Positions 1 through 25,717 of a stretch of DNA of 25,717 bases are shown here, piece by piece. The position numbers and the translations under genes were made by a program. The stretch is from an uncultured Chloracidobacterium sp. Lineage in GTDB: Bacteria > Acidobacteriota > Blastocatellia > Pyrinomonadales > Pyrinomonadaceae. The notes under the pieces are model-generated. The model was not told where the DNA came from, did not search any database, and was given only the letters and a program-made list of their open reading frames with translations. Within the stretch, counting starts at the first letter, position 1; the number at the start of each line of letters is the position of its first letter. The stretch lies in the NCBI GenBank assembly GCA_964608335.1, contig CAZSOE010000001.1:1-25717 (forward strand). Reading direction: 5' to 3'.

Positions 1-233
1 GTAGTTTCTCCTATTTCTAAAGATTTGAGACTTTTCTTTCCTCTAAACCAAGGGATTGAGCCTTCTATTTTTGCCACCTTTGATGAACGTTCATTCCGAC
101 TGATTTTAGGAGAAAGGTGGTATTATTCTACTAGTTCAGAGGGAAATCTGAGTGCATGATTCGCGTTTTTTGAAAACGGATTGTGTCGGCAAGTTATTGA
201 AAACAAAGATTTGGTTAAGAGAACTTCATGAAT
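1..233. mobile_element. AT-rich terminal segment of a probable integrative element lying to the left of the window
   Basis: Hand count gives about 37% GC over 1-240, versus roughly 55-70% in spot-checked coding lines elsewhere. It ends at a tRNA 3' fragment. An AGGAGA Shine-Dalgarno on the minus strand (7-12) points to a leftward gene starting just outside the window. No integrase is visible. Confidence 0.55.
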
Positions 234-281
234 TGAATGGCATTCATGAGGTCAGGGGTTCGATCCCCCTCGTCTCCACCA
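234..281 (+). pseudogene. 3' fragment (48 bp) of tRNA-Ala(GGC), probable attR duplication
   Basis: TGA-ATGGCAT-TCATG (GGC anticodon at 239-241), AGGTC, T-arm AGGGG-TTCGATC-CCCCT, acceptor 3' strand CGTCTCC, A, CCA. The outer two anticodon-stem pairs fail, and no D-arm or 5' acceptor strand is present upstream. Confidence 0.9.
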
Positions 282-295
282 ATCAAGATCGGGTT

Positions 296-327
296 AAGGA
301 GCGGCCTTAAGGCCGCTTCTTTGATTT
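296..327 (+). terminator. Hairpin/terminator downstream of the tRNA-Ala 3' end
   Basis: 11-bp stem AAGGAGCGGCC / GGCCGCTTCTT (one G-U) with a TTAA loop, followed by TGATTT. Confidence 0.6.
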
Positions 328-345
328 GTGTTCTAATATCGGCGA

Positions 346-1122
346 GTGATCGAGTATGTCGCAATATGCATCGCGGCGCTGGTTGCCTCGGCGCTGACGT
401 TCTTTTCGGGGTTCGGGCTTGGAACGATCCTGATGCCGGTCTTTGCGCTTTTCTTTCCGGTTGAGGTCGCGATCGGCCTGACCGCGATCGTTCACTTTCT
501 CAACGGTTTGTTTAAGCTCATTCTCGTCGGACGTAACGCTGACCGACATGTTGTGCTTTTCTTCGGTCTGCCGGCCGCCGCGGCGGCTCTCGGCGGGGCC
601 GCGCTGCTTGCACTGCTGACGCACCTGCCGCCGCTGTTCACGTATCAGTTTGGCGCGCAGCAGTTCACTGTCACGCCCGTTAAGTTCGTTGTCGCGTTGT
701 TGCTGCTGATGTTTACGGCGCTCGAACTCTCGCCCCGGTTTCACGAGCTGTCGTTCGATCGTAAGTTTCTGCCTTTCGGCGGCCTGGTCAGCGGATTTTT
801 TGGCGGCCTTTCGGGCAACCAGGGCGCCTTTCGCTCCGCCTTCCTGATCAAGAGCGGCCTCACCAAGGAAGCGTTTATCGCGAGCGGCGTGGTGATCGCG
901 ACGCTCATCGACATTGCGCGGCTTTCGTACTACTCGCAGTCGGTTCTGCGGCTCGATACGAGTACTGATTACTACTTGCTCACCTGTGCCACACTCTCGG
1001 CCTTTCTCGGCGCGGTCATTGGAAACCGACTGCTGAAGAAAATAACGATGGAGGCGGTTCGCTGGATCGTATCCGTGATGTTGATCGTGATAGCTGTGCT
1101 GTTGGGTGCCGGGGTCGTCTAG
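346..1122 (+). CDS. TauE/SafE (TSUP) family sulfite-exporter-like membrane protein, 258 aa
   Basis: About 8 hydrophobic segments; N-terminal SGFGLG and repeated GLVSGFFGGLSGNQG motifs typical of TSUP; GTG start. Confidence 0.85.
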   Translation: MIEYVAICIAALVASALTFFSGFGLGTILMPVFALFFPVEVAIGLTAIVHFLNGLFKLILVGRNADRHVVLFFGLPAAAAALGGAALLALLTHLPPLFTYQFGAQQFTVTPVKFVVALLLLMFTALELSPRFHELSFDRKFLPFGGLVSGFFGGLSGNQGAFRSAFLIKSGLTKEAFIASGVVIATLIDIARLSYYSQSVLRLDTSTDYYLLTCATLSAFLGAVIGNRLLKKITMEAVRWIVSVMLIVIAVLLGAGVV

Positions 1123-1976
1123 CCGCTATCCCGAGAGCGAACGACCTCGACCGAACACGAGGCTTGTGCCGCGAGCGTCGCCGAAACGCTGCCGATAAGG
1201 AAGCGCTCGTACGAATTAAGCGAGCAGTGCGGCCCGACGAAGATACTCCCGGCTCCCCAGGCCGCAGCTTCGTCAACAAGGACGTCCTTTGGATGCCCGA
1301 ACTTTACTGCCAGCCGCGCGCGAAGTCCTGCCTTTTCAAGCTTAAGAAGAGCTCCATCGGCAAGCGTTTCTGCCCATTGCTGAGCGAATCGGGTCTCGAC
1401 CGTCGCATCGGTCATCTGCGGCGTGAACCGGCCTATCGACGCAAGGACCGACGAGTCGGCCACTGCAAGCAGCATCACCTCGGTTGCTGCGGGCCAGTTG
1501 CGAGCCGCGAGCGCGTCGATAGCGTGAAACGCTGCAGGTGAACCGTTGAAACCGACCATGATCTTCTCATGCTCACCCGTAAGCTTATTGGGGCGGGCGA
1601 TGCGGACCGTACAATCGGCCTCGGTCAGGACGATCTGCGACGTCTGGCCGAGGAACTTATGTTCGTGGGTTCGGGCCGATCCGGGCTCGCCGAGAACGAT
1701 CATATCGGGCTCAAACTCTTCGGCAAAAGCGAGTATTTCGCGCCCCGGTGAGCCTTCGGCTGCGCTCGCCGTGATCTTCCATTCTGCCTTGTCAGCCAGC
1801 GCGAGCCGGCCGGCTTCGGCTACGGCTGTCGCTTCGCTGAGTGTGCGCGGTGCCATCCAGGATTCGGCGACAGTCAGCAGATGGACTTGGCTGTGCGCCG
1901 GCAATCCTGCGTGTCGAACATCTTCGAGCGCCGCATTCGACGCCTCGGAACCGTTGTAAGCGACCAGAACTCGCAT
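1119..1976 (-). CDS. Tandem-domain universal stress protein, 285 aa
   Basis: Two USP domains: VLVAYNGSEAS...DMIVLG...FLGQTS, and IMVGFNGSPAA...GHPKDVL...SIFVG...FLIGSVS...CSVEVVR. Confidence 0.9.
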   Translation of the reverse strand: MRVLVAYNGSEASNAALEDVRHAGLPAHSQVHLLTVAESWMAPRTLSEATAVAEAGRLALADKAEWKITASAAEGSPGREILAFAEEFEPDMIVLGEPGSARTHEHKFLGQTSQIVLTEADCTVRIARPNKLTGEHEKIMVGFNGSPAAFHAIDALAARNWPAATEVMLLAVADSSVLASIGRFTPQMTDATVETRFAQQWAETLADGALLKLEKAGLRARLAVKFGHPKDVLVDEAAAWGAGSIFVGPHCSLNSYERFLIGSVSATLAAQASCSVEVVRSRDSG

Positions 1977-2037
1977 AACTTTCTATTCCCCCCGCTCTAT
2001 CGGAAGCCGATCGGCTCCGATAGCTGAGGGGGGCAAG

Positions 2038-2053
2038 TGCAAGCCCTATGCCA
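2038..2053 (-). promoter_or_regulatory. sigma54 -24/-12 promoter for the usp gene
   Basis: Minus strand TGGCAT-AGGGC-TTGCA, exact consensus spacing, 61 nt before the ATG. Confidence 0.85.
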
Positions 2054-2093
2054 TTCCAGAATCGCTGTCAGCGCTCCTTCTTCGGGCGTCCCG

Positions 2094-2130
2094 TGCGGAA
2101 TAATTCGCGTTTTCCGCGAATCTTTCCGCC
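2094..2130. promoter_or_regulatory. Tandem putative upstream activator sites between divergent sigma54 promoters
   Basis: CGCGA-ATTATT-CCGCA (minus, 2094-2109) and CGCGA-ATCTTT-CCGCC (plus, 2115-2130); centres 21 bp apart. Confidence 0.6.
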
Positions 2131-2192
2131 TGATCAGCCCGATCCAGCCGTTGTGCTTACCTAATTACAGGCATCTTCGCCGCGAACGGCCA

Positions 2193-2208
2193 TGGAACAC
2201 CGGTTGCA
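2193..2208 (+). promoter_or_regulatory. sigma54 -24/-12 promoter for the AstE-like / GCS2-CBS / DUF5335 operon
   Basis: TGGAAC-ACCGG-TTGCA, exact spacing, 30 nt before ATG 2239. Confidence 0.8.
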
Positions 2209-2238
2209 GTTCTTGGATCGATAATGCGAGGTCCGCTT

Positions 2239-3483
2239 ATGACACCTATCACCGCTGTGGCCGAGATCGATGAGACCTCAGGCCGTCGCCTATCCGAACC
2301 GGGCGAGCCGCTGGTTGAGCCCGGCGAGCACCTGATCGCGTCATTCGGCCATGAACGCAATGGCCCGACGCTGATCGTGATCGGCGGTTTGCACGGCAAC
2401 GAACCGGCCGGCGTGATCGCGCTCAAGGATCTAGCCGGCGTTATCGCGAAGATCGGGCACAAGCTCAGGGGACGCGTCCTCTTCGTTGCGGGCAATACCA
2501 GAGCTCTCCGGAGCGGTGCCCGCTATCTGGACACCGACCTCAATCGCTGCTGGACGCACGCGATGATGCACGGAAAAGACGCGGCCGGTTTTCAAGACAC
2601 ATCGGAAGGGCGCGAGCTTGCCGAGCTTGACGACCTGCTGGACAGCATCCTGATCACCGCGATGGACGAGGTCTTTGTGATCGATCTGCACTCGACATCC
2701 GCCGAAGGGATCTCGTTTGCGACCGTCGGCGATACGCTCCGAAATCGGGCGTTCGCCCAAAAGTTCCCCGTGGCGATCCTGCTTGGTATCGAGGAACAAC
2801 TCGAAGGTACACTTCTCGAACACCTGAACAACGATGGAGCCGTTACGCTCGGGTTCGAGGGCGGACAGCATTTGTCGGTTCGCACGGTTGAGAATCACCG
2901 TGCGATCGTTCTGCTTGGCTTGGTCAACGCGGGAATCGTCGATCGGCGCGATCTGCCGGAGCTCGACACTGCGCTCGAACTTCTTTCAAGCGAAACGAAC
3001 GGTACGCAGCTCTTCGAAATACTGCATCGCCAGGCGATCCGGCCCGACGACGATTTCGAAATGGCGGGACACTTTGACAACTTCGAGCCGGTCGAGCGCG
3101 GCCGCGTGATCGCGCACGACCGCGGAGGACGGATCCGGTCGCCGAGATCGGGTCTGATCATAATGCCACTCTACCAGCGGCTTGGAAATGACGGCTTCTT
3201 TATCGGCCGGCGCATTTCACCGTTTTGGCTTTGGCTTTCCGGCGTGCTCCGGCGGGCGGGCCTGCAGAAGGCAGTTCACTGGCTACCCGGCGTTTCGCAA
3301 GACCCGGATGACCCAGCAACGTTGATCGTAAATACGAGCGTGGCGCGACTCTTCCCGCTGCAAGTCTTTCACTTGCTCGGATTTCGCCGACGGCGGTGGG
3401 TGGGCAACAAGCTGGTCGTCAGCCGCCGGCGACACGATACGACCGGCCCATTCAAATGGGAGGGAACGTCTGATGGGAGATAA
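2239..3483 (+). CDS. Succinylglutamate desuccinylase/aspartoacylase (AstE/AspA, M14-like zinc) family hydrolase with C-terminal extension, 414 aa
   Basis: GGLHGNEP (HxxE), DLNRCW, IDLHS, FEGG. Start moved from 2224 to ATG 2239 because of GAGGT at 2228-2232. Confidence 0.8.
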   Translation: MTPITAVAEIDETSGRRLSEPGEPLVEPGEHLIASFGHERNGPTLIVIGGLHGNEPAGVIALKDLAGVIAKIGHKLRGRVLFVAGNTRALRSGARYLDTDLNRCWTHAMMHGKDAAGFQDTSEGRELAELDDLLDSILITAMDEVFVIDLHSTSAEGISFATVGDTLRNRAFAQKFPVAILLGIEEQLEGTLLEHLNNDGAVTLGFEGGQHLSVRTVENHRAIVLLGLVNAGIVDRRDLPELDTALELLSSETNGTQLFEILHRQAIRPDDDFEMAGHFDNFEPVERGRVIAHDRGGRIRSPRSGLIIMPLYQRLGNDGFFIGRRISPFWLWLSGVLRRAGLQKAVHWLPGVSQDPDDPATLIVNTSVARLFPLQVFHLLGFRRRRWVGNKLVVSRRRHDTTGPFKWEGTSDGR

Positions 3484-5410
3484 GAAGGTTACGAGCGAAT
3501 ACGACGACGAACAGATGCGTCGCTTCACGCTTGCGGTGCTCAATGACCTACAGACGCTAGAGGCGATGCTAGACGCAGGGATGTTCGAGGAGGACGTCCG
3601 GCGGATCGGAGCGGAGCAGGAGATGTTCCTTGTCGACTCCGCGATGCGGCCGGCCCCACTGGCGATCGAGGTCATCGAACAGGCGCGCGACGGACGTCTG
3701 ACGACAGAGATCGGCCGGTTCAATCTCGAAGCGAACCTTACGCCGCGCGAACTTGCAGGTGACTGTCTTTCGCAAATGGAGACGGAACTCAACGAGATCA
3801 TCGGCGTCGTGCGAACCGCCGCCGGCGAGTTCGACGCCGACGTTGTGCTCGCGGGAATACTCCCAACCATCCAGCTATCCGACCTCACACACGAGAATCT
3901 CACGCCCAACCCGCGTTACGACGAGATCGACCGCGTTGTTACAAAGCTGCATGGCAAGGACCGCTTCATCCAGATCAAGGGCCTGGATGAGCTGCAGTTG
4001 ACGCTGCAGGACACCTATATCGAATTTTGCAATACAAGTTTTCAAATTCACCTGCAGACCGGCATTCGTGATTTCGTTAGGTACTACAACTGGGCGCAGG
4101 CATTGGCCGCCCCGGTCCTGGCTTCGGCTGTCAACTCGCCGCTGCTATTGAATCACCGCCTCTGGCACGAGACGCGGCTCGCCCTGTTCCAGCACGCGAC
4201 CGACACGCGGTCGCACACGCATAAGGAACGGAACCAAACGCCGCGCGTGAACTTTGGCGACCGGTGGGTGAATGATTCGATCATCGAAGTATTGCGCGAG
4301 GATGCGATAAGGTTCCGGATACTGTTGACACAAGCTGTCGAGGAGAATTCGCTCCGAACGTTGGCGAAGGGTGGTGTGCCCGCGTTATCGGCCTGGCGGC
4401 TGCACAACGGGACGATCTGGCGCTGGAACCGCCCGTGCTACGGCATAGTGGGCGACAAGCCGGGGCTTCGTATCGAGGCCAGATACCTACCGTCAGGCCC
4501 GTCCGTCGTGGACGAAATGGCGAACGCCGCATTCTTTCTGGGCTTGATGACGGAGATGCCTGATGAATTCGGCGACATAACAAAATACATGTCGTTCGAC
4601 GATGCGAAGAACAACTTCTTCAATGCCGCGCGGTACGGGCTGAACGGTCAGATCCGCGGACTCGACGGCAAGAGCCGTCGCGTCGGACGTCTGATCCTTG
4701 AGGAACTACTCCCGCGCGCGCGTCGGGGGCTTAAAAGCGCATCGGTCGACGAGGCCGACATCGAACGCTTACTGGCTGTCCTAGAGGCACGTGTTTCAAA
4801 TGAAACGTCCGGCGCAAAATGGATGCTCGAGTCGCTTGCCGCGATGGACAAGCGTGCCAAACCGAACGTTCGAATGCGTACATTGACGGCGGCGATGAAA
4901 GCAAATCAGATCGAAGGTAAACCGATGCACGAGTGGCCCCTCGCCGCGATACCCGAACAAAGCGAATGGATCGATAATTACAAGACCGTGGAACAGTTCA
5001 TGGCTGTCGATCTCTTTACCGTTAGACCCGAGGACATCCTCGACCTCGCGGCCAGTCTGATGCATTGGCGGCACGTGCGACACGTACCGGTCGAGGACGA
5101 TGCGGGCCGCTTGATCGGCATCGTTTCGCACCGCGACCTGATCGAGCTGCTCGCAAGCGGCCGTGCGGCGACCAGGACGCCTGTACTGGTCAGCGAAATA
5201 ATGAAGACCGGTCTCATCACTGTCTCACCGGAAACACCCACGCTCGACGCGCTCGAACTGATGCGCGAGAAAAACATTGGTTGTTTGCCGGTGATCAAGG
5301 ATGGCAGGCTGGTCGGGCTGGTTACGGCATACGATTTTCTCACCGTCTCGGCGAAACTCCTGGAGGAAAAACTCACCGGCCTGGCAAGGAGCCAGGCAAA
5401 GGCTGCATAG
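3473..5410 (+). CDS. Glutamate-cysteine ligase family 2 (carboxylate-amine ligase) fused to a C-terminal CBS pair, 645 aa
   Basis: IGAEQEMFLVD, TTEIGRFNLEAN, NTSFQIHLQ, SAVNSP, WRWNRPCY, RIEARYLPSG; CBS repeats VRHVPVEDDAGRLIGIVSHRD and IGCLPVIKDGRLVGLVTAYD; overlaps the upstream stop. Confidence 0.8.
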   Translation: MGDKKVTSEYDDEQMRRFTLAVLNDLQTLEAMLDAGMFEEDVRRIGAEQEMFLVDSAMRPAPLAIEVIEQARDGRLTTEIGRFNLEANLTPRELAGDCLSQMETELNEIIGVVRTAAGEFDADVVLAGILPTIQLSDLTHENLTPNPRYDEIDRVVTKLHGKDRFIQIKGLDELQLTLQDTYIEFCNTSFQIHLQTGIRDFVRYYNWAQALAAPVLASAVNSPLLLNHRLWHETRLALFQHATDTRSHTHKERNQTPRVNFGDRWVNDSIIEVLREDAIRFRILLTQAVEENSLRTLAKGGVPALSAWRLHNGTIWRWNRPCYGIVGDKPGLRIEARYLPSGPSVVDEMANAAFFLGLMTEMPDEFGDITKYMSFDDAKNNFFNAARYGLNGQIRGLDGKSRRVGRLILEELLPRARRGLKSASVDEADIERLLAVLEARVSNETSGAKWMLESLAAMDKRAKPNVRMRTLTAAMKANQIEGKPMHEWPLAAIPEQSEWIDNYKTVEQFMAVDLFTVRPEDILDLAASLMHWRHVRHVPVEDDAGRLIGIVSHRDLIELLASGRAATRTPVLVSEIMKTGLITVSPETPTLDALELMREKNIGCLPVIKDGRLVGLVTAYDFLTVSAKLLEEKLTGLARSQAKAA

Positions 5411-5423
5411 AGAGGTAAGGACA

Positions 5424-5768
5424 ATGACAAAACCCGGACGTGAACATGGATGGAAGCGATATCTCGACTTTGTTGGGAAACAGTGGTTGGGGCGGAAGAC
5501 CCGCCTCGGGATATTTGAACCGGACCGAAAAGCCATGCAGGACTACTGGATCGAGTGCGGGCTTCCGCTGGAAGGGATCGAGCTCGACGAGTCCCACGAC
5601 CGGCCAGCGGTCTACGTAAAGCTGCGCACCCTCGGCCACGAGGTCAGAGAACCGGTTCGTATCTCATTCCATCTGAGCAAGAGCGGTGATGAGGACGGCG
5701 TCGACATACTCGATGCTGCCGGCCGGATGACGGTCCTAAGGTTCGAATCGGATCAGGCCGTCGCCTAA
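5424..5768 (+). CDS. DUF5335-like small soluble protein, 114 aa
   Basis: RBS GAGGTAAGGA then ATG 5424. W..Y....GLPLEGI...HEVREPVRI...ILDAAGRMTVLRF aligns by eye with the protein at 21186-21572. Family name is from memory. Confidence 0.6.
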   Translation: MTKPGREHGWKRYLDFVGKQWLGRKTRLGIFEPDRKAMQDYWIECGLPLEGIELDESHDRPAVYVKLRTLGHEVREPVRISFHLSKSGDEDGVDILDAAGRMTVLRFESDQAVA

Positions 5769-5787
5769 CCGGCGGCAATCGTCCTCG

Positions 5788-5822
5788 GCCCCGCCTGGAT
5801 GAGTCGGCGGGGCTCTTCTTTG
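5788..5822 (+). terminator. Probable intrinsic terminator of the AstE-GCS2-DUF5335 operon
   Basis: GCCCCGCC / GGCGGGGC 8-bp stem with a 10-nt loop, then TCTTCTTT. Confidence 0.55.
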
Positions 5823-5833
5823 GCCTGATCCGG

Positions 5834-5849
5834 CGCGAATTTTTTCGCA
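5834..5849 (+). promoter_or_regulatory. Putative upstream activator site for the crp promoter
   Basis: CGCGA-ATTTTT-TCGCA, about 120 bp upstream of the predicted sigma54 start. Confidence 0.55.
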
Positions 5850-5934
5850 CTTTTTCAACGATCGGGCCCGCCAGGACTTGCACCTCCCTGTAAAATCGGC
5901 TATTAATACGGCCAAAAAATAAGAATGCGAAGCA

Positions 5935-5950
5935 TGGAACAGCGGTTGCT
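5935..5950 (+). promoter_or_regulatory. sigma54 -24/-12 promoter for the Crp/Fnr gene
   Basis: TGGAAC-AGCGG-TTGCT, nearly identical to the 2193 site; predicted +1 near 5961. Confidence 0.8.
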
Positions 5951-5961
5951 CCCGAGCATGC

Positions 5962-6759
5962 ATGATGAAAACCGCAATCCAGATCGATACGCAGGGGGTC
6001 GAGCCCGACGGCTGGCCCGCCGAGACGATGACGACGCCCGGGCGGCGAAAAGATAACGGGAGCTACTTTTGCCATCCTCCGGAAGACGATCTTCGGCAGT
6101 TTAGGGTGATGAAGCTTGTCAGGTCCATGCCAAAGGGAGCGACGCTCTTCATGCAGGGCCAGGAGACGACCGGCGTATATGTTCTCTGCGAGGGGAAAGT
6201 GAAGCTGACGGCCAGCTCCGCAGACGGTAAGACGATCATCGTCCAGATCGCCGAGCCTGGCGATGTTCTCGGCCTGAGCGCGGCAATAGATGGGGCGGAA
6301 CACGAAACCTCGGCCGTCGCGCTTGCTGACTGTCGTGTAAATTACTTTCAAACGGCTGACCTGCTTCGGTTATTGAACGGTTCCGCGGCGGCAAGCTTGA
6401 ACGCGGCAAAACTGCTGAGCCGAAATTATCAGGTGGCGCACCGGCAGATCTGCTCGCTGGGTCTGGCCGATTCGGTCTTTGATAAGATCGCCCGGCTGCT
6501 GTTGTCCTGGGCGCCGACGCAGAACGGCGCGAAGTGCGTTCACATAGACAATTTCTTTACCCACGAGGAGATCGCGGGAATGATCGGGTCATCGCGCGAG
6601 ACAGTCACGAGAACGTTAAAGACGTTTCGCGAGCGCGACCTTATCAGGGTTAGCGGCCGCGAGCTCGTGATAGAAAATGTGGCAAGGTTGCGAGCTGCGG
6701 CCGGTATTACGAACGGCGAACCGATAACCAACTCGTTCCCTTTGATCGATCGGATGTGA
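5962..6759 (+). CDS. Crp/Fnr family transcriptional regulator with CRP-type recognition helix
   Basis: cNMP-binding-fold region (LFMQGQ..GVYVLCEGKVKL...AEPGDVLGL) and HTH THEEIAGMIGSSRETVTRTL. The start is uncertain (5962, 5965 or 6028). Confidence 0.9.
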   Translation: MMKTAIQIDTQGVEPDGWPAETMTTPGRRKDNGSYFCHPPEDDLRQFRVMKLVRSMPKGATLFMQGQETTGVYVLCEGKVKLTASSADGKTIIVQIAEPGDVLGLSAAIDGAEHETSAVALADCRVNYFQTADLLRLLNGSAAASLNAAKLLSRNYQVAHRQICSLGLADSVFDKIARLLLSWAPTQNGAKCVHIDNFFTHEEIAGMIGSSRETVTRTLKTFRERDLIRVSGRELVIENVARLRAAAGITNGEPITNSFPLIDRM

Positions 6760-6798
6760 CCTTGCTCACATACGCGCAAGCGATCAGTTGATTAACCT
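6754..6798 (+). promoter_or_regulatory. Perfect CRP-type box with downstream -10 (class II-like promoter) for mtrAB
   Basis: ATGTGA-CCTTGC-TCACAT (6754-6771) overlaps the crp stop codon. TAACCT at 6793-6798 places the box centre at about -42.5. Confidence 0.8.
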
Positions 6799-6857
6799 GT
6801 ACCTGCAAACCTCCGCGAGGATCTACCGCATTTCCGGAGGGAACAAACGGGGTCAAA

Positions 6858-7883
6858 ATGGCAAATACTAACAGGATCAAGATTGTATTACTGGCCCTCT
6901 TCGCGATTTGCGTGGCCGTTTGGGGCATCTCGGCGACGCGTTCGCCCGTCTATGGCGAGGCCGTGGATCTCGACATGGGCGGCTCGGCAGGGTCCGAGGC
7001 GGCTTCGGTCGATGACTACGTCGGAAGTGAAGCCTGCCAGACCTGCCACGAAGACCAGTTCAAAGGGTTTTCGGGAACGAAACACGCGAAACTCAAAGAG
7101 GTTGCGGGCTGGAAGACCAAGGCGCAAGGATGCGAGTCTTGCCACGGCCCCGGCAAGAAGCACGTCGAGGATGCAACCGTTCCGGGCTCGATCATTTCCT
7201 TCAAGACAAAGAACGCCAAGGAAACCTCTGAGACGTGCCTGGCATGTCACGCCGGAAAGGAATCGCATAACAACTTTCGTCGTGGCGAGCACTGGCGTAA
7301 CAACATCGGGTGCACTGATTGCCATTCCCCTCACGGAGCTATGCATGGTGCGTTCAAGGTCGGTTCAACGACGCTTGTCAATCGAGCATCGGATGTGAAT
7401 CCTGCCCCGGCAATGCTCAAAACCAACGAGCAGAAGCTTTGCATCGCGTGCCACAACGAAGTTAGATCCCATTTCAGCAAACCATTCCGGCACAAAGTTC
7501 TGGAAGGGACGATGAAATGCAGCGATTGTCACAACGCACACGGCGGGTTTGAATCGAAGCAAACCAAACTCGGTATCGGGGCTGACGTGGCCTGTGTAAG
7601 ATGCCACGCGGATAAACAAGGTCCGTTTGTTTTTGAACACGCTCCGCTCAAGGTCGAAGGTTGTGCAGCATGTCATACGCCGCATGGTTCGGCGAATCCA
7701 AGATTACTTAAGCGGCATCAGGTGCGCCAGCTTTGTCTGGAATGCCACAGTGGCGTCACGGCGCAGCTCTCGGACACCCCGGCCGGCGGCCCGCATAACC
7801 AGAGGACATTATTGCAACGCAACTGTACGGCCTGTCACACGATGATTCACGGCTCGAACTCGAGCAATGTGTTCTTTAGATAG
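6858..7883 (+). CDS. mtrA: Decaheme c-type cytochrome, MtrA/DmsE/PioA/MtoA family, 341 aa
   Basis: Signal peptide; 10 CXXCH (CQTCH, CESCH, CLACH, CTDCH, CIACH, CSDCH, CVRCH, CAACH, CLECH, CTACH); family hallmarks GPFVFEHAP and HGSN at the C-terminus. The symbol indicates family, not proven orthology. Confidence 0.92.
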   Translation: MANTNRIKIVLLALFAICVAVWGISATRSPVYGEAVDLDMGGSAGSEAASVDDYVGSEACQTCHEDQFKGFSGTKHAKLKEVAGWKTKAQGCESCHGPGKKHVEDATVPGSIISFKTKNAKETSETCLACHAGKESHNNFRRGEHWRNNIGCTDCHSPHGAMHGAFKVGSTTLVNRASDVNPAPAMLKTNEQKLCIACHNEVRSHFSKPFRHKVLEGTMKCSDCHNAHGGFESKQTKLGIGADVACVRCHADKQGPFVFEHAPLKVEGCAACHTPHGSANPRLLKRHQVRQLCLECHSGVTAQLSDTPAGGPHNQRTLLQRNCTACHTMIHGSNSSNVFFR

Positions 7884-7904
7884 CGATGGATAAGAGGAGG
7901 ATCT

Positions 7905-10193
7905 ATGACAACCCGAAGTTTTAGGACAATAAGAGCCACGGTCGTCACAAACAAGATTATATTCATCGTTCTCATGGTGATCGGAGGGCTCGTTCTCACC
8001 GCGCCAAACCTGTGGGCCCAAACGCCGTCCCCGACCCCTTCCGAGAGTTTAACGACCGTTGGCGACTATGAAATAACTTCCAGTATAGAACTAGGGGTCC
8101 GCGGGCTTAAGGCTACTGGCAGCGACGAAAAATTTCGGAGTGATCTTAACTATCGCCCGGGCTTTCGGGTCTTTGACTCCAGCTTCCGGATGGAAACCAA
8201 ACGCGGAAAAGGGAAGCCATTTGATTCGTTGACGGTGACGTCGTCAGGCTGGAGTGGAGACCCCTCGGGCTTTGTTCGCGTAAATGCCGAAAAGAGTGGA
8301 GGATACACGCTTAATGCCAACCTTCGCCGTGTCAATCTGATCAATCGAGTCAATAATTTGATCCTTGCTCTTCATCCCTCGAATACAAGGCGTTACTTTG
8401 GTGATGTTGATTTGACGGTCTTTCCCGAAAGCCAAAACCTGCGGCTCCGTTTCGGAACATCGTTTTACAACGCTCGTGGAGCTCGAGGAGCTTCTTATCG
8501 AACGAGGGATGTCTTCCCTATTACGGAGAGGCTTCGGTCCGACACGATCGACCTACGCGGCGGGATCGATACCAAACTGGCGGGCTTTAATCTTTCACTT
8601 ACGGCGGGCGTAAGAGACTTTAATGACAGAGGAAGATTTGTGGTTGAAACGCGACAAGTGGGCGTTGCCGGAAGTTGTTTCTTCGGAGTCTGCATCTCGC
8701 CAACTGATATCAATTTCCTCAATCGGCTCGAAAGGCAAAACCCGACGGACGGAAAGACCAAGTACGGGATGTTCAGCATGCAGCGAACATTTGCGAAGAG
8801 ACTCGATCTTACGGGACGTTTTATTTATTCGGATACCGATCGGGATTTTAACATTCTTGATAACGTTAACTACGATGGTCAACTCAGGTATACGAATACT
8901 GCGGGGTCAAGCGTAACGTCGCCCGCCCTTTTTGCTGATGCGGACACCTACGAGATCACTGGTAGAGCAAAACGTCCGCAATCGAGAGGAGATGTGGGTT
9001 TGACGTTTGCTGCTACCAACAAGTTTAGGATCTCCAATACCTTTACGTTCGATCAATACAATAGCTTTGGCGATACCAATTACTACAATAAGCTTATCGC
9101 GAGGTGTCAGGTTGCTTCGGGTTCAACTTGTCCGGTGGCCGGTGGTCCGTTTGTAGCCGGTCTGGCGGGTGTTTCGTTCCTTGATACCAGGACGTTGTAC
9201 TGGTACTCGTATGGCTTCAAACGCTTTACAAACACCATCGAAGGAGATTACCAATTCAATAACAAAGTCGGGATCAATCTTGGGTACCGTTTTACTCATA
9301 GAAAGATAAGGCTTGCCCATGTCAATCGGATCGTCGATGATCTGGTTAACCGTCCGGTAAGCTCTTTCGTCTCGGTTTCGGCCGATGATGAGGAAGAAGA
9401 AAACACGGCTCATATTTTGTTGTTCGGAACCAAGATCAAGCCGACGTCAAACTGGACGATCTTTGCCGATGGCGAACGTGGGGAGGCAGACAACGCCTTT
9501 ATCCGATTGGCAAACTATGACTACACGAATTTCCGGGTCAGGAGCAACTGGAATTACAAAGAATTTACCTTCAACGTCTCGGGAATCATCCGGAATAACG
9601 AAAATCCCTCGCAGCCCGTCGATCCGAACACCGGTGTTCCCTTGGCGGCCCCATTCTTCGTGGCCAACGTTCGCACCCGTACCTTCTCCTCATATGTTGA
9701 TTATGTCCCAGACCCGCGATGGACGTTGAGCACCGGCTACACTTATAATTTTCTAACCAGCAAGACCGATATCGAGTTGCCTTCCCTCGGCCGGGGATTT
9801 AGCGAATTCTATATGAAGGACAACTATTTCTTCGTGGACGTTTCCGCACATCCGGTCAACCGGGTATCGTTTTATGGGAGTTACCGGTACAACAAGGATA
9901 GCGGTCAGGGGGATCGAGTTTCACCCACTCTGCTGCAGATCATCAGCTCATATCCCTTCCAGTCACATGTGCCTGAATTCCGGATAGCCATCAAGCTGAG
10001 CAAGAACATTGATTGGAATGTGGGGTACCAGTATAACGATTACAAAGAAAAACTTCAGATCGGCTACTATCTCTATAACGAACTGACCACAAATACTATC
10101 CCGCCAAATGCAGTTTATGCCCCGAACCAAAACTACAGAGCTCATCTGCCGTATACTTCTTTGAGAATATATTTCGGCGGCCGGGAACGGTAA
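7905..10193 (+). CDS. mtrB: Outer-membrane beta-barrel porin, MtrB/PioB-like, 762 aa
   Basis: Directly follows the decaheme gene (RBS GAGGAGG); signal peptide; alternating amphipathic strands rich in Y/F/G/N; ends LRIYF plus a short tail. Assignment rests on size, fold pattern and synteny. Confidence 0.75.
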   Translation: MTTRSFRTIRATVVTNKIIFIVLMVIGGLVLTAPNLWAQTPSPTPSESLTTVGDYEITSSIELGVRGLKATGSDEKFRSDLNYRPGFRVFDSSFRMETKRGKGKPFDSLTVTSSGWSGDPSGFVRVNAEKSGGYTLNANLRRVNLINRVNNLILALHPSNTRRYFGDVDLTVFPESQNLRLRFGTSFYNARGARGASYRTRDVFPITERLRSDTIDLRGGIDTKLAGFNLSLTAGVRDFNDRGRFVVETRQVGVAGSCFFGVCISPTDINFLNRLERQNPTDGKTKYGMFSMQRTFAKRLDLTGRFIYSDTDRDFNILDNVNYDGQLRYTNTAGSSVTSPALFADADTYEITGRAKRPQSRGDVGLTFAATNKFRISNTFTFDQYNSFGDTNYYNKLIARCQVASGSTCPVAGGPFVAGLAGVSFLDTRTLYWYSYGFKRFTNTIEGDYQFNNKVGINLGYRFTHRKIRLAHVNRIVDDLVNRPVSSFVSVSADDEEEENTAHILLFGTKIKPTSNWTIFADGERGEADNAFIRLANYDYTNFRVRSNWNYKEFTFNVSGIIRNNENPSQPVDPNTGVPLAAPFFVANVRTRTFSSYVDYVPDPRWTLSTGYTYNFLTSKTDIELPSLGRGFSEFYMKDNYFFVDVSAHPVNRVSFYGSYRYNKDSGQGDRVSPTLLQIISSYPFQSHVPEFRIAIKLSKNIDWNVGYQYNDYKEKLQIGYYLYNELTTNTIPPNAVYAPNQNYRAHLPYTSLRIYFGGRER

Positions 10194-10206
10194 AGTTCGT
10201 TGAGAC

Positions 10207-10247
10207 AAAAAAGGCGTATCTGGAAGCAGATACGCCTTTTGCTTTTT
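10207..10247 (+). terminator. Intrinsic (possibly bidirectional) terminator between the porin and Rieske genes
   Basis: AAAAGGCGTATCTG-GAAG-CAGATACGCCTTTT perfect stem, then GCTTTTT. Confidence 0.75.
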
Positions 10248-10401
10248 GAAAGCAACTCTTCCCGGGAAAGTTCGGCGGCGGCCGAAAAGATGTTGGCTTC
10301 CGGCCAGGCCCAGGCTTGTAACTCAATAGGTGGACCTGCGTCGCGGAAAGTAGTTGTTCTGGAACGCTGTTTAGTGTCTTGCTCAAAGAGGAGAGTCGGT
10401 T

Positions 10402-10860
10402 GTGCCTGAGGAATTCGAAGTCAAACCAGAAGAAAAAATCGGTAGGCGAAGATTATTAGATTATCTATTAGGAACAAGCACTTTCGCCACACTGGTTGCT
10501 ATCTTTTATCCGGTGCTCAAATTCATGATCCCGCCGGAAGTTGTCGAGGCGCAGCAGAACTCGGTCGTCGCCGGGAAAAACGCTGACTTCCCTCCTAATA
10601 GCGGAAAGATCTTCAAGTTCGGCAGCAAGCCAGGCCTGATGATCCGAACGGAATCGGGCGAGTTGAAGGCATTCTCGGCTAGCTGCACCCATCTTGACTG
10701 CATCGTTCAATACGACCCAGCGTCGAAATCGATCATTTGTGCCTGCCATAACGGCAAGTACGATCTTGCGGGCAAGAACATCGCCGGTCCGCCGCCCCGG
10801 CCCTTGGATGAATTCATCGTAAATGTGAAAGGAGATGAGATCACCGTAACGAAGGCGTGA
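10402..10860 (+). CDS. qcrA: Rieske [2Fe-2S] subunit of a Rieske/cytochrome b complex, 152 aa
   Basis: Tat-like anchor [10 protein letters not shown] plus a TM helix; boxes CTHLDC and CACHNGKY with the disulfide Cys pair retained; C-terminal GPPPRPL. Confidence 0.92.
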
Positions 10861-10867
10861 TCAGTTT

Positions 10868-11935
10868 GTGATAAAAGCGGACGCAGTGTTTTCGTGGCTA
10901 GATGAGCGGCTCGGCCTCAGCTCGCTGTTTGCGTTTGCGCAAAAAAAAGAAGTCCCGATGCATCGTCATTCCGTCTGGTACTACTTTGGCGGAATGACGC
11001 TGTTCCTGTTTACGGTGCAGGTTGTCACCGGCATTCTCCTACTGCTGTATTACCGGCCTAGCGCGGAGAACGCGTTCGAGAGTGTTCAATTTATCATTAC
11101 CGAGGTTCAGTTCGGGTGGCTGATACGCTCGGTACACAGTTGGTCGGCAAATCTGCTGATACTTGCGCTGTTCATCCACATGTTCAGCGTCTATTTCATG
11201 AGCGCATATCGCTCGCCCCGCGAGATAACGTGGGTGACTGGCGTCCTGCTGCTTTTCATCAGCATCGGTTTTGGTTTCAGCGGCTATCTTCTGCCGTGGA
11301 ACAAGCTGGCGTTTTTTGCGACAAAGGTCGGAACCGACATCGCCGGCGTCGTTCCGCTCGTGGGTCATGGATTGATGCGCTTCCTGCGAGGCGGGGATGA
11401 CGTCACCGGAGCAACCTTGACACGATTCTTCGGGTTTCACGTTGCCGTGCTGCCGGCGATCTCTACCGTGCTCATTGCCATGCATGTCTTGCTTGTCCAA
11501 AAGCACGGCATGAGCGTCCCGCCGGGCGTCGAAAACGACGAATCTAAGAAGATGAAGTTCGTCCCGAACTTTCTGCTCCGCGACCTGATCGGCTGGATAC
11601 TCGCCGTCGGTGTTCTAGCCGCGCTCGCTGCGATCTTTCCGTGGGAGCTTGGCGAAAAGGCCGACGCGTTCGCACCCGCACCGGAAGGCATAAAGCCCGA
11701 GTGGTACTTTCTCTTTATGTTTCAGACGCTGAAGTATCTGCCCGCGAAGATACTGTTTATCGACGGGGAAGTGCTCGGCATACTTGCGTTCGCCGGCGGC
11801 GGATTGTTTTGGGCTATCGTACCGTTCATAAACAGAACGCCCGGTCACGGAACGCGAAAGCTGGTTTTTAATATCATCGGCATCTTCATTGTCGCGTTCA
11901 TCGCGGTGATGACGATCGTCGGTTATCTGAGTTAG
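10868..11935 (+). CDS. qcrB: Cytochrome b of a Rieske/cyt b complex (b6-like and subunit IV-like parts in one chain), 355 aa
   Basis: Four heme b His (SVHSW...FIHM; GFHV...AMHV), GYLLPW, and Qo motif IKPEWYF. Confidence 0.93.
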
Positions 11936-11948
11936 ATGAGACAGTCAA

Positions 11949-13259
11949 ATGATCGGCCATAAAAACCAAAGACCAAATCCCCTGCGTCAAGTGGCGGTGT
12001 GGTCTCTGTTGCTGTGCGTTGCGCTCACGGCAGCCCTGTTGAGGTGTGTCGTCCAGACCTCGGCGCAAAGCAATAACTCATGTATCGCGTGTCACTCGAC
12101 TCTGGATGGGCCGCTCGGTGAGCCGGCTAAGTTGTTCGAGCATGACATTCATCGCGCACGAGGCCTCGCATGCAACGACTGTCACGGCGGAAACCCCAAC
12201 CGTGCCGATAAGGAAGGCGCGAAAGATCTAGGCTGGGGGTACGTCGCCAAGCCGACCGCCCAGCAAATACCTGCCTTCTGCGGGAAATGCCACAGCGATG
12301 CCGCATTCATGAAGAAGTACAACCCGGGCTTACGCGTCGATCAGGTGCAGGAATACTTCACAAGCGTTCACGGCAACAGGCTTAAGACCGGGGATAAGAA
12401 CGTGGCGACCTGCGTAAGCTGTCACGGTGTCCACGGTATACGAGCGCCGAACGATCCGTTGTCATCCGTCTATGGCGCGAACGTTGCCGAAACTTGTTCA
12501 AAGTGTCATAGCGATGCGGCAAAGATGGGCCAATATGGCATTGCGCACGACCAATATGAGAAGTACAAGACGAGCGTCCATGCTCGAGCACTCTATGAAA
12601 AGCGCGATCTCTCGGCGCCGAGCTGCAACGATTGTCATGGAAATCACGGAGCCGTGCCTCCCGGGATCGATACGGTGGCGAACGTTTGCGGTCAGTGTCA
12701 CGGCAGGCAAGCCGAGCTGTTCCAAAAGAGTCCGCATAAGGAACCGTTTCTAAAACTTCAAAAAGGGGAGTGTCTGAAATGTCACAGCAACCACGATATC
12801 CAGCCGCCAACCGACGCAATGGCTGGCGTCGGACCAGGCTCGGCCTGCACTTCATGCCATAGCAATGACGCCGGATCGGCCGCTGCGGAAAAGATCGGGA
12901 CCGGATTGACCGGCCTGAGCTCAAAGATCGATGCGGCCAAAGAGATCCTTCATCTGGCGGAAAAGGCGGGCATGGAAGTCAGCCGTCCGAAATTCGAGCT
13001 GGGCGAGGCGACCGACGGCCTCACTCAGGCTCGAGTGCTTATCCATTCCGCGTCCGCAGATGAGGTCACGGCGGCGATCGCACCGGCAATGGAGATCGCC
13101 GACAAAGGTGTAAAGGCCGGGGAGAACGCATTTGCTGAGCTCGCCTACAGGCGAAAGGGGCTCGGTGTGTCGCTCGTTTTCATTCTATTCCTGGCGCTAT
13201 TGGTTTATTTGAAGATCCGTCAGATCGAAGCTCAGCCGACGCCCGATCCTAGTACTTAA
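11949..13259 (+). CDS. Nonaheme c-type cytochrome with C-terminal membrane anchor (third subunit of the Rieske/cyt b complex), 436 aa
   Basis: Signal peptide; 9 CXXCH (CIACH, CNDCH, CGKCH, CVSCH, CSKCH, CNDCH, CGQCH, CLKCH, CTSCH); helical stalk then TM LGVSLVFILFLALLVYL. Confidence 0.88.
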   Translation: MIGHKNQRPNPLRQVAVWSLLLCVALTAALLRCVVQTSAQSNNSCIACHSTLDGPLGEPAKLFEHDIHRARGLACNDCHGGNPNRADKEGAKDLGWGYVAKPTAQQIPAFCGKCHSDAAFMKKYNPGLRVDQVQEYFTSVHGNRLKTGDKNVATCVSCHGVHGIRAPNDPLSSVYGANVAETCSKCHSDAAKMGQYGIAHDQYEKYKTSVHARALYEKRDLSAPSCNDCHGNHGAVPPGIDTVANVCGQCHGRQAELFQKSPHKEPFLKLQKGECLKCHSNHDIQPPTDAMAGVGPGSACTSCHSNDAGSAAAEKIGTGLTGLSSKIDAAKEILHLAEKAGMEVSRPKFELGEATDGLTQARVLIHSASADEVTAAIAPAMEIADKGVKAGENAFAELAYRRKGLGVSLVFILFLALLVYLKIRQIEAQPTPDPST

Positions 13260-14880
13260 CTTTTTCGTAGCTTCCCGAATGACAATCCGCACACTGGAAT
13301 CTTGAGATATCTCCAAGATTCAATGGGTGCTTGAACGAGCGGTCGCCCTTGTGACAAGCGGCGCATTGCCAGGTGTTTCGGTCGCCCAGATTCAGCGGGT
13401 GCTGAAACTTGCCATCATTTATCGCGATCGCCTGACCCTTGTAAGTTTGCTCGATCGTTACATGGCAAATGTTGCACTCATTCCGGATCACCTTGCCGTC
13501 CGGGCTGAAATGCTGACCGTCGTGACACCGGAAACAACCCTGCGAATTGAAATGCCCGATGTTCGAGGCATGAGACGACCAATCGGTCTTCATCTCAGGG
13601 AAGAAGTACGTCTGGTAGAGGCGTTTGACCTCGGCGATCGCTGCGTCCACTACGGCGCGCTTGGTCGAATAGATATCCGGGTGACTCGTTTGATAATACC
13701 GCCCAAGATCGTTCTCGATCGACGCAAGAGCCTCCTCGGTCGTCGCATATGGGCGAGTCAGCGTCTCGACCGCCTGGGCCTTGATGAAGGGTAGCTCGAT
13801 AGGTAATTTGCCTGCGTCGAGCGATCTGTCGACCGAGTCGTTAGGCGAAAGATAGATGTGCGCCGGGCGGCTGTGACAGTCGATGCAGTCCATTGTCCGT
13901 TTTGGCATGTCGCGGACTTGGTTTGCGGTGAGACTCGAGTTTCTTGCCGAGTATTCGACGACGCGGCCATTTGCGTCCTTCATCCGGACCCACGGGATGA
14001 CCTGCCGCTTCTCGTCCGTCGAGATGAACGTGACTTCATTGGCGACATTCATATGCCAGTGAATGCCGCCGACCTGCCCGGCGTTCGGATTTCCGCCCCC
14101 GACCTTTACCAGCATCCGCGTACGGTTCAAGGTATTCTGCTCGTCATACGCGTAGTGGTTGAAGACCTTCAGCTTCTCGCCGTGGTATTTTTCGGACCAG
14201 TGACACTTTTGGCACGTCTCGGTCGCCGAGCGCATGTTGTGGACCGGCGTATTGATCGGTTTATTGTAATGTCCGGAAACAACGCCGTAGAGTTGTCGAA
14301 TACCAGTGAACTTTGATCGTACATACGCCTCGGGCCCGCCGCCGACATGACATTCGACGCAGCGGATGCTCGCGTGAGGCGACGCATTATAGGCGACATA
14401 TTCCGGTTTCATCACCGAGTGACACGCGAGACCGCAGAAAGCCACGGATTCCGTATATTCGTAGGCCCGATAACTGCCGAACGCACTCATGAACAGAAAA
14501 GCAAAAGCTACGCACAGCTTTACGACGAACGATCGTCGGGCACGCGGATCGTTCAGGTCGAGCACCGGATATGCAGCGATCTCAGCCTGTGAGAGCTTAC
14601 GCCTTCGTCGACGCTCGAGAAGTGCACCGAAAAATGCGACGGCGAGGCCGAAGATCAGAACGGAAGGAACGAGGATGAACGTGATCAAATCGCTGTAGGG
14701 ATTTGTGCTGGGATCGAGGATCTCAATGAGAAACAGAAGGGCAAAACTCGTCAGACCGGCCGCGGCGATTGCAAGACCGATGAAACTTACGTAATTCCTA
14801 AATAAACTAGGAACGCGCGGACCGCCAGCGTCTCCCGCGTGGTCCTCGCGCATTTTGGGTTCTTTTTCCTTGTCGCTCAT
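13249..14880 (-). CDS. imcH: ImcH-like inner-membrane NapC/NirT-domain multiheme cytochrome, 543 aa
   Basis: Three N-terminal TM helices, NapC-like YTESVAFCGLACH (CX3CH), then 7 CXXCH. Start set at ATG 14880 (SD AGGAGA). The architecture matches Geobacter ImcH as I recall it; not aligned. Confidence 0.72.
   Translation of the reverse strand: MSDKEKEPKMREDHAGDAGGPRVPSLFRNYVSFIGLAIAAAGLTSFALLFLIEILDPSTNPYSDLITFILVPSVLIFGLAVAFFGALLERRRRRKLSQAEIAAYPVLDLNDPRARRSFVVKLCVAFAFLFMSAFGSYRAYEYTESVAFCGLACHSVMKPEYVAYNASPHASIRCVECHVGGGPEAYVRSKFTGIRQLYGVVSGHYNKPINTPVHNMRSATETCQKCHWSEKYHGEKLKVFNHYAYDEQNTLNRTRMLVKVGGGNPNAGQVGGIHWHMNVANEVTFISTDEKRQVIPWVRMKDANGRVVEYSARNSSLTANQVRDMPKRTMDCIDCHSRPAHIYLSPNDSVDRSLDAGKLPIELPFIKAQAVETLTRPYATTEEALASIENDLGRYYQTSHPDIYSTKRAVVDAAIAEVKRLYQTYFFPEMKTDWSSHASNIGHFNSQGCFRCHDGQHFSPDGKVIRNECNICHVTIEQTYKGQAIAINDGKFQHPLNLGDRNTWQCAACHKGDRSFKHPLNLGDISRFQCADCHSGSYEKVKY
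13273..13407 (-). repeat. Tandem 24-aa (72-nt) heme-motif duplication at the C-terminus of the ImcH-like protein
   Basis: FQHPLNLGDRNTWQCAACHKG / FKHPLNLGDISRFQCADCHSG. Confidence 0.9.
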
Positions 14881-14905
14881 TCCGTCTCCTATGATATACG
14901 CGAAT

Positions 14906-14992
14906 GCAGACAAGCCAAGGCCGCCCGCCTTGGCTCGCCGGACTCATTCAAATCTCCGGTTTGCCTTGGCTCAGGCGGCCGTGGCTGTCTGC
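14906..14992 (-). repeat. GC-rich inverted/direct repeat element between the cyt c and imcH-like genes
   Basis: Outer arms GCAGAC-AGCCAcGGCCGCC / GGCGGCCtTGGCT-t-GTCTGC; inner CCGGA/TCCGG hairpin; GAGCCAAGGC occurs twice (14927-14936, 14963-14972). Confidence 0.7.
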
Positions 14993-15017
14993 CAACTGGC
15001 CTATCGTCACCCAGATC

Positions 15018-15356
15018 TTAGTCGGCCTTTTTTAGTCCCCGCATGTACTCGGCCAGGGCTTTTGCCTCGGCTTCGGTCATGCCCTTTGCCTCAAAGCCCG
15101 GCATGTACGGAGGTTTTTCTCCCTTCCGGCCTTTGAGGATCGCTTGAACGTGAACGTCTTCCGACTTCGTCGCATCGTAAAACTTCGAAGCATTCGGTAA
15201 ATGGCAAGCCGCGCATTTCGCCTTGTAAGCCGCGGCCGGATCGTCAACAGCGCTTGGGACAAGGTCCCGGGCACGAGCTGTCTTGAACACAAAAAGCGAC
15301 ACGATCGCCGCCGCGAACATCATGATTGCGATAACTTTTATTCGATTGATCCTCAT
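15018..15356 (-). CDS. Monoheme class I cytochrome c, periplasmic, 112 aa
   Basis: Signal peptide ending TARA; single CAACH; distal Met in PYMPGF. Start at ATG 15356 with SD GAGGAAGA, not 15458. Confidence 0.88.
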   Translation of the reverse strand: MRINRIKVIAIMMFAAAIVSLFVFKTARARDLVPSAVDDPAAAYKAKCAACHLPNASKFYDATKSEDVHVQAILKGRKGEKPPYMPGFEAKGMTEAEAKALAEYMRGLKKAD

Positions 15357-15398
15357 CGTTTCTTCCTCGAATTCGGGGTGTTCCCAGCAGTTATCACG

Positions 15399-15414
15399 TG
15401 CAAAGAGCATGCCC
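15399..15414 (-). promoter_or_regulatory. sigma54 -24/-12 promoter for the monoheme cyt c / imcH-like genes
   Basis: Minus strand GGGCAT-GCTCT-TTGCA, exact spacing, 42 nt before the ATG. Confidence 0.72.
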
Positions 15415-15510
15415 GTCGTCGCGGAAGATCGGCACTCCCATAACTCCAAATAGAACAACGAGTTACGATAGCAACGATCCGGCGTTACCGGGTCGCAGAA
15501 CTTAGTTCAC

Positions 15511-15526
15511 CGCGTAAAATTCCACA
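15511..15526. promoter_or_regulatory. Putative upstream activator site
   Basis: CGCGT-AAAATT-CCACA, about 100 bp upstream of the 15399-15414 sigma54 site. Confidence 0.5.
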
Positions 15527-15540
15527 CCTTGCGCGGGACG

Positions 15541-16422
15541 CTAAAACCTAAAACGATCGCCTTGGTGGCACCGCTTACAATTCGCAAAATCGTCGGGTCC
15601 GAACGCACGCTTTCCGTTGTGGCAACCTCCGCAGCTGAGCGAGTTCGCGGGAGCGAAGTGCATTGACGCCAGGGGCGACGAGACCTGCCGTCCGCGAGCC
15701 GAACCCGCGCGGACCGTATGACAGGTCGCACAACTCATTCCCTCCGAAATATGTCTCGCATGGCTGAATCGGAGCTGAAACGCCCTCGTCCATTCTGGGG
15801 TTCGCACCAGCCGTCCGGGCTGATGACACGTGCTGCACGATGCCATCCCGGTCGATGCGTTTGCCGAATGGCACCGGAAGCAGGTGGCGTGGGCCGATGA
15901 GCCCGACGGGATCGACCGTGCGACTCCATTCCTTTGCGACGCGTGGCATGTAGCACAGCCTGTGCGCTGGTGCTTCGCATGATTGAACCTGGCTGCGAAA
16001 CTTCGCAACGGAGGAAACCGTTTCATTGCACCTGTCTCTGGATTAGTGTGACAGATCGTGCAGATCGGGCTCGACCGATCATTGAACTGAGCGGTATGAC
16101 AACCTGCACATGGCAGGTGGTTCACCTTGCCCGGAAAACCCATTCGAGGACTGTTCGTGTCCCGTCGGTGACAGATCAGGCAAGGTAAGCGCGAGTGAAA
16201 TTGGTTGCTGTGCGTAAACCGTGCAAAATCGGCCGCAGCATTTCCAGCAGGCTCGACTGATCCGTTTTCCGTCCAAGGCCCGATCTCAAAACCATGGGCC
16301 CGCCCCGACGAGGAAACATAGACAAACAGCAAGCCGCACGCGATTATGATCAGAACCTGAGTCAGCCGGCGAATAGTGATCGCTCTGGGTACTGCCTGCA
16401 AGTTATTGATATCGTGTGACAT
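15541..16422 (-). CDS. Nonaheme cytochrome made of three c7-type triheme modules, 293 aa
   Basis: Signal peptide; 9 CXXCH in three repeats of FxH-x2/4-H..CXXCH..H..CXXCH..CXXCH. Confidence 0.85.
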   Translation of the reverse strand: MSHDINNLQAVPRAITIRRLTQVLIIIACGLLFVYVSSSGRAHGFEIGPWTENGSVEPAGNAAADFARFTHSNQFHSRLPCLICHRRDTNSPRMGFPGKVNHLPCAGCHTAQFNDRSSPICTICHTNPETGAMKRFPPLRSFAARFNHAKHQRTGCATCHASQRNGVARSIPSGSSAHATCFRCHSANASTGMASCSTCHQPGRLVRTPEWTRAFQLRFSHARHISEGMSCATCHTVRAGSARGRQVSSPLASMHFAPANSLSCGGCHNGKRAFGPDDFANCKRCHQGDRFRF

Positions 16423-16432
16423 AACCAGGCGA

Positions 16433-17578
16433 TCACTTTCCCGCCGCCGCGGCGACCGCGTCCGTGTGGGACTTCGGCACCGGCATCCTCCCCAATACCA
16501 GATGGCACTTTACGCACGTGAATCTAGCGTCGCTCTTGCGTTTGTCGATCTCGAAATTGAGAGCGCCGCCGTCATCGGACGTCGGCGTCGCGTGACATGT
16601 CGCGCAGGCCGTCACGGGCACGCGCTTTGTCGCGGCATCGAGCGTATTCATTGCGGTCACGTTGTGGCAAGTCGCGCACGCCAACTCTTCGTGCGCAAAG
16701 AACTCGTGCCGAAAGGTCCCGGATGAATCGCGTTTTGCCCATGCATCTCGCATGGGTTTCTGCTGTATGCCTATGACAGCGGCGAGTTTCAGGTCAAGGT
16801 CGGCCGCAGGCTCCATCGGCCGCAGTTTGTGGCACGTACTGCATGTCTGCGGCTCTGGCTGGATACCGGTATCGGCAGAATGACACGTGAAGCACGTTGT
16901 GTGTCCCAGCGGCGTACTCTTGAACGTACCTTTCTTCAGCCAGAATTTGTCGCCCAGGTCCGCGGGAGGTTTCGTTAGATATTCATCGTCCGATTTCCCC
17001 TGGGGGGCGACCGTCTGATGACACACGGCACAGCTTGCCTCGGGTTGATCGACGTACGATGCTCGAATGAACGCCGCGCCCGAGCGCTTGTGTGCCGAAA
17101 CTATCTCGATATGCTTGTCGTGCGGGAACTGAATGGCAAAGTCCGATCGGTGCGGTTTCCCTTTTGGTGAGTTATCAAAGATCTCGCGCGGATTTGGAAA
17201 GGGGTGCCGGGACGAATTCCGAGGCGATGGGTTTGTGTGACAGATCGAGCAGATCGCGGGCGGAGATCCGCGAAAGAACTGTTGGGTGTGACACTTCAGA
17301 CATGATTCGTGGCGTGGATATTCGGTGACATCAGGAAAAGCCGCATCTCCGGTACGCACCTTGTTCCAGTTCGAGGACGGAAACTTATGACAGGAGCTGC
17401 ACTCGATTCCGTGGGCTTTTGTAGCGTGCGGGAATTCGCTGTATTTTGGTTTTTTCGGCGTCGGTTGCGGCGCGGGGTTGGCGGCGAGCGGTCTATCGGA
17501 TACAAAAAGCGCCGCACCGGCGGCAAAAAGGGCCAGGACGGTGAGTTGTAAGACCGTTCCCGAGCTTCGCGAAGTCAT
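16433..17578 (-). CDS. Nonaheme cytochrome made of three c7-type triheme modules with insertions, 381 aa
   Basis: Signal peptide, Pro-rich linker, 9 CXXCH (CSSCH, CLKCH, CSICH, CAVCH, CFTCH, CSTCH, CATCH, CATCH, CVKCH), same FxH..H repeat pattern. Confidence 0.85.
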   Translation of the reverse strand: MTSRSSGTVLQLTVLALFAAGAALFVSDRPLAANPAPQPTPKKPKYSEFPHATKAHGIECSSCHKFPSSNWNKVRTGDAAFPDVTEYPRHESCLKCHTQQFFRGSPPAICSICHTNPSPRNSSRHPFPNPREIFDNSPKGKPHRSDFAIQFPHDKHIEIVSAHKRSGAAFIRASYVDQPEASCAVCHQTVAPQGKSDDEYLTKPPADLGDKFWLKKGTFKSTPLGHTTCFTCHSADTGIQPEPQTCSTCHKLRPMEPAADLDLKLAAVIGIQQKPMRDAWAKRDSSGTFRHEFFAHEELACATCHNVTAMNTLDAATKRVPVTACATCHATPTSDDGGALNFEIDKRKSDARFTCVKCHLVLGRMPVPKSHTDAVAAAAGK

Positions 17579-17599
17579 TGTAACAACTACACTTGCAAC

Positions 17600-17642
17600 A
17601 TTTTAAGCCAACTGCTCACTGCTAAATGTGATAGAAGTCACA
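17600..17642 (-). promoter_or_regulatory. Class II CRP-type promoter for the nonaheme pair
   Basis: AAATGTGA-TAGAAG-TCACA (core 17627-17642) and minus-strand -10 TAAAAT (17605-17600); the box centre falls at -41.5. Confidence 0.85.
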
Positions 17643-17667
17643 CTCTGCGTCGGGCGAACCCGCATAG

Positions 17668-17683
17668 TGTGAAGTTTTCCGCA
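17668..17683. promoter_or_regulatory. Putative activator/operator site upstream of the ntrC-like gene
   Basis: TGTGA-AGTTTT-CCGCA, intermediate between the CRP box and the UAS-like motif; centre 41 bp from the CRP box. Confidence 0.45.
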
Positions 17684-17714
17684 CTTCGTTTATTCTAGTG
17701 CCGTCCCTCATTTT

Positions 17715-19115
17715 ATGTCATCCGCAACGGGAAAGGTCCTGATCATTGATGATGACCGCTTTGTGCGCATGGCGCTCGGCGAGGCGCTGAGATCTTGGGA
17801 GTACGATGTAATCGAAGCGGACACCGTGAGATCGGGCGAGCAGTTGTTCGCCGATGAGGAACCACCGATCGTCCTGCTCGATATCGACCTGCCCGACGGC
17901 TCGGGTCTGGATCTGCTCACGCGGATCAAAGAAAGAAACCCCGAATCGGTCGTCGTCATGATAACCGGAAATGTCGATATCGAGAATACGGTGGCGGCGC
18001 TCCGCGGCGGTGCGCACGATTTTATCGGCAAGCCGGTCAGGATCGAGGAGCTTCGGGTAACGCTCCGAAACGCAAGCGAGACGCGCGAGCTTCGGCGGGA
18101 GGTGAGCCGAGCGCGTAGCGAGAGAAAGCGCGGTTTTAGTTTTGACGAGATCATCGGCGAGTCTGCCGCGATGCAGAAAGCGATAGACCTTGCGCGCCGC
18201 GTTGCCGAATCGGATGTCTCATCGATCTTGCTGAACGGCGAGACGGGCACCGGCAAGGACCTTTTCGCGCGGGCGATACACTTCGCCTCCGATCGCGCCG
18301 ACCGGCCCTATCTTGCTATCAACTGCGCGGCCCTGCCAGCCAGTTTGATCGAATCCGAACTCTTTGGCTACGAAAAGGGCGCGTTTACCGACGCGAAATC
18401 GAGGAAAGAAGGATTGTTCGAACAGGCCCACGGCGGGACGATCTTTCTGGACGAGATCGGCGAGATGGAACTCGCTCTTCAGGCGAAACTTCTTCGCGTG
18501 CTCGAGGAGGGTGAGTTCCGACGCGTCGGCGGTCTGAAAGATATCAAGTACGACGCGCGGATCATCGCTGCTTCAAACAGGAACCTGAAACGCGAAAGCG
18601 AGGCGGGAAACTTTCGTCTCGATCTCTACTTTCGCCTTTCGGTGATCCAGGTGGACATTCCGCCGCTTCGCGAGCGCGGTGACGACGTACTTCTGCTTGC
18701 CCGGTACTACATTGAGAAAGCGAATCAGAAGCGCCCGACGCGCGTGCTCGGCGATCTTTCGCCGGAGGTTCAAAAGCTGTTCAGAACTTACGATTGGCCG
18801 GGGAACGTACGCGAGCTAAAGAATGTGATCGAGCGTGCCTCGATTCTCGAGGACGGCAAGCTCGTAACCGCAGCGCACATGCCCGCCGACATGCTTGGCG
18901 GCTCGCGAACAGTCGGGACCGGCGATTCGGCCCTATCGCTTCCGGCCGGCGGCGTATCGCTCGAGACGGTCGAGTTTGAACTCGCAAAACAGGCCTTCGA
19001 CCGCGAGGGCGGCAACCTCACGCGCGCGGCGAAACTCCTCGATATTTCACGCGACCAGCTCCGTTATAAGCTGCGGAAAGGCGGGTTCGAGCCTCATGGG
19101 ACTGAAACGAAATGA
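17715..19115 (+). CDS. sigma54-dependent response regulator (REC-AAA+-HTH; NtrC/AtoC/ZraR family), 466 aa
   Basis: IIDDD, LLDIDLP (phospho-Asp), Walker [39 protein letters not shown], Fis-type [23 protein letters not shown]. Confidence 0.95.
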
Positions 19116-21049
19116 CCGACGGTGCAGAAATTGAGGCGGCTCACTCGGCGGGAGTCGGCAAGGAAGTTTTCAAGGAGTTGTCTGACCTCAAGTTCGCGCT
19201 CGACCAATCGGCTATTGTGGCAGTGACCGACCAGACAGGTCGCATCACATACATCAACGACAAGTTCTGCGAAATATCAAAATACTCTCGTGACGAGCTG
19301 ATCGGTCAGGACCACCGGATCATCAATTCCGCATATCATCCAAAGGAGTTTATCCGTGAACTGTGGACGACGATCGCGCGCGGTCAGGTTTGGCGTGGCG
19401 AACTCCGCAACCGGGCGAAGGACGGAGCGATCTACTGGGTCGATACGACCATCGTTCCGTTCGTTGACGAGCGGGGCAAGCCGTTCCAGTACGTCGCGAT
19501 CCGGTACGAAATAACGCAGAGAAAGCTCGCAGAAGAGCGGATCCGTCAGCAGGCATCGCTGCTCGACAAGGCGCAGGACGCCATCCTCGTTTGTGACCTG
19601 AACTTTCAGGTTCTCTATTGGAACAAAGGCGCTGAAAGAATGTACGGCTGGCCCTCGGCTGAGGCTTTTGGCCGACACATCGCGGACCTGGTGAACGGGG
19701 GCGACCGACGGGACGTTGAGGCGGTTCGTTCGGCGCTTGAGACTTTGGACGAGTGGAAGACTGAGGTCCGCCAGGCAAGGCGCGGCGGCGAGAGGCTGAT
19801 CGTCGAGACCCGCTGGACGCTCGTCCGCAACGAAAAGGGCGAGCCGGACTACTTTCTGATCATCAACACAGACGTTACGGAACAGAAACGCGCTGAAGAG
19901 CATCTCCTGCGGGCCCAGCGAATGGAATCGATCGGTACATTGGCCGGCGGGATCGCGCACGACCTGAACAACATCCTTTCGCCGATAATGATGGCCGTCG
20001 ACATGCTCCGTCTTCAAGACCCGGACCCCGGAACGGCCCGCTGGCTGAAGATGATCAAGGAGAACTCAGAACGCGGGGCCGATCTCATCAAACAGGTGCT
20101 AACCTTCGCACGCGGCATGACTGGTGAACGGATCCCGGTCCAGCTGAAACACCTCATCAAGGAACTCATAGGCGTGCTAAAAGAAACTCTCCCGCGCTCG
20201 ATCACACTCGATTTCGAGATCGAACCTGAACTCTGGACGATCTCGGCCGATCCGACACAGATCCATCAGGTGTTGATGAACGTGTGTATCAATGCGCGTG
20301 ATGCGATGCCCGGCGGCGGCCGCCTGAGCATATCGGCGGCGAACACGACGGTCGATGACAACTATGCGAGGATGAATATCGATGCGCTTCCCGGTAATTA
20401 TGTCCTCCTGACGATAACCGATTCGGGTGTCGGAATGTCACACGATGTGGTCAAGCGCATCTTCGACCCGTTCTTTACCACCAAGGATGTGGGTGAAGGA
20501 ACAGGTCTCGGCCTGGCGACGACCATGACGATCGTCAAGAGCCACGGCGGTTTCATAAATGTGTATTCCGAAGCGGGAAAGGGCTCGCGGTTTTCTGTTT
20601 ACCTCCCCACCGCCGACACTGGCCACCAACCGGCCGTCTCCGGGTCGGCCGCGGCGCTTCCGCGGGGGAGGGGCGAGATGGTGCTCGTCGTCGATGACGA
20701 GGAGAATATTAGGGATGCTGCCGAAGCAACGCTTACACAGTTCGGCTATTCAGTGGCGACTGCGGCCGATGGAGCAGAGGCCCTCGCCGTATTTGCCGAA
20801 GAACGCGGCGCTGTGAAGGCAGTGCTTACCGACATGGCAATGCCGCATATGGATGGCCTGGCCCTCGTCCGCGCTCTAAAGCGTCTCGACCCGGCCATCC
20901 CGATCATTGCCATGAGCGGCCTCGTCAACGAAGCTCAGTCGGTCGAGCTCGAGACTACAGGCGTCAAGGCTTTTCTTGCCAAGCCATTTACCGCGGAGAA
21001 GCTACTCAGCTCGATCGCCGAAGCGCTCGGGTCGGCTGACGAATCGTGA
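19112..21049 (+). CDS. Soluble PAS-PAS hybrid histidine kinase with C-terminal receiver, 645 aa
   Basis: Two PAS/PAC domains, H-box [13 protein letters not shown] boxes ([26 protein letters not shown]), [11 protein letters not shown]; no TM segment; ATGA overlap with the regulator. Confidence 0.95.
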
Positions 21050-21102
21050 TCTTCCATAAACTTTGCGCCGATCCCCACACCCGGCTCTCACGTTCAATGC
21101 AC

Positions 21103-21118
21103 TGGCACAGAATTTGAT
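21103..21118 (+). promoter_or_regulatory. Deviant sigma54-like site for the DUF5335 gene
   Basis: TGGCAC-AGAAT-TTGAT: perfect -24 element and spacing, but -12 GC is replaced by GA. Confidence 0.45.
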
Positions 21119-21185
21119 TAACCTTTATTCCGGGTATCCTTACCGACAGCCCATCGTCGCGCTTCTCCGGCGACAGGGAGGAATA

Positions 21186-21572
21186 ATGAATTACGCGATT
21201 GACGATAAGGAATGGCCGCGTTTTTTTGAGGAGCTTAGCAGGTATCGCTATGGCTGGAAGACCGCGATAGAGATCCTGAACTCCGATGTGGGTGGACAGG
21301 TCCTCACGGAGGGGCTAGCGCTCAACGGTGTTACCGCCGCAAAGGCCAATGGAAAGCCCGGGATCGAGATATCGATTGGACTAAGCGCCGAAGCTCATCA
21401 GACCCACACGCTCCGACAACCGGTGCGCGTCTCGCTTTTTGCTGGAACCGAAGCCCATCGTGACGTAGTGAGCATCGAAGAACTCGACGGAACACAGACA
21501 CTTATCAGGTTCATCGAGCCGCGGGGCCTGCTCCTCGCATTCAAAGAAATGCGTATGGCGGCCGTGGCCTGA
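21186..21572 (+). CDS. DUF5335-family protein, 128 aa
   Basis: SD GGGAGGA, ATG 21186; EWPRFFEELS...IEIL..DVGGQ...GLALNGV...HQTHTLRQPVRV...IEELDGTQTLIRF. Family recalled, not searched. Confidence 0.7.
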   Translation: MNYAIDDKEWPRFFEELSRYRYGWKTAIEILNSDVGGQVLTEGLALNGVTAAKANGKPGIEISIGLSAEAHQTHTLRQPVRVSLFAGTEAHRDVVSIEELDGTQTLIRFIEPRGLLLAFKEMRMAAVA

Positions 21573-21587
21573 GAGACAAACGAAAAA

Positions 21588-21624
21588 CGCGAAAAAAATC
21601 TGCGGGCGCGCGAGTTTTTCCACA
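21588..21624. promoter_or_regulatory. Tandem putative upstream activator sites
   Basis: CGCGA-AAAAAA-TCTGC (weak) and CGCGA-GTTTTT-CCACA; centres 21 bp apart, as at 2094-2130. Confidence 0.55.
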
Positions 21625-21665
21625 GGCACATCTCCGCGGAGCCTTGGAAATAGTGCATTTATCCG

Positions 21666-21681
21666 CGGCACGCCTTTTGCG
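21666..21681 (+). promoter_or_regulatory. sigma54 -24/-12 promoter for the small membrane protein
   Basis: CGGCAC-GCCTT-TTGCG, exact spacing. Confidence 0.75.
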
Positions 21682-21734
21682 AAGATGAGCGGCAATGGCC
21701 CTTGGGCCTATCTTCAGCGGAGGTCATTTTACGT

Positions 21735-22040
21735 ATGTCGCCCAGATTCTATGCTCGTTTGTGGATGCTCTACGCCGCCGTGCTCGCCGCCGTTTGGCTG
21801 GCAGGTTCGCTCTCGATGTTCGCACTGGTTGTTTTTGGCTTCATCGCGTTCGGCATGGTCTTTACGGGGATGATGTGCGTGCTGCCGGCCGCGGTCGGGC
21901 CGCACGCCGGCGAAGTGTCATCGGCGCGACCGGGCCCGGTCCGCCTCTTTGAGCGAAGGGTTGTCACCGGGGCCGTGGACCTGCTAAATCGCGTGTTTGT
22001 CCCGGCCGGCGTCGAGATCAGGCGGCCTCGATTTCACTAA
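21735..22040 (+). CDS. Hypothetical two-TM membrane protein, 101 aa
   Basis: GGAGG at 21719-21723, ATG 21735; two hydrophobic helices followed by a basic tail; own sigma54 promoter. Confidence 0.65.
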   Translation: MSPRFYARLWMLYAAVLAAVWLAGSLSMFALVVFGFIAFGMVFTGMMCVLPAAVGPHAGEVSSARPGPVRLFERRVVTGAVDLLNRVFVPAGVEIRRPRFH

Positions 22041-22084
22041 ATAGCCGTCGGCCCGACGGCGCCCTCCCGTGACGAGGAACCGCC

Positions 22085-22114
22085 TTGACCACGTCACTTC
22101 CGGCGGCGTATCAT
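22085..22114 (+). promoter_or_regulatory. sigma70 promoter for tRNA-Leu
   Basis: TTGACC-N18-TATCAT, 12 nt before the mature tRNA. Confidence 0.7.
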
Positions 22115-22126
22115 CGTAAATTCGCC

Positions 22127-22215
22127 GCCGGAGTGGCGAAATTGGTATACGCACCAGACTCAAAATCTGGCGGGATTCACTTCCCATGTCGGTTCGAGTC
22201 CGACCTCCGGCACCA
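22127..22215 (+). tRNA. tRNA-Leu(CAA), 89 nt
   Basis: Acceptor GCCGGAG/CTCCGGC, A discriminator, encoded CCA; anticodon arm CCAGA-CTCAAAA-TCTGG (CAA at 22161-22163); long variable arm; T-arm GTCGG-TTCGAGT-CCGAC. Confidence 0.97.
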
Positions 22216-22238
22216 CAACGAACCGATCAAAGAGGCTT

Positions 22239-22270
22239 CGGCACACTTCGTGGGTGTGCCGTTTTCTTTG
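22239..22270 (+). terminator. Intrinsic terminator after tRNA-Leu
   Basis: CGGCACAC / GTGTGCCG 8-bp stem, then TTTTCTTTG. Confidence 0.8.
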
Positions 22271-22287
22271 TTTATAATTCACCTAAG

Positions 22288-23319
22288 GTGAACCTCTCAG
22301 ATCTTGACTACGAACTGCCGGGGGAATTGATAGCCCAGCAGCCGCTCGAGCATCGCGACGCATCGCGGATGATGGTCGTCAATCGGCACAGCGGCGCGAT
22401 CATCGATCGACGGTTCTCGGAGCTGCCCGAGCTGCTGCGAGCGGACGATCTGCTCGTCCTCAACGACACTCGTGTCTTTCCCGCGCGCCTTCTCGGCCGA
22501 ACGGAGACCGGGGGAAAGGTCGAGATATTCCTCGTAGCCGACCGCGGCGACAACATATGGGAGGCGCTCGCTCGTCCCGCAAAACGGCTGAAGCCGGGAA
22601 AAACAGTCGTCTTTGGCGATCACCTCTCGGGTGAAATGGTCGAACGAACACCAAGTGGCGCGGTCCTTATCCAGTTTCTCTGCGATGGCGACCTTAGCAC
22701 CGTCATCGATGCTACCGGCCGAACGCCGCTGCCGCCATACATTCGCCGCGACCCGGACCAACAAGACGACGACCGCGACCGCTATCAAACGATATACGCA
22801 GCAAACCGCGGTTCGATAGCCGCGCCGACCGCCGGACTGCACTTTACGCCAGAAGTCTTAGCTGCGGCTAGAGACCGCGGTGTTGATGTGATCGAGATCA
22901 CACTGCATGTCGGTTATGGAACGTTCGAGCCGGTACGCGTCGACGATATTTCGCGACATGCGGTGGCGGCCGAAAGTTTCCGAATTGACGAGGCTGCGGC
23001 TGCAAGGTTGAACGAGGGACGCGCCGGCGCGCGACGGATCGTAGCCGTCGGCACGACGACCACCCGTGCACTCGAATCGAACCTCCTTCGATTCGGCCGC
23101 TTCACCGCGGGCGGGCATACTGCCGACCTTACGATCACACCCGGCTACCGCTTTCGTGCGGTCGATTCGCTTCTGACCAATTTTCACCTGCCGCGGAGTT
23201 CGCTCCTCATACTTACTTCCACATTCGGCGGCCACGACCTTATAATGAGGGCATACAGGCGTGCGGTTGCGGACGGTTACCGCTTCTACAGCTATGGCGA
23301 CTGCATGCTGATCGAATAG
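22288..23319 (+). CDS. queA: S-adenosylmethionine:tRNA ribosyltransferase-isomerase, 343 aa
   Basis: DYELPGELIAQQP, LNDTRVFPARL, PLPPYI, RYQTIYA, GSIAAPTAGLHF, TLHVGYGTF, VGTTTTR, TNFHLP, YRFYSYGD. True start is GTG 22288; the listed 22186 start overlaps the tRNA. Confidence 0.97.
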   Translation: MNLSDLDYELPGELIAQQPLEHRDASRMMVVNRHSGAIIDRRFSELPELLRADDLLVLNDTRVFPARLLGRTETGGKVEIFLVADRGDNIWEALARPAKRLKPGKTVVFGDHLSGEMVERTPSGAVLIQFLCDGDLSTVIDATGRTPLPPYIRRDPDQQDDDRDRYQTIYAANRGSIAAPTAGLHFTPEVLAAARDRGVDVIEITLHVGYGTFEPVRVDDISRHAVAAESFRIDEAAAARLNEGRAGARRIVAVGTTTTRALESNLLRFGRFTAGGHTADLTITPGYRFRAVDSLLTNFHLPRSSLLILTSTFGGHDLIMRAYRRAVADGYRFYSYGDCMLIE

Positions 23320-23321
23320 AC

Positions 23322-23855
23322 GTGGCAGTTCTCGAGACCATCAGGAGTTTGTTTGTCCCGACGTTCGTGGTTGAGCCCGAGATCGTCGTGCCTGCCCCCG
23401 CGACGACTTACGACATCAGGCCGCTTACGCGGGACCATCTCTCTGAAGTGCTCCGCCTTAACATTCGCTGCTTCCGCAACGGTGACAACTACACGAAGTA
23501 CACCTTCGATTATTTGCTGAAGGAACCGCGTACGATCAGCTATCAGATAACGACACCAGTGGGAGAAATGGTCGGGTTTGTTTTCGTGATGGTAAACGAT
23601 AATAATGCCGCGCATCTTACGACCATCGGCGTCGCGCCTGAACACCGAAGGCGAGGGGTTGCGCGTCTGCTGCTCGCACACATCGAGGACGCGCTTCGCG
23701 CTCGAGATGTAGGCACGATCATGCTCGAGGTGCGTGTCGCCAACACCACCGCCCGCGACCTTTACCGCAGCTTTGGCTACGTGATCGTTCAGCGCATCGG
23801 GCGTTACTACAGCAACGGCGAAGACTGCTTCTTGATGATGAAGGCGATCTACTAG
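23322..23855 (+). CDS. rimI: RimI-like GNAT N-acetyltransferase, 177 aa
   Basis: HLTTIGVAPEHRRRGVA, IMLEVRVANTTARDLY..FGY, RYYSNGED. Confidence 0.8.
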   Translation: MAVLETIRSLFVPTFVVEPEIVVPAPATTYDIRPLTRDHLSEVLRLNIRCFRNGDNYTKYTFDYLLKEPRTISYQITTPVGEMVGFVFVMVNDNNAAHLTTIGVAPEHRRRGVARLLLAHIEDALRARDVGTIMLEVRVANTTARDLYRSFGYVIVQRIGRYYSNGEDCFLMMKAIY

Positions 23856-24506
23856 TTGGACCTCAAGCTTCCCGCCATATATCCGATAACCGACACGAGT
23901 CTGTCGGGTCTGACGCACGCAGAACAAGTCGAGCGTCTCGCATTGGGCGGAGCTACGCTCGTGCAGCTTCGCGAAAAACATCTGTCGCCGCGCGCGTTTT
24001 ACGAAGCAGCGCTCGCGGCGCGCGATGTTGCCGACAGACGCGGTGTCAGGTTGATCATAAACGACCGCGTGGACATCGCCCTGGCCGTCGGAGCGGACGG
24101 CGTCCATCTTGGCCAGGATGACATGCCGGTAGCTGCCGCCCGGGCCGTACTTGGGCCCCGCAGTATCATTGGTTTTTCAACACATTCGATCGACCAGCTC
24201 GCCGCCGCGGCCGATCTTCCGCTTGACTACGTAGCCGTCGGACCGATCTTCGCGACCACGACAAAATCAGATCCCGACGCCGTGGTCGGTCTCGACGGCC
24301 TTCGTGCCGCCCGTCTGGCAGCCGGAAACCGGCCTCTCGTAGCGATCGGAGGGATCGACGCCGGGTCCCTTGCATCTGTTCTCAAATGCGGAGCGGACTC
24401 GGCTGCGATGATCGGGGCTTTAGTCGCAGAACCAGACAGAATCAGCGCACGGTTGGCCGCACTCTCGGCCGCGATTTGTCAGATCAACGACGTTGATAAC
24501 AGTTAA
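23856..24506 (+). CDS. thiE: Thiamine-phosphate synthase, 216 aa
   Basis: LVQLREK, LIINDRVD, DGVHLGQDD, GFSTH, YVAVGPIFATTTK, VAIGGI; TTG start. Confidence 0.95.
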   Translation: MDLKLPAIYPITDTSLSGLTHAEQVERLALGGATLVQLREKHLSPRAFYEAALAARDVADRRGVRLIINDRVDIALAVGADGVHLGQDDMPVAAARAVLGPRSIIGFSTHSIDQLAAAADLPLDYVAVGPIFATTTKSDPDAVVGLDGLRAARLAAGNRPLVAIGGIDAGSLASVLKCGADSAAMIGALVAEPDRISARLAALSAAICQINDVDNS

Positions 24507-24624
24507 AAATTGCTTGCATTTGGTCTCGGCAATAGCCGATAATTATCAGTGAATGGGCGTTTTCGCGAACGTCCGGTGCCTTTCCCTCTCTCGCGTCCAC
24601 CACCCTCCGGAGAAGAGATCCTAA

Positions 24625-25717
24625 ATGAGCTTGCTCGACATAGCGCCCATTATTGAGCAGATGCTGCTCACGTCCGAGAACGTCAGCGACCTTAACTTCT
24701 CGTGCAATCAGAAGCCGCAGGTTGAGATCAACGGTGTTCTATATCCGACATCGCCGCTGGGCCTCGGGAAACTGTCAGCGTTTCAGACCGAAATGATAGC
24801 GATGTCGTTGATCCGCGATAACCCTGACGCAGGCGCGCATCTCGTTAAGTTTCGCACCGCCGATCTCAGCTACGCCCTGCCGGGCAAATGCCGGTTTCGC
24901 GTCAACATTTTTCAGCAGCGCAATTCGTACTCGATCGTGATGCGTGTGATCCCGCACGACATTCCAACGTTCGATGCGCTTCGCTTGCCGCCGCAGCTCG
25001 CGGAGATCGCAGACATCCGCAACGGCGTAGTTCTCCTGACCGGTCCCACCGGGTCGGGTAAGAGCTCGACTTTGGCGGCTATCATCGACCGGATTAACGA
25101 AACGAAGGCGTATCACATCGTCACCATCGAAGACCCGATAGAGTTTCTTCACTCACACAAGAGATCGACGATCAATCAGCGCGAGGTCGGCGCTGATACT
25201 AAAGATTTTGCGTCGGCGCTGCGAGCCGCGTTGCGACAGGCGCCGAAGGTAATACTGGTCGGCGAGATGCGCGACCTCGAAACCGCAGAGATAGCCCTCG
25301 AGGCGGCCGAGACAGGCCATCTGGTTCTATCGACACTTCATACGATCGATGCCTCCAAAACGATCGACCGCATCATCGGACTTTATCCAAAGAATGAAGA
25401 GCGGGTCATCCGCACGCGACTTGCGCAGACGTTTCGTTACATCGTCTCACAGCGTCTTATTCCGACCGCCGACGGGCGAGGACGCATAGCCGCGGTCGAG
25501 ATCCTTAGATCGAACCCGCGTACGCGCGAATACATCGAGAAGGGCGAGCAGGAAGGCAAGACCTTGCTCGACGCGATACGCGACGGCGAGATCGACGGCA
25601 TGCAGGATTTTGACACGGTCATTCGCGAGATGATCGAAAAGCAGTTGATCACGATGGAGGACGGCCTATCGTTTGCTACGAACCAAAACAACCTGCTGCT
25701 GCAGCTCAAAGGCCTCT
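24625..25717 (+). CDS. PilT/PilU family type IV pilus retraction ATPase, partial (runs off the window end; absent from the supplied ORF track)
   Basis: Translated by hand from ATG 24625: RFRVNIFQQR, Walker A GPTGSGKS, TIEDPIE, QREVG, ALRQAPKVILVGEMRD, ETGHLVLSTLH. It lacks AIRNLIRE (TREYIEK instead), so it may be PilU-like. Confidence 0.92.
   Translation, partial: MSLLDIAPIIEQMLLTSENVSDLNFSCNQKPQVEINGVLYPTSPLGLGKLSAFQTEMIAMSLIRDNPDAGAHLVKFRTADLSYALPGKCRFRVNIFQQRNSYSIVMRVIPHDIPTFDALRLPPQLAEIADIRNGVVLLTGPTGSGKSSTLAAIIDRINETKAYHIVTIEDPIEFLHSHKRSTINQREVGADTKDFASALRAALRQAPKVILVGEMRDLETAEIALEAAETGHLVLSTLHTIDASKTIDRIIGLYPKNEERVIRTRLAQTFRYIVSQRLIPTADGRGRIAAVEILRSNPRTREYIEKGEQEGKTLLDAIRDGEIDGMQDFDTVIREMIEKQLITMEDGLSFATNQNNLLLQLKGL

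Follow-up and report, generated by a model that had tools for sequence, protein, structure and literature searches.

What switches on the cytochrome genes clustered in a 25,717-nucleotide stretch of DNA from a soil acidobacterium (hereafter, the window), and does one regulator hand over to another? An earlier note on this DNA had proposed a two-tier cascade, in which a PAS kinase and an NtrC-type activator turn on sigma-54 promoters, including that of a Crp-type regulator which then activates cytochrome operons in a delayed, feed-forward manner. We surveyed 82 related loci (about 80 related genomes) for motif conservation, as that note had suggested, and found both motif classes at the same genes in dozens of syntenic genomes. 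These loci are diverged, with Crp proteins only 44–59% identical, and still the same genes bear both classes. Sequence analysis established the motifs, their conservation and spacing, and the domains that make up the proteins; we infer the protein at each site, the direction of its effect, the signal and any delay between the tiers.

Predicted sigma-54 promoters share an upstream palindrome

Sigma-54 sites had been claimed before usp, the astE operon, crp, the cyt c/imcH genes and a 2-TM gene, plus one at 21103, and all of them are present:

2038..2053, minus strand: predicted usp promoter, TGGCATAGGGCTTGCA (core 2039–2053, TGGCATAGGGCTTGC); 16.3 bits; predicted start ~2027
2193..2208, plus strand: predicted promoter of the astE-like/GCS2-CBS/DUF5335 operon, TGGAACACCGGTTGCA (core 2193–2207, TGGAACACCGGTTGC); predicted start ~2219
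5935..5950, plus strand: predicted crp promoter, TGGAACAGCGGTTGCT (core 5935–5949, TGGAACAGCGGTTGC); predicted start ~5961
15399..15414, minus strand: predicted promoter of the cyt c/imcH-like operon, GGGCATGCTCTTTGCA (core 15400–15414, GGGCATGCTCTTTGC); 15.0 bits; predicted start ~15388
21103..21118, plus strand: deviant sigma-54-like site before DUF5335, TGGCACAGAATTTGAT (core 21103–21117, TGGCACAGAATTTGA); −12 element GA, not GC
21666..21681, plus strand: predicted promoter of the 2-TM ORF, CGGCACGCCTTTTGCG (core 21666–21680, CGGCACGCCTTTTGC); predicted start ~21692
21702–22040 (most likely extent), plus strand: 2-TM ORF, after a weak enhancer and the sigma-54 promoter
15018–15356, minus strand: monoheme cytochrome c (Pfam, CXXCH count)
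13249–14913, minus strand: ImcH-like NapC/NirT-type membrane cytochrome, 7-heme (Pfam; 7 CXXCH)

At one mismatch or fewer, TGGCAC-N5-TTGC has 6 matches in the window against 1.6 expected, a number reached in 0 of 100 shuffles; at up to two mismatches there are 18 against 22 expected, that is, no enrichment, so the motif count alone is weak. It is position, orientation and conservation, rather than the count, that support these sites. Equivalent sites occur in 17 of 20 regions upstream of usp orthologs (43–96 nt from the start codon) and in 32 of 41 upstream of cyt c (43–73 nt). Sites of at least 11 bits precede 30 of 78 crp and 13 of 34 astE orthologs, compared with 0–2 in each of eight control gene families (at least 11 bits, co-oriented, at a fixed distance from the start codon). 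The imcH gene probably shares one operon with the cytochrome c gene (13249..15356); across 39 loci it is never preceded by a sigma-54 site of its own, and just 2 of them have a CRP-box match at one mismatch upstream of it. The sixth match at one mismatch or fewer (12473) is intragenic, and the earlier note had rightly passed it over.

With starts placed ~12 nt past the −12 GC, the predicted leaders from the crp, astE and 2-TM promoters measure 0–10 nt, which is unusual for sigma-54 transcripts and counts against the two-tier explanation; the crp mRNA, starting at ~5961, would be leaderless or near-leaderless. A promoter at the deviant site 21103 is not supported: there is no enhancer within 200 bp, and none of at least 4 bits between 20900 and 21110.

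Upstream of the sigma-54 promoters we found a 16-bp palindrome that the earlier note had missed, TGCGAA-N4-TTCGCA, which we predict to be their common enhancer (UAS, upstream activating sequence):

2092..2111, unstranded: enhancer common to the divergent usp and astE promoters, cGTGCGGAATAATTCGCGtt; 16.8 bits; 48.5 bp to the usp −24 and 91.5 bp to the astE −24, spacings found in other loci too
2113–2132, unstranded: weaker second copy in the usp/astE region; 5.1 bits
5832..5851, unstranded: enhancer upstream of crp, GGCGCGAATTTTTTCGCACT; 24.2 bits; 93.5 bp to the −24 element
15509..15528, unstranded: enhancer of the cyt c promoter, ACCGCGTAAAATTCCACACC; 21.4 bits; 104.5 bp to the −24 element
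17666..17685, unstranded: copy near ntrC, AGTGTGAAGTTTTCCGCACT; 21.3 bits; 40 bp upstream of the ntrC start codon
21607–21626, plus strand: weak enhancer ahead of the 2-TM ORF; 10.9 bits; 49.5 bp to the sigma-54 promoter

GCGA-N6-TCGC ranked first among enriched palindromes and was present in 15 of the 92 regions that precede sigma-54 sites, versus 2 of 313 controls. A matrix trained on cyt c regions only matched the promoters of usp (16/17), crp (27/30) and astE (12/13) versus 34 of 313 controls, 22 of these 34 being mhc381 or ntrC upstream regions, and sites of at least 11 bits numbered 249 versus 20–35 in shuffles of 1.27 Mb. Distances from enhancer to −24 element form a ladder of ~10.5 bp (48–49, 59–60, 69–71, 80–81, 90–91, 100–102 and 112–113 bp). 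All 32 of 32 cyt c promoters have the enhancer, mostly at 98–104 bp; among crp orthologs, about half have it upstream, an xGGAAy-N5-TTGC variant recurs 88–102 bp past it, and in locus L001 the crp enhancer is kept amid otherwise diverged DNA. Eighteen enhancer-plus-sigma-54 units precede astE across loci, and in other genomes such a unit lies ahead of ResB (cytochrome c biogenesis), a second Usp, Pyr_redox_2, LDH-like and qNOR-like genes; in L084, a homologous 2-TM ORF likewise follows one after the PAS kinase gene (pasHK). The copy at 17666..17685 has no sigma-54 promoter downstream and is probably an autoregulatory operator of ntrC.

In the first tier, then, sigma-54 promoters would drive usp, the astE-like/GCS2-CBS/DUF5335 operon, crp, the cyt c/ImcH-like operon and the small 2-TM ORF. 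The palindrome before each of these units lies on one helix face, with about 48, 91 or 101 bp separating it from the −24 element, and would be the enhancer through which a single sigma-54 enhancer-binding protein (EBP) activates them.

CRP boxes before the mtrA and nonaheme cytochrome genes

Three perfect TGTGA-N6-TCACA boxes occur in the window (0.02 expected), one more than the two that the earlier note gave as the only ones found:

6755..6770, unstranded: perfect box before mtrA, TGTGACCTTGCTCACA; overlaps the crp stop codon; −10 TAACCT at 6793–6798
6858–7883, plus strand: mtrA-like decaheme cytochrome; 10 CXXCH; matches 6R2Q_A; above the TIGR03508 cut-off
7905–10193, plus strand: 762-aa partner, putative outer-membrane barrel, downstream of the mtrA-like gene
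10209..10240, plus strand: intrinsic terminator of the mtrAB unit, a 14-bp stem then a T run
17600..17642, minus strand: predicted class II promoter of the nonaheme pair; perfect box 17627–17642; −10 TAAAAT at 17600–17605; predicted start ~17593
16433–17578 then 15541–16422, minus strand: nonaheme c-type cytochrome pair, operon (Pfam, CXXCH count)
22887..22902, unstranded: third perfect box, inside queA, TGTGATCGAGATCACA; codons GAT GTG ATC GAG ATC ACA

A box lies upstream of mtrA in 74 of 75 loci and of the nonaheme pair in 19 of 26. Both sets conserve a −10 hexamer 22–27 nt past the box (TAAnnT; TAaaaT in the nonaheme set), which puts the box centre near −41.5, the geometry of class II activation; with starts placed ~7 nt past the −10 hexamers, the mtrA start falls at ~6805 and its box centre at about −42. 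The queA box has no −10 hexamer at class II distance on either strand, which counts against the two-tier explanation, and a regulatory role for it is doubtful. The 17627 box also faces ntrC, with which its region is divergent, 41 bp from the enhancer copy, and feedback on the kinase/activator operon is possible. Judged from sequence, all seven transcription starts that had been predicted are compatible with sigma-54 or class II geometries.

Pfam bore out the gene labels of the earlier note for Usp, AstE-like, Crp, Rieske, cytochrome b, the NtrC-type activator and the PAS kinase. The label MtrB found no confirmation in the sequence: the 762-aa window protein has no family match, and 1 of 21 orthologs of this partner matches PF11854 MtrB_PioB (4.8e-6). 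Neither mtrC nor omcA adjoins mtrAB. The Rieske operon, from which mtrAB is separated by the strong terminator at 10209–10240, had been said to show neither signature, and indeed 0 of 13 orthologous upstream regions contain either motif.

In the second tier, the Crp/Fnr-family protein made from the first-tier promoter would bind the boxes near −41.5 of two sigma-70-type promoters and, as a class II activator, turn on the mtrA-like/barrel pair and the nonaheme pair. The core of the proposed cascade, a sigma-54 tier that would govern stress genes, the ImcH-like quinol-oxidase operon and crp plus a Crp tier that would govern mtrAB and the nonaheme pair, came through every computational test we ran. 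Its feed-forward element did not: none of the promoters in the window is driven by a sigma-54/enhancer unit and a CRP box together, which argues for a cascade with a parallel direct arm instead of a strict feed-forward loop.

A second regulator that may need its own signal

The regulator (5962..6759, plus strand: Crp/Fnr family, cNMP-binding domain and HTH_Crp_2) keeps the CRP-type R-E-x-x-x-R recognition helix. The sequence of this helix, SRETVTR, does not vary among 28 orthologs. GlxR, with whose SRETV helix it aligns, is one of the nearest relatives of solved structure, along with mycobacterial Crp and E. coli CAP. The regulator is not a cAMP-CRP and has no phosphate-binding (cAMP-contacting) Arg; in the window it is also without the Cys motif described below, and both absences count against the two-tier explanation.

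An enhancer-plus-sigma-54 unit precedes crp in only 38 of 78 orthologs, and hence the link between the tiers is not universal, another point against the two-tier explanation. An FNR-like N-terminal C-x2-C-x6-10-C motif is present in 60 of 78 orthologs, with Cys124 nearly invariant, so that a separate signal is probably required for the second tier in most species. It is quite possible, if short of probable, that this tier is an AND gate and not a timer: sigma-54 would supply the Crp/Fnr-like protein, and a second signal, for example anoxia sensed by an FNR-like iron-sulfur cluster, would be required as well, the sensor having been lost or replaced in the window lineage. Consistent with this, 29 of the 38 sigma-54-controlled crp genes keep the Cys motif, and many loci have a cNMP-domain-only ORF between crp and mtrA that could modulate the Crp-type regulator. 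Against it, two of the three N-terminal cysteines are missing from the window protein, and cluster binding in the orthologs is only putative. Such a gate would refine the two-tier explanation without contradicting it.

The candidate activator and its kinase

Two adjoining genes could head the cascade:

17715–19115, plus strand: NtrC-type activator with REC, sigma-54 AAA+ and Fis-type HTH (Pfam: REC, Sigma54_activat, HTH_8)
19112–21049, plus strand: soluble PAS-PAS-HisKA-HATPase-REC hybrid kinase (Pfam)

The EBP is most likely this REC-AAA+-HTH protein, which would be phosphorylated by the adjacent soluble double-PAS hybrid kinase, possibly in response to low oxygen or redox state. In several loci, orthologs at 66–80% identity are encoded close to the cluster. 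The activator loop has GAFTDA in place of GAFTGA, which counts against the two-tier explanation.

Alternatively, though this seems unlikely, the sigma-54 promoters and enhancer are real and answer to an activator encoded elsewhere, the local NtrC protein and PAS kinase being mere neighbours that control something else. Acidobacteria genomes encode many sigma-54 activators of this kind, and many syntenic loci, indeed most of them (L002 is an example), have sigma-54/enhancer units with no ntrC within 10 kb; the assignment of the enhancer to the local activator thus comes only from adjacency, in a minority of loci. Among distant ntrC relatives (58–65% identity), only 15 of 61 have the enhancer upstream. 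By contrast, 16 of 21 close ntrC orthologs (at least 66% identity), in several gene contexts, have it in the 400 bp before the gene, where chance would give ~0.01 per 400 bp, and enhancer-plus-sigma-54 units follow pasHK in 5 of 12 cases. Moreover, the activator HTH, invariant in 9 orthologs, parallels the invariant motif, and the 82 loci contain this type of activator alone and no other activator gene.

Binding of the boxes by another Crp/Fnr paralog, such as a global cAMP-CRP, would place the cytochrome operons outside the sigma-54 tier. This appears improbable. L002 does have a second Crp-family gene ~10 kb away, the local protein has no cAMP-contacting Arg and, in the window, no recognisable sensory motif, and sigma-54 control extends to just half of the crp orthologs. 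However, in almost every one of ~75 loci the boxed mtrA promoter directly follows crp, and the R-E-x-x-x-R helix is invariant in the 28 orthologs; a regulator gene adjoining a boxed promoter, together with an invariant helix, is the customary signature of a dedicated local regulator. Finally, it is scarcely credible that the motifs arose by chance or from base composition and regulate nothing: the sigma-54 pattern is unenriched at up to two mismatches and CXXCH codons yield near-matches to the CRP box within cytochrome genes, but the excess of perfect CRP boxes, and position, orientation and spacing kept across loci with proteins only 44–59% identical, contradict such an origin.

Relation to known regulatory cascades

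A close parallel to the two-tier explanation is offered by NtrC–Nac of Klebsiella and E. coli, where a two-component sigma-54 activator turns on a sigma-54-dependent second regulator that acts at sigma-70 promoters. In both systems the second regulator adapts the sigma-54 regulon to ordinary promoters, and Crp would couple the two here as Nac does for NtrC. The adapter here belongs to the Crp/Fnr family, whereas Nac is a LysR-family protein; the cascade here would end in multiheme cytochromes and stress genes instead of nitrogen assimilation, the enhancer is TGCGAA-N4-TTCGCA and the sensor a soluble PAS hybrid kinase. In the ANR–DNR hierarchy of Pseudomonas aeruginosa, a low-oxygen sensor likewise leads to a second Crp/Fnr-family regulator, which controls alternative-respiration operons. 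There, the top tier is an FNR protein, the targets are denitrification enzymes and the boxes are FNR-type (TTGAT), whereas here a sigma-54 activator and PAS kinase would stand above electron-transfer cytochromes with CRP-type boxes (TGTGA). The Vibrio flagellar hierarchy (FlrA, FlrBC, FliA) is also tiered, with the next tier's regulator among the early sigma-54 genes and an ordered, inside-out assembly of an envelope-spanning machine; in the second tier here, a Crp-type activator would stand in place of a further sigma factor or activator, and ordered assembly is something we infer only.

For Geobacter sulfurreducens, we are aware of no description that connects sigma-54 to a conduit operon by way of a Crp-type regulator. 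The RpoN regulon of that species places sigma-54 in the physiology of a cytochrome-rich metal reducer (PMC2725144), in another phylum and with other activators and motifs. In Shewanella oneidensis, CRP binds upstream of the omcA-mtrCAB promoters and activates the Mtr-type conduit (PMC4417206). A CRP-type protein at Mtr-type conduit promoters is common to both systems, its binding here being predicted from the DNA, but CRP there is the global cAMP receptor, whereas here the regulator is a locally encoded paralog without the cAMP-contacting Arg. Further differences are the sigma-54 control of the regulator in about half of the genomes, the class II geometry, and an mtrAB unit without adjacent mtrC or omcA.

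That the window carries a two-tier transcriptional circuit, conserved in Pyrinomonadaceae-type Acidobacteria (class Blastocatellia), is, on balance, the likely reading of these patterns. Its individual parts are ordinary; such wiring has so far been undescribed for the phylum Acidobacteriota.

Gene content and conservation of the cytochrome cluster

The window has a G+C content of 57%, and the nearest relatives of its proteins are found in Pyrinomonadaceae and 'Chloracidobacterium' genomes assembled from metagenomes (Acidobacteriota, class Blastocatellia). Its genes are arranged in the following order:

TauE-like exporter; usp (minus strand); astE-like gene; GCS2-like gene with CBS domains; DUF5335 gene; crp
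mtrA-like decaheme cytochrome; 762-aa protein; Rieske protein; cytochrome b; 9-heme cytochrome
on the minus strand, ImcH-like 7-heme cytochrome; monoheme cytochrome c (cyt c); two nonaheme cytochromes
NtrC-type activator; PAS-PAS hybrid kinase; DUF5335 gene; small membrane ORF; tRNA-Leu; queA; rimI; thiE

For comparison, we aligned Crp orthologs and took 80 loci from representative genomes, plus two found by exact-protein look-ups; their Crp proteins share 44–80% identity with that of the window. Most of these loci keep the block crp, mtrA, barrel gene, (Rieske operon), imcH-like gene, cyt c and nonaheme pair, and the astE-like operon is frequently found just upstream of crp.

The MtrA-like protein carries ten CXXCH motifs, scores 230 bits against the DmsE-family decaheme model TIGR03508 (cut-off 192) and hits 6R2Q_A, MtrA in the solved structure of the MtrCAB complex, at 7.5e-31; it would thus qualify as the periplasmic decaheme MtrA/DmsE-family component of an MtrAB-type porin–cytochrome conduit. 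The adjacent 762-aa protein had no match in Pfam, NCBIfam or PDB (phmmer), nor did a 21-sequence profile search of PDB return any; one of the 21 orthologs matches PF11854 at 4.8e-6, and it is this single match together with gene position that makes the protein a putative 'MtrB', the outer-membrane beta-barrel (MtrB/PioB type) of such a conduit. The window holds no gene for a cell-surface decaheme MtrC/OmcA beside mtrAB. The 9-heme cytochrome of the Rieske/cytochrome b operon (11949–13259, 436 aa) scores 38 bits against the Pfam model of MtrC/MtrF domain II/IV (cut-off 30). It terminates in a hydrophobic helix and would be an unusual partner for a bc-type complex.

ImcH-type proteins are recognized by three N-terminal membrane helices, an adjoining atypical CX3CH and 5–9 CX2CH motifs (PMC6295460). 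The ImcH-like protein of the window (13249–14913) has three N-terminal hydrophobic helices, seven CXXCH motifs and one CX3-4CH—CGLACH, immediately after the third hydrophobic stretch—with a NapC/NirT domain at residues 126–244, and so fits this description of a putative quinol oxidase. A 2018 survey found mtrAB or mtoAB next to imcH in no genome (PMC6295460), whereas here the ImcH-like gene and the mtrAB-like genes (6858–10193) share one conserved cluster.

Sigma-54 promoters ahead of stress, regulator and cytochrome genes

GG-N10-GC (–24/–12) elements close to TGGCAC-N5-TTGC lie upstream of, and co-oriented with, genes in the window, and every sigma-54-like site named in the earlier note was recovered. 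With up to one mismatch to TGGCAC-N5-TTGC, we counted six matches against 1.6 expected; with up to two, 18 against 22. Since there is no enrichment at the looser setting, motif counting alone is weak evidence. We scored the upstream region of every orthologous gene, with thresholds of at least 11 bits for a sigma-54 site and at most one mismatch for a CRP box. Sigma-54 sites passed in 17/20 usp, 32/41 cyt c, 30/78 crp and 13/34 astE regions, at a distance from the start codon that varies little within each of these families. The eight control families (GCS2-CBS, DUF5335, barrel gene, Rieske, cytochrome b, 9-heme cytochrome, imcH-like, second nonaheme gene) yielded 0–2 each.

Transcription would start about 12 nt past the –12 GC, at these predicted positions:

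2027, minus strand, usp
2219, plus strand, astE-like operon
5961, plus strand, crp
15388, minus strand, cyt c/imcH-like
21692, plus strand, 2-TM ORF

These starts imply leaders of 0–10 nt at crp, astE and the 2-TM ORF, which would be unusual if real and, if wrong, would weaken the three promoters; conservation and the upstream enhancers (see below) argue for them despite the short leaders. The predicted crp start coincides with the start codon (5962 or 5965) or lies immediately ahead of it, as for a leaderless mRNA. The first 31 nt of the crp ORF are identical between the window (5949–5993) and the related locus L001 (146–190), with flanks about 80% identical. A crp start at Met23, which would avoid a leaderless mRNA, is ruled out: L001 has Ile at this position, the MKTAIQIDTQ start is conserved, and the sole indel is of 3 nt. 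A sixth sigma-54 promoter at 21103 is unsupported, with GA at –12 and no enhancer of at least 4 bits within 200 bp.

The 2-TM gene is likelier the 112-aa ORF at 21702–22040 (TTG start) than the 85-aa ORF at 21695–21952. Only the former has clear homologs, in the related loci L055 (2e-6) and L084 (2e-7), both preceded by enhancer-plus-sigma-54 units. Of the two DUF5335 paralogs in the window, one (5301–5768) ends the sigma-54-driven astE-like operon and the other (21186–21572) follows the kinase gene; in the related locus L023, one DUF5335 gene is equipped with a sigma-54 site of its own and uses the same enhancer as astE.

A shared palindrome upstream of the sigma-54 promoters

Alignment of the sigma-54 promoters on their –24 elements revealed a recurring palindrome further upstream. 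Among enumerated exact palindromes, GCGA-N6-TCGC ranked first (15/92 regions versus 2/313 controls), and a symmetric weight matrix converged on yGCGaAawwTtCGCr, that is, TGCGAA-N4-TTCGCA. As a guard against circularity, the matrix was trained on cyt c regions alone and then applied to the other gene families, where it found the palindrome at 16/17 usp, 27/30 crp and 12/13 astE promoters. It also hit 34/313 controls, 22 of them upstream of the nonaheme pair or ntrC. Over 1.27 Mb, sites of at least 11 bits numbered 249, as compared with 20–35 in shuffled sequence.

The distance from palindrome centre to the –24 element follows a ladder of about 10.5 bp (48–49, 59–60, 69–71, 80–81, 90–91, 100–102 and 112–113 bp). 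Such a ladder is expected when an activator must occupy one helix face to reach the sigma-54 holoenzyme, and the palindrome thus behaves as a candidate fixed-face upstream enhancer. The copies in the window are:

centre 2101.5, common to usp (48.5 bp) and astE (91.5 bp)
centre 5841.5, crp (93.5 bp)
centre 15518.5, cyt c (104.5 bp)
centre 17675.5 (17666–17685), without a sigma-54 promoter behind it, 40 bp ahead of the ntrC start codon
centre 21616.5, weak, 49.5 bp upstream of the 2-TM promoter

The PAS kinase gene also contains an enhancer-like match, identically located in the window (19392–19411) and in L023 (2377–2396); encoding the conserved peptide VWRGELRN, this match is probably a coding coincidence.

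The earlier note had placed crp under sigma-54 control. This link stands for the 38 of 78 crp orthologs that carry an enhancer-plus-sigma-54 unit and does not extend to the remainder.

The local NtrC-type activator as candidate enhancer-binding protein

The activator gene at 17715–19115 encodes a receiver domain (REC, PF00072), a sigma-54 AAA+ domain (PF00158, 231 bits) and a Fis-type HTH (PF02954), and its stop codon is overlapped by the kinase gene (19112–19115), whose product has two PAS domains, a C-terminal receiver and no membrane segment. By domain content, the pair would constitute an NtrC-type two-component sigma-54 activator with its adjacent histidine kinase; the intact activator gene would in turn imply that the genome encodes rpoN. 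None of the named NCBIfam equivalogs was reached (best AtoC, 414 versus a cut-off of 714; NtrC, 396 versus 559), and the activator belongs to an unnamed subfamily. Its sigma-54-contacting loop reads GAFTDA instead of GAFTGA (residues 221–226; 18375–18392), with Phe and Thr retained and the last Gly replaced by Asp, and is invariant in nine orthologs, as is the HTH.

Orthologs at 66–80% identity occur in 10/82 genome loci, at varying positions and orientations, and the 82 loci contain no other activator type. A metagenome scan contributed 80 further ntrC loci. An enhancer lies no more than 400 bp upstream in 16 of 21 ntrC orthologs with at least 66% identity, often shared with a divergent, sigma-54-driven usp, and enhancer-plus-sigma-54 units follow pasHK, the kinase gene, in 5/12 cases. 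Because of this adjacency, the local activator appears to be the best candidate for binding the enhancer. When we looked for co-variation between HTH and motif in the group at 58–65% identity, the recognition helix ISRDQLRY was unchanged. The position of the enhancer copy at 17666–17685 would suit autoregulation.

CRP-type boxes with class II geometry

The earlier note had reported only two perfect TGTGA-N6-TCACA boxes; the window in fact holds three, against 0.02 expected, the one overlooked lying in queA (22887–22902). With at most one mismatch allowed, 74/75 loci have a box ahead of mtrA, and 19/26 have one ahead of the first nonaheme gene. Together with the counts for the sigma-54 sites, these give a positive answer to the check that the note had suggested, namely motif conservation in syntenic genomes.

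In class II promoters, the activator box is centred near –41.5 and replaces the –35 element, and about 30 bp separate its centre from the –10 hexamer. When the 74 mtrA and 19 nonaheme regions were aligned on the box, TAAnnT was conserved 22–27 nt past it; this spacing places the box centre near –41.5, in the geometry of class II activation. The two promoters of the window are:

6793–6798, plus strand, –10 TAACCT of the mtrA promoter, predicted start ~6805
17600–17605, minus strand, –10 TAAAAT of the nonaheme pair promoter, predicted start ~17593

Both agree with the starts predicted earlier from the DNA. In seven more distant relatives (L030, L032, L034, L044, L045, L048 and L049), mtrA is preceded by two tandem CRP-type boxes, one perfect and one GGTGA-type, ~23 bp apart centre to centre.

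The Rieske operon had been said to bear neither signature, and we found neither motif in 13 loci. Its co-transcription with mtrAB, which would make it Crp-dependent, is ruled out by a terminator with a 14-bp stem (10209–10240) that separates the operon.

The third perfect box, TGTGATCGAGATCACA, lies within the codons for D-V-I-E-I-T of queA. As a promoter element it fails, since neither strand has a TAnnnT at the class II distance (22–28 nt); the box could have arisen by coincidence in the coding sequence or be a binding site outside any promoter. The tRNA-Leu(CAA) gene (22127–22215) runs into the beginning of the long queA ORF (22186–23319), so that the true queA start must be further downstream; the Pfam match begins at ORF residue 37.

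We also considered a plus-strand class II promoter leading from the 17627 box to ntrC. A correctly spaced TAGTGT (17665–17670) is present; since the arrangement is not conserved in the related loci L083 and L015, we retain this promoter only as a possibility. The 17627 box, ntrC and an enhancer copy share one intergenic region, which would make feedback possible.

A Crp/Fnr-type regulator distinct from cAMP-CRP

The crp product combines a cNMP-binding domain (PF00027) with a C-terminal Crp-type HTH (PF13545 and PF00325). Twenty-eight orthologs share its recognition helix SRETVTR (R-E-x-x-x-R) without change, and this helix lines up with SRETV in the recognition helix of GlxR, the nearest solved relative of the protein, followed by mycobacterial Crp and E. 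coli CAP. All three recognize TGTGA-type sites. The Arg that contacts the cyclic phosphate (R82 in E. coli, with an aligned Arg in GlxR) is absent, PRTSSA of GlxR aligning with EHETSA (HMMER alignment); the position holds His in the window protein and His or Tyr in orthologs. Because of this replacement and a score of 63.8 bits against the NCBIfam CRP equivalog, far under its cut-off of 266, the protein as read from its sequence is not cAMP-CRP.

FNR offers a second comparison. A C-x2-C-x6-10-C motif reminiscent of FNR is present at the N terminus in 60/78 orthologs; the window protein retains one of the three cysteines, short of the N-terminal Cys cluster that, with a central Cys, would serve a [4Fe-4S] cluster in an FNR-type oxygen sensor. 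In place of the FNR helix E-x-x-S-R and TTGAT-N4-ATCAA sites, we found the helix RETVTR and conserved TGTGA-type sites. In most species the Crp-like protein probably needs its own signal. That loss of the cysteines was traded for sigma-54 control of crp is ruled out, as 29 of the 38 crp genes with a sigma-54 unit keep the Cys motif; in L002, for example, the gene for a Crp with the cysteines has an enhancer of 24 bits, with a sigma-54 site at 101 bp.

Many related loci have an ORF of ~105–150 aa between crp and mtrA (L010, 10766–11224; L023, 10904–11221). It resembles a cNMP-binding domain that lacks an HTH, and it could act as a modulator of the Crp-like regulator. The window has no such ORF; there, the stop codon of crp and the CRP box overlap.

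Enhancer-plus-sigma-54 units in other genomes

Over all loci, we gathered 180 enhancer-plus-sigma-54 units and classified the ORFs downstream:

Genes downstream of enhancer-plus-sigma-54 units (number of units)
cyt c, 31
crp, 30
usp, 23
astE, 18
ResB (cytochrome c biogenesis), 12 (L028 13425, plus strand, and 11 other loci)
second Usp type, 9
Pyr_redox_2 oxidoreductase, 7
LDH-like dehydrogenase, 3
qNOR-like protein, 2

The 2-TM protein is likewise found downstream of such units, and further units outside the window lie at L090 4446 and L078 5166 (both minus strand). In the position divergent from the nonaheme pair, which ntrC occupies in the window, many loci have resB. To judge from its gene content, this first tier may respond to low oxygen, to redox state or to energy stress.

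Discussion

The circuit that emerges would begin with the PAS kinase sensing a signal and phosphorylating the local activator, which would bind the palindrome and open the sigma-54 promoters of usp, the astE-like operon, cyt c/imcH-like, the 2-TM ORF and crp. The Crp/Fnr-type protein, on boxes at about –41.5, would then recruit sigma-70 polymerase to the mtrAB-like genes and the nonaheme pair. For these last two steps the motif architecture is there to be read, and we infer function from it.

The earlier note had cast this circuit as a feed-forward loop. Searching the window for a coherent feed-forward loop, we found no promoter with both a sigma-54/enhancer unit and a CRP box, and the only region with both box and enhancer (17627–17685) has no sigma-54 promoter. 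The feed-forward claim hence falls and, because no window promoter carries both inputs, the circuit is better described as a cascade with a parallel direct arm than as a strict feed-forward loop. For its logic, the nearest parallel is NtrC–Nac; for its output, it is CRP acting on mtr in Shewanella, where CRP controls these genes (PMC4417206). An RpoN regulon has been described in Geobacter (PMC2725144). In the literature, we found nothing specific on the regulation of electron-transfer genes or of such clusters in Acidobacteria or Pyrinomonadaceae. The parts are familiar—sigma-54 activators, class II activation by CRP, a Nac-type adapter cascade—and the novelty is a new wiring in an understudied phylum, with no new mechanism.

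Pyrinomonadaceae-type Acidobacteria from soil are commonly considered aerobic. We tentatively propose, as a reading that we consider possible yet somewhat doubtful, that they hold a conserved low-oxygen/redox programme in two tiers that ends in an MtrAB-type outer conduit. In this programme, the PAS kinase and sigma-54 activator would first induce universal stress proteins, ResB for cytochrome c maturation (in other genomes), the ImcH-like quinol oxidase and the Crp/Fnr-type regulator; the latter, with FNR-like cysteines in most species and a CRP-type DNA specificity, would then turn on the conduit. The outcome would be an electron outlet built from the inside out and just in time. In the lineage of the window, where the Cys sensor would have been lost, transcription would be all that sets the second tier.

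Blastocatellia, and Pyrinomonadaceae among them, are abundant in soils and wastewater, and to our knowledge almost nothing has been reported on the control of their respiration. Surveys have noted many multiheme cytochromes of unknown use in Acidobacteria (PMC8100337). For a conserved cluster of mtrAB-like, ImcH-like and nonaheme genes, the present analysis offers a concrete, testable regulatory map, composed of the enhancer TGCGAA-N4-TTCGCA, a set of sigma-54 promoters and a class II CRP-type box. These motifs can be used for full-regulon scans of genomes and metagenomes, the design of reporters and the interpretation of metatranscriptomes. If it is true that the circuit answers low oxygen or redox state, it would show when these bacteria switch to extracellular electron transfer, and the timing of this switch would bear on the cycling of iron and carbon in soil.

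Follow-up and report, generated by a model that had tools for sequence, protein, structure and literature searches.

Does the palindrome that recurs between genes in this stretch of DNA have a regulatory function, and if so, which protein recognises it? We analysed the whole stretch of 25,717 nucleotides (hereafter the window) and related loci. With a probability of about 0.68, we read the dyad as the enhancer (UAS) of a sigma-54 regulon and the predicted docking site of the NtrC-type activator encoded at 17715. The regulon is most likely a set of sigma-54 promoters that is conserved in soil Acidobacteria and serves genes for stress, cytochromes and regulators.

Dyads in the window

The dyad spans 16 bp (consensus YGCGRAW-N2-WTYCGCR), with an A/T-rich core and with GCG and CGC separated by one helical turn; its matrix was built from the window sites only. 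Two predicted UAS dyads, TGCGGAATAATTCGCG (2094..2109, 19.8 bits) and CGCGAATCTTTCCGCC (2115..2130, 15.2 bits), form a pair in the divergent region between usp and an astE-like gene, and the former is the distal or the proximal member depending on the promoter. Other predicted dyads lie upstream of a crp-like gene (CGCGAATTTTTTCGCA, 5834..5849, 20.5 bits), upstream of the minus-strand cyt c/NapC-like operon (CGCGTAAAATTCCACA, 15511..15526), 32 bp 5' of the activator ATG (TGTGAAGTTTTCCGCA, 17668..17683) and upstream of a small membrane protein gene (CGCGAGTTTTTCCACA, 21609..21624). The latter has a weak predicted site 21 bp further upstream (CGCGAAAAAAATCTGC, 21588..21603, 10.1 bits). The earlier note had described these seven sites as intergenic and had pointed to two pairs with centres 21 bp apart. 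All seven are present and intergenic on a Pfam-based gene map, and the two spacings (2094/2115 and 21588/21609) are exactly 21 bp. On this map, the matrix scan of the window placed all sites of at least 14.9 bits between genes (6/6). Pairing at 20-23 bp was found again in loci L001, L003, L005, L006, L008 and L083, and is not universal. The literal pattern also matches coding DNA, at 23754.

Within the window, the literal pattern has 4 matches for 1.35 expected, a count reached by 4 of 100 shuffles. Loosening it to at most two mismatches gave no enrichment (9 vs 9.2 expected). The raw count of the degenerate pattern thus does not exceed chance, and the case for the motif rests on position and conservation. 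Such counts favour a functionless chance or compositional pattern, i.e. A/T-rich intergenic DNA between CG-rich triplets. So does an unbiased metagenome scan with the composite pattern, where matches mostly looked like chance and phasing was weak.

Candidate sigma-54 promoters

We called -24/-12 elements by their match to the GG-N10-GC consensus. The 2094/2115 pair has a candidate on each side: TGGCATAGGGCTTGCA (2038..2053, minus strand) for a tandem universal stress protein gene (usp, 1119..1976, minus strand), and TGGAACACCGGTTGCA (2193..2208, plus strand) for the AstE/AspA-like and GCS2-CBS genes (2224/2239-5410; predicted target operon 2224..5410, plus strand). Plus-strand candidates also precede the crp-like gene (TGGAACAGCGGTTGCT, 5935..5950) and the gene for a small membrane protein of ~101 aa (CGGCACGCCTTTTGCG, 21666..21681). 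The latter gene (21735..22040, plus strand, with its ATG at 21735 in the frame of ORF 21702-22040) is, like usp, a predicted target; its product is 81% identical to L087 14074-14349 and 49% to L086 14681-14956. The candidate for the cyt c/NapC-like operon (GGGCATGCTCTTTGCA, 15399..15414, minus strand) falls inside the mechanical ORF 15018-15458, hence the true start of cyt c is probably near 15374; the L087 orthologue has 118 aa.

The elements near the window dyads face outward. From dyad centre to GG, the distances are 49.5 and 92.5 bp for 2094, 70.5 and 71.5 bp for 2115, 94.5 bp for 5834, 105.5 bp for 15511, 71.5 bp for 21588 and 50.5 bp for 21609. We found no -24/-12 element downstream of the 17668 site. 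The earlier placement of six of the seven sites about 40-100 bp upstream of a -24 element therefore stands for the six sites but not entirely for the range, which one of them slightly exceeds (105.5 bp). The spacing between dyads and promoters is helically phased, at about 50, 61, 71, 82, 92, 103 and 113 bp. The Rayleigh R at 10.5 bp is 0.74 for the orthologues alone vs 0.25 for the controls, in a statistic that counts orthologous and tandem sites as independent and overstates N.

Conservation and enrichment

With the window-only matrix, we retrieved the same dyad ahead of -24/-12 promoters in other Acidobacteriota. In all loci that we checked, orthologous genes are again preceded by dyad and promoter; the genes concerned are usp, astE-gcs2/CBS, crp, cyt c-napC-like and that of the small membrane protein. 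The distance between dyad and -24/-12 element is nearly constant for each promoter. At usp it is 48.5-50.5 bp (promoters TGGCATATCTTTTGCA in L082, at 48.5 bp, and GGGTACGAGGCTTGCC in L001, at 50.5 bp), and the 2094 dyad has its orthologue at L082 2082. The 2193 promoter recurs at L082 2191 and, ahead of GCS2-CBS, at L003 7898. At crp the distance is 91.5-102.5 bp. The alignment of this intergenic region between the window, L081, L082 and L083 shows the 5834 dyad as a conserved island, with the -24/-12 element found again in each of the three loci (for example TGGAACGGCGGTTGCT in L081 and TGGAACGATAGTTGCA in L083). At cyt c (101.5-105.5 bp), both dyad and -24/-12 element are conserved islands, and the 15511 dyad has orthologues at L082 16417, L083 19102 and L087 7786. 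Neither the crp nor the cyt c alignment showed a further conserved element upstream. At the small membrane protein, the distance is 50.5 bp in 3/3 loci, including the orthologues of the 21609 dyad at L087 13917 and L086 14544; the left half of the weak 21588 site is kept in L087.

The genes downstream recur as well. Usp genes follow a dyad and a -24/-12 element in L001, L004, L005, L008 and L086, the AstE/AspA-like and GCS2-CBS pair is also present in L082 and L083, and in L003 the activator gene directly follows GCS2-CBS.

Pairs of dyad and promoter are concentrated around close relatives of the activator. Seven Acidobacteriota loci with the closest relatives hold 19 pairs in ~110 kb, vs ~10 pairs in ~1.2 Mb for 72 other activator loci, i.e. 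about 20-fold more pairs per kilobase than in these controls. Matrices with permuted columns gave a mean of 0.6 pairs, and none of 300 reached 19. Among distant Acidobacteriota, the modules are physically grouped near activator and kinase genes. In the related loci, 13/13 strong sites (at least 14.5 bits) are intergenic. The enrichment, the intergenic position, the constant promoter distance between genomes and the persistence of the sites as islands in otherwise diverged DNA all argue against a chance or compositional pattern, which is strongly disfavoured.

The Crp-like protein and the separate CRP-type boxes

The window encodes two regulators that could bind such a dyad. One is a Crp/Fnr-family protein (5962..6759, plus strand, start possibly at 6028; helix SSRETVTRTLK), itself a predicted target of a sigma-54 promoter. 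The dyads could be its degenerate sites, by which it would co-activate or repress the promoters and autoregulate its own gene. The geometry is shared (5-6-5, outer triplets 11 bp apart), and three window sites (17668, 15511 and 21609) have a half resembling TGTGA/TCACA; contact of these three with the Crp-like protein is conceivable. One dyad (5834) is upstream of crp itself, and L081-L085 show synteny between crp and the target genes. E. coli CRP also acts at some sigma-54 promoters.

The Crp-like protein has, however, a helix (SRETVTR) with the R-E...R contacts of the CRP type, and the solved structures nearest to it are those of GlxR, M. tuberculosis CRP and E. coli CAP. These proteins recognise TGTGA-N6-TCACA. 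Two perfect boxes of this type are present in the window, distinct from the motif of the earlier note and absent from it. The first, TGTGACCTTGCTCACA (6755..6770), is upstream of the multihaem cytochrome at 6858 and is kept at L081 954, L082 10797 and L083 10737/11335. The second, TGTGATAGAAGTCACA (17627..17642), is upstream of a multihaem cytochrome operon (17578-15541, minus strand) and is kept at L082 18537 and L087 9908; its centre would be 41.5 bp from a transcription start placed by a -10-like TAAAAT. The Crp-like protein is probably the binder of these boxes, judging by its helix.

Dyads and boxes differ systematically. At position 3 of the half-site, 41/54 dyad halves have C and 16/16 box halves have T; at position 6, A is present in 44/54 dyad halves and 0/16 box halves. 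A and T make up a fraction of 0.87 of the dyad core vs 0.31 of the box core. The dyads are about -75 to -135 from the sigma-54 start, not at the -41.5/-61.5 of sigma-70-type promoters. Furthermore, the modules of L003-L008 surround activator genes, with no crp homologue within 10 kb, and sigma-54 promoters require an enhancer-binding protein. The CRP-type helix and the separate perfect boxes, conserved at orthologous positions in the same loci, argue against degenerate Crp sites, an alternative raised earlier that we did not find supported and now regard as improbable.

The activator and its partner kinase

The other regulator is an NtrC-family response regulator and sigma-54 activator (17715..19115, plus strand) with REC, AAA+ (GAFTDA) and HTH_8 domains. 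It scores under every NCBIfam equivalog cut-off (AtoC, 414 vs 714 bits; NtrC, 396 vs 559), and a protein search returned thousands of relatives. Its recognition helix, SRDQLRY, fits the pattern (S/N)RDQxRY. Among 80 activator loci, those with this helix have dyad-promoter pairs in 7/8 cases vs 10/72 for the others (Fisher p = 4e-5); we found no pair in the RDQ-helix locus L011 (Anaerolineales). On many contigs, synteny links the crp-like gene to both the regulon and the activator, and as a consequence co-occurrence cannot separate both regulators among close relatives.

Dyads also lie directly 5' of the activator gene in five loci (the window, L087, L086, L005 and L008). The 17668 dyad is identical at L087 9948, it is TGTGGATTTTTTCGCG at L086 9913, and in L005 two tandem sites precede an activator ATG by 13 bp. 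This dyad is probably an autoregulatory site of the activator gene.

A third possibility is that the dyad is real and conserved but bound by a protein encoded outside the window. Candidates would be another enhancer-binding protein, or a modulator of the sigma-54 promoters with a repressor or architectural role. Binding by the 17715 protein is predicted from sequence, Acidobacteria have many activators of this class, and the helix is common to paralogues (L005 and L006 hold two activator paralogues each with the (S/N)RDQxRY helix). The conserved sites just ahead of the activator gene (five loci), the correlation of the dyad with the RDQ helix type and the clustering of modules at activator and kinase genes in distant Acidobacteriota make this unlikely, if less so than the Crp-like protein. 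We thus propose the 17715 regulator as the binder, as suggested earlier from tandem, in-phase sites, a view to which conservation, phasing and the helix correlation lend support; among paralogues that share its helix, this activator is the presumed binder.

The adjacent gene encodes a hybrid histidine kinase (19112..21049, plus strand; PAS, PAS, HisKA, HATPase, REC). Its first PAS, at the N-terminus, belongs to the FAD-binding MmoS/NifL/Aer type (best match PDB 3EWK, E = 1.5e-57, then Aer and NifL) and is 64-70% identical in kinases adjoining the activators of L004, L006 and L008. A PAS of this type suggests redox or oxygen sensing. The targets are coherent (Usp, CBS-domain protein, cytochromes) and fit a redox-sensing kinase.

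Proposed mechanism

Dimers of the regulator would attach to the dyad by their C-terminal Fis-type helix-turn-helix. The hybrid kinase would phosphorylate the regulator in response to a signal that is probably redox or oxygen, and the regulator would next oligomerise on single sites or on sites 21 bp apart. From the correct helix face, 50 to 113 bp upstream of -24, it would remodel the sigma-54 holoenzyme at its target promoters (usp, astE-like/GCS2-CBS, crp, cyt c/napC-like and the small membrane protein). The site ahead of the activator gene, without a sigma-54 promoter, would probably serve autoregulation. The Crp-like product would in turn act on the TGTGA-N6-TCACA boxes of the multihaem cytochrome operons, so that control would probably be a two-tier cascade, from activator to Crp.

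Comparison with known systems

We found no publication on this dyad or regulon in the literature searched. The dyad would be a new example of a well-known type of control element, the sigma-54 enhancer. Classical cases are the sites of NtrC at glnAp2 and of DctD at dctA. As in these NtrC-family systems, there is a dyad-symmetric site for a (here predicted) Fis-type HTH dimer, in one or two copies at whole-turn spacing, 50-115 bp upstream of the -24 of a GG-N10-GC promoter and thus at roughly -75 to -140 relative to the start; a cognate REC, AAA+, HTH_8 regulator with a partner kinase gene nearby; and a site at the regulator's own gene. In contrast, the NtrC site is TGCACC-N5-GGTGCA, the targets here serve stress and respiration instead of nitrogen or C4-dicarboxylate use, there is just one strong site at many promoters, and the regulator reaches no curated NtrC or AtoC equivalog cut-off.

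CRP/GlxR sites share the 16-bp, 5-6-5 dyad and a Crp-family gene in the same cluster, and a box of this type is 41 bp from one dyad (17627 vs 17668). They differ from the dyad in its C instead of T at position 3, its A at position 6, its A/T-rich core and its location upstream of sigma-54 promoters. The DosR/DevR hypoxia regulon of mycobacteria is likewise under two-component control, linked to redox or oxygen and rich in universal stress proteins. However, DosR/DevR is a NarL/LuxR-type regulator of sigma-70-type promoters, without sigma-54 or an AAA+ activator.

The hypoxia-linked, NtrC-like NmpR of Myxococcus xanthus has tandem dyads ahead of USP and CBS genes with sigma-54 promoters (PMC11841059). 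Its site is a 15-bp dyad, GCGCA-N5-TGCGC, with preferred gaps of 14-15 bp between sites, and the NmpU sensor is described as haem-dependent, working via a multi-kinase relay (PMC11841059). NmpRSTU resembles the present system in an NtrC-like regulator tied to oxygen limitation (presumed here), in tandem dyads upstream of sigma-54 promoters, in a regulon with universal stress and CBS-domain proteins, and in a site in the regulator gene's own operon. Here, by contrast, there is one hybrid kinase with a FAD-type PAS, and the Myxococcota activators in our control loci are only ~40% identical and have a different helix. The NmpR system is an analogue, not an orthologue.

Gene organization of the window

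The window has a G+C content of 56%, and its genes were mapped with Pfam. It opens with a TauE gene (346–1122, + strand), a tandem universal stress protein (Usp; 1119–1976, −), an AstE/AspA-like protein (2224–3483, +), a GCS2-type ligase with a CBS pair (3473–5410, +) and a Crp/Fnr-family regulator (5962–6759, +). A block of multihaem c-type cytochromes follows (6858–17578), which includes a Rieske/cytochrome b pair, a NapC/NirT-like protein and a small cytochrome c. Beyond it lie an NtrC-family response regulator (17715–19115, +; hereafter the activator), a hybrid PAS-PAS histidine kinase (19112–21049, +), a DUF5335 gene (21063–21572, +), a small membrane protein (21735–22040, +), tRNA-Leu with anticodon CAA (22127–22215, +) and, 3' of the latter, QueA. 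The mechanically called QueA ORF starts within the tRNA (at 22186), so the true start must be further downstream; the QueA Pfam domain begins at residue 37. For both the activator and the Crp-like protein, the nearest relatives come from Acidobacteriota MAGs, chiefly Pyrinomonadaceae/Blastocatellia. No named NCBIfam equivalog was found for the activator, kinase, DUF5335 protein, small membrane protein or a 762-aa protein of the cytochrome block (7905–10193). This last protein, which matched neither Pfam nor NCBIfam, is always found 3' of the first multihaem cytochrome in the syntenic loci L081, L082, L083 and L087, and may be an uncharacterized partner of the cytochrome module. A strong terminator-like hairpin 3' of its gene (10213–10236; GGCGTATCTG...CAGATACGCC then a T-run) parts it from the Rieske/cytochrome b operon. 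No dyad, CRP box or −24/−12 element was found for that operon.

Dyads and predicted sigma-54 promoters

The earlier note described a palindromic motif, YGCGA-(A/T-rich N6)-YCRCA (here the dyad, read in our analysis as YGCGRAW-N2-WTYCGCR), at 2094, 2115, 5834, 15511, 17668, 21588 (weak) and 21609. We recovered the same coordinates and sequences; all seven sites are intergenic, and both tandem pairs are spaced by exactly 21 bp, as claimed. A scan for −24/−12 (GG-N10-GC) elements identified five good ones in intergenic DNA, at 2193 (+), 2053 (−), 5935 (+), 15414 (−) and 21666 (+). Six of the seven dyads are upstream of an outward-facing promoter of this type, these promoters being consensus matches conserved at orthologous positions. 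The count of six in the note is therefore correct, while its range of 40–100 bp is slightly exceeded by the distances, which run from 49.5 to 105.5 bp. The remaining site, 17668, has no GG-N10-GC element between it and the activator ATG, and a sigma-54 promoter for the activator gene was rejected on this basis. Another candidate, for the cytochrome operon that ends at 17578, was also rejected: the minus-strand match TGGCTT-N..-TTGCA has an 11-nt spacing and is not kept in L087. Being wrongly spaced and not conserved, it is better read as part of a sigma-70-type −10 (TAAAAT). At crp, the −24/−12 promoter would put the transcription start at about 5961, adjoining the first ATG (5962–6027 region); the true crp start may be the ATG at 6028, most orthologues being around 246 aa long.

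The literal dyad pattern has four matches in the window against 1.35 expected (one coding, at 23754). A loosened version with up to two mismatches allowed has nine matches for 9.2 expected and is not enriched. Since the counts alone lend the dyad no support, its case rests on position and conservation. Its symmetry fits a helix-turn-helix dimer, with GCG and CGC 11 bp apart. Tandem sites separated by 20–23 bp are found twice in the window and in the comparison loci L001, L003, L005, L006, L008 and L083; several promoters have only one strong site.

Conservation and helical phasing

Syntenic loci (L081, L082/L086, L083–85 and L087) were taken from exact-protein look-ups and compared promoter by promoter. 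They add further dyads paired with −24/−12 promoters. The motif of the earlier note stands out as a conserved island in the alignments of both orthologous intergenic regions, those of crp and of the cytochrome c. The −24/−12 element is the second island in the cytochrome c alignment; in the crp alignment it is misaligned for L082 and L083, and the scan located it in every orthologue. Neither alignment shows a further conserved element upstream. All 13 sites scoring at least 14.5 bits in the syntenic loci are intergenic.

Distances were taken between the centre of the dyad and the GG of the −24 element. For crp, it is 94.5 bp in the window, 91.5 in L081 and 102.5 in both L082 and L083. The cytochrome c/napC-like promoter has 105.5 bp in the window and 103.5, 104.5 and 101.5 elsewhere, the usp promoter 49.5 (48.5 and 50.5 elsewhere), and the promoter of the small membrane protein 50.5 in the window and in both other loci. 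Pooled dyad-promoter distances cluster at about 50, 61, 71, 82, 92, 103 and 113 bp. At a 10.5-bp period, the distant orthologues taken by themselves have a Rayleigh R of 0.74 and the control pairs one of 0.25. Helical phasing between the predicted sites and promoters is thus clear as a statistical pattern, with p-values that are optimistic because orthologous and tandem sites are not independent.

Recurrence in other Acidobacteriota

A weight matrix built from the seven window sites only was scanned, with the −24/−12 rule, over 80 loci fetched by the regulator query. The seven loci with the closest relatives all come from Acidobacteriota: L001–L003 (Pyrinomonadaceae/Blastocatellia), L004, L005/L008 (Vicinamibacterales) and L006. 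They hold 19 pairs of a dyad upstream of a −24/−12 element in about 110 kb, and the 72 others, which span many phyla with high-G+C ones among them, hold about 10 in around 1.2 Mb. The real matrix gives 28 matches and 19 pairs in the seven loci, whereas column-permuted dyad-symmetric matrices give on average 4.8 matches and 0.6 pairs, and none of 300 reaches 19 pairs. ORFs begin 25–45 nt past the GG in these loci, and the genes behind the pairs encode Usp (L001, L004, L005, L008), GCS2-CBS (L003), a PEP-synthase-like protein (L008) and activators. We also scanned metagenomes for a composite pattern (GCGAA-N4-TTCGC, gap 35–65, TGGMAY-N5-TTGC). Among the matches listed, most had G/C-rich cores and wrong flanks and lacked homologous neighbours, and phasing was weak (R 0.2–0.26); they look largely like chance matches, this pattern being too loose for a collection that large.

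DUF5335 genes recur beside regulon genes or activator/kinase genes, in the window (21063–21572), in L082 (5396–5734 and 8229–8618) and in L087 (13495–13881). One of the L082 copies shares an operon with YtxH, downstream of a dyad and a −24/−12 promoter.

The candidate activator and its kinase

Sigma-54 promoters require an enhancer-binding protein. The activator has the domains of one (REC, sigma-54 AAA+ PF00158 at 1.1e-68, and HTH_8), and the earlier note proposed that it binds the dyad. Its C-terminal recognition helix is of the type (S/N)RDQxRY, hereafter the RDQ helix. Pairs are found in 7 of the 8 loci whose activator has this helix, against 10 of the 72 others (Fisher p = 4e-5), where the helices are SRNALRY, SRYALRY, SRHTLRY and so on. 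A dyad not followed by a −24/−12 element is also found directly 5' of the activator gene in the window (17668), in L087 (identical sequence), L086, L005 and L008. In L005, two tandem dyads precede the ATG of the first activator by 13 bp and lie downstream of a candidate −24/−12 element. Sites so placed would be expected if the binding protein regulated its own gene. The helix correlation and the sites at activator genes are indirect evidence for the dyad as the predicted site of the activator.

The RDQ-helix locus without a dyad-promoter pair is L011 (Anaerolineales, helix SRDQLRYR). Two TGYG...CCCCA dyads 19 bp apart lie there just past the activator stop codon (2677–2711), with no −24/−12 element found near them; they may represent a related motif outside Acidobacteriota. 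The sigma-54 contact loop of the window activator (17715–19115) reads GAFTDA, compared with the canonical GAFTGA. Two loci encode tandem paralogous activators with the same helix, INRDQVRYRIEKFG: L005 (8459–9802 and 10001–11344; Vicinamibacterales) and L006 (about 5140–6479 and 8048–9385).

The first PAS domain of the kinase (residues 35–148) matches domain 1 of PDB 3EWK (E = 1.5e-57, about 60% identity over 114 residues), which we take to be the FAD-binding MmoS sensor. Its next-best matches are the PAS domains of Aer and NifL (FAD-type redox), and kinases adjacent to the L004, L006 and L008 activators, from other acidobacterial classes, carry it with 64–70% identity. A kinase with an FAD-type PAS and cytochromes among the targets suggest a redox or oxygen switch.

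A distinct putative site for the Crp-like protein

As an alternative, the earlier note considered the dyads to be degenerate sites for the Crp-like protein. Gene order in close relatives is compatible with either regulator: crp and the activator are on the same contigs, and synteny does not separate them. Only the distant loci L003–L008 helped, where no crp homologue was found within 10 kb of the dyad-promoter modules. The recognition helix of the Crp-like protein (SSRETVTRTLK) shows the R-E...R arrangement seen in E. coli CRP. Among solved structures, the protein is closest to GlxR, M. tuberculosis CRP and CAP, which bind TGTGA-N6-TCACA; an exact-sequence look-up of the window's own protein found no record. 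Perfect boxes of this type occur three times in the window, with 0.46 expected at up to one mismatch. Two are intergenic: TGTGACCTTGCTCACA (6755–6770) is just past the crp stop and upstream of cytochrome gene 6858, and TGTGATAGAAGTCACA (17627–17642) is upstream of the cytochrome operon ending at 17578. The orthologous positions in L081, L082, L083 and L087 show both boxes to be conserved. The third, TGTGATCGAGATCACA (22887–22902), is within the QueA coding region and may be a chance match or an internal site.

Boxes and dyads differ in sequence. Position 3 of the half-site is C in 41 of 54 dyad half-sites and T in 16 of 16 box half-sites, position 6 is A in 44 of 54 and 0 of 16, respectively, and the cores have an A/T fraction of 0.87 in dyads versus 0.31 in boxes. 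The dyad half-site YGCGRA does not match the TGTGA predicted from the RE..R helix. Neither does its placement fit a CRP/FNR site, as the dyads are 50–113 bp upstream of −24 elements and not near −41.5 or −61.5 of a sigma-70-type promoter. Box 17627 is centred 41.5 bp from the start site inferred from the TAAAAT −10, a class II arrangement for CRP-type activators, although the sigma-70 scan chose other hexamers. With separate conserved boxes and differing half-sites and cores, the dyads as Crp sites find no support. From these differences and the helix types, the activator is our proposed binder of the dyad, and the Crp-like protein that of the TGTGA boxes. As crp itself has a dyad and a −24/−12 promoter, we read the circuit as a cascade: the activator would switch on crp through them, and the Crp-like protein would then act on the TGTGA boxes at the multihaem cytochrome operons.

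Implications for acidobacterial physiology

The dyad-promoter calls, consensus matches backed by conservation, support the dyad as a putative enhancer motif defining a conserved sigma-54 regulon in Acidobacteriota. More broadly, the system may be a redox/low-oxygen stress regulon under sigma-54, present across several classes (Blastocatellia/Pyrinomonadaceae, Vicinamibacteria and others), in which an FAD-PAS kinase and an RDQ-helix activator act with unusually strict enhancer phasing and a subordinate Crp-type regulator switches on multihaem-cytochrome respiratory modules. We hold this reading tentatively, at a probability of roughly 0.4; its binder, signal and direction of regulation are proposals drawn from sequence.

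Few bacteria are as abundant in soil as Pyrinomonadaceae and other Acidobacteriota, yet to our knowledge almost nothing is known of their transcriptional control. If the reading is true, the system would be a previously undescribed master switch for how these bacteria handle fluctuating oxygen, with a bearing on how they survive in soil microsites where oxic and anoxic conditions alternate. The motif and the candidate activator/kinase pair delineate a testable regulon (Usp, CBS-domain ligase, Crp-type regulator, multihaem cytochromes), whose members could be predicted from sequence in any acidobacterial genome.

Comparison with known systems

Our literature searches turned up no account of the dyad motif, nor of a sigma-54 stress regulon in Acidobacteria. 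The window activator scores below every curated NCBIfam cut-off for the NtrC, AtoC, ZraR and NtrX equivalogs: 413.8 bits for AtoC, the best, against a cut-off of 714, and 395.6 for NtrC against 558.6. The nearest published functional analogue that we found is NmpR of M. xanthus, an NtrC-like regulator of oxygen limitation. It binds dyads of sequence GCGCA-N5-TGCGC, set in tandem at sigma-54 promoters with 14–15 bp between sites, and its regulon includes a USP and CBS-domain proteins (PMC11841059). The acidobacterial dyad fits neither the NmpR site sequence nor this spacing. Given these differences and that in sensor type, we regard the system as an analogue and not a member of the NmpR regulon. 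The dyad would work like the sigma-54 enhancers (UAS) of the NtrC family. The circuit is a conceptually ordinary NtrC-type one, and so extends known biology and does not overturn it.

Follow-up and report, generated by a model that had tools for sequence, protein, structure and literature searches.

A conserved gene cluster of the Pyrinomonadaceae that most likely links the quinol pool with the outside of the cell

In the MtrCAB system of Shewanella (MtrAB core in PDB 6R2Q) a large barrel gene comes directly after a DmsE/MtrA-family decahaem gene, CymA is the quinol dehydrogenase, STC and FccA are the periplasmic carriers, and the mtr genes are under CRP control. MtoAB (Sideroxydans, Gallionella) and PioAB (Rhodopseudomonas) are conduits of a decahaem and a barrel without MtrC, linked to MtoD/CymA or to the HiPIP PioC. 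MtoA and PioA do not form function-specific clades, and Mtr runs in both directions in the laboratory, the direction being thought to be set by metabolism and chemistry (PMC8805035); the title of PMC3032769 also speaks of bidirectional Mtr.

For outward extracellular electron transfer (EET), Geobacter requires the quinol oxidases ImcH at high and CbcL at low potential. Electrons that ImcH takes from menaquinol go to a periplasmic c7 cytochrome (bioRxiv 10.1101/2023.05.03.539133). ImcH homologues were previously known only from Fe(III) reducers, and a 2018 survey never found imcH adjacent to mtrAB/mtoAB, while CbcL/MtoC-type proteins (CbcL/MtrH/MtoC homologues) occur in Fe(II) oxidisers as well as in reducers (PMC6295460). 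The ImcH and CbcL of the electrode reducer D. acetexigens have consecutive accessions (TRO80643.1 and TRO80642.1; PMC12133095), so we read their genes as adjacent. The Geobacter extHIJKLMNOPQS cluster, implicated in selenite and tellurite reduction, encodes the porin-like ExtI, multihaem cytochromes, the Rieske protein ExtO and the cytochrome b ExtP (PMC5877670). Sequence-divergent Mtr-like porin-cytochrome clusters were described for peat Acidobacteriota (Bryobacterales "EET2") and Verrucomicrobiota (bioRxiv 10.64898/2026.05.27.727921).

We analysed 25,717 nucleotides (the window) of an uncultured soil-type Acidobacterium of the family Pyrinomonadaceae, class Blastocatellia. The original prediction saw a direction paradox at positions 6858-14880, an MtrAB pair without MtrC beside two predicted quinol oxidases. 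The genes in this span are real and correctly placed, but the cluster runs on to 17578 on the minus strand, where three more conserved cytochromes (15018-17578) follow just past it. Taken together, the genes look like one EET system that is conserved and apparently co-regulated.

Synteny was counted in 45 related Pyrinomonadaceae loci, each extending 7 kb or more past the 3' side of the barrel gene (gene B). The outer parts of the cluster are constant: the decahaem gene (gene A), the monohaem cytochrome c and c293 each occur in 43 loci, the Crp gene in 42 and c381 in 40. What varies is the inner-membrane module, with ImcH in 38 loci, a CbcL-like protein in 14 and Rieske/cytochrome b in 8, some of them combined; 44 of the 45 carry at least one. 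This conserved synteny, together with the neighbourhoods of distant relatives of gene B described below, supports one system rather than a chance neighbourhood.

Gene A (6858-7883, plus strand) encodes a decahaem cytochrome of the DmsE/MtrA family with 341 aa, ten CxxCH motifs, a Sec signal and no lipobox. It reached 229.9 bits on the DmsE-family decahaem model TIGR03508 (cutoff 192.2) and matched chain A of the Mtr complex 6r2q at 7.5e-31; we take this chain to be MtrA, the molecule name in the file being "Cystathionine beta-synthase". Identity to authentic Photobacterium MtrA is 27% over the full length, and all ten haems align with those of MtrA. The product is predicted to be periplasmic and to thread through the barrel.

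Gene B (7905-10193, plus strand) encodes a 762-aa protein predicted to be an outer-membrane beta-barrel of about 26-28 strands. In a Foldseek search with the AF2 model (pLDDT 80) the best PDB match was 6r2q_B (TM 0.58/0.67); the next barrels reached about 0.35-0.4, and TonB-dependent receptors were also among the matches. No Pfam or NCBIfam model matched gene B, PF11854 found none of 50 family members even at E<=10, and hhalign against real MtrB proteins gave a probability of 0.2-0.6%. By profile searches and hhalign, B is thus not detectably a member of the MtrB/PioB family, and of the proposed MtrAB pair only A keeps its family name; B is MtrB-like by predicted fold only. Judged by sequence, B and its homologues make up a large family of their own, without annotation and separate from MtrB/PioB, with 1441 clusters at E<=1e-3 among 1.84 billion representatives searched. 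In the loci mapped, genes of this family invariably lie behind an MtrA-type decahaem gene, members of low similarity included. Distant members (176-211 bits) come after a gene for a decahaem-type cytochrome (about 312 aa), and their neighbourhoods contain either Rieske, cytochrome b and multihaem genes with a cytochrome c and an ImcH-like gene, or Crp, CbcL-like and ImcH-like genes. In two loci a canonical decahaem plus MtrB/PioB pair fills the same upstream position.

Directly 3' of gene B, a strong terminator-like hairpin (10209-10240, plus strand; 14-bp stem and T run) divides the A-B unit from a complete Rieske/cytochrome b/nine-haem complex (10402-13259, plus strand). The Rieske [2Fe-2S] subunit (10402-10860) has an N-terminal membrane anchor and the motifs CTHLDC and CACHNG. 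The 355-aa cytochrome b (10868-11935) is of the fused b6 and subunit-IV type, with four haem-ligand histidines (His90/104 and His191/206) and the Qo motif PEWY; the haem-ci cysteine is missing. The nine-haem c-type cytochrome c436 (11949-13259; signal peptide, C-terminal transmembrane anchor) takes the position of cytochrome c1/f in the complex and accompanies the Rieske and cytochrome b genes in all eight related loci that have them. Its haem potentials may be too low to accept electrons from a forward-running Rieske centre. The module lies behind the hairpin and has no CRP box; a functional link to A-B is proposed from its position.

The second quinol oxidase (13249-14880, minus strand; 543 aa from the ATG at 14880) is an ImcH-type inner-membrane quinol dehydrogenase with an NrfH-like core. 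It has three transmembrane helices, a CX3CH motif directly past helix 3 and seven CXXCH motifs, spaced within one residue of published homologues (Table S3, PMC6295460). In related genomes the slot held here by the Rieske module is taken by a CbcL-like protein (nine-haem plus dihaem-b, Ni_hydr_CYTB), or neither is present. Both predicted quinol oxidases are confirmed as genes. Because related genomes swap the Rieske/cytochrome b module, we regard the two as interchangeable inputs to one conduit, probably tuned to the potential of the acceptor; no fixed plan with two oxidases has to be accounted for.

All three additional cytochromes are encoded on the minus strand. The monohaem class-I cytochrome c (15018-15356) has a CAACH motif, an N-terminal signal or anchor and a probable Met ligand in PYMPGF. 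The nine-haem c293 (15541-16422) is built of c7-type domains and resembles Geobacter GSU1996 (2.9e-17 against PDB 3ov0_A). It has a Sec signal or anchor and lacks the lipobox cysteine, while 21 of 52 homologues carry a lipoprotein signal and a Pro/Ser/Thr linker. Among the soluble components of the cluster the best conserved is the nine-haem c381 (16433-17578), a c3/Hmc-like protein that has a Sec signal and, within the chain, a Pro-rich linker. The haem density of c293 and c381 (about 30-40 aa per haem) greatly exceeds that of MtrC, and no similarity of either to MtrC was found.

A gene for a Crp/Fnr-family transcription regulator (5962-6759, plus strand; cNMP-binding domain and HTH_Crp_2 by Pfam/NCBIfam) lies directly upstream of the decahaem gene, as it does in 42 of the 45 related loci. 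Its stop codon is overlapped by a perfect CRP-type palindrome, TGTGA-N6-TCACA (6755-6770), which starts 103 bp upstream of the start codon of gene A and leaves a gap of 87 bp to the ATG. Of 80 related loci, 59 have a perfect box no more than 300 bp before the decahaem gene. The second perfect box of this type (17627-17642) heads the minus-strand cytochrome and imcH genes, 48 bp from the start codon of c381, and is conserved at this place in 34 of 39 loci. The window holds three perfect CRP-type sites, compared to 0.46 expected even with one mismatch permitted. The conserved boxes before A and c381 suggest that the cluster is co-regulated, probably by the Crp/Fnr protein, and by analogy CRP-type control may be common to this cluster and Shewanella mtr. 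A sigma-54-dependent response regulator with a PAS hybrid histidine kinase (17715-21049, plus strand), divergent from the cytochrome genes, is loosely associated, as it adjoins the cluster in just 11-12 of the 45 loci.

With MtrCAB the locus thus shares the order of decahaem and barrel genes, the alignment of A over all ten haems and the nearest predicted fold of B. It differs by the lack of MtrC/OmcA, by a barrel outside the MtrB/PioB family, by ImcH or Rieske/cytochrome b instead of CymA, and by nine-haem c3/c7 carriers instead of STC/FccA. MtoAB and PioAB resemble it in the conduit without MtrC, the monohaem c and, in some relatives, a CbcL/MtoC-like inner-membrane cytochrome, but the barrel here is of another family, the linked proteins are ImcH and GSU1996-like and Hmc-like carriers, and the hosts are heterotroph-related Acidobacteria in which the system is known from its genes. 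The window ImcH has the architecture and haem spacing of that of G. sulfurreducens, and relatives carry CbcL-like proteins; in contrast to that species, both are encoded beside an MtrA-type conduit, the window ImcH has eight haem motifs instead of seven, and a Rieske/cytochrome b complex is a third alternative module. The ext cluster is the only characterised one we found that joins an outer-membrane porin, multihaem cytochromes and a Rieske/cytochrome b pair. The window cytochrome b reaches 216 bits on the ExtP model, under the cutoff of 290. The ext porin (45 kDa) and cytochromes are unlike those of the window, and the ext cluster lacks both an MtrA-type decahaem and ImcH. EET2, compared by the text of its description, comes from the same phylum and also has syntenic multihaem and porin genes of divergent sequence with Mtr-like predicted structures; it belongs to another class, and ImcH, CbcL and Rieske have 0 occurrences in that text (bioRxiv 10.64898/2026.05.27.727921).

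The absence of an MtrC/OmcA-like protein from the window held up. TIGR03507 (OmcA/MtrC) did not match the six window cytochromes scanned, and phmmer with authentic MtrC found nothing in the six-frame translation, while a real mtrCAB locus was detected as positive control. No OmcA/MtrC-family match was present in 84 related loci (1.36 Mb in total). In the window and the few related loci whose genes were fully annotated, neither a molybdopterin reductase nor linked carbon-fixation or oxidase genes were seen, and the same holds for a terminal oxidase, a HiPIP or a cupredoxin in the window and the few related loci annotated with Pfam; the remaining loci were scanned solely for homologues of window proteins and for haem motifs.

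MtrAB without MtrC had been taken as a sign of inward flow, which is not reliable (PMC8805035, PMC5971433, PMC12133095). Point mutations in MtrA/MtrB restored Fe(III) reduction without outer-membrane cytochromes (PMC8805035), soluble Fe(III) citrate can meet the outer face of MtrAB (PMC5971433), and the mtrAB genes of Desulfobacterota lie together, with mtrC in some cases at another place in the genome (PMC12133095). The lack of MtrC therefore does not indicate direction, and the sequence cannot settle it; nor would a phylogeny of the decahaem, given that MtoA/PioA form no function-specific clades and Mtr is bidirectional. With the three extra cytochromes and the swapping of modules among relatives, the paradox largely dissolves. 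Among the options raised with it, we favour outward transfer to acceptors that are soluble or of high potential, with energy gained through a Q-cycle.

We hold it somewhat more probable than all other readings together that the cluster serves respiration with extracellular acceptors under oxygen shortage. Menaquinol would give up its electrons on the periplasmic side of the inner membrane, either to the ImcH-type protein, electroneutrally and with proton release into the periplasm, or to the Rieske/cytochrome b/nine-haem complex, where a Q-cycle would yield more proton-motive force per electron and need an acceptor of higher potential. From there the electrons would be relayed by multihaem carriers that are periplasmic or tethered to the membrane (c381, the GSU1996-like c293), and by the monohaem c, to the MtrA-like decahaem inside barrel B, spanning the outer membrane. 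The exposed terminal haem of A may directly reduce soluble, chelated or colloidal acceptors such as Fe(III)/Mn(III) complexes, humic quinones or shuttles, or A may pass electrons to a partner yet to be recognised. The Crp-family regulator encoded upstream would turn on both gene sets via the conserved boxes.

The outward direction is favoured by the role of ImcH/CbcL and the distribution of ImcH among Fe(III) reducers, by the c7-type c293, by the presumably adjacent ImcH and CbcL genes of the electrode reducer D. acetexigens, by the ext precedent and by the access of soluble acceptors to MtrAB. Several points speak against it: CbcL/MtoC types occur in oxidisers, Mtr-type sequences are direction-blind, and class-I monohaem cytochromes c, conserved here, also serve inward pathways, with MtoD as the analogy. 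In iron oxidisers, reverse electron flow classically runs through a Rieske/cytochrome b complex, and the known cultured Pyrinomonadaceae are aerobes. The hairpin, the missing CRP box and the possibly low potentials of c436 weaken the Rieske branch, and as an outer-surface cytochrome was not identified, reduction of solid minerals is unexplained.

Several of these points would suit a reversible conduit, running outward with plentiful organic donors and no oxygen, and inward from Fe(II), reduced humics or minerals with oxygen or nitrate, the Rieske/cytochrome b complex or the monohaem c connecting to the aerobic chain. Besides the conserved class-I cytochrome, the lineage is related to aerobes of soils with fluctuating redox. 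The laboratory behaviour of Mtr (PMC8805035; title of PMC3032769) and the CbcL/MtrH/MtoC homologues common to reducers and oxidisers (PMC6295460) fit as well. We nevertheless consider it rather unlikely, as ImcH has so far been tied to quinol oxidation alone (PMC6295460; bioRxiv 10.1101/2023.05.03.539133) and neither terminal oxidase, HiPIP nor cupredoxin was found in the loci named above.

A conventional three-part system would have its surface partner encoded elsewhere: a cytochrome like MtrC/OmcA, a reductase like DmsAB, or a surface cytochrome yet to be recognised, for instance c381 or c293 if secreted. That A belongs to the DmsE family, that in Desulfobacterota mtrC often sits apart from mtrAB (PMC12133095), that many c293 relatives have lipoprotein signals and that most of the genome lies outside the 25.7-kb contig all agree with this. 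It is an unlikely solution, considering the negative searches for OmcA/MtrC in the window and 84 related loci, the absence of molybdopterin reductases from the window and the few fully annotated loci, the missing lipobox cysteine of the window c293, and the haem density of c293 and c381 with their lack of similarity to MtrC; Acidobacteria are also not mentioned in the text of the MtrCAB survey (PMC8805035).

Dedicated uptake by MtoAB/PioAB logic, in which the exposed haem of A would take electrons from Fe(II) or another external donor and these electrons are split between a downhill path to an oxidase and an uphill path through reversed Rieske/cytochrome b into the quinone pool, appears quite improbable. 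Known oxidisers are arranged in this way, with an A-B pair and no MtrC (PMC8805035, PMC10654088), Acidobacteria were noted to have PioA/MtoA homologues (PMC10654088), and the window has both a Rieske/cytochrome b complex and a monohaem c. Against this, the Rieske module is present in just 8 of 45 loci and ImcH, not found in oxidisers (PMC6295460), in 38; the carriers are haem-dense c3/c7 types typical of reducers, not HiPIP or small high-potential carriers, and carbon-fixation or oxidase genes are not linked in the window or the few fully annotated loci. That nothing here is extracellular, B being a common uptake porin and the cytochromes part of a periplasmic respiration, as the missing family annotation of B and the TonB-dependent receptors among its fold matches might suggest, is very hard to believe given MtrB as best fold match by a wide margin, the invariable MtrA-type gene before B, the canonical pair at the same position in two loci and the lack of a linked reductase catalytic subunit.

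Outward extracellular respiration thus being the preferred reading, the Pyrinomonadaceae cluster is a variant of the known porin-cytochrome systems, in which an MtrA-like decahaem is paired with a previously unnamed barrel of predicted MtrB shape, and most likely connects the respiratory quinol pool with the outside of the cell.

The gene map of the window, drawn from the ORF listing, haem-motif counts and family scans, places a gene for a Crp/Fnr-family regulator (5962-6759, +) in front of gene A (6858-7883, +), which encodes a 341-aa cytochrome with ten CxxCH motifs, and gene B (7905-10193, +), which encodes a 762-aa secreted protein without a family match. Beyond a strong terminator-like hairpin (10209-10240) follow the genes for a Rieske protein (10402-10860, +), a b6-type cytochrome b (10868-11935, +) and c436 (11949-13259, +), a nine-haem cytochrome with a C-terminal membrane anchor. 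Convergent with c436 lies the gene for an ImcH-type protein (13249-14880, -) with three transmembrane helices, an NrfH-like core, one CX3CH and seven CXXCH motifs. The minus strand also carries the genes for a monohaem class-I cytochrome c (15018-15356) and the nine-haem cytochromes c293 (15541-16422) and c381 (16433-17578), and divergent from c381 a sigma-54 response regulator and a PAS histidine kinase are encoded (17715-21049, +). Six proteins within 11 kb contain a total of 45 CxxCH motifs and one CX3CH. The original prediction had delimited the cluster to 6858-14880, which is exact for A through the ImcH-like gene and stops short of the last three cytochromes.

The region is flanked by a tandem universal-stress-protein (Usp) gene (1119-1976, -) and a gene for a TauE/SafE-type membrane protein (346-1122), a pair also kept in the closest relative, L001. 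Two genes upstream of the Crp gene (2224-5410, +) encode a deacylase of AstE/AspA type and a protein of glutamate-cysteine-ligase family 2 (GCS2) that carries tandem CBS domains; the two are kept together in 20-25 of the 45 related loci, roughly half. Two DUF5335 paralogues bracket the cluster, one (5424-5768, +) between the GCS2-CBS gene and the Crp gene, a position also occupied by a DUF5335 gene in L001, and one (21063-21572, +) just past the histidine kinase. Beyond these genes, the longest queA ORF (22186-23319) begins within tRNA-Leu(CAA) (22127-22215, +), so that the true queA start must lie further downstream.

From its sequence, A is clearly assignable to the decahaem cytochromes of the DmsE/MtrA family. 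Its length and its ten haem motifs agree with this family, and it scored 229.9 bits on TIGR03508 (DmsE/MtrA/MtoA/PioA), above the curated cutoff of 192.2. A single Photobacterium mtrCAB locus from a plasmid collection served as positive control and reached 392, 322 and 551 bits on the MtrC, MtrA and MtrB models, respectively. A is 27% identical to the Photobacterium MtrA over the full length (E=3e-36), and its match to PDB 6r2q_A (7.5e-31) spans the haem chain; we take this chain of the Mtr-complex entry to be MtrA (the molecule name in the file is 'Cystathionine beta-synthase'). Only 21 bp separate A from B, and A is directly upstream of the barrel gene in all related loci too.

For B, the family scans gave no Pfam or NCBIfam match, and none of 50 members of its family matched PF11854 at E<=10; one distant relative showed a faint match to this model (E=0.014). 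The MtrB/PioB controls scored 551 bits (Photobacterium) and 257-272 bits (related loci L045 and L048). Profile-profile comparison by hhalign returned probabilities of 0.56% against the Photobacterium MtrB and 0.24% against the canonical MtrB/PioB of a related acidobacterium, and an exact look-up of the protein found no record. A PDB sequence search with B gave no match either; information came from the fold search alone. A confident AF2 model, built from 50 homologues (pLDDT 80, pTM 0.72), has about 27 long strands; its top PDB match was MtrB (6r2q_B, TMq 0.58 / TMt 0.67), followed by TonB-dependent receptors at about 0.35-0.4. In the predicted structure B thus has the roughly 26 strands that give a barrel wide enough to sheath a decahaem. 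B is MtrB-shaped by its predicted fold and, judged by sequence and profiles, is not a member of the MtrB/PioB family. The missing MtrB profile match together with the MtrB-like fold argues for a distinct, so far unnamed family of decahaem-associated barrels. The designation MtrAB of the original prediction consequently stands for A, which belongs to the MtrA family, and applies to B in its modelled fold only, as B fails PF11854 and TIGR03509.

A profile of the B family, searched against 1.84 billion representatives, matched 1441 clusters at E<=1e-3, of which 277 reached E<=1e-30. Every close relative with a name is annotated as 'hypothetical protein' and stems from a MAG of Pyrinomonadaceae, Blastocatellia or Acidobacteriota, and cluster look-ups for the distant relatives gave almost no taxonomy. 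B occurs in roughly 170 genomes, and among the complete or near-complete MAGs with the cluster are the 4.5-Mb contig CAVTYF010000001.1 (L046) and the 3.4-Mb contig CAVXPU010000005.1 (L034). Two loci (L048, 5330-8705; L045, 960-4366) contain a further decahaem with 41% identity to A, behind which a canonical MtrB/PioB barrel (TIGR03509, 257-272 bits) is encoded, and this pair is immediately upstream of their own A-B pair, so that classical and novel-family barrels stand in tandem with one decahaem ahead of each. The whole A-B pair is tandemly duplicated in L002 (8917-15785) and L079 (8946-15800), and in L002 a perfect CRP box is found 82 bp upstream of each copy.

On the inner-membrane side, the Rieske and cytochrome b genes are 7 bp apart and, judged by bc1/b6f-type motifs, encode an intact pair, as had been predicted. 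The Rieske protein has both cluster motifs (CTHLDC at 95, CACH at 113), and cytochrome b has the four ligand histidines in b6-type spacing (His90/104, His191/206) and the Qo motif PEWY at 277. The second Rieske motif reads CACHNG, with Gly in place of the Ser of bc1, which presumably fits a lower-potential, menaquinol-type centre. By definition, ImcH has three helices at its N terminus, the last of which adjoins an atypical CX3CH, and five to nine CX2CH motifs (PMC6295460; bioRxiv 10.1101/2023.05.03.539133). The ImcH-type ORF of 554 aa has hydrophobic segments at 41-59, 72-90 and 127-145; in its 543-aa form CGLACH is at 149 and CXXCH at 174, 223, 332, 449, 469, 506 and 530. These offsets are within 1 residue of those in the acidobacterial ImcH homologue OLE50779.1 (137, 161, 210, 319, 436, 456, 493, 517), the first seven also match seven positions in Geobacter bremensis, and the protein matches NrfH at 2.9e-5. 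Assigned by architecture and motif spacing, the minus-strand protein is of the published ImcH type, in agreement with the original prediction. A CbcL/MtrH/MtoC fusion of a multihaem c with a dihaem b domain was not found in the window.

We compared gene neighbourhoods through exact look-ups and 80 genome loci, classified with phmmer; modules were counted in the 45 loci that extend 7 kb or more beyond the downstream end of B. The outer set is nearly invariant: A, the monohaem c and c293 are each present in 43 of 45 loci, the Crp gene in 42 and c381 in 40. The quinol side varies: 25 loci have ImcH alone, 6 have it together with a CbcL-like protein and 5 have the CbcL-like protein alone; 4 loci share the window's combination of Rieske/cytochrome b and ImcH, 3 contain all three modules, 1 has Rieske alone and 1 has none. 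The CbcL-like protein, a 9-haem domain fused to Ni_hydr_CYTB, thus occurs in 14/45 loci (e.g., L002, 16110-17951), and its gene occupies the slot of the window's Rieske operon. Even very distant members of the B family are encoded behind a decahaem-type gene of about 312 aa, and their neighbours are either Rieske/cytochrome b/multihaem genes with c and ImcH-like genes, or Crp with CbcL-like and ImcH-like genes. These data show that the related loci represent one system with a swappable inner-membrane module. In one locus with a distant B (L084, 1-4728), genes for Rieske, cytochrome b, multihaem c, monohaem c and ImcH-like proteins lie head-to-tail on one strand in an apparent single operon, suggesting that the Rieske complex and ImcH do not strictly replace one another and can be expressed together.

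Two conserved elements point to common regulation of the cluster. A perfect TGTGA-N6-TCACA is located at 6755-6770, 87 bp before the ATG of A, and a second perfect CRP-type palindrome at 17627-17642, 48 bp before the ATG of c381. Perfect CRP-type sites number three in the window, while 0.46 would be expected even with one mismatch allowed. The box is perfect upstream of A in 59/80 relatives and upstream of c381 in 34/39, and some loci in this survey have a B only 38% identical to that of the window. Regulation through these boxes would tie both strands together, with the Crp-family protein encoded next to A as the obvious candidate. The Rieske operon has no CRP-type box and sits past the terminator-like hairpin, which fits an add-on module. 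The third perfect site (22887-22902) is within the queA coding region and is probably due to chance or unrelated. A putative sigma-54 promoter before c381 (TGGCTT-N-TTGCA) was rejected because of its wrong GG-GC spacing. Near-consensus sigma-54-type promoters (TGGAAC-N5-TTGC, one mismatch each) are found at 2193-2208 and 5935-5950 (+), some 11-15 bp before the start codons of the AstE-like and Crp genes; since sites of this type with up to 2 mismatches are overall no more frequent than expected by chance, their significance is uncertain. The gene at 17715-19115 codes for a sigma-54-dependent response regulator.

By its PDB match (3ov0_A, 2.9e-17), c293 is similar to GSU1996 of Geobacter, a periplasmic dodecahaem made up of successive c7-type domains. 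A lipoprotein signal followed by a Pro/Ser/Thr linker (e.g., LISC|SEPP, FAAC|GSSP) is present in 21 of 52 c293 homologues, arguing for membrane tethering in part of the family; the lipobox cysteine is missing from c293 of the window and its closest relatives. The signal-peptide cysteine of c293 (IIIAC) was considered as a lipobox and rejected, as hydrophobic residues run on past it and close relatives have no cysteine. Homologues in L043, L056 and L079 are enlarged (432-438 aa, 15 haem motifs), which suggests that extra haem-binding, possibly c7-type, domains were gained within the family. c381 is c3/Hmc-like, with at least 59% identity across the best 120 relatives; its AF2 model reached a pLDDT of 44. 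PDB sequence searches with c381 and c436 gave nothing useful.

The cluster resembles that of Shewanella in the type of its decahaem conduit and those of Geobacter in the types of its components at the inner membrane and in the periplasm. Outward transfer in Geobacter requires the menaquinol oxidases ImcH and CbcL for acceptors of high and low potential, respectively; ImcH works electroneutrally, with proton release to the periplasm, and passes electrons to a c7 cytochrome (bioRxiv 10.1101/2023.05.03.539133). ImcH homologues were found only in Fe(III) reducers and never adjoining mtrAB or mtoAB (PMC6295460); unlike these, the imcH of the window adjoins an MtrA-type conduit. A Rieske/cytochrome b pair beside a porin-cytochrome cluster has a precedent in Geobacter extHIJKLMNOPQS (PMC5877670), and the electrode reducer D. 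acetexigens has ImcH and CbcL with consecutive protein accessions, read as adjacent genes (PMC12133095). The Geobacter-type parts and these precedents lead us to favour outward respiration, which we regard as somewhat more probable than not. The inner-membrane modules would then be alternative entry points fitted to the acceptor potential, with the Rieske/cytochrome b complex providing a Q-cycle gain at the high-potential end, and the exposed haem of A may act on soluble, chelated or colloidal acceptors (cf. PMC5971433).

A more far-reaching reading is, taken as a whole, unlikely. Rieske/cytochrome b, with a membrane-anchored nine-haem wire replacing c1/f, would feed the Mtr-type conduit directly, so that extracellular respiration with acceptors of high potential would be coupled to a Q-cycle and give a high yield; in the reverse direction, the pmf would drive electrons from outside the cell into the menaquinone pool. 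Related genomes would trade this module for ImcH and CbcL-like ones, a plug-in 'gearbox' suited to the redox potential of the habitat, and B would be an independently recruited, non-MtrB family of cytochrome sheath.

The original prediction saw a paradox of direction in an MtrAB conduit without MtrC beside two quinol oxidases. This is weak, because the Mtr survey of Baker et al. states that net direction cannot be inferred from genes and that, in a strain without outer-membrane cytochromes, point mutations in MtrA/MtrB restored iron reduction (PMC8805035). By the same statements, a phylogeny of the decahaem would leave the direction undecided. A reversible conduit, which sits easily with the survey and finds its counterweight in the outward role of ImcH, survives best among the rivals, and we still hold it to be improbable.

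A surface partner encoded elsewhere would make the system conventional, and the window, which makes up the whole 25.7-kb contig, indeed has no MtrC/OmcA, as predicted. TIGR03507 (OmcA/MtrC) matched none of the six window cytochromes scanned, while the mtrCAB control was recognised; authentic MtrC as phmmer query found nothing in the six frames of the window or in the ORFs of 84 related loci (1.36 Mb). Comparisons of c381, c436 and c293 with MtrC by hhalign and BLASTP were insignificant, and c293 and c381 are far more haem-dense than MtrC. c436 as a hidden MtrC, suggested by the generic pentahaem model PF22113 (38 bits), was rejected in view of its C-terminal membrane anchor, its place in the Rieske operon and its lack of similarity to MtrC. 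With the related loci equally empty of MtrC matches, we consider such a partner quite unlikely. Dedicated uptake with reverse flow through the Rieske complex, for which the intact complex would be available and against which the restriction of known ImcH homologues to Fe(III) reducers speaks, is the most doubtful of these three rivals.

Outward respiration is the reading we favour for this cluster. Divergent Mtr-like porin-cytochrome clusters were recently reported for Acidobacteriota, in peat Bryobacterales (bioRxiv 10.64898/2026.05.27.727921), and PioA/MtoA homologues were noted in Acidobacteria (PMC10654088). Our literature search found no description of this Pyrinomonadaceae cluster or its barrel family, of imcH adjoining an MtrA-type conduit, of three-way module swapping or of conserved CRP boxes. 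The interest of the locus lies in the annotation gap and the comparative module swap and not in a paradox. A barrel family of 1441 sequence clusters was missed by every family model tried here, and annotation keyed on MtrB/PioB or MtrC models would probably overlook such systems. With three kinds of module naturally exchanged on a constant outer conduit, these loci lend themselves to comparisons of how the choice of quinol oxidase relates to the potential of the acceptor and the yield of energy, a question so far addressed almost exclusively in Geobacter. Surveys of soil and wastewater turn up Pyrinomonadaceae and related Blastocatellia, which are usually regarded as aerobic heterotrophs. With a conduit that is conserved and, as it seems, co-regulated, built from a Shewanella-type decahaem, quinol oxidases of Geobacter type and a barrel family lacking annotation, these bacteria would be able to respire extracellular iron, manganese or humic acceptors, or to swap electrons with minerals.
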